The notes beneath the pieces were generated by a model. That model did not search any database. It saw only the letters and a program-made list of their open reading frames with translations, and was not told the origin of the DNA. Positions 1 to 64,000 of a stretch of 64,000 nucleotides of DNA are shown piece after piece. Numbering within the stretch: the first letter of the stretch is position 1; the number at the start of each line of letters is the position of its first letter. The stretch comes from Candidatus Omnitrophota bacterium (lineage in GTDB: Bacteria > Omnitrophota > Gorgyraeia > Gygaellales > Profunditerraquicolaceae). The position numbers and the translations under genes were made by a program. Location of the stretch: assembly GCA_018812825.1 (NCBI GenBank), contig JAHJCJ010000069.1, positions 3,825 through 67,824 on the forward strand, in the 5' to 3' direction.

Positions 1-326
1 CGGATTGCTGCGTACGGACAAACCATAACGCACATCCAGCAACCCACGCATCGATTCTCGTCATGCAGGACCATCCCGGTTGCAGCATCGCGCGTTAAGG
101 CCTTAGCCATACACGCAGACACGCATTTCTGTTCTTTGCAATGCCGGCAAGATACAGGATAATTCTCTCCCGTTGCTGCAAACACTGTGGTCCGGGGAAG
201 AGAAAGCTTTATTTCTTTAAGCGCCTCACTCAATTCACCGCTTTGCGAATGAGCAAGGGCACAGGATAACTCACAAGTCTTACACCCTACGCATTTTTTG
301 AAAACATAATATAAGTTTTTCATGGC
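1..326 (-). CDS. cooF: CooF-like 4Fe-4S ferredoxin of CO dehydrogenase, partial (C-terminus lies beyond the window start)
   Basis: Hand translation of the minus strand from the ATG at 326: MKNLYYVFKKCVGCKTCELSCALAHS...CRHCKEQKCVSACMAKAL...CVGCWMCVMVCPYAA. It shows CxxCxxCxxxC ferredoxin motifs. The frame stays open to the window edge, and the start codon sits immediately downstream of the cooS stop on the same strand. Confidence 0.6.
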
Positions 327-2231
327 TTACGGATACATCATGGGTTTAAGTTTTAACGCCTGACGTTTCTTATCGATATGTTCAATTATAATCTTTGCCA
401 TTTGTATAGGGTCAGGCTCAAACGCCCATTTCCCTCCGGTAACAGATTCCACCTCTTCGGTTACAAACTTAGTCAGGTTATGTGAACCATGCAAAGGATA
501 GGGATTGCCGAAAACCACCATTGCCCCGGAGGCAACAAAATACCAGCCAATAGCAATAGCCTTCTCAGACATCCATTCGGGTGCAGCGCCCGCCACCGGT
601 AATTCATCAAGACTTTTTCCGATACCGCCTTCTTTTACCATCTCGCAACAAGCAGTAAGTATGCGGGAGTTATCCACGCATGGCCCCAGATGCAGCACCG
701 GCGGACAACCCACAGCCGCGCAAATCTCCTGCAACCCTTTACCCGCGTATTTAAATGCGGCCTCAGGCACCAATAATCCTTCCTTGGCACAGGCAGTTGC
801 TGCACAGCCGGTCTGAACCACCAAAACATCTTTCCTGATAAGCTCTTTTACCAGGGTAATATGCGTTTCGCCGCTTTTTAGCTTAGGGTTATCGCACCCT
901 ACTACGCCGGCCACCCCGCGGATCCTTCCGGAAATAATTGCCTCATTTAACGGACTAAAAGTAGACCTATAGTTTCCGCCCAACATCTTAAAGATATATT
1001 CCGTGGTAAAACCGCCGACCAAATCGCGCGATTCTTTAGGAATATGCACGCGGGATTTATCGCGCTTGGGGAAATTCTCAATGGCCATAGTAATAATATT
1101 CCGGGCAATTTCCATCCCTTTTTCCTCATGGAACTCGATGTACACCGATCCGGGAAAATGCGCGCGGGGATTAGTAGAAACTACCTTCGTATGAAAACAA
1201 GAGGCGATACTCGGAAGAGAGGGCATGACGCACTGAAGATCAACGATCATCAGGTCTACTGCGCCGGTAATCAAAGCAAGCTCCTGCTGCAGGAAATTCC
1301 CGGCTACGCTAACTCCCTTTCGGCTTAATACCTCAAGAGCAGTACAACAAATCCCGGCGAGGTTAATACCGGAGGCACCCTTATCTTTGGCCAGTTGAAT
1401 AAGAGCAGGATCGACACTGGCAGTTGCAATAGCATCGGACAATATGGGCACGTGCCCATGGACAATAATATTTACCTGGTCATCTTTTAATACCCCTAGG
1501 TTTGCTTTTGCACGCAGCGGCTCAGGAGAACCAAAAAGAATATCGGATAAATCCGTGGCAATCATCGAACCGCCCCAACCATCGCTTAACGCCGTACGCA
1601 TCCCTTGCATCATGATAGAACGATAATCATTGTCAACGCCTATATTGGTACGGGCCAACGCCTCTGTCACTTCCCGGTCGATGCCCCGGGGCATGAGGTT
1701 ATTTACGCGCCAGATATCAATCTGCTTTTTAGGCGCCCGATTGGTAAGCATAAGCTCTCCGCTCTGCTGACCATACTCCTTAAAGAGACGCTCTGCTAAT
1801 TCCTCTGCGAGTTTATTGACATCTTTACCCGAGGTTTCCAAGCCATATTCTTTAGCAAAGCGCTCTAATTTTACCGCATCATTGATCTTATACCCTGGCG
1901 CTTTGCCGGTACTGGCTAAGAGCAGCGTTTTAATTATTTCGCGGCCATGATCATTATGACAAGCTGATCCGGCGGCAATATGACGCAAGAGGTTGCGCGC
2001 AGCAATTACATCGGCATCCGCTCCGCATACCCCACACTGCGCTCCCTCACCGAACGGATCAATCCTGCAAGGACCAAGATTACAGTTTTTACAGCATATA
2101 CCCAGCGTCCCAAAACCGCAGTGTGGCTCCTGTTTAAGTTTGCGGTCCCAAATAGTCTGGATAGAAGAATCTTCCGCAATCGCACGCATTTCTTTAGTCG
2201 CTAAATCTCCGGTAAAAATACGCTTGCTCAT
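327..2231 (-). CDS. cooS: Anaerobic Ni-dependent carbon monoxide dehydrogenase catalytic subunit
   Basis: 634 aa. The N-terminal cysteine cluster HCGFGTLGICCKNCNLGPCRI is typical of CooS/AcsA, and the length matches the family. It overlaps cooC by 4 bp, which suggests an operon. Confidence 0.9.
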   Translation of the reverse strand: MSKRIFTGDLATKEMRAIAEDSSIQTIWDRKLKQEPHCGFGTLGICCKNCNLGPCRIDPFGEGAQCGVCGADADVIAARNLLRHIAAGSACHNDHGREIIKTLLLASTGKAPGYKINDAVKLERFAKEYGLETSGKDVNKLAEELAERLFKEYGQQSGELMLTNRAPKKQIDIWRVNNLMPRGIDREVTEALARTNIGVDNDYRSIMMQGMRTALSDGWGGSMIATDLSDILFGSPEPLRAKANLGVLKDDQVNIIVHGHVPILSDAIATASVDPALIQLAKDKGASGINLAGICCTALEVLSRKGVSVAGNFLQQELALITGAVDLMIVDLQCVMPSLPSIASCFHTKVVSTNPRAHFPGSVYIEFHEEKGMEIARNIITMAIENFPKRDKSRVHIPKESRDLVGGFTTEYIFKMLGGNYRSTFSPLNEAIISGRIRGVAGVVGCDNPKLKSGETHITLVKELIRKDVLVVQTGCAATACAKEGLLVPEAAFKYAGKGLQEICAAVGCPPVLHLGPCVDNSRILTACCEMVKEGGIGKSLDELPVAGAAPEWMSEKAIAIGWYFVASGAMVVFGNPYPLHGSHNLTKFVTEEVESVTGGKWAFEPDPIQMAKIIIEHIDKKRQALKLKPMMYP

Positions 2232-2980
2232 TTAAGCCTCCGATTTAACTCCTTATAAATACCTAATAATTCTTTTTTAAGTTTATCGTCAAACACAAAT
2301 TTACCCCGGGCAGCCAAAAGATTCTGGCTAAACGACAAAAACCCTAAAGGTTCTGCGTTTAAATTCTTGCGCAAAAAATCCTCGTCCGCCTTATGTTGCA
2401 CTTTATTACCAATAAACCAGATCTTTTTTATCCCTAAAGCGCAGGCCAAAGAATACACATGTAAACCAGTACTAACTCCCAATTGCGTAGGCTCGGTAAT
2501 GATGAGAAAGGCATCTACCGCCTGCGCTGTCCCTCTTCCCAGATGCTCTGTGCCGGCGACCATATCCAAAAGCACCACTTCTTCATTTACCACCAAGTGA
2601 CTGATCAGGCGCTTGATAAATGCATTCTCCGGGCACAAACAACCGCCTTCCGCCTTTTGCACCTTCCCCATAACGATGAGCCTGATATTATTGTGCTGGG
2701 GGCAAAATTTTCCCGGGATATCTTCGACCTCGGGATTCAGCTTAAAATACCCGCTTGATTGAGTATCAACGGATGAAGTGCGTTTGGCAATTAATTCTTT
2801 CATTGCGCTTATGGGAACAATTTTTCCCGGCTCGGGAAAATCCAAAGCATACCCCAAATTCATGTCAGGGTCGCAATCAACGGCAATAACTGTTTTTTTA
2901 TCCTGCCCAAATAAAAGCGCTAGCCCGGCGGTGACTGTTGTTTTTCCTGAGCCGCCTTTTCCGGCTAAAGCAATTTTCAT
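2228..2980 (-). CDS. cooC: CODH nickel-insertion accessory ATPase (CooC/AcsF, MinD-like P-loop)
   Basis: 250 aa with the MinD-like Walker A motif KGGSGKTT. Adjacent to cooS, and its 3' end is coupled to fhs by a 4-bp overlap. Confidence 0.85.
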   Translation of the reverse strand: MKIALAGKGGSGKTTVTAGLALLFGQDKKTVIAVDCDPDMNLGYALDFPEPGKIVPISAMKELIAKRTSSVDTQSSGYFKLNPEVEDIPGKFCPQHNNIRLIVMGKVQKAEGGCLCPENAFIKRLISHLVVNEEVVLLDMVAGTEHLGRGTAQAVDAFLIITEPTQLGVSTGLHVYSLACALGIKKIWFIGNKVQHKADEDFLRKNLNAEPLGFLSFSQNLLAARGKFVFDDKLKKELLGIYKELNRRLK

Positions 2981-4671
2981 GATAACCCCACTATCCTACC
3001 TTCAGAATCTATGTCCATCTTCTCGCCAGCCGGATGCGATGGAAGCCCCGGCATCGTACGCATCTGTCCGCACAAAGGATATAAGAAACCCGCTCCCGCA
3101 GCCACCCGTATATCGCGGATGGGAATAGTAAATCCTGTGGGCCTGCCTTTTAATTCGGGATCATGGGAAAGAGATAAATGAGTCTTTGCCATGCAAATAG
3201 GAAATTTATTATAACCCAGTTTAGTATAAAGTTCAATCTTTTTCGTTGCCTCAGGAGAATATTCAACCTTTGCTGCCCCGTATATACTCTTGGCTATGCT
3301 TTCAATCTTTTGCATAATGGGCTCGTCTAGCGAATATAGGCATTTGAACTGACAGGGCTTGCTTGCAGCTTTTATCACTGCCCGGGCCAAGTCTATCCCA
3401 CCCTCTCCGCCTCTTGCCCAAACTTCGCTTACCACTGCATCATCACAGCCGGCAGCTAGAGCTTTTTTTCGCACCGCCTCTATTTCTTTATCCGTATCTG
3501 TGGTAAATTTGTTTATCGCCACTACTACAGGCAGACCAAACAACTTTATATTTTCAATATGTTTCTCCAAGTTTACCGCGCCCTGTTCAACCGCATCAAT
3601 ATTTTCCTTCAACAAATCTTCGCTCAACGGCTTTCCTGCTACCACTTTGAAACGCCCGCTATGCATCTTCAGTGCGCGGATAGAACAAACGATTACCGCT
3701 ACATTGGGCACTAATCCGCTAATACGGCATTTAATATTAAAAGCTTTTTCTGCGCCGCAATCAGCGCCAAAACCGCTCTCGGTAACCACATACTCGCTCA
3801 ATCTAAATGCGATCTTATCGGCAATGATAGAATTATTTCCGTGGGCTATGTTTGCAAACGGCCCTGCATGCACAAAACACGGGGTATGTTCAGTCGTCTG
3901 CATCAACGTAGGTTTGATTGCGTCTTTTAAAAGCACTGCCATTGCTCCGGCAACTTTTAAATCCTCGGTAGTAACCGGTTTTCCGTCATAGGTAAAAGCA
4001 ACCACAATCCTGCCTAAGCGCTGCCGTAAATCTTTGAAATCACTGGCAAGAGCAAGAATAGCCATTACCTCCGATGCCACGGTAATATCAAAACCACTTT
4101 GGCGCACGATACCATCTTCCGCAGACCCCTGGCCAATAGTAATATTACGTAAAGATCTGTCGCTGACATCCACAACTCTTCGCCAGAGTATCTCCGAAGG
4201 GTCTATATTTAATTTATTGCCCCTATAAAGAGAATTATCCATGAAAGCCGCGCAGAGATTATGCGCTAGGCCGACCGCATGCACATCGCCGGTCAAATGC
4301 AGGTTGAAATCCTCCATTGGCACAACCTGAGAATACCCGCCACCTGCAGCGCCGCCTTTTATGCCAAATACAGGCCCCAGCGATGGCTGCCGTATGCAGG
4401 TAGAAACCTTTTTGCCTAACTTGGCCAATCCTAGCGACAAACCAATCGTAGTAACAGTCTTGCCTTCGCCAAGCGGCGTTGGGGTTATGGCAGTGACATA
4501 TATATATTTGCCTTCGGGATTATCTTTTAACCGCTGTAAAACAGAAAGCTCAACCTTCGCCTTATACTTACCATAAAGCTCTAGCTCGTCCTCGCGAATA
4601 CCAATTTTCTCAGCGATCTCTAAAATAGGCCTTAGTTTTATTTCTCGGGAGATCTCGATATCAGTCTTCAT
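2977..4671 (-). CDS. fhs: Formate--tetrahydrofolate ligase (formyl-THF synthetase)
   Basis: 564 aa. The motif PTPLGEGKTVTTIGL and the length are diagnostic for Fhs. Confidence 0.95.
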   Translation of the reverse strand: MKTDIEISREIKLRPILEIAEKIGIREDELELYGKYKAKVELSVLQRLKDNPEGKYIYVTAITPTPLGEGKTVTTIGLSLGLAKLGKKVSTCIRQPSLGPVFGIKGGAAGGGYSQVVPMEDFNLHLTGDVHAVGLAHNLCAAFMDNSLYRGNKLNIDPSEILWRRVVDVSDRSLRNITIGQGSAEDGIVRQSGFDITVASEVMAILALASDFKDLRQRLGRIVVAFTYDGKPVTTEDLKVAGAMAVLLKDAIKPTLMQTTEHTPCFVHAGPFANIAHGNNSIIADKIAFRLSEYVVTESGFGADCGAEKAFNIKCRISGLVPNVAVIVCSIRALKMHSGRFKVVAGKPLSEDLLKENIDAVEQGAVNLEKHIENIKLFGLPVVVAINKFTTDTDKEIEAVRKKALAAGCDDAVVSEVWARGGEGGIDLARAVIKAASKPCQFKCLYSLDEPIMQKIESIAKSIYGAAKVEYSPEATKKIELYTKLGYNKFPICMAKTHLSLSHDPELKGRPTGFTIPIRDIRVAAGAGFLYPLCGQMRTMPGLPSHPAGEKMDIDSEGRIVGLS

Positions 4672-5235
4672 ACCTTACCTTTCTTTCCTAAAGTTTCTTG
4701 GGAATAACAGGAGCGATTGATAGTATAAAACTGCACCTAATCCAATCTGAGCAAACCAGCCCAGATGGGCTAAATTAGAAATTATCTTTCTATTTTTTAT
4801 TGTTTTATCCGCTTCGCCGAAATCGCAAGAAGAGGCGATGCAAAAAAACTTTATGTGTTGCGCTTCAGCTTTACTAAGACTCTTTCACTTACTGCATATT
4901 ATTATACCATATAACTTTAGTTTTTTTAACAAATTTCAGTTAAGCATATCAAGTATACATACAATTTATGTAATTATTGCATTTTATTGTAAAACAAATC
5001 CAGATTAATTCCTAAAAAAATCTGCATTTTCATAAGACTAAGGTATGTGCAAGAATATAACAAAATATTTTTGTTCATGAAACTGATTTGTTATATAACT
5101 TGATTAAAATGCAATCTTAAAATAAACCGTCTATTTCTTTTTTCTACCGATAATGAGTGCGGTGCCGAATTCATCGGCTGCCTAAGATGAAGATTTGCTT
5201 TTCTTGCCGATTACCGTAGAAATTCCTGACTCGTA

Positions 5236-5260
5236 AGCCGTAAAAAAATACGGCTTTTTT
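5236..5260 (+). terminator. Candidate rho-independent terminator oriented on the plus strand (agccgta-aaaaaaa-tacggct followed by T6)
   Basis: A 7-bp GC-containing stem is followed by TTTTTT on the plus strand. No plus-strand gene of 60 aa or more lies upstream, so this may terminate an unannotated small transcript. Confidence 0.3.
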
Positions 5261-5310
5261 GAAACGATAATACCAATCCCATAAGATCTTGAGATTTCAT
5301 CATAATTTTC

Positions 5311-5766
5311 TTAGAGGACCTTCATTTTAGCGCCGACCTTGACTATGCCACCTTTTAAAACTTTTGCGAAGACGCCCTCGCGAGGCATAATACAATCTCC
5401 TGTTTTATAATAGATAGCGCATCTGGAGACACAAGCTTTACCGATCTGGACTATCTCTAGGATTACGCTTCTACCAATCTTTATTTTTGTAGCAAGCGAT
5501 AAACTTTTTAAATCTATGCCTTCGCTGACAATATTCTCAGCAAAATCTCCAGAACCAACACTTAGTCCTCGGGCTCTCATCTTTTCTATAGACTCTTCTG
5601 CCAATAAGCTCACCTGCCGAGGACTACCTGCATGGGCATCATTTTCTATTCCGAAATTTTCCTTAAAAATAGCTACCTTGATGTTTTCTTTCTTAGTTCC
5701 TTTCTCTTTTGACATACAGAGCGCTTTAACCCTGCCGATAATATTATTTCCTCTTATAATGCCCAC
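5311..5766 (-). CDS. MOSC-domain protein (Moco sulfurase C-terminal domain family)
   Basis: 151 aa, the size of a standalone MOSC beta-barrel. It is the last gene of the moa operon. The start may be the internal Met (MSKEKG...) at about 5715, which would remove the overlap with moaC. Confidence 0.6.
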   Translation of the reverse strand: MGIIRGNNIIGRVKALCMSKEKGTKKENIKVAIFKENFGIENDAHAGSPRQVSLLAEESIEKMRARGLSVGSGDFAENIVSEGIDLKSLSLATKIKIGRSVILEIVQIGKACVSRCAIYYKTGDCIMPREGVFAKVLKGGIVKVGAKMKVL

Positions 5767-6196
5767 TTCTGCCGCCTGTTTTTTCTATCAATCTTATTTG
5801 ATTAATCATTGCGCTCCTATCAATGGATTTACACATATCATAAATTGTCAGGGCCGACATACAAGATGCAACCATTGCCTCCATTTCAACACCTGTCTTG
5901 GCTTTTGTTTTACATCTTGCTGTAATTAAAATACTTTTTCTTTCTAATTTAAAATCTATCTCCACATGCTCCAAAAGCAAAGGATGGCACAGGGGAATAA
6001 GTTCATCAACCTTCTTAGCAGCTAAAATCCCGGCGCATTTTGCTATAGTCAATACATCGCCTTTGGCGACTTTCTTATTTGCTATAAGTTTTATAGTTTG
6101 CGGCCGAAGGTAAATGCTCGCCTGCACAACTGCCTCTCTTAAGGTTGCCGGTTTCTTACCTATATCCACCATCTTAACGCCATTAATAATGCGCAT
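5744..6196 (-). CDS. moaC: Cyclic pyranopterin monophosphate synthase
   Basis: 150 aa with the LIPLCHPL and TGVEMEA motifs characteristic of MoaC. Confidence 0.9.
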   Translation of the reverse strand: MRIINGVKMVDIGKKPATLREAVVQASIYLRPQTIKLIANKKVAKGDVLTIAKCAGILAAKKVDELIPLCHPLLLEHVEIDFKLERKSILITARCKTKAKTGVEMEAMVASCMSALTIYDMCKSIDRSAMINQIRLIEKTGGRSGHYKRK

Positions 6197-6198
6197 TT

Positions 6199-6720
6199 TT
6201 ATCTCCAGATAGCCCCCATTACTCCAAACAGTATAATCACTATTGCCGGATGTATCTTTGTATAAATAAATATAAGAAATGACGAAATAATTATTAGCAG
6301 GATCTTAGCTTGCATTAAATGCCGGATATTAATGGTCTGGAATGCCACTGCAATAATCATCGCAAATACAGCAGGCCGGATTGCATCAAAAGCGCTTTTT
6401 ACCGCCGGTAAATCTTTGTAACGCGCGTAAATTACTGCCGCAAAGATCACAGCCAGCGCGGGAGCTAAAATATTACCCAAGTTTGCGCATACCGCACCAG
6501 AGATTCCTGCTATCTTATATCCCGTATATGTCGCGTATTGAATCGAAATCGCTCCCGGACAAATCTTGACTAACCCTCCGACATTTAGAAATTCCTCCCT
6601 GCTCAGCCAATGGTATTTTTCCACCACTTCCTTTTCGATCAATGGAAAAAAAGAATACGCTCCCCCTATGGCAAATAAGCCTATCCTCAAAAAAGCTAGA
6701 AATAAACTGATCAAAACCAT
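6199..6720 (-). CDS. Chromate-ion-transporter (ChrA) family protein, short single-domain form
   Basis: 173 aa, hydrophobic throughout. The LRIGLFAIGGAYSFFPLIE-type motif is typical of CHR family halves. Embedded between moaB and moaC. Confidence 0.65.
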   Translation of the reverse strand: MVLISLFLAFLRIGLFAIGGAYSFFPLIEKEVVEKYHWLSREEFLNVGGLVKICPGAISIQYATYTGYKIAGISGAVCANLGNILAPALAVIFAAVIYARYKDLPAVKSAFDAIRPAVFAMIIAVAFQTINIRHLMQAKILLIIISSFLIFIYTKIHPAIVIILFGVMGAIWR

Positions 6721-7221
6721 CTAATGCTCCTTATTGGCCAACATCTCTAGCCCATGAGCTAAGCCATCGAGTATCGCTTCTAAAGATTCCTCTGCGCCCT
6801 TAGTACTTCCTGGCAGGTTGATTATCAAGGTTTTCCCACGGATACCGGCAACCGCCCGAGAGAGCATCGCCCTTTTCGTAAACTTCAAACATTCTACGCG
6901 CATGGCCTCGGGGATCCCGGGAACCTCTCTTTCGATTATTTCTCTAGTTGCTTCGGGTGTCAGGTCCCGGGCAGTAAAACCAGTCCCGCCATTTGTCAGC
7001 ACCAGGTCAACTTTAAGGTTATCAGCGTAACTTTTCAGCTTCTCCTTAATTATTTCCGGCTCATCAGGAACAATCTCGTAAATTACTACCTCAGCCGGAA
7101 GATTACGGATAATATCCTGCACCACCTTACCACTCTTATCTTCTCTTTTGCCTTCGTGACATCTGTCACTTATGGTTAAAACTGCTACTTTATACATAGT
7201 TTTCAACCCCCAATAGAACAC
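6721..7221 (-). CDS. moaB: Molybdenum cofactor biosynthesis protein B (MogA/MoaB family)
   Basis: MogA/MoaB fold motifs LTNGGTGFTARD and INLPGS. The likely true start is the Met at about 7197 (MYKVAVLTISD), which removes the overlap with moaA. Confidence 0.85.
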   Translation of the reverse strand: MFYWGLKTMYKVAVLTISDRCHEGKREDKSGKVVQDIIRNLPAEVVIYEIVPDEPEIIKEKLKSYADNLKVDLVLTNGGTGFTARDLTPEATREIIEREVPGIPEAMRVECLKFTKRAMLSRAVAGIRGKTLIINLPGSTKGAEESLEAILDGLAHGLEMLANKEH

Positions 7222-8186
7222 ATGAAGAAATCTGATTGCGTTTTTGACTTTTTCTTATCCAAAGCATGCTCCTTAGGTTTCAACTTTACTGCTTCCTCAA
7301 TGATCTGCCTTATTTCTTCTTCGTCTCTGCCCTGCCTTAAAGGCTGGCGCAAATCCACCTTACTGTCCGAATGCAAACAAGGCCTTAAGATTCCGTCCGA
7401 AGAAAGCCTAAGCCTGTTGCAGGAAGAGCAGAATTTATTGCTCATCGGGCTGATAAACCCAAAACTGCCCAAGGCATGTTTAAATTTAAACACCTCTGCC
7501 GGGCCTGCCCCGAAAACCCGGATTTCTTCTATGGGAAAGATTTTTTCCGCTATTTCCATAACTATGGCAGAAGAGATAAATTTATCCTGCAGATAAAAAG
7601 AAGTAACCGGCATAAGTTCCAGGAAACGCACGCAAAGGGAATTTTCAATGGTCAGCCTTAAAAAATCAACAATCTCCTTTTTTTCAATATCGCCTAATAG
7701 CAGCACATTTATCTTAAGCGGAGTAAAACCGGCTTTGATGGCCTCTTCAATACCGTCTATGACTTCCTTTAAATCTCCGCCCCGGCTGATCCTTCTGTAT
7801 CTTGCTTCTTTTAAACTGTCTAAGCTGACATTAATGCGTTTCAGGCCTGCATTTTTTAAAGCCTGCGCGTATTCTTTTAAAAGAATACCATTGGTGGTAA
7901 GAGAAATATCCTTTAACCCCTTGATCACACTTAAGGCGCTGACCAGATCAACCAGACCTTCCCTGACTAATGGCTCTCCGCCGGTAAGACGGATCTTATC
8001 GATCCCCAGAAAAACCCCTGCCTCAACTATTCTGATAATCTCTTCAAAGGTAAGTATATCTTCGTGCGGCTTATGGAGTATGCCGGCCTCAGGCATGCAA
8101 TATAAACAGCGCAGATTACAGCGGTCAGTAACCGATATCCTTAAATAATCTATTTTACGGCCAAAGCCATCAATCAATGACCCCAT
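7203..8186 (-). CDS. moaA: GTP 3',8-cyclase (radical SAM)
   Basis: 327 aa. The N-terminal CNLRCLYC radical-SAM motif and the C-terminal cysteine cluster are typical of MoaA. Confidence 0.9.
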   Translation of the reverse strand: MGSLIDGFGRKIDYLRISVTDRCNLRCLYCMPEAGILHKPHEDILTFEEIIRIVEAGVFLGIDKIRLTGGEPLVREGLVDLVSALSVIKGLKDISLTTNGILLKEYAQALKNAGLKRINVSLDSLKEARYRRISRGGDLKEVIDGIEEAIKAGFTPLKINVLLLGDIEKKEIVDFLRLTIENSLCVRFLELMPVTSFYLQDKFISSAIVMEIAEKIFPIEEIRVFGAGPAEVFKFKHALGSFGFISPMSNKFCSSCNRLRLSSDGILRPCLHSDSKVDLRQPLRQGRDEEEIRQIIEEAVKLKPKEHALDKKKSKTQSDFFMCSIGG

Positions 8187-8187
8187 A

Positions 8188-10902
8188 TCAACCTGCCTTT
8201 TTAAAACCTACAGCACAAACCTTAAAAGCCGGTGTCTTGGTATAACGATCCAGGGCATTTATGGTCAGCACGTTCACCGGCGCTTCAGCGTAATGTAAAG
8301 GTATAAACACCACTCCCGGCCTTACCCTATCTGTTATCTTTGCTGAAATGGTTATTCCTCCCCGGCGGGAATAAACATATACCAGACCCTTATCTTTTAT
8401 ACCGTGTAGAGAGGCATCCTGCGGATTTATCTCAATATAAGGCGGCCCTGAGAGATCATTTAATCCCTTGGTCTTAGAGGTCATAATAATATGATAATGG
8501 TACAGGTTCCTGCCCGTAGTAAGTAAGAATGGAAAATCCTTATCTGTTTCTTCCGGTAAAGCAGAATGCTTGATAGGATGAAATTTTCCTAATCCCCGGA
8601 TGAATTTATCTTTATGGAGATATTTTGTCCCCGGATGATCAACAGACGTGCACGGCCACTGCAGGCCTTCATCATCTAAACGCGAATAATTTATCCCGCA
8701 AAAAATAGGAGCCAAGGAAGCTATCTCCTGCATAATTTCATTGGGCGCAACAGAACCTAAATCGTACCCCATCCGCTTAGAAACCTCAGCGATAATTTCC
8801 GTATCCAGCCGCGCCTCTGCCGGAGGCTCAACTACCTTGCGCACTCTTTGGATCCTTCGTTCTGTATTGGTAAACGTACCCTCTTTTTCCGCAAAACAGG
8901 TAGCAGGAAACACTACATCAGCCATAGCTGCTGTTTCGGTCAGAAATATTTCCTGCACTACCAAAAATTCCAGCGCCCCAAAGGCCTGCCTAACTCCGCT
9001 CACACAAGCATCTGTCAAGAGAGGATCCATGCCCATGACATACATCGCCTTGACAGCGCCACGGGTGATCTCGTCATACATCTCGGTAAGCATTAAACCT
9101 TTTTTTCCGGAAAGCTTGGCCTTCCAGGTTACGGAAAACTTCTCTTGTACCGCAGGATTATCTACCGCCTGATAACCAGGATAGACATTGGGTAGGGTGG
9201 CCATATCGCAGGCGCCCTGCACATTGTTCTGCCCCCTTAGAGGATTTACCCCGCAGGATTCTCTCCCCACCTTACCACAAAGCATGGCCAGATTCGCCAG
9301 GCTCATCACATTTTCCGTTCCGCAGATATGCTCGGTGATCCCCAGCGTATAGATAATCGTTGATTTGTCGCAGCTGGCGTAGGTTACTGCTGCATCAATA
9401 ATCTTCTGTTTGTCTACACCAGTGATTCCTTCTGCCAATGCCGGAGTATATTCCAGAGCGGTTTCGCGAAATTCCTTAAAACCTTCCGTGCGCGTCTCTA
9501 TGAATTTCTTATCCTCTAAACCGGCCCTTATAATCACCTCCATCATCGCATTAAGCAAAGCAATGTCCGTCCCAGGCTTAAGCTGCAGAAAAACATCGGC
9601 AAACTGCGCGATCTCCGTGTAGCGCGGATCAATCACAATAAGCTTTGCGCCTTTAGCCTTGGCCTTCTTAACCTCCAAACCGATTACCGGATGCGCCTCG
9701 CTAACGTTTGAACCGATAATTAAAATACAATCCGCATCCTTTATCTCGTAAATAGGATTAGTCATAGCGCCACTGCCAAAACTCATCCCTAGGCCGCTTA
9801 CTGAAGGAGCATGGCAAAGCCTTGCGCAGTGGTCAACATTATTTGTGCCGATAGCCGCGCGCATGAATTTCTGAAAAATATAATTATCTTCATTTGTCCC
9901 GCGCGCCGAGGAAACGCCGGCAAAAGAATCTGGGCCGTATGTTGCCTTGATTTCGTTAAAACGTTTAGCCACAAGATTCAGTGCCTCTTCCCAGGTTGCC
10001 GGACGGAATACCTGATTAAGATTATTTTCATTGACCCTGATCAGGCGATCAGGATTAGTGCGGATTAATGGGACCTTAAGGCGCTGACGGCTGGCAACAA
10101 AATCAAGGATCCCAAACCTACCCTTCACACACAGCTGGCCGTTATTAGCCTGGCCATTTTTATCGGGAGTGGCTCTTACGATCTTATTATCTTTTACTTC
10201 AAGATTTATTTGACATCCCACCCCGCAATAAGGACAGACCGTAGTCACGGTCTTTTGAGTATTGTTCGATTCGCGGAAATCCTTTTCAATCAACGCCCCG
10301 GTAGGGCAAACATCTACGCATGCGCCACAGAATTCACAGTTAGAATCCTGCAGTTTTCTATTAAAAGCGGTAGCAGGCAACACGTCTATCCCCCTGTTAA
10401 CAAAATCAACCGCGCCTCTTGACCTTATCTGGTCACAAACACGCACGCACCTTCCGCAGAGTATGCAAAGATTATAATCGCGATCAAAAAACGGCTCGTC
10501 CGCAAAAACCGGTAAGTTTTTCTCGATCGCGGGAAAAGTGAGCTTTTCTACTCCCAGGTAAGCGGCAAGCGCCTGCAACTCGCACCTCAAATCCTTAACA
10601 CAGGTAGTACAAGTCTTGGTATGAGTAGACAAAAGTAACTCAAACACCTTGCGGCGAAGAAGAACGAGCTCTTCGGTATTCGTGCGCACCACCATTTTTT
10701 CTTTAATAACGGTTGCGCAGGACGCCGGGAAACCCTTCATTCCTTCAACCTCTACTATGCATAATCTACAGGCGCCAAAAGGAGCAATACCGGAATAATT
10801 ACACAATGAAGGAATATAGATACCGTTGAGCCGTGCCGCCTCTAGGATCGTCACTCCCTCTTCTACCTGTATCTCTTTTGAATCTATGGTTAATCGTATC
10901 AT
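8188..10902 (-). CDS. fdhA: Formate dehydrogenase catalytic (alpha) subunit, molybdopterin type with an N-terminal 2Fe-2S/4Fe-4S ferredoxin module; cysteine (not selenocysteine) at the active site
   Basis: 904 aa. It has an N-terminal NuoG-like Fe-S domain followed by a MopB catalytic domain. The active-site stretch is VDHCARLCHAPSV, with Cys where FdhF carries Sec. The ORF is continuous with no in-frame TGA. Confidence 0.9.
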   Translation of the reverse strand: MIRLTIDSKEIQVEEGVTILEAARLNGIYIPSLCNYSGIAPFGACRLCIVEVEGMKGFPASCATVIKEKMVVRTNTEELVLLRRKVFELLLSTHTKTCTTCVKDLRCELQALAAYLGVEKLTFPAIEKNLPVFADEPFFDRDYNLCILCGRCVRVCDQIRSRGAVDFVNRGIDVLPATAFNRKLQDSNCEFCGACVDVCPTGALIEKDFRESNNTQKTVTTVCPYCGVGCQINLEVKDNKIVRATPDKNGQANNGQLCVKGRFGILDFVASRQRLKVPLIRTNPDRLIRVNENNLNQVFRPATWEEALNLVAKRFNEIKATYGPDSFAGVSSARGTNEDNYIFQKFMRAAIGTNNVDHCARLCHAPSVSGLGMSFGSGAMTNPIYEIKDADCILIIGSNVSEAHPVIGLEVKKAKAKGAKLIVIDPRYTEIAQFADVFLQLKPGTDIALLNAMMEVIIRAGLEDKKFIETRTEGFKEFRETALEYTPALAEGITGVDKQKIIDAAVTYASCDKSTIIYTLGITEHICGTENVMSLANLAMLCGKVGRESCGVNPLRGQNNVQGACDMATLPNVYPGYQAVDNPAVQEKFSVTWKAKLSGKKGLMLTEMYDEITRGAVKAMYVMGMDPLLTDACVSGVRQAFGALEFLVVQEIFLTETAAMADVVFPATCFAEKEGTFTNTERRIQRVRKVVEPPAEARLDTEIIAEVSKRMGYDLGSVAPNEIMQEIASLAPIFCGINYSRLDDEGLQWPCTSVDHPGTKYLHKDKFIRGLGKFHPIKHSALPEETDKDFPFLLTTGRNLYHYHIIMTSKTKGLNDLSGPPYIEINPQDASLHGIKDKGLVYVYSRRGGITISAKITDRVRPGVVFIPLHYAEAPVNVLTINALDRYTKTPAFKVCAVGFKKAG

Positions 10903-10905
10903 TTT

Positions 10906-13900
10906 TTATCTGTCTGGCTTACCGATATCACACCTCAGGCATCGCCTGCTTTCTGAAAAAGCTTGTTTGGCAGTATATCCGCATTCAGCCTTAACGCGTT
11001 TCACTTTCTTCTGGTTATCCGTTGGGATATCCGATCTGCGCTTGGCAAAAGATAATACCCGATCAATTACTCCATCTCCTCCCAGATATTTATCTATTGA
11101 ACACGCTGCCTGCCTTCCGTCGGCAATTGCATCTATTACTGAACTCGGCCCGCGCACAAAATCACCTCCGGCATATACGCCGTTTATGTTGGTTGAAAGC
11201 GAGCGCCTGCAAATCTCTTTAATATCAATGCCGAAATCATTCTCCATCTCTTGGCCAATAGCCACAATAATTGTATCTGCCGATAATCTTATCGTGCTCT
11301 CAGGCTGAGCAACAACGCCCCTTCTTCCCGAACGGTCAACCTCAACCAACTGCATCTTTAAACATTCTAACTCTAGCTTTCCGTTAACACCTCCAATGCT
11401 ATGCGGAGAAAGCAGATATGAAATCTTTACCTTTTCCTTGAGCGCCAGTATAACCTCTTCGTTATGGACGGGCATTTCCTTCCTTGTCCTTCTGTAAATA
11501 ATATTGACGTCCTTTGCCCCGCATCTCCTGGCTGTGCGCGCCGCATCTATGGCGACATTTCCGCCGCCGATAACCAGCACTTTTTTACCTATGCGAAACT
11601 TTTTTCCTGAATTTATCTTGCGCAGAAAATCCAATGAATTAACCACTCCTTCTTTGTCAGCACTGGTAATCTTTAATTCTGAATTTTTCTGCCTGCCGCT
11701 AGCCACAAATACCGCGTCAAAACCTTCGGCAAATAATTCCTGCGGATGGTTCATAGTAACATTTGTTTTTATGGTAAAGGCAATTTTGCTTATGTAATTT
11801 ATTTCTTTGCGCAGAATACTTTTGGGTAGCCTGTAATCAGGAATGAGCGAAAGCATGCCTCCGGGTTTTTTCTGCGCCTCAAAAACAACAACCTCATGGC
11901 CTTTGAGGCCCAGAAAATAGGCTGCGGTCAATCCTGCAGGCCCAGCCCCAATTACCGCAACTTTTTTGCCCGTGGAAGGGGATTTATGAATATGCCTCTT
12001 CCATCCTGCGTCATCACATTCAGCTGCAAAACGTTTTAAGTCCCTAATGGCTATCGGTTCCTCCAAATCCTTTCTCAAACATTTCGCCTCGCAAGGATGA
12101 TAACAAACCCTGCCCAATACGCCCGGAAAAGGAACTTTCTCCCTGATCACAGCACATGCCTCAGTAGGCATACCGTCACTGAGCAATCCGACGTAATGAG
12201 GGACATCTATCCCTGCAGGACAGGTATCACAACAAGCAGCTTTGACTAAATCCTGACAAACCAACGCAGGGCATTTCTTATCTAAAATATGCGCGTGATA
12301 ATCTTCAATAAAATATTTAAGCGTAGTTAAGACAGGATTGGCTGCAGTCTGGCCCAAACCGCACAACGAAGCCTGTTTTACGGTTAAGGCAAGCTCTTTG
12401 AGCTGGGATAAGGTGTTCATATCGGCTTTACCCTGCGTGATTTTTTCCAGTATATTCAACAATTGTTTTGTACCCACGCGGCAGGGAGTGCATTTGCCGC
12501 AGGACTCTTTCTGCGTAAAACTTGAGAAATATTTTACCAGATCGACAACACAATTATCCTCATCGATGACAACCATGCCTCCGGAACCCATAATCGCACC
12601 TACACCCGTAAGCGAATCATAATCAATAGGCAAGTCCAATAATTCAGCAGGCAGGCATCCTCCGGAAGGCCCTCCAATTTGGAGCGCCTTGAACCTTTTG
12701 TCGTCTTTTATCCCGCCGCCGATATCATAAATAAGCTGTTTTAAAGTCATACCTAAAGGTATTTCAACTAAACCGGTATTCTTTATTTTACCAGTCAAGC
12801 AGAATGTCTTAGTGCCTTTGCTTTTTTCTGTCCCATACTGAGCAAACCACTCTGCGGAATTCTGCAGTATATGCGAGATATTAGCCAAAGTCTCTGCGTT
12901 ATTGATTACCGTGGGTTTACCCCTATATCCTTTTTCAATCGGAAAGGGCGGCCTAGGACGAGGCATGCCCCTTTTACCCTCAAGAGACGCAATCAGCGCG
13001 GTTTCTTCACCGCAGACAAAGGCACCCGCGCCTTCTTTGATCTGAATATCAAAAGAAAACTGCGACCCCAATATATTCTTACCCAGTAAATTAAATTCCT
13101 GCATTTGTTTAAGCGCGGCCCTTATTATCTCCAATGCCAGGGGGTATTCCGTGCGACAATAAACAAACCCTTCCTGGGCGCCGATGGCAAAACCGGCAAT
13201 AACCATTCCTTCTAAAACGGAATGCGGGTCACTTTCCAAGAGCGTGCGGTTCATAAATGCCCCGGGATCACCTTCATCGGCATTGCAGACTATATATTTA
13301 GACACTGCCTTTTCTTGCCGGCACATCTGCCATTTTAATCCCGTGGGAAAACCCGCCCCTCCTCTGCCGCGTAAACCCGAATTTTTTGCTTCCTCAATAA
13401 CCTTCTCCGGATCAAGAGCCAGCGCTTTATTCAATCCAGAATAACCTCCATGCGCTACATAATGATATAGATCCTGGGGATTTATAAGCCCGCAACGCTT
13501 GAGGATCCTTCTTACCTGAAGTTTCATAAAAGGTATCTCAGATAAGCGCGGGATATTGCCAAAGCCCTTACTACCGACAGTGCCAATAGTCAATCCTCTT
13601 GGCAGATTGCCGCTTGTAATATATTTTATAATTAGGGGGATATTCTTAGGTAAGACACTGCCGAAAGAGACGCGAGGATTTCCTGGCTTAATCACATCTA
13701 CTAAGGGTTCTAAATAACAAAGCCCCGCACAACCAACCGGGATTATGCTGAATTTAATCTTCTTGGCTATGAGCGCTTTTTCTATCTGGCTGCATATTGT
13801 ATCGGCGCCGGCGGATTTACCACAGGTAGCCATACCAAGGAAGACTAAAACCTTATCTGGCTCTTCAATCTTCCTCCAAGTCTCCAGGGCGATTTTTTCT

Positions 13901-13917
13901 AGCTCGGGAAAATTCAT
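10906..13917 (-). CDS. Fusion protein: thioredoxin-like 2Fe-2S domain + NuoF-like FMN/NADH 51-kDa module + 4Fe-4S ferredoxin + GltD/NfnB-like FAD/NAD(P)H oxidoreductase domain (FDH diaphorase beta subunit)
   Basis: 1003 aa. The NuoF-type motifs GRGGAGFPTG, CNADEGDPGAF and ESCGKCTPCR are present. The C-terminal half carries two Rossmann motifs: VAVIGAGPAGLTAAY (FAD) and VLVIGGGNVAIDAART (NAD(P)H). Confidence 0.85.
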   Translation of the reverse strand: MNFPELEKIALETWRKIEEPDKVLVFLGMATCGKSAGADTICSQIEKALIAKKIKFSIIPVGCAGLCYLEPLVDVIKPGNPRVSFGSVLPKNIPLIIKYITSGNLPRGLTIGTVGSKGFGNIPRLSEIPFMKLQVRRILKRCGLINPQDLYHYVAHGGYSGLNKALALDPEKVIEEAKNSGLRGRGGAGFPTGLKWQMCRQEKAVSKYIVCNADEGDPGAFMNRTLLESDPHSVLEGMVIAGFAIGAQEGFVYCRTEYPLALEIIRAALKQMQEFNLLGKNILGSQFSFDIQIKEGAGAFVCGEETALIASLEGKRGMPRPRPPFPIEKGYRGKPTVINNAETLANISHILQNSAEWFAQYGTEKSKGTKTFCLTGKIKNTGLVEIPLGMTLKQLIYDIGGGIKDDKRFKALQIGGPSGGCLPAELLDLPIDYDSLTGVGAIMGSGGMVVIDEDNCVVDLVKYFSSFTQKESCGKCTPCRVGTKQLLNILEKITQGKADMNTLSQLKELALTVKQASLCGLGQTAANPVLTTLKYFIEDYHAHILDKKCPALVCQDLVKAACCDTCPAGIDVPHYVGLLSDGMPTEACAVIREKVPFPGVLGRVCYHPCEAKCLRKDLEEPIAIRDLKRFAAECDDAGWKRHIHKSPSTGKKVAVIGAGPAGLTAAYFLGLKGHEVVVFEAQKKPGGMLSLIPDYRLPKSILRKEINYISKIAFTIKTNVTMNHPQELFAEGFDAVFVASGRQKNSELKITSADKEGVVNSLDFLRKINSGKKFRIGKKVLVIGGGNVAIDAARTARRCGAKDVNIIYRRTRKEMPVHNEEVILALKEKVKISYLLSPHSIGGVNGKLELECLKMQLVEVDRSGRRGVVAQPESTIRLSADTIIVAIGQEMENDFGIDIKEICRRSLSTNINGVYAGGDFVRGPSSVIDAIADGRQAACSIDKYLGGDGVIDRVLSFAKRRSDIPTDNQKKVKRVKAECGYTAKQAFSESRRCLRCDIGKPDR

Positions 13918-14333
13918 TTTATTTTTCTCAGAAGCAACAGGGCTTTCTTAGGCGTCGTTCTGCTATAGACCTTACTGTTGATAACAATAATAGGCCCCAA
14001 GGCACAACAGCCAAAACAGGCAACCCGCTCCAACCCAAACTTATTATCGCTGCTTACGCCTCCGCAACCAATACCCAGTTCATTCTCCAATGTCTCAAGG
14101 ACCTTTTCTGCGCCGCGCACATGACAAGCGGTGCCCAAACAAACCTTGATGCAATGTTTAGGCGCAGGGGTAAATCTGAATTGCGTATAGAATGTGGCAA
14201 CGCCGTAAATCTTACTCTTGGATATATCGAACTGGCTGGAGATCCGCGCTATGGCATGCTCAGTGATATATCCGGTATTTGCCTGGACCTCTTGCAATTT
14301 CGATATCAAATTAACCTGTGTTTTTTCGTCCAT
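13914..14333 (-). CDS. NuoE/HndA-like 24-kDa thioredoxin-fold 2Fe-2S subunit
   Basis: 139 aa with the NuoE-family cysteine pattern CLGTACHVRG...CFGCCALGP. It overlaps the NuoF fusion by 4 bp. Confidence 0.85.
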   Translation of the reverse strand: MDEKTQVNLISKLQEVQANTGYITEHAIARISSQFDISKSKIYGVATFYTQFRFTPAPKHCIKVCLGTACHVRGAEKVLETLENELGIGCGGVSSDNKFGLERVACFGCCALGPIIVINSKVYSRTTPKKALLLLRKIK

Positions 14334-14921
14334 TTAACTAGATTTTCCTCTGATTATTTCCAAGTCTCTTACGGTGTTGATATTGTAACATAACCACGGT
14401 GACAAAAATAATCTTTCTATCTGTCTCCGGGTTAAGAAAACCGTGCTGATGTATCTAAACAAACCCGAGACCCTCAATTTATTCTCTTTCAATCTGGCTT
14501 TTAAAACGGGAATGCATCTTTTAGAATATATTGCATGGAGATACTGGTATCTTTTATTTATAAAAGGCACGACTGCATCAGTGTTCTTGTCAATCTTTGA
14601 TTTCATATATTTAATTAAAGAGATACTTAAAAAAGGAATATCGCAGGCAGCTATAAAATTGTACCGGCCTTTAGAGCAAAGCAGCCCGGAGTATATCCCC
14701 CCCAGCGGGCCAAGATAAGGCATAATGTCAGTAATAACCTTTACCCCCTTAATGTGTTTAAATTTATCCGGCTTGTTCGTAACAATGATTATTTCTTTAA
14801 AATATCTTCTTAGCAGCCCAAGCTGTATTTCTATCAAATGGCGGCGGTTTATTTTCAGAAAGGCCTTATCCCGGCCGTGCATACGGCTGGCTTTCCCGCC
14901 GGCAAGAATTATCGCAGTCAT
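14334..14921 (-). CDS. mobA: Molybdenum cofactor guanylyltransferase
   Basis: 195 aa. The N-terminal ILAGGKASRMHGRDKAFL motif is the MobA nucleotide-binding signature. Confidence 0.85.
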   Translation of the reverse strand: MTAIILAGGKASRMHGRDKAFLKINRRHLIEIQLGLLRRYFKEIIIVTNKPDKFKHIKGVKVITDIMPYLGPLGGIYSGLLCSKGRYNFIAACDIPFLSISLIKYMKSKIDKNTDAVVPFINKRYQYLHAIYSKRCIPVLKARLKENKLRVSGLFRYISTVFLTRRQIERLFLSPWLCYNINTVRDLEIIRGKSS

Positions 14922-14922
14922 A

Positions 14923-16158
14923 TTAGTCTAAGAATCTAACTTTTACCTTTGAGCCCTTCTTAAAGAAAACTTGGCTTTCGCCTAAGATTACCAGGCTGTT
15001 TGCCAAAGACATAGGCTTTAACAAGGCTGAACCTTGCGGACCGGATAACCTGCTTAAGTAACGGCCATTCTGCCATCGAGTCCGTGCCCTTAAGAAATAA
15101 CGCATACCTTTTTTCTTTTGGATATCTTCTTCCAAGACCGCTTCTATCTCAATTTGTCTATCTTGTCTTTGACCGGTCATCTTCAATAAAACAGGGCGCA
15201 CGAATACCTCAAAGCTAATCATTCCGGAAACTGGATTTCCCGGAAGGCCGAAGATAAGTATTTTGCCGATATTGCCGAAAACCAATGGTTTGCCCGGACG
15301 CATAGCTACCTGCCAAAACTTTATCTTTGTCCCGATCTTAGCCAAGACATCTTTGACTAAATCAAACTCTCCTACTGAAACTCCGCCTGAAGTGAGTATT
15401 ATATCGCAATCAAACCCACGCCTAATCTTCTTTTCTAATTGACTGGGGATATCCTTGGCAATCCCTAAGTTCTTGGGGATACACCCGCATTTTACAATCT
15501 GGCTATATAATGTATAAGTATTAGAGCTTCTGACTTTTCCCGGAGCCAATCTTTGGCCTACGCCAACTAACTCATCCCCCGTAGCTAAAATAGCTATTTT
15601 TGGCCTGCGCACTACCTGAATCTTCGGTCTTCCCAGGCTTGCTAATATTCCAATATGACCACAGTTTAGCAGCGTACCCCTGGATATTATTAACTCTCCT
15701 TTTTTAATATCCTCTGCCTTCTTTCTTATATTTTCTCCTGCGGCTAACTCCTTATATACTTCTATCGATTCCCTCGGTTTATTTTGTATCTTCTTTGTAT
15801 ACTCAACCATAATAACGCTGTCAGCGCCTTTTGGAATGGTAGCGCCGGTCATGATTCTAATTGCCTGATTGTGGTCTATTGTCTTTTTGGCTATATCGCC
15901 TGCTTTAATGTCCTCAATCACTTCTAAAACTTTTGCATTATCGCTTGATGCGCAAATAGTATCAGACGACCTGACCGCGAATCCATCCATTGCAGAATTA
16001 TCAAATCCGGGGATATCAGTATCAGAATAAATATCTTCAGCCAAAACTCTTCCTAAGGCACCAGTCAGCCTTACGCTTTCTGATTCAATAGGTTCCACAG
16101 AATCAATAATTTTTTCTAATGCAGCATTAAACTTAATCATGTTTAATAAAAACCACAA
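14923..16158 (-). CDS. moeA: Molybdopterin molybdenumtransferase
   Basis: 411 aa with MoeA N-terminal and MoCF-biosynthesis-domain motifs (SAMDGFAV, GGVSVGEFD). Confidence 0.9.
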   Translation of the reverse strand: MWFLLNMIKFNAALEKIIDSVEPIESESVRLTGALGRVLAEDIYSDTDIPGFDNSAMDGFAVRSSDTICASSDNAKVLEVIEDIKAGDIAKKTIDHNQAIRIMTGATIPKGADSVIMVEYTKKIQNKPRESIEVYKELAAGENIRKKAEDIKKGELIISRGTLLNCGHIGILASLGRPKIQVVRRPKIAILATGDELVGVGQRLAPGKVRSSNTYTLYSQIVKCGCIPKNLGIAKDIPSQLEKKIRRGFDCDIILTSGGVSVGEFDLVKDVLAKIGTKIKFWQVAMRPGKPLVFGNIGKILIFGLPGNPVSGMISFEVFVRPVLLKMTGQRQDRQIEIEAVLEEDIQKKKGMRYFLRARTRWQNGRYLSRLSGPQGSALLKPMSLANSLVILGESQVFFKKGSKVKVRFLD

Positions 16159-16300
16159 CTCATTTACAACATTAAATTGGAGGGGAATTAAAATCCGGAG
16201 TTACCCGGAAGAAGTATCTTAACAGTCCAAGTCAGATGGGTTGCATTAGAGAATTAAAGGTTATTTTTTCATACTTATATGTACCAGCGTTTCGGTTTTA

Positions 16301-16699
16301 CTAAGACTCTGCCCCTTTTAATCCAAGTTGCATAAGTAGTTCGGCAATCTTTTCTCCATTATCAACGAATAAAACCAAACATACACCCACTGCTTTTCCG
16401 TCTTTAAATTTAACTGCTTCCGCCCTGCCCTCGCCTACGATCTCCTGAATTGGGCTGTCTATTATCTCAATATCCGCAGGAAGCTCTTTATCGGACTTGT
16501 CTAAACTTACAACCTTAACCCCAACTTTATATTTCTCATAAATAAATTCAGCCAAGCTAAAGGCTAATTTAGCTGGGCCATCAATACAAACAGTATCATT
16601 AATAAGATAATCATCTAATTTCTTAAAATCCTCCTCAGAGTTTAGTAAGACTACCCCTTTTTTCCTGGCTCCGGGTATCTGCGGTAAATTGGGCATCAT
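16301..16699 (-). CDS. Hypothetical protein (132 aa) between metF and moeA
   Basis: Intact ORF with an Ala-, Gly- and Val-rich segment, unlikely to be a shadow ORF. I recognise no family. It lacks the Cys4 zinc-ribbon pattern of the MetF partner protein MetV. Confidence 0.4.
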   Translation of the reverse strand: MMPNLPQIPGARKKGVVLLNSEEDFKKLDDYLINDTVCIDGPAKLAFSLAEFIYEKYKVGVKVVSLDKSDKELPADIEIIDSPIQEIVGEGRAEAVKFKDGKAVGVCLVLFVDNGEKIAELLMQLGLKGAES

Positions 16700-16772
16700 A
16701 TGTTTTTATTTAGTGAAATCATTGCACAAAGCGCAAGGGCCCTGCGGGTATTAGTAAACAGGGGTAAACCTT

Positions 16773-17645
16773 TTATATTAATCCACTGGCCTCTAAAACT
16801 CTAGGCACAACTTTATCCCAGCCAATAGACATGATATGGATGCCATTGCACATGGGTTTTAATTCCTTGATTAATCTTGCCGCGATTTCTACGGAAGTGG
16901 CTACTTTGTCTTTAGTTCCTTCCATCTCTTTTATCAGATTATCCGGTACATATACTCCCGCAACATTCTTATTCATATACCTTGCCATGCCGGCTGATTT
17001 TAATAAAACGATGCCAGCCAAAATCGTAGTCTTAAGATGTCTTATCTTGCTTAAGAAATTCTCAAATGTCTTTAAGTCGTAAACGGCTTGTGTTTGGAAA
17101 AAATCCGCTCCTGCTGCTATTTTCTTTTCCATCTTCATAATCTGCGGCTCTAATGGTTCTGAACCCGGATTAACTACTGCTCCCAAGCAGAATTTCGGCA
17201 GTGCTCCGTTTAATTTATTCCCTTTCATATCCAAACCAGATTCTAATTTCCTGGCTACCTGCAATAATTGTACTGAATCTAAATCGAAAACCGGCTTGGC
17301 TTCCGGATGGTCTCCTAAGCTTGGGTGGTCTCCGGTTAAAATTAAAACATTTTCGATTCCTAATGCTGCCGCGGATAATAAATCTGATTGCAGAGCTAGG
17401 CGGTTACGATCACGGCAGGTCAACTGGTAAATTGGCTCAAAGCCTTTTTGCTTAAGTAGGCAACTTACCGCTAAAGATCCCAATCGCATTACTGAACTCT
17501 GTAAATCAGTTACATTTATCGCATCTACCCGGGTACGAATAAGTTCTGCATCTTGAAGCAACTCATTAGTCTCGATCCCCTTGGCCGGGCCGACCTCAGA
17601 GGTAAGTAAAAATTTTCCTGCCTGAATTTTCTCTTTAAATGTCAT
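16773..17645 (-). CDS. metF: 5,10-methylenetetrahydrofolate reductase
   Basis: 290 aa TIM-barrel MTHFR family. Sits in the C1 cluster next to folD and fchA. Confidence 0.85.
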   Translation of the reverse strand: MTFKEKIQAGKFLLTSEVGPAKGIETNELLQDAELIRTRVDAINVTDLQSSVMRLGSLAVSCLLKQKGFEPIYQLTCRDRNRLALQSDLLSAAALGIENVLILTGDHPSLGDHPEAKPVFDLDSVQLLQVARKLESGLDMKGNKLNGALPKFCLGAVVNPGSEPLEPQIMKMEKKIAAGADFFQTQAVYDLKTFENFLSKIRHLKTTILAGIVLLKSAGMARYMNKNVAGVYVPDNLIKEMEGTKDKVATSVEIAARLIKELKPMCNGIHIMSIGWDKVVPRVLEASGLI

Positions 17646-17802
17646 TATATTTTAAATCCTAACGCGTCTGCCCTGCCTTATTTCTCGCAGGGTCCCTTGC
17701 TCAAACCAAAATAAACCATCCGCTAAATATCAATTTCTTAAAATATAAACTTGGTATTCTTTGAGCAGGCATAATCCCGAGAGCAAAATATCAAAATGGC
17801 AC

Positions 17803-18651
17803 CTATTGCCGCGCTTTAGCCGCCTCAACTAAATTACGCATTAACATTGTTACGGTTAAAGGCCCCACGCCTCCAGGGACAGGCGTAATGTAGCTTGCGC
17901 GTTTTTCAGCAGCCTCAAATTCTACATCACCCACGATTTTATCTGCGACTCTATTTATACCTACATCAATAACAACGGCTCCTTCTTTAATCCATTCGCC
18001 TTTAACGAGGCCGGCCTTGCCTACAGCTACAATCAAAATCTCAGCGCCCCTTACATGCTCTTCCAATTTTCCTGCTTTACTAGTTCCAATATGGCATACC
18101 GTAACTGTCGCAAATTTATCCAGCAATAAAAGCGCCAAAGGCTTACCCACTATTTCACTATGCCCCACAACTACAACCTCTTTGCCATATAAATCAATCC
18201 CGCCAGAATTGATCAGTTCCATTATCGAAGCCACAGTACATGGAATAAGTTTTGCCTTGCCGAATAAAATCTTTCCAATATTTTCCGGATGCATGCCTTC
18301 AATATCTTTCTCAGGAGCAATAAATTGGCTGATCTTTTTATAATCTATTGCCGCTGGAAGCGGCATCTGAATAATAATACCATCCACGGCCTTATCTACG
18401 TTAAGCTTAAGAATAAGATCTATCAAAACCTGTTCAGTAATATCCTTGTCCAGCTGGAACAGTTTATAAACTATGCTCAGATTCTCAGCGGCTTTAGCCT
18501 GAGACTTCACATAAGCAGCTGCAGCGGAATTATCTCCTACCAAAATACTGGCTAAAACCGGAGCTTGCTTTAAATCTTGTACCTGGTTCTTTATCTTTTT
18601 TTTAATTTCTTCAGCAACAGCTTTACCCTCTAATAATTTTGCCAACGCCAA
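17803..18651 (-). CDS. folD: Bifunctional methylene-THF dehydrogenase / methenyl-THF cyclohydrolase
   Basis: 282 aa with typical FolD motifs (ILVGDNSAAAAYV, IIQMPLP, VVVGHSEIVGKP). Confidence 0.9.
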   Translation of the reverse strand: MALAKLLEGKAVAEEIKKKIKNQVQDLKQAPVLASILVGDNSAAAAYVKSQAKAAENLSIVYKLFQLDKDITEQVLIDLILKLNVDKAVDGIIIQMPLPAAIDYKKISQFIAPEKDIEGMHPENIGKILFGKAKLIPCTVASIMELINSGGIDLYGKEVVVVGHSEIVGKPLALLLLDKFATVTVCHIGTSKAGKLEEHVRGAEILIVAVGKAGLVKGEWIKEGAVVIDVGINRVADKIVGDVEFEAAEKRASYITPVPGGVGPLTVTMLMRNLVEAAKARQ

Positions 18652-19186
18652 CCTCCATATTCTTACGAATCTTCTGAATAACCTTATTCCTCTGATCTAA
18701 CTCTTTATTTATTACTTTAGTTAGCTTCTCCTGACCCAGCCTCTTTAAATTAATCTCTACATTAAAACAAGCGGAAACAAAAGCTGACTCTAGAAAAACC
18801 GCCGCTACAGCAACATCGCTGATTAAATTGGTGTTACCTTTTTTTATTAATGGCGGGCATAATTTTGCTGCTTCGCAACAGAGCCTCGCCAACATCAACG
18901 GGACATCCAATGCCTTACGTATATCCTTGCTTCGATAGGCAACTACATCTAAATCCACCAGTCCCAGGAAATCTTTTTTTAATTTATCTGACTTTGTTAA
19001 AATTTCCTTTAACTCTGGCTCAAATGCAGTATATTTAGACTTACCCAAAGTAAAGTTAACCACCATGCTGATCAGGCTTGCTCCCATCGCCGCATTCAAT
19101 GCTGCGGCAGATCCTCCTCCGGGAGCAGCAAGCTTAGCGGAAAGATCATCCAGATATTTAGTTAGATTTTGATTTTTATATTCCAT
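18623..19186 (-). CDS. fchA: Methenyltetrahydrofolate cyclohydrolase (FchA / cyclodeaminase-type)
   Basis: 187 aa. The PGGGSAAALNAAMGASL motif belongs to the formiminotransferase-cyclodeaminase / FchA family. Overlaps folD by 29 bp. Confidence 0.75.
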   Translation of the reverse strand: MEYKNQNLTKYLDDLSAKLAAPGGGSAAALNAAMGASLISMVVNFTLGKSKYTAFEPELKEILTKSDKLKKDFLGLVDLDVVAYRSKDIRKALDVPLMLARLCCEAAKLCPPLIKKGNTNLISDVAVAAVFLESAFVSACFNVEINLKRLGQEKLTKVINKELDQRNKVIQKIRKNMEVGVGKIIRG

Positions 19187-19191
19187 AGCCT

Positions 19192-19572
19192 TTAAATGGT
19201 AAAATCAGAGCTTAATTCAAAAGCGTCTTTAATTAAATCAATTTCCGGTAAATCTTGCGCATACAAAAGCGACACTACATCAAAACGTGCCGAATGTTCT
19301 AAGAAATTATTTTCTTTTAAATAACAAATTGCAACTTTAGAAATCTGCCTTTGTTTCAGGGGAGAGACTGCTTCGCCAGGCCCTCCGAATAACTTTGAAT
19401 GCCGCGCCTTTACCTCCACAAAGCAAATAACGCCTTTATCTTCTGCGATTATATCTATTTCGCCAAACTTTGTTTTATAGTTACGCCTGATAATCTTATA
19501 ACCCTGAACCTTTAGGAATTTTACTGCTGCATCTTCAGCTTGTTTGCCAAATTCTAGGTTTTTTCCAGGCAC
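19192..19572 (-). CDS. yraN: YraN-family (UPF0102) endonuclease
   Basis: 126 aa. The motif GEIDIIAEDKGVICFVEVKAR is typical of YraN. Confidence 0.8.
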   Translation of the reverse strand: MPGKNLEFGKQAEDAAVKFLKVQGYKIIRRNYKTKFGEIDIIAEDKGVICFVEVKARHSKLFGGPGEAVSPLKQRQISKVAICYLKENNFLEHSARFDVVSLLYAQDLPEIDLIKDAFELSSDFTI

Positions 19573-20168
19573 TTTAAAAAACTTTTCCGGTGAATGGCCG
19601 ATGGTCCGATCCTTCTTAAAATCATGCGATGCTCGGCCGTAGGGTAACCCTTATGTTTATCAAAACCATAATCAGGATAAATCTTATGGTATTTTTCCAT
19701 AAGGCCATCTCTATACACTTTAGCCAAAATGGAAGAAGCAGCAATGCTTAAGGATTTTGCATCCCCCTTAACAATACTCTGATAAGGAAGAGCTAATTTA
19801 AATCGCATATTGCCGTCAATAAGTATGAATACGCGCTTTAGCTCACTAGGCCCTAGTTCCATGGCTAATCTAGATATCGCCCTTCGCATAGCTAAAATTG
19901 TAGCTTGCAGGATATTTATCCGATCAATCTGTTTATGACCTACTACTGCAATGGCGTACAAAGACTTGTTTTTTATTTCAAAGAACGCATTTCTTCTTTT
20001 TATGGGGCTTAATTTCTTGGAATCATCAATCCGGTTACTGAAACAAAAATCCTTTAACAGCACTGCCGCAGCTACTACCGGGCCGGCTAACGGCCCTCTA
20101 CCTGCCTCGTCTACACCAATAACTAAATCATAGCCTTTTTCTTTTAGTTTTCTTTCGTATCGCAGCAC
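19554..20168 (-). CDS. rnhB: Ribonuclease HII
   Basis: 204 aa. The N-terminal motif GVDEAGRGPLAGPVVAAAV is diagnostic. Confidence 0.9.
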   Translation of the reverse strand: MLRYERKLKEKGYDLVIGVDEAGRGPLAGPVVAAAVLLKDFCFSNRIDDSKKLSPIKRRNAFFEIKNKSLYAIAVVGHKQIDRINILQATILAMRRAISRLAMELGPSELKRVFILIDGNMRFKLALPYQSIVKGDAKSLSIAASSILAKVYRDGLMEKYHKIYPDYGFDKHKGYPTAEHRMILRRIGPSAIHRKSFLKCLEKT

Positions 20169-20524
20169 TAGTTTGCTTTTTCTTCTTTGCTCTCTATCTT
20201 AGTGGCATGTTTGCCAATTTTACTTCTTAAGTAATAAAGCTTGGCCCTTCTTACCTTTCCCGAACGGAGAATTTCAATACGCTCAATACTCGGAGAATAT
20301 AGCGGAAATACGCGCTCGATCCCCTCGCCGAACGAAACTTTTCTTACCGTAAAATTAAGTTTTATCCCCGAACCGCTTTTTGCAATTACCACGCCCTCGA
20401 ATGGATGTAAACGGAATTTATCCGCTCCTTCCGAGATCTTGGTAAGCACCTTCACCGTATCTCCGACATTAAACTGCGGCATCTCTTTCTTCGTAAACCC
20501 TGACTCAATTGTTTTAATATCCAT
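20168..20524 (-). CDS. rplS: 50S ribosomal protein L19
   Basis: 118 aa, L19 family by sequence and length. A Shine-Dalgarno sequence (aaaggagg) lies upstream. Confidence 0.95.
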
Positions 20525-20534
20525 TACTGCTGCC

Positions 20535-20627
20535 TCCTTTAAATGAGCGCTTAACTTACGAACACGATAGTGTGAGTAAGTTAATGCGCGAATTTGAGCA
20601 CCTTATGCTCTTGTTTAGCGAAATCCC
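20535..20627 (-). promoter_or_regulatory. Conserved structured 5' leader element (copy 1) upstream of rplS; the main hairpin lies at 20547..20589
   Basis: About 90 nt, roughly 90% identical to a second copy at 47188..47277 upstream of purA. Both copies sit at the same distance from the SD and start codon. The 17-bp stem carries compensatory substitutions between the two copies. Confidence 0.5.
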
Positions 20628-20683
20628 GCCGAATATGCCAAAATTATCGTAGAGAATTTTGGCATAGCCTCTGAGACGGGATC

Positions 20684-22479
<1,796 letters not shown>

Positions 22480-22504
22480 TTATCTTAACAGGTCCTGTCG
22501 AGGC

Positions 22505-22645
22505 TTGCCTCTCGCATCACCGCTTGCTCGCCCCAGCGTGGCTCGCTGCGCTCCGGCAAAAATTTCGCTCTGCCTAAACATGTATTATGGGCAACCGTGC
22601 CCGCTCAATTTTTGAGATGCTGCTCGAGTTCAAGCCTCGCCACCC
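22505..22645 (+). repeat. Left arm of an imperfect inverted repeat (about 140 bp) flanking the low-GC HEPN gene; contains the hairpin gggca-accg-tgccc
   Basis: The reverse complement of 23517..23665 aligns to this segment at roughly 70-75% identity. Shared blocks include caccgct, ccccagcg, gcgctctgcct, ggcaaccgtgcccgc and aacaagcc. Confidence 0.55.
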
Positions 22646-22808
22646 GTTAACAAAATTAGAACCCCCACCTTTATTTATTAGAATATACTGTTCTAAATCA
22701 ACAATTTATTATTGACTGCGAAACAGATATTTACGCCCTAGCTTATGGTCTATTGTGCCCAAAACGTACCCATTTTATTTCTATGACAGGGAACAATTAT
22801 AAAAACTT

Positions 22809-23405
22809 TTATTTAATAATATCGTTTTCCCGAATATACTCGTTTAACTTCCGTAAATGTTTATCTAAAAAAGTGTATTTATCTTTAAATGATCGCATAA
22901 AACTGTCATCGAATTTATCTTCTTTTTTTCGACCTTCGTAGTATTCTATATAAAAGGCTTCTCTATCACCATCATAAAATATAGAACCATGCGCTACTTT
23001 GTTTCTAATTAAAATAAGGTCATTTAGATCTTTCCTGACTTGCTTAAAAATGTCGGAAGAAATTACAGATAATTTATCTTTAAAAAAATCAGTGATATCG
23101 GATAGCAATTTTCTTTTCAGCATAAAATTAAAGAATTCTTTCTCCAGAATTAGTCCTTTAAACCAGCCATGCCTCTTGTAATCTTTCCCAAAAAATAAAT
23201 GACATACGCATATGTTGAGGGAATTTTCTAAATCAAGAGAGTCTGCAATAATTATGCTTCTACGATTATTTAATTTATTATAGTCCTCTAAAATCTTTTT
23301 AATATTCTTCGAACACTTTTCATTGGAGTTATGTATTATTACCCCTCCCACATTGTATTCTGATACCGTTTTTGCAGATACAGCAGATCTATTATTTTTC
23401 TTCAT
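22809..23405 (-). CDS. HEPN-domain protein, Abi-like (candidate abortive-infection / RNase-toxin type)
   Basis: 198 aa, Lys- and Asn-rich, low GC. The C-terminal Rx4H motif (IRNKVAHGS) is the HEPN signature seen in the Abi_2/AbiD-F-like families. It has its own SD (aaaggtgag). No cognate MNT or antitoxin ORF is apparent. Confidence 0.5.
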   Translation of the reverse strand: MKKNNRSAVSAKTVSEYNVGGVIIHNSNEKCSKNIKKILEDYNKLNNRRSIIIADSLDLENSLNICVCHLFFGKDYKRHGWFKGLILEKEFFNFMLKRKLLSDITDFFKDKLSVISSDIFKQVRKDLNDLILIRNKVAHGSIFYDGDREAFYIEYYEGRKKEDKFDDSFMRSFKDKYTFLDKHLRKLNEYIRENDIIK

Positions 23406-23516
23406 CGTATACTCACCTTTCTAATTGGAACTAATGAAGTTACTTTGGTGATACATGTATTTCTTAATTAGAGCACCTTGCCCTACGCCTGTTGAATGTA
23501 CTATTCAGCGGATGAC

Positions 23517-23665
23517 TTGGCTTGTTCCGGAGCGCACGTGAGAATTTTGCGCGGGCACGGTTGCCCCGCTAAAAACATCAGGCAGAGCGCAAAATTCTGG
23601 CCGAGCGAAGATTTTCCTCGCTGGGGAAAATCGAGCGGTGCGCGGAGGAACAAGACAAGGCAGAC
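23517..23665 (+). repeat. Right arm of the imperfect inverted repeat flanking the HEPN gene; contains the hairpin gggca-cggt-tgccc
   Basis: See the left arm. It ends 1-2 bp before the queA stop codon. Confidence 0.55.
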
Positions 23666-23666
23666 G

Positions 23667-24659
23667 CTAAATAATCAGCATTGCGTCGCCATAACTGTAA
23701 AATCTATATTTTTTCTCAACTGCTTCCTGATAAGCCTGCTTCATCAGCTTCTCGCCGCCAAAAGCGCAGGCCAGCATAAAAAGCGTAGTCATCGGTAAAT
23801 GAAAGTTAGTTAACAGGCAATCGGTTAATTTAAACTTATACCCTGGATATATAAATAAATCTGTGTTGCCTTCTTTCCGGCCATCAGCATAAGTCTCCAG
23901 CGTCCTTAAAGCAGTCGTACCAACAGCAATAATCCGTCTTTTATCAACTTTAGCCTGTTTAAGTTTAGCAATGGTTTCATCAGGCACTAAAAAATACTCC
24001 GGCTCCATCTTATGTTCGGCAATGTTTTCGCATCTTACCGGCCTAAACGTCCCTAATCCAACATGCAAAGTTACATAAACCAGCTTAATGCCTTTGGAGC
24101 AAATGTCTTCAAGCAACTTTTCAGTAAAATGCAGCCCGGCAGTCGGCGAGGCAAGCGCGCCTTCATTTTTTGCGTAAACCGTCTGATAATAAACTTTATC
24201 TGAATCAACGGACGGGCGTTTTATGTAAGGCGGCAAAGGTACAACGCCATAACTGTAAATTATATCCGCATCAGGTTGTTTAAAGCTGATTTGCCCCCGG
24301 GCGCTCAAAACCCCGACGACATTTCCGCCGGCGAAAATAACCTTTTCGCCGATCTTCGTCCGGCTGGGCTGAACCAGACAGGAGAATGTTGCGCCGTTTA
24401 AACGCCGGGTCAGCAGAATCTCAACCCTGCCCCCGGTAGTTTTATTACCCATTAAACGACAATGCAGAACCTTGGTATCATTAAGAACTAGTAAGTCATT
24501 TTCTTTAAAAAAATTACCGATATCTTTAAATACGCCGTGGGAGATATTACAGGTTTGCCGATTTACAACCAAGAGCCTGGCCTCTTCTCTATTTTCCAAA
24601 GGATACTGAGCAACCAACTCTTTAGGAAGCGGATAATCAAATCCGGAGAGTCTAAGCAT
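23667..24659 (-). CDS. queA: S-adenosylmethionine:tRNA ribosyltransferase-isomerase
   Basis: 330 aa. The N-terminal motif FDYPLPKELVAQYPLENREEARLLVV and the length match QueA. Confidence 0.9.
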   Translation of the reverse strand: MLRLSGFDYPLPKELVAQYPLENREEARLLVVNRQTCNISHGVFKDIGNFFKENDLLVLNDTKVLHCRLMGNKTTGGRVEILLTRRLNGATFSCLVQPSRTKIGEKVIFAGGNVVGVLSARGQISFKQPDADIIYSYGVVPLPPYIKRPSVDSDKVYYQTVYAKNEGALASPTAGLHFTEKLLEDICSKGIKLVYVTLHVGLGTFRPVRCENIAEHKMEPEYFLVPDETIAKLKQAKVDKRRIIAVGTTALRTLETYADGRKEGNTDLFIYPGYKFKLTDCLLTNFHLPMTTLFMLACAFGGEKLMKQAYQEAVEKKYRFYSYGDAMLII

Positions 24660-24704
24660 TACTGATATAAAGGCTGGGTAAAATTAGAATTCAAGATACG
24701 CTTT

Positions 24705-25883
24705 TTAATTCAGATAACCGATTATCTGGTCGGTTAAATCATCAATCGAGAAAAAGACTATGCCGTCAGGAGCAAAATCAGCAATCATGCGGTATTGATT
24801 AAAGAACAGGTCCGGGCTATTTTTCATTAAAAATAGGCCTATACCGATATATACCTTTCCTTTACCGCGGTGGCCCAGGCTGGATTTAACTATCTCTTTT
24901 GCGAATTGATTATCTTTAGTATAAGACATTAATACAACATAGTCTATTATACCTTCCTCCAGCCAGGCTGACCAATCTTGGAAGGCATTGGCATATGCGC
25001 GTTCGGTTAGCGGTATAACCGCGCAGGAGACTACCAAATCCGCGGATTTAACCTTAACTAAATTTGAAATTTTACGCACTAAATCCGTTACCTGCTGACG
25101 CTTCCAATTGTCCCAAGCCAAATACTCATCTTCATTATTCAGTGTATCCAAAGGATTAAGCCCAGTCTTATCTTTAAAGCGTTCCACATTCTTCGGCCCA
25201 TAACCATAAGTTAAACCAAATTTCTTGAATCTTGATCCTGGGACAAACGGCACAGGCGACGGATAACGGATATAATCTAAGTGCACCCCGCTGATCAGCG
25301 GATAGCGGTTGATAATTTCATTTATAATCGTTAAGATATACTCCTCTATCCTGGGATCTCCGGGCTCTAAAAATATCTGATCCTCCCTTAGATAATACTT
25401 GTCCAATTCCGTGATAGACTCAGTCTTTGATCCCCTTTGATATTGGTCCAAGGTTAAAATAGAACTGCCGTATTTCTTTAGAATACCCGCTTTGTCATTC
25501 TTGCCTAAACTCAAAATGTTTACCCATGCAAAGACCTTGATATTATTCTCCTGAGCCTCTCTGAGCAATAAATCTAAGGTATCCATTCCTGCTGCCTTGA
25601 CCATAGCGTCATACTTAGTTTTATCGCAAATCTTAGAATCATAATAGGCATTTCCTGACTGAAAAAATTGCAGGTAAATCTCATTTATCTTTGCCTTCTT
25701 GCACAAGGCAATCAAGTTATTTACTCCATCCTTTGTATAAAGAACTTTTCTGTTTGAGAATACCGAAACCCAGATTCCCCGCGCCGGGCATGCATTAACC
25801 AAGGCTTCTTTATTTTGAGCAAAAACCAAACTTAAACTAAACAAATAACCTGCCAACAATAAGACTAATATTTTCTTTTTCAT
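24705..25883 (-). CDS. Secreted glycoside-hydrolase-like family 10 (GHL10 / DUF4015-type TIM barrel) protein
   Basis: 392 aa with an N-terminal signal peptide. The TIM-barrel-like motifs (GVHLDYIRYP, VVLMSY) resemble the YngK/GHL10 family. Family assignment is from memory only. Confidence 0.5.
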   Translation of the reverse strand: MKKKILVLLLAGYLFSLSLVFAQNKEALVNACPARGIWVSVFSNRKVLYTKDGVNNLIALCKKAKINEIYLQFFQSGNAYYDSKICDKTKYDAMVKAAGMDTLDLLLREAQENNIKVFAWVNILSLGKNDKAGILKKYGSSILTLDQYQRGSKTESITELDKYYLREDQIFLEPGDPRIEEYILTIINEIINRYPLISGVHLDYIRYPSPVPFVPGSRFKKFGLTYGYGPKNVERFKDKTGLNPLDTLNNEDEYLAWDNWKRQQVTDLVRKISNLVKVKSADLVVSCAVIPLTERAYANAFQDWSAWLEEGIIDYVVLMSYTKDNQFAKEIVKSSLGHRGKGKVYIGIGLFLMKNSPDLFFNQYRMIADFAPDGIVFFSIDDLTDQIIGYLN

Positions 25884-26422
25884 TTTTCTATTTTCATAGT
25901 ATACCGTTCGAGCTTAGAATAATTACACCCGCAATATTTTTGACAATAGATCCCCTTGTTTCTAGCCTCTTCATGAGCCTGCTTAAACCCAACACGAAAA
26001 TCTTCGTAATAAAAATCTATCCCTGATTCCTTAGCAACCTGAATGCCTAATTGCTTAAGTAATTCCTGATTCTGATATGGACTGACTAACAAGGTTGAGC
26101 TGAATGTGTTAAAGCCATTTTCTTTGGCATAAAGAGCTGTCTTCTGCAGACGCAATCTCCAACAGCTTACGCAGCGCTCTGGCGCTTCATTATTAGCATT
26201 GATTGCCTGAGAAAATTCAGATGGCAGATACTCAGGACACCTCACTTCAAATTGCAGGTCCTTACTTAAAACCATAACTGCCTCTTGGCGCCTGCTATAT
26301 TCACTAATAGGACAAATGTTAGGATTATAATAAAATCCTTTTACCTCAAAACCTTGATCATTTAGCCTTTTTAAAGGATAAATCAGGCATGGACCGCAGC
26401 AGATATGCAGTAGGATTTTCAT
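25880..26422 (-). CDS. queH: Epoxyqueuosine reductase QueH (DUF208)
   Basis: 180 aa with the N-terminal HICCGPC motif and conserved cysteines. Sits in a queuosine gene context. Confidence 0.85.
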   Translation of the reverse strand: MKILLHICCGPCLIYPLKRLNDQGFEVKGFYYNPNICPISEYSRRQEAVMVLSKDLQFEVRCPEYLPSEFSQAINANNEAPERCVSCWRLRLQKTALYAKENGFNTFSSTLLVSPYQNQELLKQLGIQVAKESGIDFYYEDFRVGFKQAHEEARNKGIYCQKYCGCNYSKLERYTMKIEK

Positions 26423-26433
26423 TGCGAAAACAA

Positions 26434-27504
26434 CTAAAAAATCTCTTCCTGATGCTCTTTATTAAACCCAAAGTTCGGGTCCAACTTTAAACCAAAATGT
26501 TCAAATGCCTTCCTCGTAACTAATCTGCCCCGGGCAGTGCGTTTTAAATACCCTGCCTTTAAAAGATATGGCTCAACTGTATCGGCGATAGTATCCACTT
26601 CTTCATTTAAACTGGCCGCCAGAGACTCAATCCCCACCGGCCCTCCGCCAAACGACTCAAGAATAAGTTTTAAGACTTTACGGTCTAAATCATCGAAACC
26701 CGCCTGGTCTATACCTAATTCATTAAGGATTTTTGAGGCTGACAGCTGATCCACTTGCTTAATCTTAAGCACCTGGGCATAGTCGCGTACCCGGCGCAAA
26801 AGACGGTTAGCAATACGCGGAGTCCCTCTGGCGCGCCGGGCAATCTCCAAACAAGCATCTTCATCAATTTGCACTGCCAATAACGCGCTTGAGTTCTTTA
26901 TAATCTTAGCTAACTCTTCTATTTTATAGAAATCAAGGCTGTAAAATATACCAAACCTTCCTCTAAGCGGAGCAGCCAAAAGCCCTGTGCGCGTAGTCGC
27001 GCCGATTAAAGTAAAAGGCTTGAGATTAAACTTGATAGTCTTAGCGTATGGGCCCTTATCAATCACAAAATCAATCTGGAAACTTTCCATCGCCGGATAC
27101 AAAAACTCCTCAACTACCTTGGACATGCGGTGTATTTCATCAATAAAGAGGATATCTCCAACTTCTAGGTTAGTCAGAATTCCAATTAGGTCTCCGGCGC
27201 GCTCAATAGCCGGACCACTAGTAGCAGTAATCTTAGCGCCCATTTCATGCGAAATAATATGCGCCAAAGAAGTCTTGCCCAACCCCGGAGGTCCGCTCAA
27301 AAGTACATGCTCTAACGGCTCTTTCCTCTGCTTGGTTGCTTGTATCGCTATTTTTAAGTTATCCACGATATCTTTATGGCCGACAAACTCGGTAAATTTC
27401 TTTGGCCTAAGGGATATGTTTAAAACTACATCCTCTTCGGATTCCTTAATATCAGCAATAATTGAATTAGCCTTAAGCAGTGTCCGCCTGGTCTCTTCGC
27501 TCAT
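26434..27504 (-). CDS. ruvB: Holliday junction branch-migration helicase
   Basis: 356 aa. Walker A motif LSGPPGLGKTSLAHII within a RuvB AAA+ architecture. Confidence 0.95.
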   Translation of the reverse strand: MSEETRRTLLKANSIIADIKESEEDVVLNISLRPKKFTEFVGHKDIVDNLKIAIQATKQRKEPLEHVLLSGPPGLGKTSLAHIISHEMGAKITATSGPAIERAGDLIGILTNLEVGDILFIDEIHRMSKVVEEFLYPAMESFQIDFVIDKGPYAKTIKFNLKPFTLIGATTRTGLLAAPLRGRFGIFYSLDFYKIEELAKIIKNSSALLAVQIDEDACLEIARRARGTPRIANRLLRRVRDYAQVLKIKQVDQLSASKILNELGIDQAGFDDLDRKVLKLILESFGGGPVGIESLAASLNEEVDTIADTVEPYLLKAGYLKRTARGRLVTRKAFEHFGLKLDPNFGFNKEHQEEIF

Positions 27505-28240
27505 AAGGTATGATATTTTCTTTATTCCTTGATATAATTATATCTTCAAATGCCGCATCCTGGTGAGTAATGATTTCTCTCATTTTTGCCAACTCCAATA
27601 TTGCCAGGAAGATTACGATTATTTCCATTTTATCTTTTGACTTATTAAACAACTCTGAAAGTTTAACCTTTGCCTGGATTAACAACAAGTGCAGGATATC
27701 ATGCACCTTCTGCTCAACGGTAAACTGATCTTTAATTACCTCATAAAAAACTTCTCTTGGGACATCTTTTAAGGCCTGAGAAAAAGCATTGATTAAATCA
27801 AATATGCTGGCTTCAAAATACACTTCCTCTTCCTTGGACTGCGCCTGGACGTCCAAAGGCACCTCTGTCTTTTGCCGCTTAAAAACATCTTGCTGGCTGA
27901 GCTCCCTTTCTCTTAAGTTCTCTGCGATCTGTTTAAATTTCTCATACTCCAGGAGCCTTTTTATCAGTTCGGCGCGCGGATCCTCCTGTTCTTCTTCCAC
28001 CGGTGTCTCGCTTGCCGGAAGCAGCATCTTTGATTTTATCTGCATAAGGGTAGCTGCCATCACTAGAAAATCTCCTACGATGTCCAGATCCAAAAGTTGC
28101 ATAAAATTAATATATTCCAAATACTGCTGGGTAACTTTGGCAATAGGAATATCGTAAATATTAAGATGGTCTTTTTTTACTAGGTACAACAACAGGTCTA
28201 GCGGCCCTTCAAACATCTCTAAGTGTATTTTATAATTCAT
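27473..28240 (-). CDS. scpA: Segregation and condensation protein A
   Basis: 255 aa. The N-terminal motif FEGPLDLLLYLVKKDHLNIYDIPIAKVTQQY is typical of ScpA. Confidence 0.85.
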   Translation of the reverse strand: MNYKIHLEMFEGPLDLLLYLVKKDHLNIYDIPIAKVTQQYLEYINFMQLLDLDIVGDFLVMAATLMQIKSKMLLPASETPVEEEQEDPRAELIKRLLEYEKFKQIAENLRERELSQQDVFKRQKTEVPLDVQAQSKEEEVYFEASIFDLINAFSQALKDVPREVFYEVIKDQFTVEQKVHDILHLLLIQAKVKLSELFNKSKDKMEIIVIFLAILELAKMREIITHQDAAFEDIIISRNKENIIPYERRDQADTA

Positions 28241-28241
28241 T

Positions 28242-29222
28242 TTATAATTTAAGTAAACTCCTTACTTCGGAGATAGTTTTTTTGGCAAAGCTTGATGCCT
28301 TTAACCTGCCTGCAGACAGAATATCCTGGATATGTTTTTTATCTTTCAGCAATACCCGCCTTTTTTCCTGGATAGGAGCCAATAAACCAATTATTTTATC
28401 TGCAAATTCCTTTTTACAAACGGTGCAACCGATTAATGATTTAACGCAACGATGCTCTGCCTCTTGCTTCAGCTCCGGGAAAAATATAGCATAATAACTA
28501 AAGACATTGCATTTATGCGGATGGCCCGGATCGCTTAAACGTATACGCTGCGCATCAGTAATCATATTTTGTACTTTTTTGCGGATTATTTCTGGTTCTT
28601 CGGATAACCCAATATAATTATCATAGCTTTTGCTCATCTTGCGGCCATCTAATCCCAAAAGACGGGTAGTTTCGGTAAGCAAGGCCTTTGGTTCGGGGAA
28701 ACAATCTGTCTTATAAAGATGGTTGAATTTACGCACGATCTGACGGGTTAATTCCAAATGCGGCAACTGGTCCTCTCCTACTGGCACAGCATCAGCCTTA
28801 TAAAGCAAGATATCCGCAGCCTGTAAAACCGGATAACCCAAAAAAGCATAGGTGCTTAAATCCCGGTTAGTTAACTCACGTAACTGTTCTTTATAGGTAG
28901 GACAACGTTCCAGCAACCCAAGCGGAGTAACCAAGGAAAGGATAAAATAAAGCTCGAGGTGTTCCGGTACCTGCGACTGGACAAAAATTGTGGATTTCCC
29001 GGGATCTATGCCGCAAGAAAGCCAATCAATAATATTATCCAACATGTTTGCCTTAAGGTTTCCCGAATTTTCATACTCTGACATAAGCGCATGCCAATCC
29101 GCGACCATAAAGAAACAATCATATTCATTTTGAAGCTTTGTCCAGTTGGCTAATGCGCCAACCAGATGGCCTAGGTGTAACTTGCCCGTAGGCCGCATCC
29201 CGCTTAATATTATTTTTTTCAT
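28242..29222 (-). CDS. trpS: Tryptophan--tRNA ligase
   Basis: 326 aa with the class I motifs GKLHLGHLVG (HIGH) and KMSKS. Confidence 0.9.
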   Translation of the reverse strand: MKKIILSGMRPTGKLHLGHLVGALANWTKLQNEYDCFFMVADWHALMSEYENSGNLKANMLDNIIDWLSCGIDPGKSTIFVQSQVPEHLELYFILSLVTPLGLLERCPTYKEQLRELTNRDLSTYAFLGYPVLQAADILLYKADAVPVGEDQLPHLELTRQIVRKFNHLYKTDCFPEPKALLTETTRLLGLDGRKMSKSYDNYIGLSEEPEIIRKKVQNMITDAQRIRLSDPGHPHKCNVFSYYAIFFPELKQEAEHRCVKSLIGCTVCKKEFADKIIGLLAPIQEKRRVLLKDKKHIQDILSAGRLKASSFAKKTISEVRSLLKL

Positions 29223-31372
29223 AGCTTCCTAGCAATCTTTTCTATTTCATAAGCCTCGATAATATCCCCCTCCATCAACTGATCAAACCCGCTGATAGCA
29301 ATACCGCACTCAACCCCTTCGGAGACATCACGCACATCATCTTTGAAACGCTTTAGGCTTGAAAGTTTTCCTTCAAAAGCAATCTGACCATTACGCACCA
29401 GCGTAACCATGCTATTGCGAATAAGCTTACCTTTAGTTACTATACAGCCGGCGATCAATCCGGAACGGGAAAGCTTAAACATTTTCTTAACCTCAGCCTC
29501 ACCTAAAAACACTCTCTTGAGCTTAGGGTCAAGCATGCCTTCAACTGCGGCTTTTATATCATTAGCCAGCTCATAAATTATATTATATATTTTTACTTCA
29601 ATACCTTCTTTAGAAATCAGCTCTTTGGCCAATTCATCAGCGCTGACATTAAAACCTACAATCAAGGCATCAGAAGCTACTGCTAAAATTACATCTGAAT
29701 TGTTAATATTACCTACTCCTATATGAATCACATCAATTTTTATCTCAGAGACATTTAATTTCTCCAGAGTGTCTTTAATTGCCTCCAGCGACCCTTGAAC
29801 ATCAGCCTTAATAATCAATTTTAACTCTTTTATTTTTCCTTCGGCAATTTGAGCATGCAGATCTTCCAGGCTTACCCTTTTTACGCTCTTTATCTGTTGC
29901 TGCCTTTCTTTTTCCACGCGCGCCTGGACTAAATCTTTTGCCTGCTTTTCATCTTCAATCACAAAGAATTGTTCGCCCACCTGCGGGATTCCGCTTATCC
30001 CCAGTATCTCTACGGGAGAAGCAGGGCCAACAGCAGTCACTGAGTGGGCCCGGTCATTAAGCATCGCCCGGATCTTTCCGTACAAGTTACCCACAATTAT
30101 ATTTTGGTTGAGATGCAACGTGCCGTTTTGCACAAGAAGCGTAGCCACCGGGCCCCTGCCTTTAGCCATCCTTGCCTCTACAACCACTCCGTTTGCAAGG
30201 CGATTAGGATTTGCCTTTAATTCCATTACTTCTGCCTGCAGCAAAATCATCTCAAGTAAGCTATCTATTCCTGCACCGGTCTTAGCAGAAACCAAAACAG
30301 TAATAGTTTTTCCACCCCAGTCCTCAGCAGTTAGGCCGACTTGCGATAGCTGCTTTTTAACCATATCAATATTTGCCTGCGGTTTATCTATTTTATTTAT
30401 GGCAACAATAATGGTTACTCCGGCAGCAGCCGCATGGTCAATTGCTTCCTGGGTCTGCGGCATAATTCCATCGTCAGCGGCAACCACTAAAACCACAATA
30501 TCGGTAATCCGTGCGCCCCGGGCACGCATAGCGGTAAATGCTTCATGGCCAGGCGTATCCAAAAAGGTAATTTCACCCTCAGGAAGACTAACCCGATAAG
30601 CACCAATATGCTGAGTAATTCCTCCATGCTCTTCTTCTGTGACCTTGGTCTTACGTATGGCATCAAGAAGAGAAGTCTTACCGTGATCAACATGACCCAT
30701 AAAAGTAACTATGGGCGAACGTTTCTTAAGCGCATCGAGTTTATCTTTTTCCTTATGTTCCTGCAATGCTGTATCTTCGGCGTTAAGAGCTTTCTTAATC
30801 GCAAAGTTATACTTTAAACACAGCTTATTAACGGCCTCCTCGTTGAGAAACTGGTTAATTCCAACCATCACTCCCATGCTCATAAAATGTTTTATGAGAA
30901 CGCTTGATTTTTCCTGTAATTTTACCGCTAAATCTTTTAGCGTAATCGGAAGTTCTATTTCAATCTCTTTACTCGGAGCAACTTCAGCTTTTGCCTCAGG
31001 AATAAGAGCTGATTTTTCCTCATGGATTACTTTAGTTTTAACCTCAAGCTCATGGACAGGTTTTGTTACAGGTTTGATTACAGGTTTTATTTCAGGCATT
31101 GCTTCATGCTTTAGCGCAGGCTTAATTACCGGCTTGACTTCTTCTTTTTTACTTTTTGCCACAGCCTTAGACTTCAAGGCATGAACCTTAGAAATGGCCT
31201 TCTTCGTTTTCACCTCAACTTTACCCGGCTCGATCGGACGAGCCGGTACGCGCTCCGCGCGCTTATGCGCAGCAACCCGCTTTATCGTAGGAACCGATAC
31301 GCGCTTATGCGCGGCAACTTTAGGTTTAGCCGCTTTCTTTACAACTGTCTTTTCTTTCTTTACCTTGGGCAT
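29219..31372 (-). CDS. infB: Translation initiation factor IF-2
   Basis: 717 aa. Lys-rich N-terminus and a GTPase domain with GHVDHGKTSLLD. Confidence 0.95.
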   Translation of the reverse strand: MPKVKKEKTVVKKAAKPKVAAHKRVSVPTIKRVAAHKRAERVPARPIEPGKVEVKTKKAISKVHALKSKAVAKSKKEEVKPVIKPALKHEAMPEIKPVIKPVTKPVHELEVKTKVIHEEKSALIPEAKAEVAPSKEIEIELPITLKDLAVKLQEKSSVLIKHFMSMGVMVGINQFLNEEAVNKLCLKYNFAIKKALNAEDTALQEHKEKDKLDALKKRSPIVTFMGHVDHGKTSLLDAIRKTKVTEEEHGGITQHIGAYRVSLPEGEITFLDTPGHEAFTAMRARGARITDIVVLVVAADDGIMPQTQEAIDHAAAAGVTIIVAINKIDKPQANIDMVKKQLSQVGLTAEDWGGKTITVLVSAKTGAGIDSLLEMILLQAEVMELKANPNRLANGVVVEARMAKGRGPVATLLVQNGTLHLNQNIIVGNLYGKIRAMLNDRAHSVTAVGPASPVEILGISGIPQVGEQFFVIEDEKQAKDLVQARVEKERQQQIKSVKRVSLEDLHAQIAEGKIKELKLIIKADVQGSLEAIKDTLEKLNVSEIKIDVIHIGVGNINNSDVILAVASDALIVGFNVSADELAKELISKEGIEVKIYNIIYELANDIKAAVEGMLDPKLKRVFLGEAEVKKMFKLSRSGLIAGCIVTKGKLIRNSMVTLVRNGQIAFEGKLSSLKRFKDDVRDVSEGVECGIAISGFDQLMEGDIIEAYEIEKIARKL

Positions 31373-31417
31373 AATCTCTCTCCCTGACCGCCTACAGGCA
31401 GGCTTTTATATTAAAAA

Positions 31418-32689
31418 CTAAGCTATTTTCTTTGCCTCTACAACTATCTTTTTAGCTTTCTTCTCTCCAATACCTTTAATCTTTACCAACCCCTCTTCCT
31501 TAATCTTGATTATATCATCAATACTATTAATCCCTGCTTCTTTTAAGCTCTCAATAATTTTATCTCCTACACCAGTAAGATCTTCTAAAGAAACCCCTTC
31601 ATTCTTAGTTATTTTCTTGGCTTCTTTCTTGGCTTCTTTTTTAACTTCTTTCTTGGCTTTCTTTGCTTTGGGTTCATCCCGTTGAGCATCTTTTGACTCT
31701 ATTTGGGCAACCTTGGTTTCCTCTTTTCCTCCCAGCGCCTCGGCAGCAATCATGCTCTTGGTGCGAATATCCAGTTCCCAACCCACGAGCTTAGAAGCCA
31801 AACGCACATTCTGGCCATGTTTACCAATGCTCAAAGAAAGCTGATCATCATCCACAATAACCCCGGCCTTCATCTTCTCCCTATCCAGTTTTATCTCGGA
31901 AACCTTAGCCGGAGAAAGGGCAGCTTTGATATATTCACGCACATCATCATTAAAACGCACAATATCAATCTTCTCACCTTGTAGCTCATTGACAATATTC
32001 CTTACACGGTTTCCGCGCATACCTACACAAGCGCCTACTGAATCGACTTTATCATTCTTTGAGCAAACCGAAATTTTGGTGCGCTCGCCTGCCTGGCGGG
32101 ATATAGCCTTTATCTCAACGATCCCCTCGTAAATCTCAGGTACCTCTAATTCAAATAACTCCTTAACTAGGTTAGGATGCGCACGCGACAAAATAATCTG
32201 CGGCCCCTTAACATCCTTTTTTACCTCAACAACATAAGCGCGGATACGTTGCCCCTGTTTAAACTCTTCTTTAGGAGATTGCTCGCGTTTAAGCAAAATA
32301 CCCTCGGTTTTACCCAACAGGTCAACAATTACATTGCCTTTTTCAAAACGGTAAACCGTACCACTAACAATCTCCCCTACACGGCTCTGAAACTCACCAA
32401 AAACTACATCTTTCTCCGCTTCGCGCATCTTCTGGATAATTACCTGGCGCGCAGTAGATGCGGCAATACGCCCAAAATCAATATTAGTTACCTTTTCGTT
32501 ATTGCGAAAAGCACAAATCTCCCCCGTAGAACGATCAATCTTAACTTTAAATTCCTCATCCGGTTTTAGATCAATCACTCTTTTGGCAGCGCTAAGCATA
32601 GCACTTTCTACTGCTTCAAGCATAACCTCTTTCTTGATCCCTTTTTCACGTTCAATCTGCTCAATAATTGCTAAAAGTTCATGACTCAT
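31418..32689 (-). CDS. nusA: Transcription termination/antitermination factor NusA
   Basis: NusA N-terminal, S1 and KH domains. The ORF extends to 32737, but a Met at 32689 (MSHELLAIIEQ...) preceded by ggagag is the likely start. Confidence 0.88.
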   Translation of the reverse strand: MSHELLAIIEQIEREKGIKKEVMLEAVESAMLSAAKRVIDLKPDEEFKVKIDRSTGEICAFRNNEKVTNIDFGRIAASTARQVIIQKMREAEKDVVFGEFQSRVGEIVSGTVYRFEKGNVIVDLLGKTEGILLKREQSPKEEFKQGQRIRAYVVEVKKDVKGPQIILSRAHPNLVKELFELEVPEIYEGIVEIKAISRQAGERTKISVCSKNDKVDSVGACVGMRGNRVRNIVNELQGEKIDIVRFNDDVREYIKAALSPAKVSEIKLDREKMKAGVIVDDDQLSLSIGKHGQNVRLASKLVGWELDIRTKSMIAAEALGGKEETKVAQIESKDAQRDEPKAKKAKKEVKKEAKKEAKKITKNEGVSLEDLTGVGDKIIESLKEAGINSIDDIIKIKEEGLVKIKGIGEKKAKKIVVEAKKIA

Positions 32690-32750
32690 TTTTAACTCTC
32701 CAGTTTTATTTATGGTATAAACACCATGCCACTGCAAAAAACATAGTTAG

Positions 32751-33230
32751 TTATTGCCAAAGACGCTCTTCTTGAATTACCAGCTTTGCCTTGTTTATTT
32801 TAATTAAGGGAATCTCCAAAACCTCCCCTGCATGATCGATAAATACGGCTGCTTCATTAACCCTGCTGATTGCCCCTTTACACTCACATTTCCCGTTTAC
32901 TAAACCAATGAGAAAAAATACCGCCTGTTTATTCAAACAACGCATAAAATCTTCCCTTGTCTTTAACGGCCTGTCAAGGCCGGGGGAAGAAATCTCTAAA
33001 CTATACTGGTCGGAAAATATATTCTTTTCATCCAACACTTGACGCACCAAACGGTTTAGTAAACCGCATTCTTCTAAGCTAATCCCTCCCTGCGACTTAT
33101 CCACAAGCAGGCTCAATAATAATCCGGAACCATCATGCCTAAAAATAATATCCACCAAGACAAAACCTTGCGCAGCAAACAAATCCCTAACTAATAAACT
33201 TATTTCTTGCTTTAGAACTTCTCGATTCAT
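32751..33230 (-). CDS. rimP: Ribosome maturation factor RimP
   Basis: 159 aa. The classic rimP-nusA-infB arrangement supports the call. Confidence 0.85.
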   Translation of the reverse strand: MNREVLKQEISLLVRDLFAAQGFVLVDIIFRHDGSGLLLSLLVDKSQGGISLEECGLLNRLVRQVLDEKNIFSDQYSLEISSPGLDRPLKTREDFMRCLNKQAVFFLIGLVNGKCECKGAISRVNEAAVFIDHAGEVLEIPLIKINKAKLVIQEERLWQ

Positions 33231-33261
33231 AGATATCTACACAAACCTATCTATCGAACAT

Positions 33262-34527
33262 CTACCCTTCAAGTTGATTATTAGTATAACCCGTTCTCGC
33301 CTTAATCTTATTATAACAACGCAAAGAAAATCCAGTGGCCTTTAATTCAGTAGGCCCATTATCACCCTGGCCAACAATAAAAATATCATCAAGCCCGTAA
33401 TCCTCGCCTTTTCTAACCTCGCTGACCTGCATCAGGCGACGCGAGCCATCAGATAATCTGACCATATGAATAACCAGGTCCACTGCGGATATAAACTGCC
33501 TCCTGACTACATCGCTTGAGACATTCGGATTACCTAAAAGCGCCAACATCTCAAGGCGGTCCATGGCATCATAAGTTGAATTAGCATGCAATGTAGTCAT
33601 AGAGCCGTCATGGCCGGTATTCATCGCCTGGACCATATCCCAGACCTCCTCAGCGCGTACCTCTCCTATAATAATTCGATCAGGCCGCATATGCAGGGCA
33701 TTTCTTAATAAAGTGCGCATAGAAATCTCACCCTTACCTTCAATATTTGGAATTCGTGTTTCAAGCGGCACAAAATGCTTATGGTTAAAATTAAGCTCCC
33801 GAGTATCTTCAATGGTAACGATTCTTTCTTTATCTGAAATATACCTGGCCAAGGCATTAAGCATGGTAGTCTTACCAGAGCCTGCCCCTCCGCAGATTAA
33901 AATATTTAGTCTGGCAGCAACACAGGCCTTCAAGAAATCTGCCACCATAAGGTTAAGCGTCTTTAAGCGCACTTGATCATCCAGGGTTAATAACTGATAA
34001 GACATCTTCCTAATAGTAAGCAATGAGCCAATAGAAGAAATAGGGCTTTTAACAATATTTATCCTTGAACCGTCTTTTAAACACGCATCCACGCACGGCT
34101 CTAAGCTGTTAACCCTTCTGCCGGAATAATCCAAAATACGTTCAATAAAATAGGCAAGCTGTGCTTCATCAGTAAAGACAATTTCAGTCAATTCTATTTT
34201 TCCGTTACGCTCTACATAAATCTGCTTGGGGCCGTTAATCATAATCTCCGAAATACTCGGATCCCTGAGCAGCATACCAATTGGCCCAAGTTCAATAAAA
34301 TGGGCAACTACCTCGTTTAAGAGCTCCTCTTCCTGGACGTGAGATAATTGAATTTTGTTATTACTGGCTATTTCTTTAATAACACAGGCGACAGAGGCCA
34401 CAAAAGCCTGGTCTTTTGCTATTAAGAAATCAAATTTTTTCCCGCTCTGATTATCAGTTAATTTTTCCAGCACCTGTTCAAACAAATCGTTTTGCTTTCT
34501 TACGCCTGCGGTTTTTTCCATTAACAA
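33262..34527 (-). CDS. CpaF/TadA-family type II/IV secretion-system ATPase (paralog 1)
   Basis: 421 aa. Walker A GGAGSGKTT, Asp box, Walker B DRIIIGEVR and His box GHDGSMTTLHANS. Confidence 0.8.
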   Translation of the reverse strand: MLMEKTAGVRKQNDLFEQVLEKLTDNQSGKKFDFLIAKDQAFVASVACVIKEIASNNKIQLSHVQEEELLNEVVAHFIELGPIGMLLRDPSISEIMINGPKQIYVERNGKIELTEIVFTDEAQLAYFIERILDYSGRRVNSLEPCVDACLKDGSRINIVKSPISSIGSLLTIRKMSYQLLTLDDQVRLKTLNLMVADFLKACVAARLNILICGGAGSGKTTMLNALARYISDKERIVTIEDTRELNFNHKHFVPLETRIPNIEGKGEISMRTLLRNALHMRPDRIIIGEVRAEEVWDMVQAMNTGHDGSMTTLHANSTYDAMDRLEMLALLGNPNVSSDVVRRQFISAVDLVIHMVRLSDGSRRLMQVSEVRKGEDYGLDDIFIVGQGDNGPTELKATGFSLRCYNKIKARTGYTNNQLEG

Positions 34528-34536
34528 TTCTTCCTT

Positions 34537-35796
34537 TCAATTAATATTAGCTAAACGTTTTATCTCTGCCAGAACCTGGTCCTTAGGACAGATTATTTTT
34601 TCTTTACTACTACTGCTTCGCAGTTTTATTTCAACAGTATTATCCTTAAGGTAAGAACGACCTATAATCACCTGCACAGGGATCCCTAAAAGGTCGGCGT
34701 CTTTGAATTTAATTCCCGCTCTTTCGTCGCGGTCATCCAAAAGTACTTCTTTGCCCGCATCAATAATCTGACGATAAATATCCTTGGCTAAATTTATAAT
34801 AGAGGCGTCCGCCACATCTAAAGGAAGAATAATCACGCTAAAAGGCGCTACCTCAAGCGGCCAGATAATCCCTCCGCTATCGTTATTCTGCTCAATAATT
34901 GCCGAAACTAGGCGCGAGACACCAATACCATAACAACCCATGATTATCGGTTTAAGCTGCCCCTTAGCGTCAGAGAAATTAGCCTGGATTGCCTGGCTAT
35001 ATTTTGTTCCTAACTTAAAAATGTGGCCGACCTCAATACAATTGAGTTTCTCCATTTTGGTTTTACATTTCGGACAATCCTGGCTATCTACCTCATTAAA
35101 AGTTCTGGCCCCTGCGCACTTTGGACATGATAAAACTACATCTTCCCCGTCCTGGCTGGGAACCATGAATTCATGTGAGACCTTGCCTCCCATAACTCCC
35201 GAATCCGCCTCAGTAATCATAATTTTTAGACCCAATCGTAAAAATATATTTTTATAGGCGCTAAACATCGCCTCATAATTCTTATTTAAACCTGCCTCAT
35301 CCTGGTCAAAGCTATAAGCATCTTTCATAATAAACTCACAGGCGCGGATCAAACCGAAACGCGGACGGATCTCATCGCGGAATTTAGTCTGGATCTGGTA
35401 TAAAACCAAAGGAAGCTGCCTATAACTGGAGACATGGCTTCTTACCAGATCCGTAATCGCCTCTTCATGGGTCGGGCCCAAACAGATACTCCTGCCCCGG
35501 CGGTCCTTAAAACTAAACATCACCTGGCCTAAATCTTTATCCCGATTGGTTTTCTGCCAAAGCTCCAAAGGCTGTAAAGCTGGAAGTAATAATTCATTTG
35601 CGCCGCAAGCATGCATCTCCTGACGAATAATCTCCTGAATATTCCCCAGGACCTTTAACCCTAAAGGAAGGTAAGAATACACGCCAGACATAAGCATGCG
35701 TACCAATCCGGCGCGCAACAGTAACTTATGGCTAGTTGATTCTGCCTCCTGCGGGTCTTCTTTTAATGTCGGGATAAAACTTCCACTCCAAAACAT
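34537..35796 (-). CDS. proS: Proline--tRNA ligase, short form lacking the INS editing domain, with a Cys4 zinc-ribbon insertion
   Basis: 419 aa with class II motifs. An insertion CPKCAGAR...CPKCKTKM replaces the editing domain. Sits in the conserved ispG-proS position. Confidence 0.85.
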   Translation of the reverse strand: MFWSGSFIPTLKEDPQEAESTSHKLLLRAGLVRMLMSGVYSYLPLGLKVLGNIQEIIRQEMHACGANELLLPALQPLELWQKTNRDKDLGQVMFSFKDRRGRSICLGPTHEEAITDLVRSHVSSYRQLPLVLYQIQTKFRDEIRPRFGLIRACEFIMKDAYSFDQDEAGLNKNYEAMFSAYKNIFLRLGLKIMITEADSGVMGGKVSHEFMVPSQDGEDVVLSCPKCAGARTFNEVDSQDCPKCKTKMEKLNCIEVGHIFKLGTKYSQAIQANFSDAKGQLKPIIMGCYGIGVSRLVSAIIEQNNDSGGIIWPLEVAPFSVIILPLDVADASIINLAKDIYRQIIDAGKEVLLDDRDERAGIKFKDADLLGIPVQVIIGRSYLKDNTVEIKLRSSSSKEKIICPKDQVLAEIKRLANIN

Positions 35797-35797
35797 A

Positions 35798-37060
35798 TTA
35801 ATCCTTATTAAAAGTTTCTTTTGATAAAACTACCCCTCTTTTAGCTAAAAGTGAATAGAATACCGGCTGAACTCCCGTAGCCCTAAAACGGCCGCTCACC
35901 TTGCCATGCTCAACAACATCATTTATCTCATAAAAGAAAATATCTTCAAGATTTACCCATCCATTCTTGAGCCCATTTATCTGGGTAACCCGGGTTATCT
36001 TACGTGAACCATCGACAAGTTGGTCCTGTTGAATAATTAAATTTAAAGATGCGGCAATCTGGCGGTGAATCGCTTCTAAGGATATAGGAATACCCGACAT
36101 CAAGATCATTGTCTCTATGCGGTGCAGGACCTCTTGAGGAGAGTTTGCGTGGATTACCGAAAGGGCTCCGTTATGTCCGGAGCACATCGCTTGAAGCATA
36201 TCCAGGGCCTCGGCGCTTCTGATCTCTCCCAAAATAATCCTCTGAGGCCGCATACGCAAAGAGTTCCTAAAAAGATCCCTAATACCGATCTCGCCTTTTC
36301 CTTCAATATTAGGCGGTTTAGTCTCAAGCCTGACTACATGATCCTGCGCCAGATGCAGCTCAGCCGTATCCTCAATAACAATGGTACGCTCATCATTATC
36401 AATGTAGCTGGAAAGCACGCCCACGGTAGTGGTCTTACCGCTTCCTGTTGCGCCGGCAAACATCATATTCACTTTACTTTTAATGCAAGCAACTAGAAAA
36501 TCCGCCATTCTTTTATCTAATGTATCCAGGTTGATAAGATCCTCTACCCTTTGGATTACCTTAAGAAACTTACGGATAGTTATTGTCGGGCCATCCAGAG
36601 CTAATGGCGGAATAATGATATTTACTCGCGAACCATCCGGCAAACAAATATCCGTATAGGGCTGGGTCTCATCTACGCGCCTTCTGGTAGGCGCCAAGAT
36701 CTTTTGGATAACATACATAAGCTGCTGATCGCTGTCAAATTTGATATCAGTCATCAGTTTTTTTCCACATTTCTCTACATATACATTATGCGTGCCATTG
36801 ATCATAATTTCCGTAACTTCATGATCCATCATCATTTTTTCAATAGGGCCAAAACCGACAAATTCATCAACCAATTCATTAATAATCGTGTCTCTCTCCT
36901 GTTCTTTAAGCACGCTACGCGGCTGATTAAGAATTCCTTCAAGTATCTGCCTGATTGTAGCCGCTACTTCTATTTTATTTCCGGCACTTTTAGATAGAAT
37001 ACTGCTGAATCGAGTAATGAAATCTTCGCGTACCCTGCCTTTTAGCGTTTGATGAGTCAC
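35798..37060 (-). CDS. CpaF/TadA-family type II/IV secretion-system ATPase (paralog 2)
   Basis: 420 aa. Walker A GATGSGKTT, Walker B QRIILGEIR and His box GHNGALSVIHANS. About 40-45% identical to paralog 1 by eye. Confidence 0.8.
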   Translation of the reverse strand: MTHQTLKGRVREDFITRFSSILSKSAGNKIEVAATIRQILEGILNQPRSVLKEQERDTIINELVDEFVGFGPIEKMMMDHEVTEIMINGTHNVYVEKCGKKLMTDIKFDSDQQLMYVIQKILAPTRRRVDETQPYTDICLPDGSRVNIIIPPLALDGPTITIRKFLKVIQRVEDLINLDTLDKRMADFLVACIKSKVNMMFAGATGSGKTTTVGVLSSYIDNDERTIVIEDTAELHLAQDHVVRLETKPPNIEGKGEIGIRDLFRNSLRMRPQRIILGEIRSAEALDMLQAMCSGHNGALSVIHANSPQEVLHRIETMILMSGIPISLEAIHRQIAASLNLIIQQDQLVDGSRKITRVTQINGLKNGWVNLEDIFFYEINDVVEHGKVSGRFRATGVQPVFYSLLAKRGVVLSKETFNKD

Positions 37061-38130
37061 GTCTTCTCCTTGGTTTTAAGTTCCTGTAATACAATCCGCA
37101 CACAATCGCCTGGAGATATTTTTCTCACTACTTTACCGTGTTTAAATAAAACACCTTCGCTTTTACCAAAAGCAACTCCAATATCCGCTTCTTTAGCCTC
37201 ACCCGGGCCGTTAACCACGCAACCCATTATAGCCAATTTCATCGGCCGAACCAATGGTCTATAGTCAGTAGCCGATAATTTATTTTCCAGGTCTTTTACT
37301 ATACTAATTAAGTTCACCTTGCAACGACCGCAAGTAGGACAGCTAATAACCTGCGGCCCGAAACCACGCAGGCCTAAAGACTCTAATATACATTTAGCTG
37401 CTCTGACCTCTTCTATCGGCTGCTCAGTCAAAGACACTCTTATTGTATCACCAATACCCTCCAGAAGTAAAGCCCCTAAAGCCACGCTAGATTTAATAAT
37501 CCCGCTGTAAACAGGGCCGGTAGCAGTCAAACCAAGGTGTAAAGGATAGCTGCAAACCTTGGAAATTTTACGATAAGCAGCAAGCGTATCCAAAACATTG
37601 TTGGCCTTAAGCGAAATCACTATATTGTTAAATTTAAGCTTTTCAATCATCTTTACATAATTCATGCAGGCAACCACTAATTTATCACCCATCGCATATT
37701 TTCTTAACCCGGCATATTTTACTGATCCGGAATTAAGTCCGATACGCAGAGGAATTCTGGCTGTTTTTAAAGCCGATACAACCGCTTCTATCTCATTTTT
37801 TTTATCAATATTGCCCGGATTTAATCTTATTTTATCCGCCCCATTTTCAATAGCGGAAATTGCCAGGCGCCAGTTAAAATGGATATCCGCTACAAGCGGC
37901 AGCTTCACTTTCGCCTTAATCCTCCTTAAGGCCGCGGCATCATTAAAGTCATTAATTGCCAGGCGCACAATTTGGCATCCCGCATCTCTTAATTGATTAA
38001 TCTGAATAACGGTATTTTCTACATCAGAAGTCCGGGTCTTAGTCATTGATTGGATCGTCACCGGGTTTGCTCCTCCTATCAAAACATCACCGATCTTTAT
38101 AACCTTACATTTTCTTCTTACGGTATCCAT
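37057..38130 (-). CDS. ispG: 4-hydroxy-3-methylbut-2-enyl diphosphate synthase
   Basis: 357 aa GcpE family, with the C-terminal cysteine motifs CPTCGRC and GCVVNGPGE. Confidence 0.9.
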   Translation of the reverse strand: MDTVRRKCKVIKIGDVLIGGANPVTIQSMTKTRTSDVENTVIQINQLRDAGCQIVRLAINDFNDAAALRRIKAKVKLPLVADIHFNWRLAISAIENGADKIRLNPGNIDKKNEIEAVVSALKTARIPLRIGLNSGSVKYAGLRKYAMGDKLVVACMNYVKMIEKLKFNNIVISLKANNVLDTLAAYRKISKVCSYPLHLGLTATGPVYSGIIKSSVALGALLLEGIGDTIRVSLTEQPIEEVRAAKCILESLGLRGFGPQVISCPTCGRCKVNLISIVKDLENKLSATDYRPLVRPMKLAIMGCVVNGPGEAKEADIGVAFGKSEGVLFKHGKVVRKISPGDCVRIVLQELKTKEKT

Positions 38131-38131
38131 A

Positions 38132-39214
38132 TTACTTCGTCATAAATTTGCTAATTTTATCACCATAAAGTCTCGATATATCATTGTAAGTAACTAATAA
38201 AGCTATTGTGATTATAAGAGTAAAACCAACATTATTAATTACACGCTCTGCCTTAATTCCCAGCGCCTTTTTCCTGAGTTTTTCCAGGCCCAGAAAAAAT
38301 ATATGCCCACCGTCAAGGATAGGTAGAGGCAAAAGATTAAATATTGCCAGGCTCACACTTAATACCGCAATCAAATGCATAACTGCAACTAAACCCAACT
38401 TTGCTGTTTTGGAAGTGATAAAGAATATTCCCAGTGGTCCAGTCATAGAATCACGCATAGACATCTTTCCGCTAACCAATCTCCATAACCCCCTATAGGT
38501 CATAACGGTTAAATCAACGGTTTTCTTAAAACCCAGATAGGCCGACTCAAAAAAACCGTGCCTGACTTCAATAACTTCATCAAAAGGGGAAACACCGATA
38601 ATGCCTAAGGAGCGTTTCTCCCCTAATTCATCGCCCAAAATCTTATCCTTAATTAATACCCTGAATTTCAATTCCTGATTATCACGCAAAACCTCCAGCT
38701 CTACGCTTTCTTTTACTTTTCTTTTCTGGATCTGGCGCTGCAGATCCTCCCATAAATATACCCTCTTACCATCTACAACGACAACTTTATCCCCTACCGC
38801 CAAACCAGCCTCTTTAGCGCCGTAACCATCAATTAACCCGCCAACCTTAGTAGTCAGGCTGGGATAACCCACAAAAAGAATGCACCAAAAAAATAAGAAA
38901 CCAAGCACATAATTTAAAAACGGTCCAAAGAAAATAATTTGGAAACGCCTGCCAATGCTTTTAGTAAGATACTCATCATCCTTGCCTTTATATTCTAACC
39001 GGCTATCTCCTGCCATCTTTACGTAGCCGCCTAAAGGTATAAGGCTTATGCTATATTCAGTATCATTTTTCTTTTTCTTAAAGACCTGCGGCCCAAACCC
39101 CAAAGAAAAATTCTCAACGCGTACGCCATTTCTCCGCGCGGCAAAAAAATGCCCAAATTCATGCACAATAATAAGCAGGCTTAAGATAAAGATAAAAATA
39201 AGTATACCAATCAT
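38132..39214 (-). CDS. rseP: Site-2 zinc metalloprotease RseP
   Basis: 360 aa. HEFGH zinc motif, a PDZ region and multiple transmembrane segments. Confidence 0.85.
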   Translation of the reverse strand: MIGILIFIFILSLLIIVHEFGHFFAARRNGVRVENFSLGFGPQVFKKKKNDTEYSISLIPLGGYVKMAGDSRLEYKGKDDEYLTKSIGRRFQIIFFGPFLNYVLGFLFFWCILFVGYPSLTTKVGGLIDGYGAKEAGLAVGDKVVVVDGKRVYLWEDLQRQIQKRKVKESVELEVLRDNQELKFRVLIKDKILGDELGEKRSLGIIGVSPFDEVIEVRHGFFESAYLGFKKTVDLTVMTYRGLWRLVSGKMSMRDSMTGPLGIFFITSKTAKLGLVAVMHLIAVLSVSLAIFNLLPLPILDGGHIFFLGLEKLRKKALGIKAERVINNVGFTLIITIALLVTYNDISRLYGDKISKFMTK

Positions 39215-39227
39215 GTCTAATTTAAAG

Positions 39228-40532
39228 TTAGCCGCCTATACAGACAGCCTCTTCCCTGGCCCAAACATCAGCAGCCATTATATCCGATAGATCCGGATTA
39301 ACTACTCTTGTGTGGCGCCGCATTACTTTTTCTACTATTTTTGGTATGGCTAAAAAATCAATCCGATTGTTTAAAAAATTATTTACACTAACCTCGTTCG
39401 CCGCATTCAAAACTGCTGGCATTGTCCCTAACTGCCTGGCTGCCTGATACGCAAGACTAAGGCAAGGAAACTTTCCCAGATCAGGTTTTCCAAAATGTAG
39501 TTTTTTTAGACGGTAAAAATCTATTCCCGGAAACTTATTAACCAGTCTCTGCGGATAAGTTAAAGCATATTGTATGGGTATACGCATATCCGCCTCTGAA
39601 AGTTGCGCCATGATTACGCCGTCATTGAACTCAACCATAGAATGGATCAAGGCCTCAGGATGAATCAATACCTTAATTTTTTCTACTCCTAAATTAAATA
39701 AAAACATCGCCTCAAGCAGCTCTAAACCTTTATTCATCAAAGTTGCCGAATCAACCGTTATCTTTCTACCCATCTTCCAACGGGGATGCCGCAATATTTT
39801 CTCCAAACCAACCCTTTTGAATTTACTGCGCGGTAAGCTCCTTAAAGGTCCTCCGGAAGCAGTCAGATATACCCGCCTGACATCGGATTGCCGAAAACCT
39901 CCCAGGCTCTGCCAGATCGCTGATTGCTCACTATCAACCGGCAGAACCCTAACCTTGTGTTTCTTTGCCAAACGCATAACCAAAGGACCGGCCATTACCA
40001 AAGCTTCCTTATTAGCCAAAGCAATATCTTTATTACTTCTAATCGCGGCAAGTAAAGGCTTAAGCGCAGCCGAACCGGTAATAGCGAACATTGCCAGATC
40101 GATTCTCTTATCTTTAACCATTTCGCTCAAGCCATCTTCTGCGCAAAAAACCTTTATTGATGAACTTAGATCGGCGCGTAGTTTACGGGCTGATTGTTCA
40201 TCTCTTACGCACACCAGTCGCGGCTTAAATTCTTTTATCTGCTGTTTTAATTTAACAATATCTGAATTAACGCTTAAAGCCTCAACCTTAAATTGCTGCG
40301 GCAGACTTCTAACCACCAAAAGCGTACTCTGTCCTATTGATCCGCTAGAACCTAACACCGCAATTCTCTTCACCCCGCACCTTCCTCTGTTAATTAATTT
40401 AAATCTAAATTTAATGCTTGAATAATAAGAAGACGCGGGATTTACCCCTTTTACACCTTCTCCTTTATTCATTTTTAAGCCAAACCCTATGCCCCTTCTA
40501 GCCATTAAACATAAAGAAGGCATAGGGTTCAT
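39228..40532 (-). CDS. dxr: 1-deoxy-D-xylulose 5-phosphate reductoisomerase
   Basis: The Dxr core begins at VKRIAVLGSSGSIG (GTG at 40373). The longer ORF, with its ATG at 40532 overlapping the cdsA stop, adds about 53 non-conserved residues, so the true start is uncertain. Confidence 0.85.
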   Translation of the reverse strand: MNPMPSLCLMARRGIGFGLKMNKGEGVKGVNPASSYYSSIKFRFKLINRGRCGVKRIAVLGSSGSIGQSTLLVVRSLPQQFKVEALSVNSDIVKLKQQIKEFKPRLVCVRDEQSARKLRADLSSSIKVFCAEDGLSEMVKDKRIDLAMFAITGSAALKPLLAAIRSNKDIALANKEALVMAGPLVMRLAKKHKVRVLPVDSEQSAIWQSLGGFRQSDVRRVYLTASGGPLRSLPRSKFKRVGLEKILRHPRWKMGRKITVDSATLMNKGLELLEAMFLFNLGVEKIKVLIHPEALIHSMVEFNDGVIMAQLSEADMRIPIQYALTYPQRLVNKFPGIDFYRLKKLHFGKPDLGKFPCLSLAYQAARQLGTMPAVLNAANEVSVNNFLNNRIDFLAIPKIVEKVMRRHTRVVNPDLSDIMAADVWAREEAVCIGG

Positions 40533-41323
40533 CTTACGATTACGCTAAGATAAAAATAAAATACCGGGGCAGTAAATAATAAACTATCAATCTGATCTAA
40601 TACCCCACCCATGCCCGGAAAAATACTTCCTGAATCCTTAATCTGACAGTCCCGCTTAAGCAGTGATTCAGAAAGATCACCCAATTGGCCAAGTACCCCT
40701 AAACAAATTGCAGTTAACAACAGCTGCCCATAACCAAAAGGCAAGAACGATTTACTGATTAACGCGCCTAAAACACTAAATAATAATCCGCCAAGCGCTC
40801 CTTCAATGGTCTTCTTTGGGCTTATATGCTGCATTAAAGGTCTTTTTCCCCAACGGCTTCCCACTAAATATGCCCCAATATCCCCCAATTTAACAATTAA
40901 CAATAAAGCCACCAGAAAACCAAATCCTCCTGAAAGATAGCGTATCTTTATGATAAAACTAAAAAACCAGGAAACATAAAGTATGCCAAAAAGCGTAGTC
41001 GAGATATCTACAATCACTCCAGAACTGTCCCGGCGTTTAAATTGCATAAGCAGAATAAAAAACAAAGCCAGGACAATAAAGAGCAACTCCCAGCTTTTAG
41101 TTGGCTCAAACCTGAACATGATAGATAGAGGAATAACCGCTCCCATGCCAATACCGAAATATTTATAGATATTTATCCCTTTTTTTTCAAGCATCATAAA
41201 ATATTCATATAATCCAACAATAATGAAAATAGTAGCTATTAATCCACAGAGCCAGTCAAAAAAAATCACTACTGAAATAACACTGATAAGTATGCCAGAA
41301 CTGATTATTCTTTTAACGAGCAT
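40529..41323 (-). CDS. cdsA: Phosphatidate cytidylyltransferase
   Basis: 264 aa polytopic membrane protein with the C-terminal CdsA signature. Sits in the conserved uppS-cdsA-dxr order. Confidence 0.8.
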   Translation of the reverse strand: MLVKRIISSGILISVISVVIFFDWLCGLIATIFIIVGLYEYFMMLEKKGINIYKYFGIGMGAVIPLSIMFRFEPTKSWELLFIVLALFFILLMQFKRRDSSGVIVDISTTLFGILYVSWFFSFIIKIRYLSGGFGFLVALLLIVKLGDIGAYLVGSRWGKRPLMQHISPKKTIEGALGGLLFSVLGALISKSFLPFGYGQLLLTAICLGVLGQLGDLSESLLKRDCQIKDSGSIFPGMGGVLDQIDSLLFTAPVFYFYLSVIVR

Positions 41324-42032
41324 CTAAGCCTCCAAACCTACGCTCTCTTTTTTGGTATTCTTTAATTGCTTCCCTTAATTCTTCCATCCCGAAATCCGGC
41401 CAGTATTCTTTAGAAAAATAAAACTCAGAATAAGAAAGCTGCCAGAGCAAGAAATTGCTGATACGCATCTCTTCGCTGGTGCGAATTAAAAGATCGGGAT
41501 CAGGAATATCCGCGGTATAAAAATAACGGCTAAATTGCTCCGACTCCAGGCTCTCAAGATCAGCCTTGCCAGTTAATACATCTTTTGCAAACTTCTTGGC
41601 AGCATCTACAATCTCCTGTCTGCCACCATAATTTAAAGCCAAAACAACCTTTAGGCCGGTATTACCACTGGTCTTTTCCTGTGCTTTTTTAATCTTTACT
41701 TGGAGATACTGAGGAATAGGATCATTTCTTCCGATAACCAAAAAGCGCATGTTATTCTTATGTAATTCAATAATCTCTTTATCCAGGAAATTACCCAGAT
41801 AGCGCATTAAGACATTAACTTCATTTTTTGGCCGGGACCAATTCTCTGTTGAAAAAGCAAAAAAAGTAACCGTCTGTATCCCTAATTGGCTTGCGCCACG
41901 GATAATCTCTTTTACGCGCTTTATCCCCTCCCGATGCCCGACAGTACGGCTCATGCCTTTTTCTTTTGCCCAGCGGCCGTTACCATCCATAATAAAAGCT
42001 ATATGCTTAGGGGTTTTAAGATTGTCCTGCAT
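41313..42032 (-). CDS. uppS: Undecaprenyl diphosphate synthase
   Basis: 239 aa. HIAFIMDGNGRWAK motif. Confidence 0.9.
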   Translation of the reverse strand: MQDNLKTPKHIAFIMDGNGRWAKEKGMSRTVGHREGIKRVKEIIRGASQLGIQTVTFFAFSTENWSRPKNEVNVLMRYLGNFLDKEIIELHKNNMRFLVIGRNDPIPQYLQVKIKKAQEKTSGNTGLKVVLALNYGGRQEIVDAAKKFAKDVLTGKADLESLESEQFSRYFYTADIPDPDLLIRTSEEMRISNFLLWQLSYSEFYFSKEYWPDFGMEELREAIKEYQKRERRFGGLDAR

Positions 42033-42033
42033 A

Positions 42034-43614
42034 CTACTGATGCACCTGATAATCTATATTAGGGAAGAGGTTGTCCTTATATTCAATATCTGAAAGCCAG
42101 TTCTCGTTAATATTATTAGACTTGACATCTTCATAAATCCGACTAAATCTTAATAGATGGTCCTTGGTGCGACGCACCGCATAGCTGGTATGCGTGCCCG
42201 TTCCCAGGATAAAAGCCCAATCAGAACTTTGCGCCAGAAGCAACTCGCGCAAGGCCTGGTTTAACGCCCGACGCAATAAGCCTTGGGCACCAGGATGGCT
42301 CCTGGTTAACTCGCTCATCCGGTCTGAAGCCATATGCAAGTGTCGATAGATCCAGTCATTTGCCCCTTGCAACCACATTTCCGAATACCCTTTATAACCC
42401 CAACTGGAAAGTGATGGGGTAATTACCTGATTACGTGGATTCTCCTCTAAATATTCCGAAGGGGTAATCATACGTATTTCATTCTGATCGCAGGCAATTT
42501 TGCGGAAAAGAAAATCCAGCCACATCGGCCCCTCATACCACCAATGCCCAAAAAGCTCAGCGTCATACGGCGAGACAATAATCGGCGGTTTATTCATAAG
42601 GTCGTTAAGATAGCTCGCCTGTTTTTGGCGATTAAACATAAAATTACCAGCATGCTCTGCTACACGCTCCCTTGCCCATTCCGGAACATAGGGCTCCTTA
42701 TGATTGCCAGTACCGCTAATGCGATAATATTTTATCCCCGTATTAATACGCACTCCGTCGGGATGAATATATGGCTTAATATAATCAAACTCCAAGTCAA
42801 AACCAACATCACGGTAAAATTCTCTATAGTTATAATCTCCAGGATAACCTTCAATAGAAGACCAAACCTGTTTTGATGATTCCAGATCCCTGCCAAAACA
42901 AGCTACTCCTGTACCTTTACAATAAACCGGAGCAAAAACTCCATATTTAGGACGCGGCGTCCCATGCAGCAGGCCATGAGAATCAGTAAAAAAATAACGT
43001 ATACCGGCCTCGCGAAATATCTCATCATGTCCGGGGAAAAACCCGCATTCCGGCAGCCAAATACCCCGCGGCCTTCTATCAAAGACGCTTTCATAATGAT
43101 CTGCTGCCACTCTTACTTGTGCGCGCACCGAATCCCGGCAAACATCCATAAGCGGAAAGAACCCATGCGTAGCACCACAGGTAATTATCTCAACCTTACC
43201 TAGATCCTGAAATTTCTTAAAGGCATACACTAGATTACAACTATACTTTTGGAAGGTATCCCGGGCATGCGAAAATCTGTTAAAATACATCTCTGCCAGG
43301 CGCCTGAATGCCTCCTGCCACTTAGTCCTTTCCATTTCTTTTTGGGATAACTCAATAAGTTTATTTATATGCTTTAAATAACGCTCCTGCAACAGAGGAT
43401 CTGCAAGCATAGAGATAAGCGTGGGGCTTAAAGTCATGGTAATCCGAAAGTCTACCCCGTCGGCAACCAGGCCTTCAAAAACAGAAATCAGCGGTACATA
43501 AGTCTCAGTGATTGCCTCATAAAGCCAATCTTCTTCCAAGAAATCTTCATGTTCCGGGTGGCGCACAAAAGGCAAGTGGCCATGTAAAACTAAACAAAGA
43601 TATCCTTTAGGCAT
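42034..43614 (-). CDS. Glycoside hydrolase family 57 alpha-glucan branching-type enzyme
   Basis: 526 aa. The N-terminal motif YLCLVLHGHLPFVRHPE is typical of GH57 branching enzymes and amylopullulanases. Confidence 0.75.
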   Translation of the reverse strand: MPKGYLCLVLHGHLPFVRHPEHEDFLEEDWLYEAITETYVPLISVFEGLVADGVDFRITMTLSPTLISMLADPLLQERYLKHINKLIELSQKEMERTKWQEAFRRLAEMYFNRFSHARDTFQKYSCNLVYAFKKFQDLGKVEIITCGATHGFFPLMDVCRDSVRAQVRVAADHYESVFDRRPRGIWLPECGFFPGHDEIFREAGIRYFFTDSHGLLHGTPRPKYGVFAPVYCKGTGVACFGRDLESSKQVWSSIEGYPGDYNYREFYRDVGFDLEFDYIKPYIHPDGVRINTGIKYYRISGTGNHKEPYVPEWARERVAEHAGNFMFNRQKQASYLNDLMNKPPIIVSPYDAELFGHWWYEGPMWLDFLFRKIACDQNEIRMITPSEYLEENPRNQVITPSLSSWGYKGYSEMWLQGANDWIYRHLHMASDRMSELTRSHPGAQGLLRRALNQALRELLLAQSSDWAFILGTGTHTSYAVRRTKDHLLRFSRIYEDVKSNNINENWLSDIEYKDNLFPNIDYQVHQ

Positions 43615-43618
43615 GGGT

Positions 43619-44596
43619 TTATTTGGTTTCTCGCATTACGATTGGAGTAATAACACGCTCTTCTAATTTATCCGCGGAGGTCGCTTTAACCGGGATTATC
43701 TGCTTGCCATCCGGCAAATAATAGCGCAAGGTAAAAGTACCATCAGGCCTTAAATTAATCGGCATCCCCTGCACCGTAACTTTAGCGTCGGGCTGAGTCG
43801 CTCCATAAACAATTAGTTCACAATCTACTTTCATCCAAAAGCTTCTCTCCTTAACCTCTTTTCTTACCGGGCTGGAGGAGATCCCGGAGCTGAACAAACC
43901 CTGTTTAATACGTTCCTGCCAGCCGCGGCCTACCAAAGAACTCCTACCTAAACCAAAACCCATCCCATAAAGCCTGGCAAATACATCATCCGGGATCATC
44001 CATTCTTCATCAGTAACCCATGACGGGCCATCCAAAGGAGTCGCAACGACATTAGAACGTAAAATAGTAATGAATCTGCCATCGGTTAACATTAACCCGA
44101 GATCCACGCACCAGGAACGCCCAGGCCCTGCCGTATCAATATACCAGCTATTGGCGAAATCATTGTATTGGATATCAAAAAAACTATTGGCATTAAAACC
44201 ATTAAAGATAATATTAGTAACATCGTAAACCCTTAAAATTTTTTTTGCGCGGTAGAAATCATCTCCTAATTTACTTTTCAGGCTTTCAATGGTCTGATTC
44301 CTTAACTCCCAGTACGCATGCAACCAACGCGGATCACGCACCTGCAAAATAATCTTATCCTGATCATAAAAAGAGGGAATATCCTGAGGCATAGCGCTCC
44401 TGGCGCGCGTATTTTCCGGATGAGAAAATTTTGTATTAACGGCAATGGTCTCCTGAAAACCAGGAATATCTTTGGTTATAAAAACCCCTGCTGGGTCAGC
44501 AATAAACGATTTCTTTTTCTTTGGCTTTAGAGAAACAAGCTTAATAGGAATAATCTTCTTTAGCTTATCTTTTACTTTATTTAATATTCTCATCAA
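43619..44596 (-). CDS. DUF4912-family protein (commonly paired with GH57 genes)
   Basis: 325 aa. The conserved block DPRWLHAYWEL is recalled as characteristic of DUF4912. Adjacent and co-directional with the GH57 gene. Confidence 0.55.
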   Translation of the reverse strand: MMRILNKVKDKLKKIIPIKLVSLKPKKKKSFIADPAGVFITKDIPGFQETIAVNTKFSHPENTRARSAMPQDIPSFYDQDKIILQVRDPRWLHAYWELRNQTIESLKSKLGDDFYRAKKILRVYDVTNIIFNGFNANSFFDIQYNDFANSWYIDTAGPGRSWCVDLGLMLTDGRFITILRSNVVATPLDGPSWVTDEEWMIPDDVFARLYGMGFGLGRSSLVGRGWQERIKQGLFSSGISSSPVRKEVKERSFWMKVDCELIVYGATQPDAKVTVQGMPINLRPDGTFTLRYYLPDGKQIIPVKATSADKLEERVITPIVMRETK

Positions 44597-44612
44597 CCCA
44601 CCTCCCTTTAAT

Positions 44613-44637
44613 AAAAACGGGGATTATCTCCCCTTTT
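44613..44637 (-). terminator. Rho-independent terminator (minus-strand RNA: ggggagauaaucccc followed by GUUUUUAUU)
   Basis: 5-bp G/C stem with a U-run on the minus strand. Located between the 113-aa gene and the DUF4912 RBS. Confidence 0.45.
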
Positions 44638-44719
44638 CACAGAACAATTGCTGCGTTCATTTGAACTCCCCTTATTTCATTTATAGGATTATTACCCGCT
44701 TAGCGATACCCTTTTTAAA

Positions 44720-45061
44720 TCATTTTCCAGGGGCCTCTTTAAGCTTAGTTACATTTTTCAGCTCTTCTTTGAGGCCTTGGTTTACCAACTGCTCTTGGAC
44801 TAAAATTCCTTTGGTTTCTTCAAGCGCTGTCCTTACCTCTTCAGCCTCTTTTTCCTTTGCCTTGGCCCTTTCCTCTAAAGCTGACCTCTCCTGGGAGAAT
44901 TTGTTAATCTTTTCTTCTAACTGAAGACGCACAGCCATTTCTTTATCACGGCCGGATTTTTGGCGCATCGCGCTGTTATAAAAACTAAGTGTACCGAAAA
45001 AGAATATCGTCGTGCTTATCGCTAAAATAATAACTATGCGGTTCTTTAAAGCATCTTCCAT
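44720..45061 (-). CDS. Small membrane-anchored coiled-coil protein
   Basis: 113 aa: one N-terminal transmembrane helix followed by a Glu/Lys-rich coiled-coil. Confidence 0.4.
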   Translation of the reverse strand: MEDALKNRIVIILAISTTIFFFGTLSFYNSAMRQKSGRDKEMAVRLQLEEKINKFSQERSALEERAKAKEKEAEEVRTALEETKGILVQEQLVNQGLKEELKNVTKLKEAPGK

Positions 45062-45102
45062 TTTTTAGTCTAAATTCCCCATCGCTTAAACACTACCTTG
45101 GC

Positions 45103-45795
45103 TTATTTAAGATTATCTTCAGATTCTTTGAGCTCAAATGAATCCGTATTAAGATTATCCTCAGGGGCCTTCAATCCAGAGGACCCCTTGAAACCACCTT
45201 TAACTTTAGAAATATTAGGCAAGATGACTATCTCTACCCTGCGGTTCTGCTTACGGCCATCTATAGTTTCATTAGAATCTACCGGCCGGTATTCTCCGTA
45301 ACCAATTGCAGACAAACGTTCAGGCGCGATTCCCTGGTTATTGACTAAATAGTGCAAGACACTTAAGGCCCGAGCAGTAGAAAGCTCCCAATTAGACTTC
45401 CAACCGGAAAGCTTAATCGGGACATTATCGGTATGACCTTCAATACCCACGTTAAACTGCCCCATATCGTCTTTTAATATCGCCGCTACCTTATCTAATA
45501 AAGGATAGGCCTCAAGCCTGATCTTGGATTTTCCGGAATCAAACAAAAGGTCTCCAACCACGGTAATGACCAGCCCCTTCTCCATCATCTGGAGCTTTAT
45601 CTGTTTATCATTTATCTCCTGCCCGAGCTTCTGTTCAAGCATACTCTTGGAGCGCAAAAGTTCATCCAGCTGAGCATTTAATTCCTCAATTTTCTGGGCA
45701 TCAGAGCGCCTGCCTTTCTGGAAAACAAAACTACACCCTGCCAGGCTTAAAGTTATAAATAAAACTAATGTAAATTTAAGCAAATTATTTCTCAT
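45103..45795 (-). CDS. OmpA/MotB-family peptidoglycan-associated lipoprotein
   Basis: 230 aa. Signal peptide with lipobox LAGC, a coiled-coil, and an OmpA C-terminal domain (TDNVPIKLSGWKSNWELSTARA). Confidence 0.8.
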   Translation of the reverse strand: MRNNLLKFTLVLFITLSLAGCSFVFQKGRRSDAQKIEELNAQLDELLRSKSMLEQKLGQEINDKQIKLQMMEKGLVITVVGDLLFDSGKSKIRLEAYPLLDKVAAILKDDMGQFNVGIEGHTDNVPIKLSGWKSNWELSTARALSVLHYLVNNQGIAPERLSAIGYGEYRPVDSNETIDGRKQNRRVEIVILPNISKVKGGFKGSSGLKAPEDNLNTDSFELKESEDNLK

Positions 45796-45912
45796 CTTGA
45801 CTCTCCTTGGTTTTGGTTATCGGTAACCAAACTACGGCCCCTACCTGTTTAATTGAAATTTAAATATAACATAACCTCTTCTTGTAGTCAAGGGTTTTAT
45901 CCAGTCTACGGC

Positions 45913-47277
<1,365 letters not shown>

Positions 47278-47334
47278 GAGCTTATCACGAAAATATAAAG
47301 ATATTTTCGTGATACCTAAGCGAAGGATCTTTTT

Positions 47335-48573
47335 CTATGGTGTCATTGTAAAAATCTTATGCGCGATATCCGGATACCTTGCAATAAAATTCAACTCATC
47401 ATCAACCAACGGCTTCTGATTATGCACATTAGCATACCGGACCAGTTCCAATATGCGCGTAGCCTCGGCATCATCCTTAAAAGCCACCTCTAATTTTTCA
47501 TAAACATTGCGGAACCCCTTAATCCCGGAATATTCACCGGCAGTAATCTTCCTGCCCGTCTCAATTATCTCCGGCTCTCCGCGGCCAAGCTCCTCGTAAT
47601 CATAAAGCTCATAATTACGCCTGTCTTTTAATGCCCCGTCGGCATGGATCCCGGATTCATGGGCAAAGGCATTAGCCCCCACCCCAGGCTGGTTAATAGG
47701 AATAGGCACGCCAAAAGCATAAGAAGCATATTTACAAATCTTCCAGGCCATCTTTAAATCCACTTTTTCATCTAAATGATAATCCTGCATTCCCTGGCCG
47801 AATTTAATCGCTAAAATTACCGAAACCAGATCCGCATTACCCGCACGCTCACCCATACCATTAACACAGGTGTTAATATATGCATCTACCCCGGCATCAT
47901 TGGCTGCTTTGGCTCCGGCAATAGAATTAGCCACTACCAAACCCAAATCATTATGACAATGCACCTCGATAGGAATCCCCACTGCTTCGGCCAATAATTT
48001 TATACGTTCGTATATACTAAAAGGAATATCGCATCCTAATGTATCGCAGTAACGGATCCTGTTGGCTCCTGCCTTTTTTGCCTTAACAGCAAACTCGACG
48101 AGATATTCTATGTCGGTACGCGAGGCATCTTCAGAATTTACTCCGATAGTCTCTGCTCCTAATTTTATCGCCTCGCCTACCGCATCCTCCATCTCCTGGA
48201 TTACCGATTGGTGATCCAGCTTGCCTTTAAATTTATGAATAATCATCTGATCACTGGTTGAGATGGAAAGATTAATGTACTTTAAATGCGGCACTAGCGC
48301 AAAAGCAGCCCTTACATCTTCTTTTGTCGCGCGTAACCAACCGCTTAGCCTGATATTAGAAAATCCACCTAATTTAACCAGCTCTAAATTGGCATTCAGG
48401 TAATTTGTTTCATGACGCGTAAGTGGAAAACCAAACTCCGACTGAAAAACCCCCATCTTGTCCAGATACCAGTTAATCATAGTCTTTTGCAGTTTAGACA
48501 AACAAATACGCGAAGTCTGCACCCCGTCGCGATTAGTTACATCGAACAAATAAATCTTCGGTTTATGCGCCAT
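47335..48573 (-). CDS. HMGL-like acyltransferase of the 2-isopropylmalate / homocitrate / citramalate synthase family (short form without the LeuA regulatory domain)
   Basis: 412 aa. Motifs FDVTNRDGVQT (a DTTLRDGEQ variant) and HCHNDLGLVVANSIAGAKAANDAG (HxH metal site). Substrate specificity cannot be decided from sequence. Confidence 0.7.
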   Translation of the reverse strand: MAHKPKIYLFDVTNRDGVQTSRICLSKLQKTMINWYLDKMGVFQSEFGFPLTRHETNYLNANLELVKLGGFSNIRLSGWLRATKEDVRAAFALVPHLKYINLSISTSDQMIIHKFKGKLDHQSVIQEMEDAVGEAIKLGAETIGVNSEDASRTDIEYLVEFAVKAKKAGANRIRYCDTLGCDIPFSIYERIKLLAEAVGIPIEVHCHNDLGLVVANSIAGAKAANDAGVDAYINTCVNGMGERAGNADLVSVILAIKFGQGMQDYHLDEKVDLKMAWKICKYASYAFGVPIPINQPGVGANAFAHESGIHADGALKDRRNYELYDYEELGRGEPEIIETGRKITAGEYSGIKGFRNVYEKLEVAFKDDAEATRILELVRYANVHNQKPLVDDELNFIARYPDIAHKIFTMTP

Positions 48574-48592
48574 ATTTTTTCTCCTACGTTGC

Positions 48593-50314
48593 TTACTTTT
48601 TTATTATTTTCCTGAGCTCTTCTTTATTCGGCACCCCACGTGAAGAAAATATCTGATAGTTATCCAAAAGATAACTCAGGCCAAAACTAACCTGGAGTTC
48701 TTTATTTAAAGCAATATTTTCTCTAAGCAATTCTGCCCCCTCAGGGCCCCTGGCACAGGTTTTAATTTTAAGCGCATCGGCTTCGTTAAAACAATCCTCC
48801 CACCATGAACTATTAATATTCTTTGCGCGGCAAATTAAATAATCCCAGAACTTCTGCGGATAATACTTCTGCACGCATACCCCACGCAGACATTCTTCTA
48901 TTTCAAGCGCGCCGTTCTTAGCATCAAACCCCTTATCATTTTCTATTGCCAGGAAATGCAAGCTTGGGCTAAATTCTCTTAACACCGTAAGAATCCCGGC
49001 AGCGTCTTTATCAAATATGCTGAAAAATAAATCCAAATTCCCTTTTTTAACCTGACGGTCAATAAAATAAGATACGCCGCTTACCTGCGGCTTAAGTAAA
49101 TACAATTCGCCAATTAATTCCAGGTTATTCTTGAACCCGTCGAAGTTCTTTTCTTTTTCTACTTCCCTACCGATAATGTAAGCAGGTAAAACCTTAATAG
49201 ATAAATTCTTAATCATATTCTGCGCCCGTTTTTTATCAACATATTCAGCGCAAATGCCGGGGAATTGTTTTTTCAGCAACTCCAGGACCGGCCCTGTATT
49301 ACAAACAACACAGTCCTTTGCATTTATTACAGTCAACTTTAACTTATTCGGTTCAGTGAACAAGCAACTGGCGCTAAGCTTACCTGGATTCTGACAGCTA
49401 CCAGTCAACTCATCCTTCTTGCAGTTGGTATCGGAATAGCAACGCGGTAGTATTGCAAGTACATCAGGATCATCGGCGATCTTATCTGAGAGCCGGATCT
49501 CTTCAGTCTTACAGTTTAAAAGCTTGCCATTCTCAATTTCCAGTGACAATTTTCCAAGCTTGCGACCCTGCCAAGACGGGCGCACAATAAAAGTAGAACC
49601 CACTTTAACTTCCAGATCTTCTTTAGTCAAATTATGCCCCATAAAGAGTATATCTATACCCTTGACCTTAGAAATTAAATCTAAATCTTCTTTTTTGCCC
49701 AAAGTGCTTAAAACGATCACCACTTCTACACCTTCATTCTTAAGCCGGCTGACCAGCTGATTTATCGCCCTAGGTTGGCTAACCTTTAAACCTTCTGATT
49801 TTTGACTGGCAGCTAAATTAGTTAAACCAATAATCCCTATCTTTACCCCGGAAACCTGTTTAACAATATAAGGCTTCACTTTATCCGACTCTAAATTAAC
49901 ACTTAAGAAAACAGGATTATTCTTTCTGGCATTCTTTAAAAAGAAATCTTTGCCAAAATTAAACTCATCGCTGCTTATGCCTACGGCATCATATTGCATC
50001 AACTCCATGGCCTTAAGGTTTACTTCACTGCGCTGCATATCTAACTGGGTATTCTGGGTATATTCATCCATCAGCCCGCCGGCTGTAAAGCTACCACAGT
50101 CTAAAAGCAAGAGCCCCGGGTGTTTCTTTCTTAATTCTTTTACCAGTGAAACTCGACGGCTAATCCCGCCATCCTGCTCAATAGGACAACTACAGGGATA
50201 AAGCATGGCGTGAGTGTTTCCGGAATAAAGGATAATTATTTCTTTAGCGTAAAGATTGCCAGTTGTTAATACAGCTAGCACAAAAAAAAGCAAAATGGTT
50301 TTAATGTTTTTCAT
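48593..50314 (-). CDS. Secreted two-domain hypothetical protein, Cys-rich, possibly with a C-terminal thioredoxin/DsbA-like fold
   Basis: 573 aa with a signal peptide, 14 cysteines and no confidently recognised family. Overlaps the serA stop by 4 bp. Confidence 0.35.
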   Translation of the reverse strand: MKNIKTILLFFVLAVLTTGNLYAKEIIILYSGNTHAMLYPCSCPIEQDGGISRRVSLVKELRKKHPGLLLLDCGSFTAGGLMDEYTQNTQLDMQRSEVNLKAMELMQYDAVGISSDEFNFGKDFFLKNARKNNPVFLSVNLESDKVKPYIVKQVSGVKIGIIGLTNLAASQKSEGLKVSQPRAINQLVSRLKNEGVEVVIVLSTLGKKEDLDLISKVKGIDILFMGHNLTKEDLEVKVGSTFIVRPSWQGRKLGKLSLEIENGKLLNCKTEEIRLSDKIADDPDVLAILPRCYSDTNCKKDELTGSCQNPGKLSASCLFTEPNKLKLTVINAKDCVVCNTGPVLELLKKQFPGICAEYVDKKRAQNMIKNLSIKVLPAYIIGREVEKEKNFDGFKNNLELIGELYLLKPQVSGVSYFIDRQVKKGNLDLFFSIFDKDAAGILTVLREFSPSLHFLAIENDKGFDAKNGALEIEECLRGVCVQKYYPQKFWDYLICRAKNINSSWWEDCFNEADALKIKTCARGPEGAELLRENIALNKELQVSFGLSYLLDNYQIFSSRGVPNKEELRKIIKK

Positions 50315-51927
50315 GTCCTAATAACTTTTACGGTTAAAATGTTTTCTAATTCCCTTATCTTATCCTGAATATCCGGACCGACCTGGCTATCTACGTTTAA
50401 TACGCTGATTGCCTTTCCTCCCGGTTTATCCCGGCCAAAGGTCATGGCGGCAATATTAATACCGTTCTTACCCATAAAGGTTCCTAAACTTCCGATTAAA
50501 CCGGGCCTATCCCAGTTACGGATAAAAACCATCTCGCCAATTGGGTACAATTCAAGATAATAGTCGTCAATCTTTACAATGCGCGGCTGCTTATTACTGG
50601 AAAGCGTTCCAAGGACTTTTTTGACTTCCTTATCTGTCTTGATCTCTAATTGTATCAGGTTAACAAATTCCCCCTCTTGTGCAGATTTTGATTCACGTAA
50701 CTTTATTCCTCTTTCCTTAAGTAAGGATACGGCATTGACAAAATTTACCGTTTCCTTTAATATCGGCTCAAGCACCCCTTTGGCCAAAGCCATGGTTACC
50801 GGGCTTAAATCATATTTAGTAATCTCACCGCTGTAATTTATAACTAACTCCTGAAACCTTCCTTCTACAAGCTGGGCGGTAAACATCCCCAGTTTTTCCC
50901 CTAAATTAATATAAGGGTTAAGAATTTTGCAAACCTCCGCTTCTAAACACGGATAATTAGCGGCATTGCGTATACCCCTGCCTAAAAGGGCATCGCGCAC
51001 AATCTCCGCTACTTCAATTGCCACATTAACCTGCGCCTCCTCGGTAGAAGCACCCAGATGCGGAGTAATAATTACATTATCAAGTTTTAAAAGCTCGTTC
51101 TCTGCGGAAAGCGGCTCGTTTTCAAAAACATCCATTGCTGCGCCAGCAACTTTAAGTTCTTTTAATGCCTTAACTAAAGCTACTTCATCAATTATTCCAC
51201 CGCGGGCGCAATTTATTACACGCACTCCTTTTTTCATAAGAGCAAACTCTTTATCTGAAATAATATGCCTGGTTTCATCAGTTAACGGAGTATGCACGGT
51301 AATATAATCAGCTTCCTGCAGCACTTTCTTTAATTCTGCAATCTCCACACCGATACTCTCCGCAACCTCAGCCGATAGGAATGGGTCATATGCTAAAATC
51401 TTCATCCCGAATGGCAAAGCGCGCTTAGCCACTTCAGAGCCGATACGGCCAAAACCTACTATACCAAGGGTTTTCCCATAGAGCTCTACTCCCATAAACT
51501 TTGAGCGTTTCCATTCCCCTTTTTTCGTCGATGCATTAGCCTGCGGGATATTCCTGGAAAGGGCAAGAATCATACTAAAGGTATGCTCGGCGGTAGAAAT
51601 AGTATTTCCTGCCGGAGTATTCATCACGATAATCCCCTTTTGCGTAGCTGCCTCCAAATCCACATTATCCAGGCCAACGCCGGCGCGTCCAATAACCTTT
51701 AGCTTTTTAGCTGCCTGGATTATCTCGCTAGTTACCTTAGTTGCGCTGCGCACTACCAGCCCATCATAATCTTTAATTATCTCTTTCAAAACATCAGGTT
51801 TTAAATCAATTTTTACATCCACAGTAAGTTCTTTAGCCTCTTTAAATACCTTAAGCCCTTCTTCAGATAAAGCGTCGCTAACTAATATCTTGATCATTTT
51901 ACTTGCTCCTTGTCCAGTAGGACACAC
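50311..51927 (-). CDS. serA: D-3-phosphoglycerate dehydrogenase with a C-terminal ACT domain
   Basis: The Rossmann motif GIVGFGRIGSEVAK of 2-hydroxyacid dehydrogenases, plus an ACT tail. The likely start is MIKILVSD at about 51897. Confidence 0.9.
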   Translation of the reverse strand: MCPTGQGASKMIKILVSDALSEEGLKVFKEAKELTVDVKIDLKPDVLKEIIKDYDGLVVRSATKVTSEIIQAAKKLKVIGRAGVGLDNVDLEAATQKGIIVMNTPAGNTISTAEHTFSMILALSRNIPQANASTKKGEWKRSKFMGVELYGKTLGIVGFGRIGSEVAKRALPFGMKILAYDPFLSAEVAESIGVEIAELKKVLQEADYITVHTPLTDETRHIISDKEFALMKKGVRVINCARGGIIDEVALVKALKELKVAGAAMDVFENEPLSAENELLKLDNVIITPHLGASTEEAQVNVAIEVAEIVRDALLGRGIRNAANYPCLEAEVCKILNPYINLGEKLGMFTAQLVEGRFQELVINYSGEITKYDLSPVTMALAKGVLEPILKETVNFVNAVSLLKERGIKLRESKSAQEGEFVNLIQLEIKTDKEVKKVLGTLSSNKQPRIVKIDDYYLELYPIGEMVFIRNWDRPGLIGSLGTFMGKNGINIAAMTFGRDKPGGKAISVLNVDSQVGPDIQDKIRELENILTVKVIRT

Positions 51928-51939
51928 CCGCGTAATTCT

Positions 51940-53091
51940 TTATAAACGCGGGGTGTTATTTAAAAAAACCTCTTCGGCTGCCCTGACCCCTGTTCCCAAC
52001 TCAAAAGAATACCCTAATTTCTTTAAAACTCTTTCAAGACAAACAATACCCGCAAGAATATCAAATTCTTCGATAAAACCCATATGAGCGAACCTGAATA
52101 CCTTGCCTTTTAATTCTGCCTGTCCTCCGGCAATGGTTACTCCGTAAACATCACGCATGGTCTTGACAATTTTCTCCCCGTCAATACCCGCGGGGGCTTT
52201 TACCGCAGTCACTACATCTGAAGCAGCAGCAGGGGCAAATAGTTCTAAGCCCAACGCCTTCATGGCAGCCCTAGTGGCAGAAGCCATAACTCTATGGCGA
52301 TTGAATATGTTTTCCAGGCTATCCTGTTTCATCATTTTTAAAACTTCCACCAACGCGATTATCAGTGAAATGGCTGGCGTAAAAGGTGTATCCACGCTTT
52401 GAATTGCTTTTTTAGCTGCCTTTAAATCAAAATAATACCGCGGGCTTTTGGAAACAGCAATTGCCTCCCAGGCCTTCTTACTTACAGATATAAAAGCAAG
52501 ACCCGGAGGAAGCATAAAACCTTTCTGTGATCCTGAAACACACACATCAACACACCAGGCATCGGTTTTCAAATCAATAGCCCCCAAACCACTGATCGCA
52601 TCTACAACTAAAACTGCCTTGTATTTATTAACCACCTCACCAATCGCCTCAATATCGCTCACTACGCCAGTAGAAGTTTCGCAAAGTGTGGTAAAAACGG
52701 CTTTTATATTAGGGTTGGCCTTAAGCCGTTTTTCAATCTCTCCGGGATCTACTGCTTTGCCCCACTCAACATTAATGACTTCCGTATGAATTCCGTAAGC
52801 TGCGCATAACTCCGTCCAACGCTCTCCGAATTTACCGCCTTGAACAGTAATCGCAGTATCCTGCGCTGAAAGCAGGTTAACTACCGCTGCCTCCATTGCT
52901 CCAGTACCGGAAGAAGTAAGAATAAATACGTCACCTTGCGTCTGAAATATATACTTTAATCCCTCAGTTGCCTCTTTCAGTATTGCCTGAAACTGCGGGG
53001 TGCGATGATGGATAATCGGTTTACCCAACGCCTGACATACCTCAGGCGGCAGCGGAGTCGGGCCGGGTGTTAACAAATAGTTTTTCCTCAT
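51940..53091 (-). CDS. Class V aminotransferase (phosphoserine aminotransferase or serine-glyoxylate aminotransferase type)
   Basis: 383 aa with the PLP-lysine region SGSQKGFMLPPGLAF. Adjacent to serA, which suggests a SerC role. Confidence 0.75.
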   Translation of the reverse strand: MRKNYLLTPGPTPLPPEVCQALGKPIIHHRTPQFQAILKEATEGLKYIFQTQGDVFILTSSGTGAMEAAVVNLLSAQDTAITVQGGKFGERWTELCAAYGIHTEVINVEWGKAVDPGEIEKRLKANPNIKAVFTTLCETSTGVVSDIEAIGEVVNKYKAVLVVDAISGLGAIDLKTDAWCVDVCVSGSQKGFMLPPGLAFISVSKKAWEAIAVSKSPRYYFDLKAAKKAIQSVDTPFTPAISLIIALVEVLKMMKQDSLENIFNRHRVMASATRAAMKALGLELFAPAAASDVVTAVKAPAGIDGEKIVKTMRDVYGVTIAGGQAELKGKVFRFAHMGFIEEFDILAGIVCLERVLKKLGYSFELGTGVRAAEEVFLNNTPRL

Positions 53092-53102
53092 TTTCTCACC
53101 CC

Positions 53103-53747
53103 TTATTTTAATTTCTTGTTGTTTAACACCACTTCATCTATTATTCCATAATCCTTTGCTTCTTGAGCAGACATAAAATAGTCTCTGTCAGTATCCTTTT
53201 GGATTTTCTCCAGCGTCTGAGACGTATGACGCGCGAGGATCTCATTAATTTTATCGCGCAGGTTTAAAATTTCCTTAGCTTGGATAGATATATCAGCAGC
53301 TACCCCCTGTACCCCACCCCACGGCTGATGAATCATTACCCGTGAATTAGGGAGCACGAAACGTTTCCCCTTGGTTCCCGCTGCCAACAAAAGCGCTCCC
53401 ATACTGGCTGCTTGGCCCACACAATAGGTTGCCACATCGCATTTTATAAACTGCATAGTATCGTATATCGCAAGGCCAGCGGTAACCGAACCCCCGGGTG
53501 AGTTAATATAAACATTGATATCTTTGTCCTTCTCTTCCATCTGTAAAAAAAGCATTTGGGCAATCACAAGATTTGCCACATAATCATCGATAGGCGTGCC
53601 GATAAAGACAATGCGGTCTTTTAAAAGACGTGAGTAAATATCATAAGCACGTTCATAGCCCCGAGGAGTCTGCTCAATTACCATAGGAACCAATGTCTGC
53701 ATTCTTATCTCCATCTTATCCTCCATTTCTAATAAACCTCCTGCCAA
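53103..53747 (-). CDS. clpP: ATP-dependent Clp protease proteolytic subunit
   Basis: ClpP Ser-His-Asp triad motifs ([11 protein letters not shown]). The likely start is a downstream Met near 53726 or 53699. Confidence 0.95.
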
Positions 53748-54607
53748 TCTGCTTCTCTTAATAAAAATTCCATTACCTTAGCCAACATATGCTCATCTAT
53801 AGGAATGCCCTCTTTTCTGGCAATCTGAGCTAAAACTAAATAAACCTTAACCTGCTTTTTAGCCTGTGGCTGGATCCCTTCCAAAATCACCTTTTCCTCT
53901 TCCTCAATTTTATCCCGAGGTATGCCCTTCATCGCCAAATCCAATTTTGTCTGCCGCAGCATATCCTGAGCCTGTCGACTAACCAGGCTCTCCGGTAGTT
54001 TAAATTCTAAATCCTTTAGGAGATTATCAATCAATTCATTTTCAATACGCTGGCGTTCCTGATTTTCCTTAGTAATAAAAATCTGCCTCTCCACCGCCTT
54101 CTCAAATTCCGCCAGATTAGGATACCCCAGAGAACGGCTAAACTTATCATCTAACGTTTCTGTCTTGCGCGACTGCTTAACAGAATCAATCTGCTTTTTT
54201 ATCTCGTCGGCAGTTACCGTCGTTACTTTATAATTTATCTTCTGCTTCTTATAATCCTTAATCGCAATCTCCGGAGTCACCTCTACAACCGCTTTAAAAG
54301 AAAGATTATTGCGGTCCAGCTTCACATCAGCTATCTGCGGCAATTCGATTACATCAAGCTTTTCTGCCGTAATTGCCTGGTTATACACATCAGGGACCAG
54401 CTCCTTTAATACCTGTTCATGGACCGAAGCGGCGTAATGCTTCTCTAAAACATCCCGCGGAGCCTTACCCGGACGAAAACCCGGTACTTTAGCCTCTTTG
54501 GCAATTTGAGAAAAAACCTCTTCAAATTTATTTTTTACTAGTTCACCGCTCACCGCTACGCTTAATTCACATTTAATACTATCTAACTTCTTTACTTCGG
54601 TTTTCAT
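53729..54607 (-). CDS. tig: Trigger factor, short form lacking the PPIase domain
   Basis: 292 aa. The N-terminal ribosome-binding signature GFRPGKAP joins directly to the C-terminal chaperone arm. The roughly 100-aa FKBP insert is absent. Confidence 0.8.
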
Positions 54608-54705
54608 AACAATCCTTTCATATATTAATTATGCGATATCCCCGCTGTACTGATTATCAAATCCTTCGCTTGACTCCTTTACTACTTAAAGCTGAGTGAA
54701 CAAGA

Positions 54706-54808
54706 TACCCGCTCAGATACTGTGTAAAAAATTTTTAAAAAATTTTTTACACATTCGCGGGTATGAGTTCGGCCAAACGATTTAGCTTCGCTTTCGCTCG
54801 CTAAATCG
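54706..54808. promoter_or_regulatory. Nested inverted repeats between lptB and tig: atacccgc...gcgggtat enclosing a 33-nt A6T5A6T6 palindrome (54721..54753), plus a 9-bp stem hairpin cgatttagc/gctaaatcg (54778..54808)
   Basis: Read directly from the sequence. Candidate terminator, operator or bent-DNA element. Confidence 0.4.
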
Positions 54809-54817
54809 TGGCCTCAC

Positions 54818-55540
54818 TCACATTCTGAACTTCTCGCCTAAATAAATCTGGCGCGCACGCGGATGGTTAATCAGTTCATGCGCCGAACCTGAGATAAGGA
54901 TAGAACCATCAGCGATCAAATAAGCCCGGTCAGTTATAGCCAAGGTCTCGCGCACATTATGATCAGTTAATAAAATCCCCAGCCCCTTTGCCTTTAGTTC
55001 TTTAATGATCTCCTGGGCTTCATTGACTACTATAGGGTCAATGCCGGAAAAAGGCTCATCCAAAAGTATAAAAGAAGGGTTGGTTACCAACGCGCGGGTA
55101 ATCTCAAGACGCCTTCTTTCCCCTCCGCTTAAAGTATATGCCTTATTTTTCGCTAAATGCGCGATATTCAATTCTTCAAGCAGAGAAACCAGCCTGCGCT
55201 TTCTCTGTGAATGGCTCAAAGGTAGAGTTTCCAAGATTGCGTTTATATTTTCCGCAACCGTCAGTTTGCGAAATATCGAGGCTTCCTGGGATAGATATCC
55301 TATGCCAAAACGCGCGCGCTCATGAATAGGAAGATTCGTAATTTCATGATTGTCAAAAACAATCGTTCCCTTATTAGGCGCAACTATGCCTACGATCATA
55401 TAGAAAGTCGTGGTCTTTCCCGCGCCATTAGGCCCCAATAAGCCAACAATCTCTCCCCGCTTAACCGTAATATCTACGCCATTAACAACAATACGGCCAT
55501 CATATGATTTAGCTAAACCCTTAGTTTCTAAAAGCTGCAT
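54818..55540 (-). CDS. lptB: LPS export ABC transporter ATP-binding protein
   Basis: 240 aa. Walker A GPNGAGKTT and ABC signature LSGGERRR. Sits in the conserved kdsD-kdsC-lptA-lptB context. Confidence 0.9.
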   Translation of the reverse strand: MQLLETKGLAKSYDGRIVVNGVDITVKRGEIVGLLGPNGAGKTTTFYMIVGIVAPNKGTIVFDNHEITNLPIHERARFGIGYLSQEASIFRKLTVAENINAILETLPLSHSQRKRRLVSLLEELNIAHLAKNKAYTLSGGERRRLEITRALVTNPSFILLDEPFSGIDPIVVNEAQEIIKELKAKGLGILLTDHNVRETLAITDRAYLIADGSILISGSAHELINHPRARQIYLGEKFRM

Positions 55541-56417
55541 TCATATTCTCCGTCTGATAAATCTCTATCTGAGGCCTGCCGGTCAAGACTATCCTCTTAT
55601 CCACAGCAGTATAGACCGCTTCCTGGCTATAAGAAATATTCTCTCCACGCAATATACGCACATTCCCCAAAGCAACAATCTTATTAATAGAACTAGACAT
55701 CACCACAGATCCCTGCCCCTTCTTGATCCCTTCCTGTTTCGCTGTAAAATAAACCTGCATCTTATCGCTGTACATAATTAAATCCGGCGTTTCTACTTTA
55801 ACATTATTATTAAATATGGCAATATTTTTCTCGTAATCTACTTCCAGGGGGCCATCGCAAATAACGATAATCTTCTCTTTTTTACCCTTTTGCTTATCTA
55901 AAGGCTCGATATCCAAACGCACATTTTTCTCTAGCGCAACCTGCTTAAGCGCAGTCTGCCCCCTTGCCCCTTCTCCGGTAAGATTCATGTCTGAACGCTG
56001 AAGACTAATTTTATCCAATGTGCTGACTATCTGTTGCTTACGGTCCCAATCCAGAGAATCAGTAGTCAATTTTGCGCCGCTAGAGGTGGTAATTACTACA
56101 TTATTTTCTAAATGCACAACTCCGCTATTCTTATTAAAATCACCGTTGTCGGCGGTAAGATTTACATTATCCTTATCTGCATAATGATTACCTACTACCT
56201 CTTTAAGCTTAACTACTTCATTAAATATATCCGCGGATTTTCCGGACAGATCCCAGGATTTTTTCCCCTTCTCACCGTACCCAGAGAGAGAAAAGTCACC
56301 GATCTGCTGGTCAGAATCATTTGCCTCTGTTGTTGTCTTGGTAGTTTCAACTGCGAAAGAACTACCAGAGAAAAATATAAACGCGAAAATTAAGAATACA
56401 AGCTTCTTAAACTTCAT
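55521..56417 (-). CDS. lptA: LptA/OstA-family periplasmic LPS transport protein (possibly a tandem OstA-like fold)
   Basis: 298 aa with a signal peptide. Called from its position between kdsC and lptB and its beta-rich composition. Confidence 0.6.
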   Translation of the reverse strand: MKFKKLVFLIFAFIFFSGSSFAVETTKTTTEANDSDQQIGDFSLSGYGEKGKKSWDLSGKSADIFNEVVKLKEVVGNHYADKDNVNLTADNGDFNKNSGVVHLENNVVITTSSGAKLTTDSLDWDRKQQIVSTLDKISLQRSDMNLTGEGARGQTALKQVALEKNVRLDIEPLDKQKGKKEKIIVICDGPLEVDYEKNIAIFNNNVKVETPDLIMYSDKMQVYFTAKQEGIKKGQGSVVMSSSINKIVALGNVRILRGENISYSQEAVYTAVDKRIVLTGRPQIEIYQTENMNAAFRN

Positions 56418-56949
56418 AAATTTTTAAGATTTTTTCCCATTTACCCTGCGATTTAAGGATCATCTCGGCGATTTCCCTGACAGCACCGCGGCCACCCACA
56501 TGCTTCGTTATATAAGCTGCGGTTTTTCTTATTTCGCTGGAAGCGTTAGCCACCGCTATCGGCAAGCCCACTTTATGCATAAGTGACAAATCCACCAGAT
56601 CATCACCTACAAAACAAATTTCATCTATGGAAACATTGTATTTCTCGAGGATCTTGCCTAAAACCTTAGTTTTCGGAAAAACACCAGCGAAAATTTTAAC
56701 CACTCGCATATCCTTAGCGCGCGGCTGAATAGTCTTAGAACTTTTAGCTGTAATCAAAATAGTGGGAATCCCGGCTTCACGTAAAACATAAACCCCTAAA
56801 CCATCATGTACATCAAAAAACTTAAGCTCACCTCCCCGGGAATCATAAACAATCCTGCCATCAGTCAAAACTCCGTCTACATCCAACAAGAATAACTTGA
56901 TTTTCCGCAGGCGGCTGTTTAAATCTTTTTTTGTTATTTCATTATACAT
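56407..56949 (-). CDS. kdsC: 3-deoxy-D-manno-octulosonate 8-phosphate phosphatase
   Basis: 180 aa HAD-family protein with LLDVDGVLTDG. Confidence 0.85.
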   Translation of the reverse strand: MYNEITKKDLNSRLRKIKLFLLDVDGVLTDGRIVYDSRGGELKFFDVHDGLGVYVLREAGIPTILITAKSSKTIQPRAKDMRVVKIFAGVFPKTKVLGKILEKYNVSIDEICFVGDDLVDLSLMHKVGLPIAVANASSEIRKTAAYITKHVGGRGAVREIAEMILKSQGKWEKILKIYEV

Positions 56950-56951
56950 AA

Positions 56952-57920
56952 TTAAGCCAACCCTGCCTTAAGCAGATCCTGCACATCCAATAAACCCACC
57001 GGCCGCATGAACTTATCTATTACAGGAACCTCATCTATTTTCTTAGCCTGTAATATACGCATTGCCTCGGCAGCCAACATATCTTTATTTACTACAGTAG
57101 GATTCTTAGTCATTACCTCTTTAATTGGCCGCAGCGTCAAATTCTTGTCACTCTCCAGATGCCGGCGCAAATCTCCATCGGTAAAAATCCCTTTTAGCTT
57201 TCCGCTTTTATCCACAACTATCGCTGAACCTGCCCTGGCGCGGGTAATAGCACATAGGACCTGCGAAACTTTTTTATTTTCATCTACCACGGCATTGGCG
57301 CCCGCCCGGCGCATAATATCCTCAACCTTTAAAAGCAGCCGCTTACCTAAAGCCCCTCCGGGATGAAAAAAAGCAAAATCTTTTTCTTTAAAACCTTTTA
57401 GCTCCAACAAACACACTGCCAAAGCATCTGCCATAGCCAAAGTAGCAGTAGTTGAAGCAGTAGGAGCAAGGCCTAATGGACAGGCCTCTTTTTTAACCGA
57501 AACATCCAAAACTGCATCGCTGTATTTAGCGAGAATTGATTTTAAATTTCCGGTAAGCGAAATAATCGGCGAACCTATCTTTTTAAGTAAAGGCAGTAGC
57601 TGTTTCATCTCTTCGGTCGAGCCGCTGTTAGAAAGAATGACCACAATATCATCTGCAGTGACTTTACCTAAATCGCCATGGATCGCCTCTGCCGTATGCA
57701 TAAATAAACTTGGGGTCCCAGTGGAAGCAAGGGTTGCGGAGAGTTTTTGCGCGATAATCCCCGTCTTACCCATTCCACTAACTACAACCCTGCCCTTATT
57801 CTTAAGGATTAATTCAATAGCCTTAACAAAACCCTTACCCAACCGGACCTTCAGCAGTTTTATTGCCTGTGCCTCAATATCCAAAACCTCTTTTGCGCGC
57901 TTAATCACATTTATTTTCAT
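56952..57920 (-). CDS. kdsD: Arabinose 5-phosphate isomerase (SIS + tandem CBS)
   Basis: 322 aa KpsF/GutQ architecture. Confidence 0.9.
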   Translation of the reverse strand: MKINVIKRAKEVLDIEAQAIKLLKVRLGKGFVKAIELILKNKGRVVVSGMGKTGIIAQKLSATLASTGTPSLFMHTAEAIHGDLGKVTADDIVVILSNSGSTEEMKQLLPLLKKIGSPIISLTGNLKSILAKYSDAVLDVSVKKEACPLGLAPTASTTATLAMADALAVCLLELKGFKEKDFAFFHPGGALGKRLLLKVEDIMRRAGANAVVDENKKVSQVLCAITRARAGSAIVVDKSGKLKGIFTDGDLRRHLESDKNLTLRPIKEVMTKNPTVVNKDMLAAEAMRILQAKKIDEVPVIDKFMRPVGLLDVQDLLKAGLA

Positions 57921-58729
57921 AGTGCGCGCTCAATCTTTTTGATTTGTTTTAACAGACTTTCTAATTCTTTAAAATTAATCATATTCGCTCCATCGCAAAA
58001 CGCATTCTTCGGATCAATATGCACCTCTAAAAACAAACCATCGCAGCCAAAAGCTACGGCGGCCCTGGATAACCCTGCGACAAATTCACTCTGGCCTCCT
58101 GAACAAGCGCCCTTGCCACCGGGAAGCTGCACGCTATGCGTAGCATCGTAAATTATAGGATAGCCAAACTCGCGCATAATCGCCAGACTCCGATAATCCG
58201 TAACCAAATTATTATACCCAAAACTTACTCCTCTTTCCGTAATCAAAATCTTTTTATTCCCTGCAGATTCAACCTTTTTGATTATAGGCAAAATATCCCA
58301 AGGAGCAAGAAACTGGCCTTTTTTAATATTGACAACCTTGCCGGTTTTTGCGGCTGCCAGCACGATATCTGTCTGACGGCACAAAAATGCCGGAATCTGA
58401 ATAATATCCAGCACCTTAGCTGCCGTAGCCATATCTTTTGCGCAATGCACATCACTTAAAATAGGAATTTTAAGCTGCTGTTTTACCTTTTTTAAAATAG
58501 CTAATCCTTTATTTAATCCTGGGCCGCGATAAGAATCAACAGAAAGCCGATTAGCCTTATCAAAGCTGGATTTAAAGATAAACGGAACACCGCTTGCCGC
58601 TGCGATACCCTTAATCTTCCTGGCAGCTTCAAGACAAGAACCTTCCGATTCAATAACGCAAGGGCCGGCAATGAGTACGAGCGGATTTTTATCCCCAAAT
58701 CTTATATTTCCTACGTTAAGCTGACGCAT
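57917..58729 (-). CDS. kdsA: 3-deoxy-8-phosphooctulonate synthase
   Basis: 270 aa. KDO8P synthase motifs. Confidence 0.9.
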   Translation of the reverse strand: MRQLNVGNIRFGDKNPLVLIAGPCVIESEGSCLEAARKIKGIAAASGVPFIFKSSFDKANRLSVDSYRGPGLNKGLAILKKVKQQLKIPILSDVHCAKDMATAAKVLDIIQIPAFLCRQTDIVLAAAKTGKVVNIKKGQFLAPWDILPIIKKVESAGNKKILITERGVSFGYNNLVTDYRSLAIMREFGYPIIYDATHSVQLPGGKGACSGGQSEFVAGLSRAAVAFGCDGLFLEVHIDPKNAFCDGANMINFKELESLLKQIKKIERAL

Positions 58730-59468
58730 TAGGTATTCCTTTTTGCAATAAAGCTCTGAGCTTCTCTAAATCTTCCAGGGTATCCACGCTCATAGTGTCA
58801 AATTTAGTTTCGATCACCTTAATTTTAAAACCTTCAGCCAAAACACGCAACTGCTCCAATTTCTCCGTCTTCTCAAGATTAGAAACAGGCAGGTTCTTAT
58901 AGGTAAAAAGGAAATCCTTGGTATAACCGTAAAGGCCGATATGTTTATAATAAGTTGCCTCTTTAATCTCGGCATTCGGTGCTAAATACGGGATGGGCGC
59001 GCGTGAAAAATACAAGGCAAGGTTATTTTTGTCCACCACTACTTTTACCACGTTTGGATCAACAATCTGCTCCGGGTCTTCGATTTTCTTCATAATTGTT
59101 GCCATGCTGAGAGACTTATCTTCTAATAATGCCCGCGCGACATTATCAATCATCATCGGATTAATCAACGGTTCGTCTCCTTGAATATTGATCACAACCT
59201 TTACATCCAAAGGATTAACCACCTCGCTGATCCTATCAGTACCACAAGTATGCTCTTTGGAAGTCATCACGGTTTTAGCCCCGAACTCAATAGCTGCCTT
59301 TTGGATTATTTCATTATCACAAGCAATAATCAGATCATCGAGCATACGGCTTGCCTTAGCCCGTTCCCAGACATGCTGCAGCATAGGCTTACCCATAATA
59401 TCAGCCAGCACCTTTGCTTGGAATCTAGTCGATAAATACCTCGCGGGTATAACTCCGATTACATCCAT
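58716..59468 (-). CDS. kdsB: 3-deoxy-manno-octulosonate cytidylyltransferase
   Basis: 250 aa. The N-terminal motif GVIPARYLSTRFQAKVL is typical of KdsB. Confidence 0.9.
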   Translation of the reverse strand: MDVIGVIPARYLSTRFQAKVLADIMGKPMLQHVWERAKASRMLDDLIIACDNEIIQKAAIEFGAKTVMTSKEHTCGTDRISEVVNPLDVKVVINIQGDEPLINPMMIDNVARALLEDKSLSMATIMKKIEDPEQIVDPNVVKVVVDKNNLALYFSRAPIPYLAPNAEIKEATYYKHIGLYGYTKDFLFTYKNLPVSNLEKTEKLEQLRVLAEGFKIKVIETKFDTMSVDTLEDLEKLRALLQKGIPNASA

Positions 59469-59469
59469 T

Positions 59470-60483
59470 TTATTTGATCCTCTCTAAAAGTTCCCGGGAA
59501 TTTGTTACCGCCGTTCCCAATTTGCCTACGACAATGCCTGCGGCGAAATTAGCAATATGCGCTGCCTCTAGCTTTGAGGCACCCACGCAAAGAGCCAAAG
59601 TAAAACTGCTAATTACCGTATCCCCTGCCCCCGATACATCAAAAACCTCCTGGGCTACAGTTGAGATATGCGTCAGAAGGCCATTTTTCTCAAGTAATTT
59701 CATCCCCTGTTCGCCTAAAGTCACTAAAATAGAATCCAAATTTAAATACTCCATAATCTGCCGGGCCGCTGAATCGATATCTTTATCCGTAAACAACCTG
59801 TCAGCATTAATCTTAAACCTGTTATTTGTATCTTTTATCTTAAGATTCCTGATGGCATTCTCCAGTTCCTTGCGATTAGGCGTTATTGAAGTCACCCCGC
59901 AATAATACTGAAAATTCTCTTCTTTAGGATCCACAGTAATAATTTTCTTATGCATCCTGGCTAAAGAAACAAGCTTGCCAATAAGCTCCGCATTAACTAC
60001 TCCTTTACCGTAATCTTCAATAATAACCGCGTCAAATAACCTGATATTCTTTTCAATATATTTTAAAATTTTTAAATTCAATTCTTCCGGAAGGTCATGC
60101 GTATGTTCCCAATCCACCCTTACTACCTGCTGATGCCCGGCAAGGATGCGCGTCTTTACAGTAGTGTGCCTTTTACCCTCTATAAAAATACCCTGCGTAT
60201 TAATCTTTCTTTTCTTTAACTCAGCGAATAATATTTTGGAATTAGCATCATTACCCGCAACTCCCAACAAAGAAACCTCTGCGCCTAAAGAACGGATATT
60301 ATTAGCAACATTGGCCGTGCCTCCAGGTAAAAATGTACGTTTGTTTGCCCAAAGCACAGGTACCGGGGCTTCCGGAGAAATCCTCTCAACGCTACCCCAT
60401 ATATATTCATCCAGGATCAGATCCCCAATAACTAAAATCTTTGCTTTATTAAATTTTCTGATTATTTTTCTTAGATTCCTCAT
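59470..60483 (-). CDS. hldE: D-glycero-beta-D-manno-heptose 7-phosphate kinase (RfaE/HldE domain I, PfkB family)
   Basis: 337 aa. PfkB carbohydrate kinase motifs (DVSGAGDTV). No adenylyltransferase domain II is attached. Confidence 0.8.
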   Translation of the reverse strand: MRNLRKIIRKFNKAKILVIGDLILDEYIWGSVERISPEAPVPVLWANKRTFLPGGTANVANNIRSLGAEVSLLGVAGNDANSKILFAELKKRKINTQGIFIEGKRHTTVKTRILAGHQQVVRVDWEHTHDLPEELNLKILKYIEKNIRLFDAVIIEDYGKGVVNAELIGKLVSLARMHKKIITVDPKEENFQYYCGVTSITPNRKELENAIRNLKIKDTNNRFKINADRLFTDKDIDSAARQIMEYLNLDSILVTLGEQGMKLLEKNGLLTHISTVAQEVFDVSGAGDTVISSFTLALCVGASKLEAAHIANFAAGIVVGKLGTAVTNSRELLERIK

Positions 60484-61409
60484 ATCTTTTCAATTATGGC
60501 CTGCGCCAAAAGCGGAAGCATTATCTCATGATGACCAATAATGTAATACCCCCGGCCTCCTGAATTTGTCGGACGATTTACCACGTTCTGCGCAGGGCGG
60601 TACTGATAAATCATATCAAAATTAGCAGTAGTAAAATCCTTAACCTTATTCCCAAGGTTACGCGCTAAATTAAGCGCTTTTAAAAATACTTCGGGTAAAA
60701 GCACCGCCGAACCAAAATTTAAGACCACTCCCCCCTGATTTAACGAACAGATATTCTCGGTAAGAGTATGAAAATCACGTAATGAACCTTCGGCGGTTGA
60801 GCAGGCATCAAATGAAGGATGCTGGTGAATTATATCCGTACCAATTCCCACAAAAACACACACCGGAACTTTATATTTATAAGCATTATAAAGTAGGCTT
60901 AAGTTCTTATATGCTAACTCCCCTTCGGAAATCTTTTTGGCCACCGCGCTTCCTAAACCTAAACCTTCGGCTACCCCCTCCTTAACCGCCTGATTAATAA
61001 AATCCGCAGTTTCTTTACCCATGCCAAAACTACCGTTTTTAAGGTTTGCCGCAACATCTTCGGAGGTCTTGCCCTGAAAAGCAATCTCAAAATCATGGAT
61101 GATCCCGGCGCCATTAAGGCAGATACAGCGGATCACTTTTTTCTTGATTAACTCAATCAACACCGGGTTGAGTCCGCACTTAATTACATGCGCGCCAGCC
61201 ATAAAAATTACTGCCTTATTTTTCTTACGGGCTAAGGCAATATCCGAAGCAACCGCGCGTAAGTCTTTAGCCTTTAAGATATCCGGCAAGGAGCTTAAGA
61301 AACCACGAAAGCTCTTAAGCTTAGCCGGGGCAAGCGCGAAATCCCCTTTATTCACCTTGCTCAGCCGCGTTTTAATAGAATACCTTTTTACCTTATTTAG
61401 ATTAATCAT
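60480..61409 (-). CDS. Uncharacterised protein, tentatively deoxyhypusine-synthase-like (DHS-like NAD-binding fold)
   Basis: 309 aa. Gly-rich loops and a C-terminal GHHE segment loosely resemble the DHS family. Assignment is from memory and weak. Confidence 0.3.
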   Translation of the reverse strand: MINLNKVKRYSIKTRLSKVNKGDFALAPAKLKSFRGFLSSLPDILKAKDLRAVASDIALARKKNKAVIFMAGAHVIKCGLNPVLIELIKKKVIRCICLNGAGIIHDFEIAFQGKTSEDVAANLKNGSFGMGKETADFINQAVKEGVAEGLGLGSAVAKKISEGELAYKNLSLLYNAYKYKVPVCVFVGIGTDIIHQHPSFDACSTAEGSLRDFHTLTENICSLNQGGVVLNFGSAVLLPEVFLKALNLARNLGNKVKDFTTANFDMIYQYRPAQNVVNRPTNSGGRGYYIIGHHEIMLPLLAQAIIEKI

Positions 61410-61581
61410 TACAGAGATCCTTCGCTTCGCTCAGGACATTAAGCCCTTGATCTTTAATGCCAAAGGCTTAATAATTTTATCACAATTAAAGATTAATTCA
61501 AGCACCTTATAGTCTTTATCTAGCGCAGTCCCTGTGAGCGTAAGCGAACAGGGACAAACCTAGTCATCAACGTTATAAAAT

Positions 61582-63603
61582 CTATTTAATTTTCAAAATT
61601 GATTCAGCGGCTGAGAGCACATCCTCAACACTGATTGCCCTAAGACAGGCAAACTCTTTCTTACAATTATGCGCCAGGCATTGAACGCAACCTACGTCTT
61701 TATGCAGGTATTTATCCTGCCTGCCTAACGGCCCCCAGCGCCGCGGGCTAAGCCCAGGTTGATTACGCCCGAAAATAGAAATAACCGGAATGCCTAAGCT
61801 TGAAGCAATATGCACTGGCCCGGAATCATTAGAGATAAATAAAACACATCTCTTAAGAATACTAGCCAACTGGTTTACTGAGGTCTTGCCAGATAAATTT
61901 ATTGCTTTATCGCCTATTTTATGGGCAATCATGTTTGCAAGGGGGATATCTTTAGGTCCGCTTACAACTAGAATCTTAAAATTATGCCGTCTGGCTAATA
62001 TTTCGCTCGCCTGTGCAAAATTACTTGCCGGCCAGATTTTTGAAGGACAGCTTGCCCCTGGATTAATCGCTAATAACTTATCCGTTTCTTTAATGCTGTG
62101 GCTGGCGAATAAGTCCTTAACCCACTGTTCTGATTCCGGTCTTGTAGGCATAAATAGCTCCTGCGCATTGCCGTTTACGCCTAAATCACAAAGTAAATCC
62201 AAGTTATATTCCGCCTCATGCTTGAGACCTTCTTGCTTTGTATGTGCCTTTACAAGATTATTCAAGAAACCAAACTTACGGTTATAACCTAAGCGCCTGG
62301 GGATACCCGCCAAAAAAATTAGCAGGTGCACACGGTTAGTAGGATGTAAAATTACCGCTAAATCAAATTTCCTCTTTTTTAGCCTGCTGGCAAATTTAAG
62401 GCTACGCATCCAACTCTTATGTTTAATATCTTTATCATAAATTATAACCTCATCCAAATATGGGTTGCCTTCCACTATGTCCCGGGCATAAGGAGAAACC
62501 ATCATAGAGATATAAGCCTGGGGATACTTCTGCCTTAAGGCCTTAATTACCGGAGTAGATAACAATACGTCTCCTATGCGGTCAGTGCGCACGATAAGAA
62601 TGCGCCGATAGATATTTTGACAGGTATCCTGGACGCTCTCATTTTCTTTGCCTGTAAGTAAATAACTTATTTGGCCAAGCACGTCATCAACCTTCAGGCA
62701 AGATAAGCATGTAAGGCTAGAGAAACGGCATAAGGCCTTTTCGCACGGCCGGCAAAATATATCTTTTTTAATAACTATTTTTTCTTGTGACCACGGCCCG
62801 TATTTATTTTCATCCGTCGGCCCAAATATAGCACCAACCGGCACATTCAAATAACTGGCTAAATGCATTACCGCACTATCATTAGTAATTAAAAGTCTGG
62901 ATTTTCTTAACAAAGCAGCCAATTGGCTAATTGAAGTTTTAGCGCAAAGATTAAGTATCTTTTCCGAAGTTGCCTGACAAATATATGTACATATAGGCTC
63001 ATCGGTTTTATCTCCTACCAAAACTACATCCCAGTTTTCTTTGATAAGCCGGTTGCAAAGCTGGCTAAAATTCTGTTTATCCCAACGCTTAATCTGGCTT
63101 CTTGCTCCGGGAGCAATCACTATTATTTTAGCGCTATCAGATAACTTTTTTTGGTTTAAAATACCTTCAATATATATTACATCTTCGGTCATAATAACTA
63201 ACGATTGCTGTTTTTTGCTCCGTAAAGGATAGTCGGCAAAACAGGCCCAAAACAAATGTTTGTCTTTCATATGCTTGAACTTACCGGGTATAAAACGTAA
63301 CGCTGAACTTCTTTTTTTAGCAGGCAGGAAAGCCCCAAATAAGCTGTTGCGTAAATCAACGACTATATCAAACTCTTCTTTGCCTAAAGAAAAAAACAAT
63401 TTTATCTTATCTATTAACTTAGCATGTTTATCAAAAACGATTATCTTTTCTACTGCAGGATTATTAATAAATATCTCTTTAGGCCGTTCAGGCACAAGGC
63501 AGCTAATCCTGGCTTGCGGGTATTCATTACACAATGCGTCTAAAACCGGAAGAGTCAAAATACAGTCGCCTATATTGCTTAAGGTTATAAAAAGTATCTT
63601 CAT
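61582..63603 (-). CDS. Tandem-fused glycosyltransferase family 9 (two heptosyltransferase-like modules in one polypeptide)
   Basis: 673 aa. Two successive GT9 N-terminal signatures (ILFITLSNIGDCILTLPVLDAL at residue 1; ILIVRTDRIGDVLLSTPVIKAL at about residue 335), each followed by a GT-B C-terminal half. Confidence 0.75.
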   Translation of the reverse strand: MKILFITLSNIGDCILTLPVLDALCNEYPQARISCLVPERPKEIFINNPAVEKIIVFDKHAKLIDKIKLFFSLGKEEFDIVVDLRNSLFGAFLPAKKRSSALRFIPGKFKHMKDKHLFWACFADYPLRSKKQQSLVIMTEDVIYIEGILNQKKLSDSAKIIVIAPGARSQIKRWDKQNFSQLCNRLIKENWDVVLVGDKTDEPICTYICQATSEKILNLCAKTSISQLAALLRKSRLLITNDSAVMHLASYLNVPVGAIFGPTDENKYGPWSQEKIVIKKDIFCRPCEKALCRFSSLTCLSCLKVDDVLGQISYLLTGKENESVQDTCQNIYRRILIVRTDRIGDVLLSTPVIKALRQKYPQAYISMMVSPYARDIVEGNPYLDEVIIYDKDIKHKSWMRSLKFASRLKKRKFDLAVILHPTNRVHLLIFLAGIPRRLGYNRKFGFLNNLVKAHTKQEGLKHEAEYNLDLLCDLGVNGNAQELFMPTRPESEQWVKDLFASHSIKETDKLLAINPGASCPSKIWPASNFAQASEILARRHNFKILVVSGPKDIPLANMIAHKIGDKAINLSGKTSVNQLASILKRCVLFISNDSGPVHIASSLGIPVISIFGRNQPGLSPRRWGPLGRQDKYLHKDVGCVQCLAHNCKKEFACLRAISVEDVLSAAESILKIK

Positions 63604-64000
63604 AATTTCCTGGTTTTCCTGACTTCTACCAAAACATCATCAGGAACAACTGCTTTCATGCAACGATTATCCTGACAATTTACTTTATAACATGGAATCA
63701 GGCAACCAGTATCTTTCTGTAAAATAACCACATTGGTATCCGGATACGGCCCGGTAATTTCTTTGGCTGTCGGGCCAAAGATTGCTATTATCTTTTTAGC
63801 TCCCACGGCATTGGCAATATGCATTGGCCCGGTATCCGCGGTAATAAACAGATCCGCCCTCCTGGCTAGCGCGCCTAAATGTTTTATATTAAAAACTCCG
63901 CAGGCAACTAAAGGCTTCTCTTTCATTCTTTCTTTTATCTGATTAGCCAACGGTAGATCAGAGATACTGCCGGTAATAATTACCTTTGCGCTCATTGCAC
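63600..64000 (-). CDS. GT9 heptosyltransferase, C-terminal half only (gene continues beyond the window end)
   Basis: A GT9 C-terminal region (ADLFITADTGPMHIANAVGAKKIIAIFGPT) reaches the window edge. The Met at 63995 is unlikely to be the true start, given a typical GT9 length of about 340 aa. Confidence 0.6.
   Translation of the reverse strand, partial: AMSAKVIITGSISDLPLANQIKERMKEKPLVACGVFNIKHLGALARRADLFITADTGPMHIANAVGAKKIIAIFGPTAKEITGPYPDTNVVILQKDTGCLIPCYKVNCQDNRCMKAVVPDDVLVEVRKTRKL

What the first reader, a model, noticed from the sequence alone, without database searches (positions are those of the whole stretch)
1..19186. Single co-directional 19-kb supercluster uniting the Wood-Ljungdahl methyl branch, a formate dehydrogenase, the complete Moco biosynthesis set and a CODH
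In transcription order the cluster reads fchA-folD-metF-(132 aa)-moeA-mobA-nuoE-like-nuoF/gltD fusion-fdhA-moaA-moaB-chrA-like-moaC-MOSC-(spacer)-fhs-cooC-cooS-cooF. Every step from CO2 to methyl-THF has its gene here: formate dehydrogenase, Fhs, FchA, FolD and MetF. The molybdenum cofactor machinery lies in between, and a CooS-type CODH follows. No acsB/acsCDE is in the window; it may lie beyond the cooF edge. Such a compact arrangement is unusual and suggests co-regulation as one C1 module.
Basis: partly seen in the sequence, partly recalled or inferred. Interest (0 to 1): 0.5.

Follow-up and report, generated by a model that had tools for sequence, protein, structure and literature searches.

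The report
Mosaic acetyl-CoA pathway locus in Omnitrophota
This is the carbon-fixing (Wood-Ljungdahl) gene region of an uncultured Omnitrophota bacterium, assembled in evolution by inserting a portable formate-dehydrogenase/molybdenum-cofactor cassette and a foreign CO-dehydrogenase/acetyl-CoA-synthase block into a conserved backbone; it is a lineage-specific variant of a known pathway, not a new system.

Summary
All 18 gene calls and their order are confirmed.

- **Moco set is incomplete:** moaD, moaE, moeB and fdhD are absent from the whole window.
- **Co-directionality says nothing:** all ~62 genes in the 64 kb lie on the minus strand.
- **Probably not one operon:** gaps of 157, 73, 142 and 639 bp separate tightly packed blocks, and fchA starts 5 bp after the housekeeping gene yraN.

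A 99.975 % identical MAG contig continues past coordinate 1 with cooF, a FAD/NAD oxidoreductase and acsB, so this is an acetyl-CoA-pathway locus. No acsC, acsD or acsE was found.

About 40 related Omnitrophota loci share the backbone trmD-rplS-rnhB-yraN-[fhs]-fchA-folD-metF-[cooS-cooF-FNOR]-acsB. None has FDH or Moco genes inside it.

- The 132-aa ORF is a stump of the lineage's own acsB. Its last 14 residues match the first 14 of the close relatives' AcsB.
- The FDH/Moco cassette occurs as a unit in other genomic contexts.
- The downstream acsB is of another clade's type.
- A sister species shares the arrangement.

The FDH partner, a NuoF-GltD fusion, is widespread and uncharacterised. It is built from the same modules as NfnABC/Stn.

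Published Omnitrophota surveys report the pathway without FDH. Interest is moderate.

The parts
1..323 (-). cooF (N-terminal 107 aa of a 149-aa 4Fe-4S electron-transfer protein; the gene runs off the window edge)
   Evidence: Ferredoxin-type Fe-S subunit hits. The full 149-aa gene is seen on L001.
327..2231 (-). cooS, Ni-CODH catalytic subunit (634 aa)
   Evidence: TIGR01702, 635 bits against a cut-off of 478. Nearest relatives are L019/L024 at 67-70 %.
2228..2980 (-). cooC-type Ni-insertion ATPase (250 aa)
   Evidence: CbiA/ParA P-loop hits. A CxC motif (GGCLCPEN) is present in the sequence. The start overlaps fhs by 4 bp and the end overlaps cooS by 4 bp.
2977..4671 (-). fhs, formate-tetrahydrofolate ligase (564 aa)
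   Evidence: NF010030, 828 bits against a cut-off of 652. In relatives that have fhs in this locus it lies between yraN and fchA.
4672..5310 (-). AT-rich (32 % GC) non-coding spacer; the probable promoter region of the fhs-cooC-cooS-cooF-FNOR-acsB unit
   Evidence: Promoter-like TTAAAA-17-TATAAT with an upstream TG at 4929-4901. Sequence read. No protein or DNA similarity to any locus other than the same species, and no Rfam hit.
5311..5766 (-). MOSC-domain protein (151 aa)
   Evidence: PF03473. Matches the C-terminal half of the NF011069 MoaC/MOSC model.
5744..6196 (-). moaC, cyclic pyranopterin monophosphate synthase
   Evidence: TIGR00581, 178.6 bits against a cut-off of 141.5.
6199..6720 (-). 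single short CHR (chromate-ion-transporter family) membrane protein; candidate oxyanion (Mo/W) transporter (inference)
   Evidence: PF02417, 147 bits. Conserved inside the cassette in L085 and L086.
6721..7221 (-). moaB/mog-type molybdopterin adenylyltransferase
   Evidence: TIGR00177, 130.8 bits against a cut-off of 85.
7203..8186 (-). moaA, GTP 3',8-cyclase
   Evidence: TIGR02666, 368 bits against a cut-off of 284.
8188..10902 (-). fdhA, Mo/W-bisPGD formate dehydrogenase catalytic subunit with a NuoG-like N-terminal Fe-S domain; cysteine type
   Evidence: TIGR01591, 865 bits against a cut-off of 666. Active site CARLC373H374APSV plus the conserved PLRGQNNVQGACDM motif. The full length matches R. 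capsulatus FdsA 6tg9_A at 692 bits.
10906..13917 (-). NuoF(BfuB-like)-GltD fusion (1003 aa): FMN/NADH module joined to a FAD/NADPH module
   Evidence: Pfam Complex1_51K, NADH_4Fe-4S, Fer4_20 and Pyr_redox_2. Residues 26-561 match NfnB 9bov_B at 672 bits. Residues 560-970 match NfnA 9bov_A residues 102-523 at 338 bits.
13914..14333 (-). NuoE/BfuC-like [2Fe-2S] subunit (139 aa)
   Evidence: PF01257, 149 bits.
14334..14921 (-). mobA, Moco guanylyltransferase
   Evidence: MobA models NF001457 and TIGR02665 match at E 1e-27 to 1e-34, below their cut-offs.
14923..16158 (-). moeA, molybdopterin molybdotransferase; first gene of the FDH/Moco cassette
   Evidence: NF007960, 402 bits, slightly below the cut-off of 440. 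Gene order of the cassette is conserved in L085, L086 and L089.
16194..16209 (-). terminator-like hairpin between orf132 and moeA, at the insertion junction
   Evidence: TCCGGGTAACTCCGGA followed by TTTTAATT. Consensus match only.
16301..16699 (-). orf132: stump of the lineage's native long acsB. It consists of a degenerate FNOR NAD-binding subdomain plus the first ~13 codons of the AcsB core.
   Evidence: 60-73 % identical to the N-terminal extension of the 843-861-aa AcsB in L064, L052, L072 and L067. The C-terminal IAELLMQLGLKGAES aligns with the AcsB N-termini of L092 and L064. BLASTP E = 1e-6 to FNOR residues 110-235, with GxGxxG lost.
16773..17645 (-). metF, methylene-THF reductase (290 aa; no metV next to it)
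   Evidence: PF02219, 122 bits.
17803..18651 (-). folD, bifunctional methylene-THF dehydrogenase/cyclohydrolase
   Evidence: NF008058, 325 bits against a cut-off of 355, plus many other FolD models.
18623..19186 (-). fchA, methenyl-THF cyclohydrolase; starts 5 bp after yraN
   Evidence: PF04961, 150 bits; NF045657.
19192..20168 (-). yraN and rnhB: housekeeping genes of the conserved backbone, contiguous with fchA
   Evidence: NCBIfam. The order trmD-rplS-rnhB-yraN-fchA is conserved in relatives.

Best explanation
The region is the Wood-Ljungdahl (reductive acetyl-CoA pathway) locus of an uncultured Candidatus Omnitrophota bacterium. It is an evolutionary mosaic, not a single designed operon.

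**Backbone.** A phylum-conserved backbone sits among housekeeping genes: trmD-rplS-rnhB-yraN-fchA-folD-metF-acsB-TPR-polA.

**What was inserted.** In this lineage about 20 kb was inserted at the 5' end of the native acsB.
1. A portable ~11-kb cassette: moeA-mobA-nuoE-nuoF/gltD-fdhA-moaA-moaB-CHR-moaC-MOSC.
2. A block fhs-cooC-cooS-cooF-FNOR-acsB whose acsB is of another Omnitrophota clade's type.

The native acsB survives only as the 132-aa stump.

**Function (inferred from family membership).**
- FdhA is a cysteine-type Mo/W-bisPGD enzyme. It is wired through NuoE and a NuoF-GltD flavoprotein with separate NADH and NADPH sites, and interconverts CO2 and formate with pyridine nucleotides. Ferredoxin may also take part.
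- Fhs, FchA/FolD and MetF carry formate to methyl-THF.
- CooS, matured by CooC and wired through CooF and FNOR, interconverts CO2 and CO.
- AcsB, just outside the window, makes or cleaves acetyl-CoA.
- The corrinoid protein (AcsC/AcsD) and the methyltransferase AcsE must be encoded elsewhere. So must MoaD, MoaE and MoeB.

**Transcription.** It most likely runs as at least three units: yraN-fchA-folD (+metF), moeA...MOSC, and fhs...acsB. The direction of flux (acetogenic or acetate-oxidising) cannot be read from sequence.
For: - **Gene identities:**
- **Extension beyond coordinate 1:** L001 is 99.975 % identical over 12,231 bp and carries cooF-FNOR-acsB.
- **Backbone conservation:** FDH and Moco genes are absent from the backbone in about 40 Omnitrophota loci.
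- **Segment-wise nearest relatives:**
  - ruvB to orf132: L064/L067/L071-73, 70-94 %
  - moeA to MOSC: L085/L086
  - cooC-cooS: L019/L024
  - cooF-FNOR-acsB: L005-L013, 76-79 %
- **Foreign acsB:** it is only 58 % identical to AcsB of the housekeeping-closest clade (L064, L092).
- **Scar:** orf132 equals the N-terminal extension plus the first ~13 residues of native AcsB.
- **Cassette as a unit elsewhere:** L085 and L086.
- **Same junction in independent sequences:** a sister species (L089/L090) and independent assemblies (L093-L095).
- **FdhA active site intact**.
- **Tight packing within blocks, gaps between them:** coordinates; promoter- and terminator-like sites.
- **Literature:** Seymour et al. 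2023 report the Omnitrophota pathway lacking FDH, and in part CooS/F (PMC10066038).
Against: - No acsC, acsD or acsE could be tied to this genome.
- Composition hardly separates inserted from native genes. GC3 is 0.36-0.51 in inserted genes and 0.31-0.45 in native ones.
- Promoter and terminator scans are at background level: 42 found against 39.6 expected. The operon breaks therefore rest mainly on gap sizes.
- The order and number of insertion events are not resolved.
- The per-gene nearest-relative pattern rests on identities, not on trees.
Confidence: 0.75

Rival explanations
1. One reading: a single co-regulated operon-like 'C1 supercluster' selected as one unit.
For: All genes are co-directional. 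Every CO2-to-methyl-THF step is present. The arrangement is kept in a sister species.
Against: - The whole 64 kb is co-directional.
- Four intergenic gaps of 73-639 bp fall exactly at the evolutionary seams. A terminator-like hairpin lies at the orf132/moeA seam and a promoter-like site lies in the 639-bp spacer.
- fchA starts 5 bp after yraN, so the upstream end is not insulated from housekeeping genes.
- The segments have different nearest relatives.
Confidence: 0.15
2. The FdhA-like trio is not a formate dehydrogenase. It would be an Nfn/Stn-type NADH/NADPH/ferredoxin transhydrogenase with a vestigial pterin domain.
For: The same modules occur as in NfnABC/Stn. The NuoF part scores 650-672 bits to NfnB/StnB, and the GltD part matches NfnA/StnC. 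StnC was annotated as FDH but had no formate activity (PMC7483475).
Against: - FdhA passes the FDH-alpha equivalog cut-off.
- It keeps the Cys-His active site, the catalytic Arg motif and the Mo-proximal 4Fe-4S motif.
- It aligns end to end with FdsA.
- It is flanked by eight Moco-related genes.
- In NfnA the pterin site is incomplete (PMC11829005).
Confidence: 0.07
3. A formate/CO oxidation module unconnected to acetyl-CoA synthesis.
For: No acsB, acsC, acsD or acsE lies inside the window. CooS-CooF-FNOR units are thought to oxidise CO in other bacteria (PMC6344411).
Against: - acsB directly follows FNOR with an 8-bp overlap on the identical contig.
- In relatives the same cooS-cooF-FNOR-acsB run continues into acsC-RACo-acsF-acsD-acsE (L096).
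- Methyl-branch genes are adjacent.
Confidence: 0.04
4. The mosaic is an assembly chimera of several Omnitrophota populations.
For: The source is metagenomic. Contigs break at a tandem repeat after acsB. Segments differ in their nearest relatives.
Against: Each seam is spanned by independent assemblies.
- metF-orf132-moeA: L093, L094, L095, and the sister species L089 and L090.
- MOSC-spacer-fhs: L001 and L002.
- cooF-FNOR-acsB: L001-L003.
Confidence: 0.02

Closest known systems
Omnitrophota (Velamenicoccia/Gorgyraia) Wood-Ljungdahl pathway as surveyed by Seymour et al. 2023 (PMC10066038)
   Same: Same phylum. Same methyl-branch and acs genes. Variants exist with and without CooS/F. The conserved backbone seen in about 40 loci here matches that picture.
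   Different: That survey reports the pathway as lacking formate dehydrogenase (K05299/K15022). This lineage and a sister species carry an FDH plus Moco cassette inside the locus. They also carry a replaced acsB and a stump of the native one.
Acetogen Wood-Ljungdahl gene clusters (for example Sporomusa ovata SOV_1c07560-07730 with stnABC next to metVF; clostridial fhs-fchA-folD-metV-metF-acs clusters)
   Same: Methyl-branch genes are clustered with CODH/ACS genes. A NuoE/NuoF/GltD/NuoG-type redox complex is encoded beside them.
   Different: No metV, acsC, acsD or acsE is present here. FDH and Moco genes lie inside the cluster. In S. ovata the FDH is encoded elsewhere, and the neighbouring complex (Stn) has no FDH activity.
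NfnABC / Stn (Nfn-Bfu) electron-bifurcating transhydrogenase (PDB 9bov, 8oh5, 9n5u)
   Same: It has a NuoE-like subunit. Its BfuB-like subunit has the thioredoxin-like N-domain and the conserved AHIxDKKCPAxxC segment. It also has a GltD/NfnL-like NADPH module and a NuoG/FDH-like module.
   Different: Here the GltD module is fused to the C-terminus of the B subunit, in place of the two-[4Fe-4S] ferredoxin domain. It is not inserted in the A subunit. The pterin domain is catalytically intact.
NAD+-dependent FdsABG formate dehydrogenase (R. capsulatus 6tg9, C. necator 6vw7)
   Same: FdhA aligns over its full length with FdsA at 692 bits. NuoE-like and NuoF-like partners are present.
   Different: The NuoF part resembles bifurcating BfuB much more (650-672 bits against 383-434). 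It carries an extra GltD NADPH module. No FdsC/FdhD or FdsD gene is present.
CooS-CooF-FNOR CO-dehydrogenase units (Geelhoed 2016; Inoue 2019, PMC6344411)
   Same: cooS, cooF and a Pyr_redox_2/Rubredoxin_C flavoprotein lie in a row.
   Different: Here, and in many Omnitrophota, the trio is immediately followed by acsB. In some relatives the whole acs operon follows (L096).
Wood-Ljungdahl clusters of other uncultured phyla carrying the same nuoE-nuoF/gltD-fdhA trio (L087; L088, whose fusion protein P0075 is labelled Candidatus Bipolaricaulota)
   Same: The same three-gene FDH unit (52-54 % identity for the fusion) lies next to acs, metF and folD genes.
   Different: Those loci have no Moco genes adjacent. 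One has an FdhA split into two ORFs, possibly a selenocysteine codon. The gene orders differ.

Membership tests
Wood-Ljungdahl (acetyl-CoA) pathway gene set | Formate dehydrogenase | tested here: met
   TIGR01591, 865 bits against a cut-off of 666. The Cys-His active site and Arg motif are intact.
Wood-Ljungdahl (acetyl-CoA) pathway gene set | Fhs, methenyl-THF cyclohydrolase, methylene-THF dehydrogenase and MetF | tested here: met
   NF010030 at 828 bits; FchA PF04961; FolD models; MTHFR PF02219.
Wood-Ljungdahl (acetyl-CoA) pathway gene set | Acetyl-CoA synthase AcsB | tested here: met
   Not in the window. It lies two genes past coordinate 1 on the 99.975 % identical contig L001 (726 aa; CODH_A_N, CdhC, ACS_CODH_B_C).
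Wood-Ljungdahl (acetyl-CoA) pathway gene set | Ni-CODH (AcsA/CooS) with a CooC-type maturase | tested here: met
   TIGR01702, 635 bits against a cut-off of 478. P-loop ATPase with a CxC motif.
Wood-Ljungdahl (acetyl-CoA) pathway gene set | Corrinoid Fe-S protein AcsC/AcsD and methyltransferase AcsE | tested here: inconclusive
   No homologue in the window (tblastn). They do not follow acsB in the closest relatives. The search for this genome's AcsC among 120 top hits failed. They are present in other Omnitrophota (L038, L096).
Complete bis-MGD molybdenum cofactor biosynthesis set | MoaA and MoaC (cPMP), Mog/MoaB, MoeA, MobA | tested here: met
   The moaA, moaC and MoCF-domain models pass their cut-offs. 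The MoeA and MobA models match strongly but below cut-off.
Complete bis-MGD molybdenum cofactor biosynthesis set | MPT synthase MoaD/MoaE and its activator MoeB | tested here: not met
   None of the ~62 window proteins hits these families. The 132-aa ORF is not MoaE.
Complete bis-MGD molybdenum cofactor biosynthesis set | FDH-specific sulfurtransferase FdhD/FdsC | tested here: not met
   Absent from the window. A MOSC-domain protein is present and might substitute (inference).
Single operon | Short intergenic distances throughout, with no internal promoter or terminator | tested here: not met
   Gaps of 157, 73, 142 and 639 bp separate blocks whose genes are at most 3 bp apart or overlap. A terminator-like hairpin lies at 16209-16194 and a promoter-like site at 4929-4901. 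No transcript data are available.
Bfu-type electron-bifurcating enzymes (Schut et al. 2022) | BfuC (NuoE-like, 2Fe-2S) and a BfuB core with FMN and the B1 cluster | tested here: met
   PF01257, PF01512 and PF10589. 672 bits to NfnB 9bov_B, including the AHIxDKKCPAxxC segment.
Bfu-type electron-bifurcating enzymes (Schut et al. 2022) | C-terminal two-[4Fe-4S] (B3/B4) ferredoxin domain of BfuB, reported essential for bifurcation | tested here: not met
   The alignment to BfuB stops at residue ~561 of the query, which is residue 530 of 584 in the chain. A GltD module follows instead. A close homologue, P0062, keeps the ferredoxin domain.
Nfn-Bfu / Stn transhydrogenase | GltD-like NADPH module inside the A (NuoG-like) subunit, with a degenerate pterin site | tested here: not met
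   The GltD module is on the B subunit. The pterin domain is intact.
CooS-CooF-FNOR unit | CooS, CooF-type ferredoxin and FAD-dependent NAD(P) oxidoreductase encoded contiguously | tested here: met
   L001 genes at 10001-13626; Pyr_redox_2 plus Rubredoxin_C.

The most novel reading that the evidence does not exclude
The NuoE / NuoF-GltD / FdhA trio may be a catalytically active formate-dehydrogenase cousin of the NfnABC/Stn bifurcating transhydrogenases. One soluble complex would link CO2/formate to NADH, NADPH and possibly ferredoxin.

It is associated with Wood-Ljungdahl clusters in at least three kinds of uncultured bacteria: Omnitrophota, a relative labelled Bipolaricaulota, and L087. It has never been characterised biochemically.

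Its acquisition, together with a foreign CODH/ACS block, would have converted a formate- and CO-dependent partial pathway into a complete CO2-fixing one in an Omnitrophota lineage.
Probability: 0.3. Interest if true: 0.65.

Novelty: new variant of a known kind. Interest (0 to 1): 0.4.

Why it matters
Omnitrophota are uncultured, mostly ultra-small bacteria. Their acetyl-CoA pathway has been described as lacking formate dehydrogenase, which implies dependence on external formate.

This locus shows a lineage that has FDH, most of its cofactor machinery, a CODH and ACS in one place. It also preserves a molecular scar showing how the locus was assembled, by cassette insertion and gene replacement.

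It also points to a widespread, untested FDH architecture with two pyridine-nucleotide sites. That architecture may explain how CO2 reduction to formate is driven in several uncultured phyla that use this pathway. It may also show where the 'dead' FDH-like domain of NfnABC/Stn came from.

Tried and rejected
- **Riboswitches:** Rfam at gathering threshold on the whole window gave 0 hits. At E ≤ 1 on 1-20.6 kb the only hit was a spurious PYLIS match. There is no Moco or THF riboswitch.
- **Spacer:** blastx and blastn of the 639-bp spacer found no pseudogene or mobile-element remnant.
- **Composition as evidence of transfer:** GC and GC3 do not discriminate.
- **CFeSP genes in the same genome:**
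  - tblastn of relatives' acsC, RACo, acsD and acsE against the window was negative.
  - A profile search for AcsC followed by accession and sample checks was run. No candidate came from GCA_018824865.1 or from the Logan runs that hold this species.
  - The look-up by orf132 returned the same 21-kb contig. It did not return the 84.6-kb contig recorded for this protein.
- **Seymour et al. supplements:** they do not list this assembly.
- **orf132 as MoaD, MoaE or MetV:** rejected, with no family hit and clear homology to the AcsB N-terminal extension.
- **Selenocysteine FdhA:** rejected. The ORF is continuous and has Cys373.

Full report
**Observation**

ORF listing shows that every substantial gene in the 64-kb window lies on the minus strand. 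That is about 62 genes; the plus-strand ORFs are all shadows of them. GC skew is negative throughout.

The strongest assignments are:
- Fhs: 828 bits against a cut-off of 652.
- FdhA: TIGR01591, 865 against 666.
- CooS: TIGR01702, 635 against 478.
- MoaA: 368 against 284.
- MoaC: 179 against 142.

FdhA is a cysteine enzyme, with active site CARLC373H374APSV. It keeps the conserved Arg motif and the proximal 4Fe-4S motif. There is no in-frame stop.

**Corrections to the observation**

1. The Moco set is not complete. MoaD, MoaE, MoeB and FdhD are missing from the cluster and from the remaining 45 kb. That remainder encodes only housekeeping and LPS functions: rplS, trmD, tgt, queA, queH, ruvB, scpA, trpS, infB, nusA, rimP, proS, ispG, rseP, dxr, cdsA, uppS, purA, serA, clpP, tig, lptB/C and the kds and heptose genes.
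2. Co-directionality cannot mark the cluster, because the whole window is co-directional.
3. The cluster is not evenly compact.
   - Genes are at most 3 bp apart or overlapping within [rnhB-yraN-fchA-folD], within [moeA...MOSC] (ten genes) and within [fhs-cooC-cooS-cooF].
   - Gaps of 157, 73, 142 and 639 bp separate folD|metF|orf132|moeA and MOSC|fhs.
   - A terminator-like hairpin lies in the orf132-moeA gap.
   - A TG-extended −10 promoter-like site lies in the 32 %-GC spacer. Overall these scans are at background frequency.
   - No riboswitch was found.

**Beyond coordinate 1**

The window's CooS is encoded on four public contigs. The longest is JAHJFP010000089.1 of MAG GCA_018824865.1, labelled 'Candidatus Omnitrophica bacterium'. 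It is 99.975 % identical to the window over 12,231 bp.

That contig continues with the full 149-aa cooF, then a 423-aa Pyr_redox_2/Rubredoxin_C flavoprotein, then a 726-aa AcsB. The flavoprotein is the 'FNOR' of CooS-CooF-FNOR units (PMC6344411). The genes overlap by 4 and 8 bp.

All three contigs that reach this point end in a perfect 44-bp tandem repeat about 115 bp after acsB.

**Comparative context**

A scan of GTDB species representatives with AcsB returned 80 loci, mostly Candidatus Omnitrophota.

Mapping the window's proteins onto them shows a conserved backbone: trmD-rplS-rnhB-yraN-[fhs]-fchA-folD-metF-[cooC]-[cooS-cooF-FNOR]-acsB. It is followed by a TPR protein, polA, glgA, coaE, rho, rpmE, prfA and prmC (Pfam).

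None of the roughly 40 Omnitrophota loci that contain both metF and acsB has FDH or Moco genes between them. acsC-RACo-acsF-acsD-acsE follow acsB only in more distant clades (L038, L069, L096). No homologue of these genes is in the window.

**The locus is a mosaic**

Nearest relatives differ from segment to segment:
- ruvB through orf132 are closest to L064, L067 and L071-73 (trmD 80-88 %, rplS 83-94 %). In that clade metF is followed directly by a long (843-861 aa) acsB.
- moeA to MOSC match only L085 and L086.
- cooC-cooS are closest to L019 and L024.
- cooF-FNOR-acsB are closest to L005-L013 (AcsB 76-79 %).
- AcsB is only 58 % identical to that of the housekeeping-closest clade (L064, L092).

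**The 132-aa ORF is the key**

- It is 60-73 % identical to the N-terminal extension of the long AcsB proteins.
- That extension is a degenerate copy of the NAD-binding subdomain of FNOR. BLASTP gives E = 1e-6 to residues 110-235, and the GxGxxG motif is replaced by DGPAKLA.
- The last 14 residues of orf132 (IAELLMQLGLKGAES) align with the first residues of the native-type AcsB core: L092 MSELLVQMGTKGAQA, and L064 ...MADLLLQLGTKGTDA.

orf132 is therefore the stump of the lineage's own acsB, cut about 13 codons into the core.

**Spread of the arrangement and of the cassette**

A sister species has the same metF-orf131-moeA-...-fdhA-moaA arrangement (L089/L090; 82-97 % identity in backbone genes). 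The event therefore predates their split.

Independent assemblies span each seam, which argues against chimerism.

The FDH/Moco cassette also occurs as a unit elsewhere:
- L085: 88-90 % for NuoF-GltD and FdhA; followed by epimerase, phosphonate-binding and two-component-system genes.
- L086: 64-72 %; lies between nadE and yjeF/tilS/ftsH.
- The order of moaB, CHR, moaC and MOSC is shuffled in both.

Composition does not discriminate the segments.

**The formate dehydrogenase**

FdhA aligns end to end with R. capsulatus FdsA (692 bits).

Its flavoprotein partner is a 1003-aa fusion.
- Residues 26-561 resemble the B subunits of bifurcating Bfu enzymes far more than the non-bifurcating FdsB. Scores are NfnB 9bov_B 672 bits, NiFe-Bfu 7t2r_B 668 and Stn 8oh5_B 650, against 383-434 for FdsB.
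- This part includes the thioredoxin-like N-domain and the AHIxDKKCPAxxC segment.
- At residue ~560 the usual two-[4Fe-4S] ferredoxin domain is replaced by a GltD/NfnL-type FAD/NADPH module. That ferredoxin domain is reported to be essential for bifurcation (PMC11829005). The GltD module matches NfnA residues 102-523 at 338 bits.
- A homologue 87 % identical over residues 1-559 keeps the ferredoxin domain (P0062).

The complex thus contains all the modules of NfnABC/Stn, but with a live pterin site and a different fusion topology. In Stn the FDH-like domain is inactive (PMC7483475).

Fusions of this type are numerous. All but one of the top 120 hits are 978-1106 aa long. The named ones come from Dehalococcoidia, Chloroflexi, Bipolaricaulota and candidate division KD3-62. 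The same nuoE-nuoF/gltD-fdhA trio lies inside Wood-Ljungdahl clusters in L087 and L088.

I infer a soluble CO2 reductase/formate dehydrogenase linked to NAD(P)H. Whether it bifurcates with ferredoxin is unresolved.

**Comparison with the literature**

Seymour et al. 2023 (PMC10066038) describe Omnitrophota acetogenic pathways as lacking FDH. In many species they also lack AcsA/CooS/F, and the most complete version adds only CooS/F.

The two backbone types seen here (metF-acsB, and metF-cooS-cooF-FNOR-acsB) correspond to those categories. By its housekeeping genes, the window's lineage belongs with the CooS-less type. It has acquired FDH, most Moco genes, fhs, cooC-cooS-cooF-FNOR and a foreign acsB.

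This is a new variant of a known pathway locus, not a new kind of system.

**Limits**

- No acsC, acsD or acsE could be assigned to this genome despite a targeted attempt.
- The direction of flux, the metal (Mo or W), the nucleotide specificity and the operon structure are all inferred.
- The evolutionary scenario rests on identity patterns and the orf132 scar, not on trees.

Noticed in passing
window 1-64000: All ~62 genes of the 64-kb window are on the minus strand, and GC skew is negative in every 2-kb bin (-0.13 to -0.27). The strand bias is extreme. There is no tRNA gene and no Rfam hit in the whole 64 kb.
   Followed up: partly
L001:15916-16055 (about 115 bp downstream of acsB, beyond window coordinate 1): A perfect 44-bp tandem repeat (GAAGGATTGGTGTGCCGCTTTCTGCGTTTCACCCAATCTAAGTG), at least 3.2 copies, runs to the contig end. 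All three contigs that reach this point stop there. It is absent from the window and from the other 94 loci.
   Followed up: partly
window 22809-23405 (-): A 198-aa ORF with very low GC (0.288, against ~0.42 locally) and no Pfam or NCBIfam hit. It sits in a 1.2-kb interval between queA and tgt, which are directly adjacent in relative L071. Probably a small lineage-specific insertion.
   Followed up: no
window 6199-6720 (-); also L085:9407-9928 and L086:18174-18695: A single short (173-aa) chromate-ion-transporter-family gene is a conserved member of the FDH/Moco cassette in all three genomic contexts. No modABC or tupABC lies nearby. It is a candidate molybdate/tungstate transporter. From general knowledge, short CHR proteins are normally encoded in pairs.
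   Followed up: no
L064:9614-12181, and L048, L067, L071-73 and others; L092:3959-4390: Many Omnitrophota have a long AcsB (843-861 aa). Its N-terminal ~135 aa is a degenerate NAD-binding subdomain of the CODH-associated FNOR. In L092 the same piece is a separate 143-aa gene upstream of a 726-aa acsB. It looks like a relic of a lost cooS-cooF-FNOR unit kept next to acsB.
   Followed up: partly
P0062 (Logan contig, 615 aa): A NuoF-like protein 87 % identical to residues 1-559 of the window's fusion ends in the canonical two-[4Fe-4S] ferredoxin domain instead of GltD. This is a recent domain swap between a HydB/BfuB-type and a GltD-fused form.
   Followed up: partly
L038:6924-9998 and L039:6523-9604: In two related loci nuoE, a ~600-aa NuoF-like gene and a 253-aa NuoG-N-terminal-like Fe-S protein sit between cooF and acsB, in place of FNOR. 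This may be a CODH-linked Bfu-type module.
   Followed up: no
window 33262-34527 and 35798-37060 (-): Two paralogous TadA/VirB11-family secretion ATPases (421 and 420 aa) flank proS. Tad-type pili are among the symbiosis-associated traits reported for Omnitrophota.
   Followed up: no
L092:909-2786: An Mrr-type restriction endonuclease gene (625 aa) is inserted between folD, which is called there as two fragments, and metF in a relative's Wood-Ljungdahl backbone. The backbone tolerates insertions at its intergenic seams.
   Followed up: no
L087:11091-13871: The FdhA next to the NuoF-GltD fusion is called as two ORFs (375 and 546 aa). This may be an in-frame TGA selenocysteine codon, in contrast to the cysteine enzyme in the window.
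   Followed up: no
cluster of P0121 (orf132): The identical 132-aa protein has two NCBI accessions (MBU0548018.1 and MBU1923608.1). It is recorded on a contig of 84,628 bp that the context look-up did not return. A second, longer assembly of this species exists and may hold the sequence past acsB.
   Followed up: partly

Follow-up and report, generated by a model that had tools for sequence, protein, structure and literature searches.

A NuoF/HydB-type FMN–NADH module and a GltD-type FAD–NADPH module, both recognised by domain searches, are joined in one 1003-aa polypeptide in a Wood–Ljungdahl and molybdenum-cofactor gene cluster of a Candidatus Omnitrophota MAG (the window, i.e., the whole stretch of 64,000 nt analysed). 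The fusion is an uncharacterised, very widespread variant of a known energy-coupling enzyme family, and no account of a NuoF–GltD fusion was found in the literature searched. On balance, it is somewhat probable that the enzyme is a formate dehydrogenase (FDH) of the Bfu type whose third substrate is NADP(H) instead of ferredoxin, and that it works as the Wood–Ljungdahl CO2 reductase. [quoted passage not shown]

The fusion protein and its operon

The fusion gene (Table 1) is a single ORF with an ATG start. Pfam assigns Complex1_51K (residues 178–348, 7e-45), SLBB (372–420), NADH_4Fe-4S (459–543, 4e-32), Fer4_20 (554–634, 5e-17) and Pyr_redox_2 (651–934, 1e-24), and NCBIfam adds nuoF_fam (479 bits, residues 146–544) and PRK12771, "NAD(P)-binding protein" (408 bits, residues 513–996). 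The sequences GLRGRGGAGFPTGLKW (residues 181–196) and ESCGKCTPCR (471–480) are present, as are two dinucleotide motifs, VIGAGPAGL (655–663) and IGGGNVAIDAARTARR (783–798); the ORF, both domain libraries and the motifs thus bear out the 1003-aa fusion of NuoF-like and GltD-like modules described in the original prediction. The fusion is not an assembly artefact, for two deposited records (MBU0548014.1 and MBU1923604.1) carry the identical protein, and the independent full-length fusion clusters number more than 115.

Table 1. Positions in the window of the genes of the cluster and of the parts of the fusion protein.
Feature	Position	Strand	Basis
CODH/Prismane	327–2231	-	Pfam Prismane 555 bits
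CooC-type ATPase	2228–2980	-	Pfam CbiA
Formate–tetrahydrofolate ligase	2977–4671	-	Pfam FTHFS 877 bits
MOSC-domain protein	5311–5766	-	Pfam
MoaC	5744–6196	-	Pfam
Chromate-transporter-family protein	6199–6720	-	Pfam
MoaB/Mog-like	6721–7221	-	Pfam
MoaA	7203–8186	-	Pfam
FdhA, 904 aa	8188–10902	-	Pfam; TIGR01591 865 bits (cut-off 666)
NuoF–GltD fusion gene, stop codon included	10906–13917	-	
C-terminal tail, residues 980–1003, helix and RRCLRCD (Cys993, Cys996)	10909–10980	-	alignments; AF2
GltD-module FAD- and NADPH-binding domains, residues 641–960	11038–11997	-	Pfam Pyr_redox_2; 339 bits to NfnA GltD domain
GltD-module Fe-S sub-domain, residues 555–640	11998–12255	-	Pfam Fer4_20; aligns with 9bov_A/8oh5_C from residue 102
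Zn-hinge motif HAHILDKKCPALVC, residues 541–554, "B2" site	12256–12297	-	invariant in 40/40 sequences
NuoF core, residues 146–540	12298–13482	-	Pfam; 671 bits to 9bov_B NfnB
N-terminal thioredoxin-like domain, residues 1–125	13543–13917	-	"B5" position of BfuB; aligns with Csac NfnB N-terminal domain from residue 26
NuoE/HydC/NfnC-like small subunit (BfuC equivalent), 139 aa	13914–14333	-	Pfam 2Fe-2S_thioredx 1e-43; NCBIfam NuoE/HoxE/FDH-gamma
MobA	14334–14921	-	Pfam
MoeA	14923–16158	-	Pfam
	16773–19186	-	NCBIfam matches

The N-terminal domain is modelled by AF2 as a single chain with pLDDT 89–97 and β-α-β topology; it contains Cys32, 42, 63 and 67, all of them conserved among family members except Cys42, which occurs in only 1% of relatives, and known Bfu members hold a [2Fe-2S] cluster or Zn at this site. 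The NuoF core consists of an FMN/NADH Rossmann-like fold, an SLBB/ubiquitin-like domain and a four-helix bundle, in which Cys473, 476, 479 and 519 are the predicted ligands of the [4Fe-4S] cluster "B1". These four cysteines and the GRGGAGF, CNADEGDPGAF and GAGAFVCGEET motifs are invariant in the fusion family, and the glutamates of CGEET are those which we take, from complex I, to recognise NADH. Similarly invariant are Cys456, His543, Cys549 and Cys554, which match in alignment the Zn ligands (3 Cys and 1 His) of Thermococcus sibiricus NfnB (PMC12018979).

Beyond Cys554, the sequence runs on as the GltD module, with no Fer4-type dicluster domain, and by Pfam and alignment the canonical 2×[4Fe-4S] C-terminal domain of HydB/NfnB is absent. 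The "ferredoxin-like Cys clusters" of the original prediction do not make up a ferredoxin domain of their own; they are the Zn-hinge motif (H543, C549, C554) and the Fe-S sub-domain of the GltD module. In this sub-domain, Cys566, 605, 609 and Lys628 are the putative ligands of the proximal [4Fe-4S] cluster (A7/C7 of NfnA/StnC), and the distal cluster would include Cys562 and Cys613; the roles of GltD-type cluster ligands in NfnA and StnC have been reported (PMC11829005, PMC10482914). The C-terminal tail, whose helix 983–993 has an AF2 pLDDT of about 85, aligns with residues 25–47 of 5jca_L and 22–43 of 4ylf_B, as well as with residues 582–593 of 9n5u_A, which follow the GltD domain of that chain. 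Judged by these alignments, the tail is a circularly permuted counterpart of the N-terminal "EAxRCLxC" of NfnL/GltD, and the NfnL alignment suggests that Cys993 and Cys996 supply the last two distal ligands. All eight ligands of the two predicted clusters (C562, C566, C605, C609, C613, K628, C993, C996) are invariant in the fusion family, as are R992, C993, L994 and C996 of the tail. The module also has GAGPAG (657–662), IPDYRLP (692–698), GGGNVAID (784–791), YRR (808–810), MP (815–816) and AGGD (916–919). The FAD and NAD(P)H sites, on which the original prediction had been made to depend, are intact and at least 95% conserved in 120 family members, as measured on GAGPAG, GGGNVA, YRR and MP, and NADPH specificity is suggested by YRR, a 2′-phosphate motif.

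As had been noticed earlier, the fusion gene lies between genes for a NuoE-like subunit and a Cys-type FdhA; the stop of the former overlaps its start. The NuoE-like subunit has C-x4-C-x35-C-x3-C (Cys65, 70, 106, 110), a motif for the [2Fe-2S] cluster "C1". FdhA begins with an uninterrupted NuoG-type part, for which a [2Fe-2S] cluster, a His-ligated [4Fe-4S] cluster and additional [4Fe-4S] clusters are predicted. After this part comes the catalytic domain, of the Mo/W-bis-pyranopterin kind, which contains Cys363-His364 and Arg556; the metal-ligand position is Cys363 and not Sec. FdhA aligns over residues 2–899 with FdsA of Rhodobacter capsulatus (6tg9_A, 692 bits), including the CH and NPLRGQNNVQG motifs, and its active site appears intact and catalytically competent. 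MobA and MoeA, which serve molybdenum/tungsten cofactor maturation, lie directly upstream in the same operon with gene spacings of 0–2 nt; the gene block at 5311–8186, directly downstream of FdhA, is the cofactor supply, the operon has seven cofactor-maturation genes, and the genes at 327–4671 encode Wood–Ljungdahl enzymes that use up the formate. The proposed role of the fusion as the electron-transfer subunit of an FDH is supported, the NuoE/NuoF–GltD/FdhA triad being found again in distant phyla; in Bipolaricaulota, Dehalococcoidia and Desulfobacterales it stands within acs/CODH/FolD or MetVF clusters.

The swapped arm at the Zn hinge

The GltD module begins directly after the conserved Zn hinge, exactly where canonical BfuB has its two-cluster, ferredoxin-reducing C-terminal domain, and this is the decisive point, which the original prediction had missed. 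An orthologous locus (L001) has the same MoeA–MobA–NuoE–B–FdhA operon, with 81.7% nucleotide identity over 3878 ungapped bases, and its B subunit (P0062) is 88% identical in protein sequence up to residue 551. The breakpoint is at 12265/12266 of the window, within the Zn-hinge motif; from there L001 has a 208-nt canonical Fer4 domain versus the 1360-nt GltD module of the window, and homology picks up again at the start of FdhA. P0062 carries the ferredoxin-like C-terminal domain that the window protein lacks, and since the operons of two such close relatives differ in this domain, a clean cassette swap is evident. Among fused relatives, the N and C modules diverge together. According to structural papers, the working of the low-potential branch in Bfu enzymes is not understood; if NADP(H) does take the ferredoxin arm, this operon pair, 88% identical save for the exchanged part, would be a natural experiment for studying it.

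Relation to solved and characterised enzymes

[quoted passage not shown] In Stn, NADP-linked activity has been shown to be lost once C1 is deleted from the NuoE subunit. The fusion and its NuoE-like partner retain the Bfu hallmarks, namely the N-terminal domain, the B1 cysteines, C456/H543/C549/C554, Asp217 in the EGDPG loop and C1, but the C-terminal ferredoxin-like domain with the B3 and B4 [4Fe-4S] clusters is missing. The Bfu survey selected BfuB by its ferredoxin-like domain (InterPro IPR017896; PMC9304861), and the large fused family therefore fell outside it. The orthologous locus with P0062 is exactly a Type 1 Fdh-Bfu, a predicted bifurcating NAD+/ferredoxin formate dehydrogenase as in Carboxydothermus hydrogenoformans (PMC9304861); the characterised bifurcating FDH of Gottschalkia acidurici is a type 3 relative. 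The window enzyme shares the three-subunit BfuC/BfuB/FdhA layout of Type 1, but it has an FAD/NADP(H) site where the canonical form has the 2×[4Fe-4S] C-terminal domain and ferredoxin.

The solved complexes closest to both halves are the electron-bifurcating transhydrogenases NfnABC and Stn, so the earlier comparison with Nfn-type enzymes was apt. The complexes compared were Caldicellulosiruptor saccharolyticus NfnABC (9bov), Sporomusa ovata StnABC (8oh5) and the Thermococcus sibiricus enzyme (9n5u); in this order, the N-half scores 671/648/638 bits against NfnB/StnB, compared with 385–436 bits against the non-bifurcating FdsB. The C-half scores 339/320/310 bits against the GltD domain of NfnA/StnC, compared with 244/233 bits against NfnSL large subunits and 163 bits against GltD. 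By Foldseek, the NuoF core matches 9bp5_B (TM 0.86, rmsd 2.0 Å, 56% identity). The same four building blocks (NuoE-like, NuoF-like, GltD-like, NuoG/FDH-like) follow in the same DNA order, and B1, C1, the N-terminal domain and the Zn hinge are common to both BC cores. The GltD module, too, is of the Stn type, with a Lys ligand on the proximal cluster, the invariant Lys628 aligning with K170 of StnC, and with the permuted RCLxC after the domain; bifurcating NfnL has Glu at the Lys628 position. There are also differences: NfnABC/Stn have GltD as an insertion in A, serving the mid-potential path, whereas in the window it is fused to the C-terminal end of B, from which the ferredoxin-like domain is gone; the B subunit of NfnABC/Stn keeps that domain and ferredoxin is a substrate; and their FDH-like domain lacks the pterin, whereas the window A subunit is a complete FdhA.

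NfnSL (NfnAB), unlike the window enzyme, has a Glu ligand on the proximal [4Fe-4S] by the bifurcating FAD and an NfnS partner with a [2Fe-2S] and a second FAD; in the window, the ligand position is Lys, and no NfnS/PyrK-like gene was found in the operon by the ORF list and Pfam. A two-subunit NADPH formate dehydrogenase of the Moorella/SfrAB type, in which an N-terminal Fe-S domain and GltD make up the beta subunit, was ruled out by the presence and conservation of NuoE and a NuoF core. The Moorella thermoacetica FDH (SfrB2 with SfrA2/FdhF3) and Geobacter SfrAB do resemble the window enzyme in that a GltD-type FAD/NADPH module feeds an FDH-type molybdopterin subunit, and the Moorella enzyme also in its Wood–Ljungdahl role, but they lack NuoE, the NuoF/FMN site and a second nucleotide site. 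The Moorella NADPH-FDH has an SfrB-type beta subunit, no NuoE or NuoF, and a Sec/W alpha subunit (PMC13040438), and the analogy drawn earlier with Moorella FdhAB accordingly stands for the GltD module and fails for the rest. In the NAD+-dependent FdsABG (R. capsulatus 6tg9, Cupriavidus necator 6vw7), which shares the NuoE/NuoF/NuoG–FdhA modularity and the Cys-Mo active site, FdsA is the best solved match of FdhA over its full length; unlike the window enzyme, FdsABG has no GltD module and is non-bifurcating, FdsB is the weaker match noted above, and it lacks the B2–B5 sites (PMC9304861).

Proposed reaction, alternatives and spread

In the Bfu-type FDH favoured here, the FdhA clusters and B1 would carry electrons between the pterin and FMN, where NAD(H) would react. 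The path that starts at the mobile C1 cluster normally ends, by way of B3/B4, at ferredoxin; here it would run over the two GltD clusters to FAD and NADP(H). The proposed net reaction is 2 CO2 + NADH + NADPH + 2 H+ ↔ 2 HCOOH + NAD+ + NADP+, with NADP(H) as the lower-potential partner in the thermodynamic place of ferredoxin. Physiological potentials are about −280 mV for NAD and about −380 mV for NADP, and Eo′ of formate is −420 mV (PMC9304861). By calculation, the two nucleotide couples average −330 mV, which is the potential of CO2/formate when formate is near 0.1 mM and CO2 near 0.1 atm, so the reaction would run near equilibrium, be reversible and spare reduced ferredoxin. It speaks against this reading that the module, with 450 residues, is much bigger than the domain of 60 residues whose place it took, so that the geometry may differ, and that NADPH alone is enough for CO2 reduction in Moorella.

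A stronger version can be put forward only tentatively: a ferredoxin-free Bfu member that obligatorily couples the NAD and NADP pools to CO2/formate, the same B subunit doing likewise for [FeFe] hydrogenases and GltB-like enzymes. The [B1–FMN–C1] site would act, together with the moving NuoE domain, as a gate that shares out the electrons of formate between NAD+ at FMN and NADP+ at the GltD module, giving a formate-linked bifurcating "transhydrogenase-FDH" (2 formate + NAD+ + NADP+ ↔ 2 CO2 + NADH + NADPH), and nature would switch between ferredoxin and NADP versions by cassette exchange at the Zn hinge.

Equally doubtful, though a serious competitor, is a plain NADPH-dependent or uncoupled dual NADH/NADPH FDH, functionally like Moorella FdhAB or SfrAB, in which GltD would be the physiological NADPH entry and the NuoF FMN an independent NADH entry or a mere wire. 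The GltD module is indeed of the SfrB/PRK12771 type, an SfrB-like protein in another locus (L006) has the identical C-terminal RCLRCD, the Moorella NADPH-FDH uses such a subunit (PMC13040438), and the genomic context is the Wood–Ljungdahl pathway, where NADPH-FDH is established. Thermodynamics does not demand coupling either, since at a formate Eo′ of −420 mV, neither NAD+ nor NADP+ reduction needs it under standard conditions. However, an SfrB-type subunit would suffice if NADPH alone mattered, yet the FMN/NADH ligands, NuoE with C1, the N-terminal domain and the Zn hinge are all invariant over deep divergence; non-bifurcating NuoF homologues such as FdsB do without these extras (PMC9304861), and the swap partner is a canonical BfuB of the bifurcating type.

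An Nfn/Stn-like transhydrogenase that mainly equilibrates NADH, NADPH and an outside ferredoxin, while FdhA serves as a scaffold or feeds in electrons from formate for NADPH production, is very unlikely. NfnABC/Stn are nearest to both halves, and StnC/NfnA have an FDH-like but inactive domain (PMC10482914, PMC11829005); the part missing from the window protein, however, is precisely the ferredoxin-reducing domain (B3/B4), FdhA scores 865 bits on the FdhA equivalog and keeps Cys-His and Arg where the pterin site of NfnA is incomplete, and the operon has its cofactor-maturation genes, with formate–THF ligase downstream. Least credible of all is an NAD(P)H module shared by FDH and methylene-THF reductase, splitting electrons between exergonic methylene-THF and endergonic CO2 reduction: MetV–MetF directly follow the fusion gene in eight related loci (order FdhA–NuoE–fusion–MetV–MetF) and NCBIfam finds MetF in the window's own gene cluster, but there it lies 2.9 kb upstream, with MoeA, MobA and one unknown ORF in between, the window has no detectable MetV homologue, neighbouring pathway genes are expected anyway, and structural or biochemical precedent is lacking.

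The fusion is seen across many phyla and is also paired with [FeFe] hydrogenases and GltB-like proteins. If NADP(H) does occupy the ferredoxin arm, the abilities of the Bfu core include linking the NADH and NADPH pools to CO2/formate without any ferredoxin, and linking the same pools to H2 in the hydrogenase-linked relatives; current assumptions on how much ferredoxin and energy the Wood–Ljungdahl pathway uses in Omnitrophota, Dehalococcoidia, Bipolaricaulota, Desulfobacterales and further uncultured anaerobes would then change. Metabolic reconstructions are misled by the present annotation of the fusion genes, which is "NADH-quinone oxidoreductase subunit F" or "FAD-dependent oxidoreductase".

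The fused gene, its cofactor sites and its neighbourhood

As shown in the table, the NuoF-GltD protein is encoded by one ORF whose ATG start overlaps the stop of the upstream gene, and its Pfam and NCBIfam domains agree with the original prediction of a NuoF fused to a GltD-like module; the motifs cited there were all found at the expected positions, and the two neighbours it named, a NuoE-like gene and a Cys-type FdhA (Cys363), were confirmed. An assembly or frameshift artefact is ruled out by two identical NCBI records, both named 'FAD-dependent oxidoreductase' and from Candidatus Omnitrophota MAGs (GCA_018824865.1), by many independent clusters, since more than 115 of the best 120 database clusters are full-length fusions, and by the parallel divergence of the N- and C-terminal modules among fused relatives. 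Database names for such proteins are generic, such as 'NADH-quinone oxidoreductase subunit F' or 'FAD-dependent oxidoreductase'.

Coordinates of features in the window, in the fusion protein and in related loci from other genomes or metagenomes (L numbers)
Feature	Sequence	Position	Strand	Remark
NuoE-type [2Fe-2S] protein	window	13914-14333	(-)	directly upstream of fusion
Fusion, 1003 aa	window	10906-13917	(-)	
GltD module of fusion	window	10906-12265		
FdhA, 904 aa, NuoG-type N-terminus	window	8188-10902	(-)	directly downstream of fusion
132-aa ORF	window	16301-16699	(-)	
Chromate-transporter-family protein, 173 aa	window	6199-6720	(-)	
Complex1_51K	fusion	178-348		Pfam, far above cut-off
SLBB	fusion	372-420		Pfam, far above cut-off
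NADH_4Fe-4S	fusion	459-543		Pfam, far above cut-off
Fer4_20	fusion	554-634		Pfam, far above cut-off
Pyr_redox_2	fusion	651-934		Pfam, far above cut-off
nuoF_fam	fusion	146-544		NCBIfam
PRK12771, GltD-type model	fusion	513-996		NCBIfam
Canonical BfuB, P0062	L001	3292-5139		
NuoE-fusion-HydA	L021	7618-9384		also L015, L018, L019, L023, L026, L027, L028, L035, L037, L052
Fusion, then HoxU-like protein	L022	9096-11393		also L014, L029, L039, L044
FdhA-NuoE-fusion-MetV-MetF	L004	11159-12729		also L009, L010, L011, L017, L024, L036, L040
FdhA homologue split in two ORFs	L034	9037-11736		also L065, L068, L071, L080
FdhA homologue split in two ORFs	L038	9431-12220		
SfrB-like protein, 730 aa	L006	3109-5301		
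Stand-alone NfnL-like gene, 464 aa	L006	12637-14031		

Conservation was assessed by aligning 120 full-length relatives (48-91% identical) and inspecting a 40-sequence subset. The FMN/NADH motifs, all four cysteines of B1 (B1-B5 being the metal sites of BfuB), the GltD ligands C562, C566, C605, C609, C613, K628, C993 and C996, the FAD motif of the GltD module and the NADPH motif with YRR...MP are invariant or at least 95% conserved, as are C456, H543, C549 and C554, which match the linker three-Cys-one-His Zn site of T. sibiricus NfnB. Because the FAD and NADPH motifs are conserved, the degenerate second dinucleotide site that had been named as refuting was not seen. C549 and C554 were rejected as the counterpart of the 'RCLxC' motif of the GltD Fe-S domain, since both also occur in the canonical P0062 and match Zn-hinge ligands; the real equivalent is the C-terminal RCLRCD.

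The genes of the region, a Wood-Ljungdahl cluster, are all on the minus strand and closely packed, being transcribed in the order FchA, FolD, MetF, the 132-aa ORF, MoeA, MobA, NuoE-like, fusion, FdhA, MoaA, MoaB, a chromate-transporter-family protein, MoaC, a MOSC protein, formate-THF ligase, CooC and CODH; the formate dehydrogenase (FDH) operon is thus accompanied by its own cofactor-maturation genes and lies directly upstream of the formate-consuming enzyme. Against the FdhA equivalog model FdhA reaches 865 bits, and its Cys363-His364 and Arg556 occupy the active-site positions of R. capsulatus FdsA; on these features, together with the cofactor-maturation operon, an inactive, StnC-like FdhA was rejected. 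The 132-aa ORF is without a Pfam or NCBIfam match, and the half-size chromate-transporter-family protein, lying in a molybdenum-cofactor operon, may have molybdate or tungstate, not chromate, as its substrate. The remainder of the window consists of housekeeping genes. Across window 1-64000, every ORF with a family match is encoded on the minus strand and the GC skew stays below zero (-0.13 to -0.27), consistent with one replichore with strong gene co-orientation.

Structural relatives and the exchange at the Zn hinge

The N- and C-halves of the fusion were searched separately against all solved structures, and the same complexes ranked top for both. Residues 26-554 best match NfnB of C. saccharolyticus NfnABC (671 bits), NiFe-HydB, StnB (648 bits) and T. 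sibiricus NfnB (638 bits), and more weakly the non-bifurcating FdsB (385-436 bits); residues 560-970 best match the GltD-like domain of NfnA/StnC from its residue 102 (339, 320 and 310 bits), and more weakly the NfnSL large subunits (244 and 233 bits) and GltD proper (163 bits). A single-chain AlphaFold2 model with 40 family members as input is confident (mean pLDDT 85.8, pTM 0.78), and Foldseek returns the same matches with it, for instance 9bp5_B with TM 0.86, rmsd 2.0 Å and 56% identity. The FAD-proximal cluster has an invariant Lys, K628, at its fourth ligand position, aligned with StnC K170, where bifurcating NfnL has Glu, and the invariant R696 is the equivalent of StnC R239. The C-terminal end KAECGYTAKQAFSESRRCLRCD aligns with the NfnL N-terminus (5jca_L 25-47, 4ylf_B 22-43) and also with T. 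sibiricus NfnA 582-593, a segment downstream of its GltD domain; the GltD module of the fusion therefore shares the circular permutation of that of T. sibiricus NfnA. By K628, R696 and the permuted tail, the C-terminal module is assigned to the Stn/NfnA type, not the NfnSL type.

It has been reported that BfuB of the Bfu (BfuABC, electron-bifurcating) enzymes has a Zn-stabilised linker followed by a small C-terminal ferredoxin-like domain that contains B3 and B4, and that low-potential electrons pass from the mobile C1, the [2Fe-2S] cluster of NuoE-like BfuC, through this domain to ferredoxin (PMC11829005, PMC10482914, PMC12018979). The fusion is canonical through ...HILDKKCPALVC(554), with the GltD module thereafter, and neither Pfam nor comparison with the canonical relative found a Fer4 dicluster domain in it. 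This relative, P0062, is encoded on the metagenomic contig L001 in an orthologous operon, MoeA-MobA-NuoE-B-FdhA, which aligns with the window without gaps over 3878 nt at 81.7% identity up to window position 12266; there, 208 nt for a canonical 2x[4Fe-4S] domain stand against the 1360 nt of the window's GltD module, and the alignment resumes, at 85.8% identity, with base 1 of FdhA. The breakpoints, at the Zn hinge and the FdhA start, are sharp, and P0062 and the fusion are 88% identical over protein residues 1-551. In a neighbour-joining (NJ) tree of NuoF cores, which is distance-based, without support values and relied on solely for the local clade around the window, fused and canonical forms are intermixed and P0062 is nested within a clade of fused proteins. 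From this nesting and the parallel divergence of the modules, it follows that the fusion is old and that the canonical domain of P0062 is probably a secondary replacement; whichever the direction, the two arms have been exchanged naturally as cassettes at the Zn hinge. This natural swap pair makes the mechanism directly testable.

Proposed electron route and comparison with known enzymes

Homology with the solved Bfu complexes suggests that CO2/formate would react at the pterin site, and that electrons would pass from the FdhA clusters through B1 to FMN, the presumed reaction site of NAD(H); the arm gated by the C1 domain of NuoE would lead through the two GltD clusters and FAD to NADP(H), replacing B3/B4 and ferredoxin. 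This route would give, as net reaction, 2 CO2 + NADH + NADPH <-> 2 formate + NAD+ + NADP+. In our own Nernst calculation on the physiological potentials tabulated in PMC9304861, the NADH and NADPH couples have a mean of -330 mV, equal to the potential of the CO2/formate couple when formate is about 0.1 mM and CO2 0.1 atm, and the proposed reaction would therefore be reversible in vivo; per formate, it would spend less reduced ferredoxin than the canonical NADH and ferredoxin enzyme. All bifurcation-type features, namely the N-terminal domain, the Zn hinge and C1, are kept in the fusion family although ferredoxin is no longer served, which argues, without proving it, that the gating machinery is still in use. 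On balance, a Bfu-type FDH in which NADP(H) functionally substitutes for ferredoxin and both nucleotide sites are used is slightly favoured; obligatory coupling of the two nucleotides within this reading is proposed only tentatively.

A Moorella-like FDH without coupling, specific for NADPH or for both nucleotides, is possible but rather unlikely: thermodynamics would suffice for it, yet it leaves the conservation of the entire NuoE/NuoF bifurcation apparatus unexplained, and the presence of NuoE/NuoF sets the window complex apart from the Moorella/SfrAB type. A transhydrogenase like Nfn/Stn, with an inert FdhA, is very improbable: the ferredoxin domain is missing, FdhA is intact and cofactor-maturation genes share the operon. 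The complex is also distinct from NfnABC/Stn in that GltD is carried by B, not A, and FdhA looks active. Similarly, the Bfu extras and GltD distinguish it from the non-bifurcating FdsABG. It has been stated that all Bfu members, whose BfuB was chosen via InterPro IPR017896, use NAD(H) and ferredoxin (PMC9304861); the fusion departs from the family as published in one defining feature, the B3/B4 ferredoxin-like domain with its ferredoxin substrate. In its working, the window enzyme appears most like a type 1 Fdh-Bfu that has traded its ferredoxin arm for the NADPH-feeding module of Stn. Although every part is familiar and the sequence public, the arrangement contradicts the published generalisation and is very widespread. 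The searchable full-text literature, including the Bfu survey, three Nfn/Stn structure papers and several MAG papers, yielded no account of a B subunit in which NuoF and GltD are fused, which does not prove that none exists; the closest parallel, in the supplement of PMC9751293, is a stand-alone GltD-type 'HoxP' subunit that accompanies Hox hydrogenases.

Distribution and partner enzymes

A scan of one genome per species, the window's own species not included, gave at least 600 candidate stretches, and at least 42 fused genes were found among the matches listed, in Dehalococcoidia, Anaerolineae, Desulfobacterales, other Deltaproteobacteria, Planctomycetota and Omnitrophota as well as Verrucomicrobiota, Acidobacteriota, Armatimonadota, Gemmatimonadaceae, several Firmicutes and a Promethearchaeota MAG. 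A search seeded from Desulfobacterales added more than 120 clusters (90% identity) at 81% identity or above, and the cultured host sought with it was not found, all proteins being from MAGs or metagenomes. The NuoE-like gene lies upstream of the fusion in every listed locus where upstream sequence exists, and the partner adjoining the fusion is full-length FdhA in at least 13 loci, the [FeFe] hydrogenase HydA in at least 11, and a HoxU-like Fe-S protein with a GltB-like protein in at least 5, being unresolved, mostly at contig ends, in at least 13. The fused B subunit thus serves as a module for general use, represented in the window by its FDH version.

In the HydA-linked loci, a Fe_hyd_lg_C protein with H-cluster motifs takes the place of FdhA, which implies NADP-linked, Bfu-like hydrogenases without the ferredoxin domain. 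In the HoxU-type loci, including that of the Promethearchaeota MAG Loki_b31 (L022), the fusion is followed by a HoxU-like protein of 225-250 aa and a GltB-like protein of about 530 aa (PF01645, weak match), and in L022 by a GdhA-like gene after these; this may be an NADH/NADPH-linked glutamate-synthase-like system.

MetV-MetF often follows directly in FdhA-linked loci, and in Bipolaricaulota the FDH operon lies within the acs/CODH cluster. The FdhA-NuoE-fusion-MetV-MetF operons (MetV 214-223 aa) could mean that CO2 reduction and methylene-THF reduction are linked by electron transfer; for the window, electron coupling to MetVF is scarcely to be expected, as the synteny is confined to relatives and tblastn found no MetV homologue in the window. 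In six loci, FdhA homologues are split into two neighbouring ORFs (about 350 aa and 540 aa), the pattern expected of an in-frame TGA selenocysteine codon; the window FdhA is the Cys form. The Dehalococcoidia locus L006, with NuoE-fusion-FdhA, holds three different GltD-type modules around one FDH, its SfrB-like protein combining a NuoG-type N-terminus with GltD and ending in RCLRCD. In L046, L047, L049, L051 and L060, a GltD-like gene (464-491 aa) stands separately downstream of a canonical BfuB and an FdhA-like gene of 727-838 aa, which may be an unfused intermediate arrangement.

Follow-up and report, generated by a model that had tools for sequence, protein, structure and literature searches.

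Two intercistronic spacers of a Candidatus Omnitrophota genome, before rplS and purA, as members of a family of mosaic palindromic intergenic elements

The REP/BIME sequences of enterobacteria consist of palindromic units with conserved linker motifs between them; they reach hundreds of copies per genome and have a cognate REP-associated (RAYT) transposase. Near-identical short sequences also stand before unrelated genes in the putative mobile promoters and in the Correia elements of Neisseria, and intercistronic signals recur at the RNase III sites between the early genes of phage T7 and at the PPR10 sites common to the chloroplast atpI-atpH and psaJ-rpl33 spacers. A ribosome-binding site (RBS) split by a hairpin is known from phage T4 genes 38 and 25. 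Stem-loops on either side of processed intergenic sites determine transcript ratios, and operon evolution brings both their gain and their loss (PMC4423207), and processing just upstream of the RBSs of ribosomal-protein operons raises both stability and translation (PMC5499594).

The window, by which we mean the whole 64-kb stretch of DNA that was analysed, carries before rplS and purA two members of what is, on good evidence, a previously undescribed Omnitrophota family of intergenic elements about 160 nt long. It is likewise well supported that the family is specific to the Omnitrophota, mosaic and palindromic, and built like REP/BIME. A full unit runs from the upstream stop codon through a hairpin (P1), a practically invariant core GGAUUUCGCUAAACAAGAGCAUAAGGUGCUCAAAUUC, a second hairpin (P3) and the tail UCAUUUA directly into the Shine-Dalgarno (SD) sequence or the AUG of the downstream gene.

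As in REP/BIME, the imperfect palindromes form hairpins whose stems change in compensating pairs, they keep to intergenic, presumably transcribed DNA that follows stop codons or separates cistrons, they are arranged in mosaics with conserved linkers and with units of alternating orientation, and their presence varies. Of the options that the preliminary description had offered for the two leaders, a REP-like dispersed element therefore came closest to the anatomy of the family. The element differs from REP/BIME in lacking sequence similarity to them and in belonging to another phylum; its linker, not its palindrome, is the most conserved part, its units with a core always run in the direction of transcription and abut the downstream RBS or AUG, copies are only moderately dense (one for every 15-30 kb or so in the roughly 400 kb of Omnitrophota DNA scanned), and no REP-associated transposase is known to be linked to it. 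With the mobile promoters and Correia elements it shares hairpin formation, polymorphism between strains and, presumably, co-transcription, whereas it has no recognisable promoter hexamers, no terminal inverted repeats apparent by eye and no clear TA duplication, and its orientation is strict. The T7 RNase III and PPR10 sites resemble it as recurring intercistronic signals of conserved sequence, and presumably also in delimiting mRNA segments, in protected new ends and in downstream translation that can rise; they show no homology to it, its conserved part is a predicted single strand flanked by two hairpins, and a trans-acting factor is putative here. In the stem-loops of selective RNA processing and stabilisation (SRPS) in Clostridium cellulolyticum (PMC4423207) and, reportedly, E. 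coli (PMC10667835), as in methanogen processing (PMC5499594), hairpins flank a single-stranded intercistronic site near the RBS, the operons concerned encode ribosomal proteins and enzyme complexes, and stem-loops are gained and lost as operons evolve. This stem-loop anatomy is present in the element. The described stem-loops are locus-specific and without a dispersed conserved sequence, whereas processing of the present element is proposed from its anatomy.

The two window copies both lie on the minus strand, as do all parts and relatives of the element located below unless stated otherwise. They differ at 8 of 92 positions (91% identity, from GGATTTCGC to AAAGGA), which agrees with the roughly 90% over about 90 nt first reported for these places. 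Two of the differences fall in the linker, two in the long hairpin's terminal loop and four in two compensatory pairs (TTAAC/GTTAA in the rplS copy vs TTGAC/GTCAA in the purA copy, and ACAC/GTGT vs ATAC/GTAT), so that the paired substitutions described earlier (uuaacuuac/guaaguuaa against uugacuuac/guaagucaa, and acac/gugu against auac/guau) are both present. RNAfold gave exactly the small hairpin and the 4+9+4 bp hairpin predicted for each copy, with z-scores of -4.2 and -3.3. With three mismatches allowed, two 28-mers derived from the element matched just these two sites in the window and none in shuffled sequence, and the element is the sole substantial repeat of the 64 kb.

The leaders had been taken for simple 5' UTRs of two genes; they prove instead to be complete intercistronic spacers. 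Both extend about 60 nt further 5' than first noted, reaching the upstream stop codon, and each occupies the entire distance from there to the SD site. The added stretch is hairpin P1, which differs in sequence between the copies and has the same GGATTT closure. The flanking genes are those for TrmD and L19 (rplS) in one case, and for an HMGL-like synthase and adenylosuccinate synthetase (purA) in the other. In the rplS copy P1, of type A, occupies 20621..20684 and begins with the final base of the stop codon of trmD (20684..20686); in the MFE fold its basal stem AGATCCCGTC/GGCGGGATTT surrounds the apical hairpin ATGCCAAAATT..AATTTTGGCAT. The conserved core GGATTTCGCTAAACAAGAGCATAAGGTGCTCAAATTC (20590..20626) lies between P1 and P3, its first bases being the 3' arm of P1. 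It includes a discrete 27-nt module, TTCGCTAAACAAGAGCATAAGGTGCTC (20596..20622), which contains the small hairpin P2 (GAGCA 20606..20610, loop 20601..20605, TGCTC 20596..20600) and is missing from otherwise intact elements in relatives. The 4+9+4 bp hairpin P3 (20547..20589) reads GCGC-A-TTAACTTAC-TC-ACAC-TATC-GTGT-TC-GTAAGTTAA-GCGC, and the remaining region (20522..20546) comprises the tail TCATTTA (20540..20546), the native SD AAAGGAGG (20533..20540) and the start codon (20522..20524).

In the purA copy P1 is of type B (47271..47330; AGATCCT-TC-GCTTA..ATCACGAAAATAT..ATATTTTCGTGAT..AAGC-TC-AGGATTT) and starts 4 nt past the TAG stop of the HMGL-like gene (47335..47337). Its core covers 47240..47276, with the 27-nt module at 47246..47272 and P2 at 47246..47260; P3 (TTGACTTAC/GTAAGTCAA, ATAC/GTAT) follows at 47198..47239, and the region 47179..47197 holds the tail TCATTTA (47191..47197), the SD AAGGA (47186..47190) and the start codon (47179..47181). 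The window type of allele, with P1, core and P3, includes the stretch GUGCUCAAAUUC.

Constraint is distributed very unevenly over the element. Across 12 related copies P3 is 98.8% paired and 12 of its 21 pairs have changes on both sides, a level which none of 500 shuffles reached and to which slid controls came nowhere near, their values being close to zero. That the long hairpin is selected as a structure, as the preliminary description had proposed, is thereby borne out. The support does not extend to the small hairpin, as P2 shows no compensatory change and has lost its 5' arm, uncompensated, in several copies. RNAalifold found compensatory changes in 8 of 19 pairs of type B P1 and in 11 of 22 pairs of type A (9 copies each). 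P1 and P3 vary freely in sequence and length while retaining their pairing, and P3 ranges from absent (L021; sequences from outside the window carry L numbers here) or 4 bp (L027) to more than 25 bp, which suggests a self-contained variable stem that keeps core and RBS adjacent. The core, by contrast, has a mean identity of 94% between species, against 62% at the third codon positions of rplS. Among its variants are an L026 copy, before secY and lacking an SD, with ATTG in place of AAGG, and one of L033 with a shortened AAG; a TAnnnT motif is mostly retained where the core varies (TAAGGT, TATTGT, TATGAT).

The covariation had been read as evidence of a selected RNA structure. Selection on pairing stands; the RNA part of the reading is less secure, because both hairpins are nearly pure Watson-Crick on either strand and covariation alone is then no proof of RNA over DNA-palindrome constraint. 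The constraint could thus act on DNA palindromes, as in REP elements. As an RNA-level test we compared G.U with A.C on the two strands; wobble pairs are few, with 16 G.U in the sense and 13 in the antisense direction for P3, and 30 vs 10 for P1.

Rather than a leader shared by rplS and purA, the element represents a phylum-wide mosaic family. We found 31 non-redundant core-bearing copies at 24 gene junctions, essentially all from Candidatus Omnitrophota. A match in L001 (Thermodesulfobacteriota) is confined to a 20-mer with unrelated flanks, and chance alone would produce about one match of this kind in the collection. The preliminary description had held that many copies in random orientation, or inside genes, would speak for a generic repeat; many more copies there are, yet all 31 core-bearing ones are co-oriented with both flanking genes, with none reversed and none inside a gene. 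In every one an ORF of the same strand terminates 26-139 nt before the core and a gene of that strand begins past the tail, and in many copies P1 follows the upstream stop codon at a distance of a few nt at most (0 and 4 nt in the window). Core-less copies are all intergenic as well; of their units four are forward and three reversed, as against 31 of 31 forward for those with a core. Several copies lie within classic operons, as in L026 (rplO-[E]-secY-adk-map-[E]-infA-rpmJ-[E]-rpsM, where E is the element) and in L002 (rpsM-[E]-rpsK). The downstream genes, confirmed by Pfam, serve mostly translation, energy and biosynthesis; the 24 are a heterogeneous set which also includes those for a pilin, an ABC ATPase, a PAC2 protein and an acyltransferase. 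Most copies carry their own proximal SD. It is absent from 7 of the 31, in which the AUG follows straight after CAUUUA or CAUUAA (infA, rplB, secY, fmt, phoH and a rluD-like gene).

Presence or absence of the element differs among close relatives at six junctions (rplS, purA, rpsK, rpsM, secY and infA), where a relative may have an empty junction, or P1 and P3 without the discrete 27-nt module. Empty rplS junctions occur in L032 and L036, and an empty orthologous purA junction in L037 (ccaTAAaatgAGGAAAAAATG); core-less alleles with essentially the same 27-nt boundaries occur at rplS (L030 and L035) and at infA and secY (L002). The element is thus dispensable at any given junction. Comparison with empty sites also assigns the SD, and the spacer that follows it up to the ATG, to the gene and not to the insertion. 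In three of four empty/filled pairs there is an extra AAGG to the left of the element, the removal of which restores TAAGGAG; this does not hold at purA, and the doubling could be a target-site duplication. Mosaic variation involves three types of P1 (A, B and C) and the presence or absence of the 27-nt module and of P3. The rplS copy of L008, with its type B P1 and TTGAC-type P3, is closer to the purA copy of the window than to the rplS copy. Units in alternating orientations are seen in L011, L022 and L025, with arrays of reversed P3', P1, core and P3 in the first two; in the window, in L037 and in L038 a reversed P1 unit stands alone. It is well supported that gain, loss and exchange of modules take place from junction to junction and among close relatives.

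Such a lone unit, a type A P1-like palindrome (ACCCGC-TCAGA..ATTC-GCGGGT), lies on the plus strand of the window at 54707..54762 and runs against the minus-strand genes around it; by sequence its 210-nt spacer matches the one between lptB (ABC_tran) and tig (trigger factor) in L037 and L038, of which the latter has a similar reversed unit and the former a reversed unit of type B. Two further spacers hold probable degenerate relatives, for both of which the evidence is weak. At 16700..16772, in the gap that separates the MTHFR gene from the minus-strand ORF next to it, a CCTTGC..GCAA hairpin is followed by TGATTTCACTAAATAAAAACATATGATGCCCAATTTACC (nhmmer E=0.005, CM E=3), and at 61410..61581, between genes for a GT9 glycosyltransferase and a deoxyhypusine-synthase-like protein, a hairpin GTCCCTG..CAGGGAC is followed by TGCGCTAGATAAAGACTATAAGGTGCTTGAATTAAT and more hairpins (nhmmer E=0.05, CM E=0.6).

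The whole window gave no match to Rfam 15, its self-cleaving ribozymes included, at gathering thresholds. With E up to 10 only chance-level hits appeared in 20480..20720, the best at 17 bits against a threshold of 90, and among the cis-regulatory leaders Fibro-purF (RF02974), the only hit, scored a chance-level 11.7 bits against 60. The Rfam leaders L19_leader (RF00556) and Fibro-purF resemble the element in their position before rplS or a purine-biosynthesis gene, and differ in that the element falls below their gathering scores and is not gene-specific. A riboswitch or gene-specific autoregulatory leader does not fit, with covariation only in the peripheral hairpins, 24 mixed downstream genes and an optional core. 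A hairpin-bridged (split) RBS as a general mechanism was also discarded, the core AAGG not being kept in SD-less copies and most copies having a proximal SD. ARAGORN found neither tRNA nor tmRNA in the window. By eye, a mini-ORF from a GUG in the core has neither its frame nor its stop codon conserved, an in-frame AUU start upstream of rplS is open in that copy, closed by TAA in the purA copy and hence coincidental, and mimicry of an anticodon loop by P2 (G36-G37, next to trmD) fails on a stem that is too short, the loss of U33 and the lack of a tie to trmD. A literature search for the core sequence and for Omnitrophota motifs returned nothing relevant, and an exact-protein look-up of the window's RplS and PurA found no record.

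Near-identical sequence before unrelated genes, always pointing to the downstream gene, might lead one to regard the core as an internal promoter for a putative sigma factor or activator. Transcription would start near AAATTC, P3 would be a 5'-terminal stabilising hairpin before the RBS, and P1 would end or insulate the upstream transcript, an arrangement resembling the putative mobile promoters shared by unrelated genes. The retention of TAnnnT, the optional addition of the core to P1 and P3, as a promoter module could be added, and the L021 copy, in which an SD-containing leader of about 30 nt comes after the core and gives a typical promoter-to-RBS distance, would all agree with this. We nevertheless think it unlikely. 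A sigma-70 pair (TTGACA-like and TATAAT-like, 16-18 nt apart) is absent from both window copies and occupies no consistent position in 28 copies, whereas the same lineages do use canonical TTGACA-17-TATAAT-like promoters (L010, L023 and window positions 45795..45913), which border the element on its upstream side in L010 and on its downstream side in L023. Judged by eye the sigma-54, sigma-28 and ECF consensus sequences also misfit, GG-N10-GC being off by one and missing where TTCAC replaces TTCGC; about 37 contiguous conserved bases, spacer included, are unlike sigma-dependent promoters; and among the 24 junction types no core lies downstream of a divergent gene, where about a quarter would be expected were it free-standing. 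Nor can P1, which has no U-tract, be an intrinsic terminator: it is followed by AUUUCGCUAAA, or in core-less alleles by AUAAAUUC, and no minus-strand intrinsic terminator was detected in 20400..20800 or 47100..47450. The turnover described above, the likeness of the L008 rplS copy to the purA copy, the alternating mosaics, the Watson-Crick purity on both strands and the AAGG doubling are what one would expect of a selfish or neutral mobile repeat that prefers stop-codon/Shine-Dalgarno junctions, its position and orientation reflecting where insertion is possible and tolerated rather than any benefit to the host, and its hairpins and core being retained because they serve mobilisation, for instance through a REP-associated HUH transposase that works on hairpins of single-stranded DNA.

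This, too, we hold to be rather improbable. No terminal inverted repeats are apparent by eye, the ends of the element (AGATCC.. and ..GCTCATTTA) not looking complementary, and no transposase is known to be linked to it; it is the centre that is conserved and not the ends or hairpins, unlike MITEs, REPINs and IS200/IS605 ends; core-bearing units are never reversed while core-less ones are; and no match was found among 2.9 million viral contigs. Furthermore, orthologous rplS copies persist with pairing intact across lineages whose synonymous sites are near saturation, which suggests host-level purifying selection or constant gene conversion. Extreme conservation between variable stems, before genes mostly of translation, energy and biosynthesis, could also mark the core as the operator of a global trans-acting regulator, a protein (e.g. 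of CsrA, Hfq or Nus type) or small ligand that would co-ordinate translation of growth-related genes as a leader or riboswitch of a whole regulon does. Rich in A and G, the core carries what look like ARN triplets along with GGA/AGG motifs, and the tail GCUCAUUUAA may resemble boxA (GCUCUUUAA) with an additional base. Set against this are the optional nature of the core at essential genes (infA, secY, rplS) and the empty junctions of sister lineages, the heterogeneity of the genes, the absence of core-SD pairing suggestive of a switch and of any Rfam match, and candidate motifs (the AAGG loop, the P2 stem) that are not invariant; we regard an operator as very unlikely.

The explanation that we favour, with a probability of roughly 45%, is that the REP/BIME-like mosaic element is co-transcribed in operons and acts as a module for mRNA processing, stabilisation and RBS presentation; co-transcription, cleavage and the resulting RNA ends are what we infer from its anatomy. 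The unit would be transcribed within the operon mRNA and punctuate it. P1, at the stop codon, would cap the upstream cistron as a 3' barrier against exonucleases, and the purine- and A/U-rich core, kept single-stranded between two hairpin clamps, may be the recognition or cleavage site of a trans-acting RNA-binding protein or endoribonuclease. The stretch ..CAA|AUUC.., which survives even in core-less alleles, would fit the RN|WUU preference of RNase E-type enzymes. Upon cleavage P3 would turn into a protective 5' hairpin; by folding the inserted sequence onto itself it would also leave the A/U-rich tail and the SD or AUG accessible, and the SD-less AUG of 7 of the 31 copies fits a P3 that holds the start region unstructured. 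As a result, the downstream cistron would become independent of the upstream one in both stability and translation, as in SRPS. Where a canonical promoter precedes P1, in L010, the whole element falls within the transcribed leader.

Some junctions sit less easily with processing and RBS presentation. In L023 and L038 (purA-ompA) a canonical promoter lies downstream of the element, which cannot there directly serve the downstream RBS, and some upstream genes (rpsM, rpmJ, rplW, atpE) are highly expressed, so that the plain logic of a downstream booster fails at some junctions. A generic RNase site would not need some 37 invariant bases. The dispensability of the element, with its empty rplS and purA junctions and its intact P1-P3 units that lack the core, also weighs against the model, as does a pairing constraint that could act on DNA.

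A more specific version, which we consider doubtful, makes the element a mobile, self-insulating cassette of cistron junctions that would insert between stop codon and SD, and whose invariant 27-37-nt core would address a dedicated RNA-binding protein or endonuclease that cuts operon mRNAs and sets the stability and translation of the downstream cistron. If true, it would correspond, in bacteria, to the PPR10-type sites of chloroplasts and, in nature, to synthetic insulators of the RiboJ type, spread through the housekeeping operons of an entire phylum.

The Omnitrophota are uncultured and, to our knowledge, nothing is known of their post-transcriptional control of gene expression. Should the core bind a dedicated factor, it would represent a new sequence-specific RNA (or DNA) recognition system; should the element be selfish, it would be a repeat that targets the RBS junctions of essential genes without lethality. 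A model of the family would stop spacers of 150-200 nt from passing as promoters, small RNAs or mis-called start codons. The allelic series of empty junctions, hairpins only, and hairpins with core provides natural genetic controls, and the element itself is a compact, searchable signal that would mark the punctuation of operons (S10-spc-alpha, trmD-rplS, atp and rib) in this phylum.

The L19 gene (rplS, 118 aa; 20168..20524, minus strand) and the adenylosuccinate synthetase gene (purA, 422 aa; 45913..47181, minus strand) each lie directly downstream of a copy of the same intergenic element. The similarity of these leaders claimed in the preliminary description is borne out: the two minus-strand copies, compared from GGATTTCGC to AAAGGA, differ at 8 of 92 positions. 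Four of these changes make up the two compensatory pairs noted at that time; of the rest, two lie in a linker and two in the long hairpin's apical loop. RNAfold likewise returns the described small hairpin and 4+9+4 bp hairpin in both copies (z = -4.2 and -3.3). This pair is the sole substantial repeat within the window; with three mismatches tolerated, two 28-mers of the element matched only the rplS and purA sites there, and gave no matches in shuffled sequence.

The element is larger than first described. The remainder of each spacer, up to the upstream stop codon, forms another long hairpin, P1, whose 3' arm is in both copies the GGATTT opening the conserved stretch. The P1 sequences are unrelated, being of type A in the rplS copy (20621..20684, minus strand, following trmD) and of type B in the purA copy (47271..47330, minus strand, following an HMGL-like synthase gene). 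The order is stop codon, P1, core GGATTTCGCTAAACAAGAGCATAAGGTGCTCAAATTC with the small hairpin P2, the long hairpin P3, the tail TCATTTA, Shine-Dalgarno sequence (SD) and ATG.

P3 is strongly supported as a selected structure, as had been proposed: in 12 copies it is 98.8% paired with 12 of its 21 pairs changed on both sides, a level that none of 500 shuffles attained, slid controls scoring about zero. It varies in sequence sub-type and length across the family, measuring 4 bp at locus L027 and missing at L021. Pairing is kept in P1 also, with compensatory changes at 8/19 (type B) and 11/22 (type A) pairs. The small hairpin did not hold up as a conserved structure. None of its pairs has changes on both sides, and its 5' arm is lost in some copies, becoming AAAAA, AAGCA or GAACA while TGCTC is unchanged; three changes (L026, L029, L034) are wobble-compatible, and the loop reads TAAGG, TATTG, CAAGG, TAAG or TAGGG. 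The core itself is ultra-conserved, GGATTTCG and TG(C/T)TCAAATTC being invariant in all copies. Its mean identity among seven rplS-locus copies is 94%; for rplS in the same lineages the figures are 82% across the full gene and 62% at third codon positions.

A core 20-mer located eight loci in species-representative genomes, plus one chance match. Seven are in MAGs labelled Candidatus Omnitrophota and one in a MAG labelled Planctomycetales, the L19 of which is 88% identical to that of the window. A degenerate pattern leaving the small-hairpin stems free matched 19 metagenome contigs; a profile HMM and a covariance model, the model search covering 398 kb of DNA, added further copies, and the rplS and purA loci of relatives were sampled through protein homologues, giving unbiased alleles. 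The family comprises 31 copies that carry the core, redundancy excluded, and they occupy 24 junction types. It belongs to no Rfam family, and had no matches among 2.9 million viral contigs scanned or in the literature searched. The downstream genes were verified by Pfam, except infA and rpsM, which were recognised from ORF translations. L19 follows the element in seven lineages. Further products are S11, S13 (rpsM), S16, L2, IF1 (infA), SecY, Fmt and a RluD-like protein, and three copies, before secY, infA and rpsM, share one 4.7-kb spc/alpha operon piece. The others are PurA, PFK, PPDK, MetK, IlvD, ArgH, RibH, ATP synthase b, PhoH, a LOG-like protein, PAC2, a pilin, an ABC ATPase, an acyltransferase and a small membrane protein.

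Placement is strictly intercistronic. All 31 core-bearing copies lie between two same-strand genes, none inside a gene, reversed, or beside a divergent or convergent neighbour; the check for further copies did not refute the leader proposal. Between the end of the upstream ORF and the core there are 26-139 nt. P1 often begins no more than a few nt from the stop codon (window copies: 0 and 4 nt), and the downstream gene starts immediately after the tail, the element abutting the RBS. If roughly 70-75% of adjacent gene pairs are co-directional, a value assumed rather than measured, the probability that 24 independent junctions are all co-directional on one side is of the order of 10^-3 to 10^-4; co-directionality in fact holds on both sides. 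Core-less units occur both ways (4 forward, 3 reversed), whereas core-bearing units are all forward, which marks the core as the strand-specific part.

The element turns over among relatives. The trmD-rplS junction exists in a series of allelic states among close relatives: empty (..TAGAAAGGAGtaacagtaATG) in L032 and L036 (L19 79% and 87% identical to the window's), an unrelated 69-nt spacer in L031 (82%), P1 and P3 without the core in L030 (92%) and L035 (86%), with joints GGCGGAAT/AAATTC.. and CGGGAT/TAATTC.., and a full unit in the window, L029, L033, L034, L008, L009 and L017. The 27-nt module lacking from these core-less alleles, TTCGCTAAACAAGAGCATAAGGTGCTC, is absent too, with essentially the same boundaries, from the infA and secY junctions of L002; both are full in L026 and L027. 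L002 has a filled rpsM-rpsK junction and L026 an empty one, and rpmJ-rpsM is the reverse. L037 has an empty purA junction (ccaTAAaatgAGGAAAAAATG) and L038 an unrelated one, which makes the window purA copy a lineage-specific gain; in P1 type and P3 it is closer to the L008 rplS copy than to the window rplS copy. Comparison of empty and filled sites places the insertion point between stop codon and SD, and assigns the SD and the spacer to the ATG to the gene. In three of four such pairs an extra AAGG stands left of the element, perhaps a target duplication, perhaps an old SD.

Composite units occur as well. L011 and L022 carry a P3'(reversed)-P1-core-P3 array, and in L011 its reversed tail runs into the final codons of argG, the gene upstream; in L011 and L012 those codons are built from the reversed tail and half a hairpin (L011 about 1103..1140). 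The window trmD reads ..KKIG* to a TAA abutting P1, where relatives end ..LLKK* (20684..20700); insertions can thus alter how the upstream gene ends. In L025 the stop codon of an upstream gene, read from sequence as a class II aldolase, is followed by a reversed core-less unit, and a second partial unit (about 5254..5300; a CCTGAC..GTCAGG hairpin, then ATTTTAAAGGAATG) lies immediately upstream of the element at the metK junction, which suggests that insertion was tandem or nested.

The lptB-tig spacers hold lone P1-like units: one of type A in the window (54707..54762, opposite to the genes), a similar one in L038 and a reversed type-B one in L037. The window spacer (54607..54818, minus strand, 210 nt) matches those of L037 and L038 in sequence and is strongly structured (-70 kcal/mol), with a GGCCACGATTTAGC..GCTAAATCGTTTGGCC hairpin. 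Two further minus-strand spacers, 22473..22809 and 23405..23667 (335 and 261 nt), are very long and highly structured (-97 and -85 kcal/mol), and have long palindromes of the same AGAATTTTGCGC..GCGCAAAATTCT flavour as P1 apical stems. They may belong to a wider palindromic-repeat superfamily or be non-coding RNA genes. The longest gap in the window lacking an ORF of at least 90 aa is an A/T-rich 639-nt region (4671..5311, minus strand). The order tgt-trmD-rplS-rnhB-yraN-FTCD_C-folD-MTHFR (about 16300..22500) is conserved in L030-L036, and relatives continue after MTHFR with CODH/ACS, that is, Wood-Ljungdahl and C1 genes; their queA/tgt interval holds variable inserts (HNH, DNA methylase, DUF2971). 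For a 132-aa ORF (16301..16699, minus strand) Pfam gives no match, and the true start codon is uncertain, as the listed one (ATGATG) falls within the degenerate core-like sequence.

The REP/BIME class consists of palindromic units and conserved linkers in transcribed spacers. By anatomy this is the closest known kind, and the element has the defining features examined. It differs in having no sequence relation to REP, in that the linker is its most conserved part, in the strict orientation of its core-bearing units, and in its fusion to the downstream RBS. What we have is a dispersed, mosaic, palindrome-based intergenic family. That it is a selfish or neutral repeat, its position reflecting a preference for stop/SD junctions, we consider unlikely; much the same holds for a mobile junction cassette that a dedicated sequence-specific factor would recognise. 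Also rejected were a tRNA-like structure, a mini-ORF, a split SD as a general mechanism and an anticodon-loop mimic.

An internal promoter would have to be of an unrecognised type and is equally doubtful: a sigma-70-like hexamer pair is absent from the window copies and has no consistent position across 28 copies. Canonical promoters are in use in this lineage: TTGACT-17-TATATT in the spacer between purA and an OmpA-like gene (45795..45913), conserved in L037 and L038, TTGACA-17-TAATAT upstream of P1 in L010 and TTGACA-17-TATAGT downstream of the element in L023. In L038 a decayed P1-plus-core unit precedes the promoter before the ompA-like gene. No intrinsic terminator was found on the gene strand. 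G.U pairs are few in P3 (16 of about 480 sense vs 13 antisense) and P1 (30 vs 10), and with pairing almost purely Watson-Crick, pairing constraint alone cannot tell whether an RNA hairpin or a DNA palindrome is kept. That the element is a global regulator's operator seems quite improbable.

Our preferred reading, to which we give a probability of about 0.45, is that the unit is transcribed together with the genes of its operon and serves to punctuate the mRNA, with putative RNA processing. P1 at the stop codon would cap the 3' end of the upstream segment, the single-stranded core with CAA/AUUC would be a putative site for an endonuclease or RNA-binding factor, and P3 would be a 5' protective and insulating hairpin, tail, SD and AUG being kept open. 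In 7 of the 31 copies, among them those before the essential genes infA, secY and rplB, AUG comes straight after CAUUUA or CAUUAA with no SD, which fits an insulating role of P3. Such a mechanism would resemble selective RNA processing and stabilisation, where stem-loops between genes, placed around processed sites, determine transcript ratios and come and go during evolution (PMC4423207), and also the processing of ribosomal-protein operons beside RBSs (PMC5499594). With this family and the allelic series that it offers naturally, the function of the element is directly testable.
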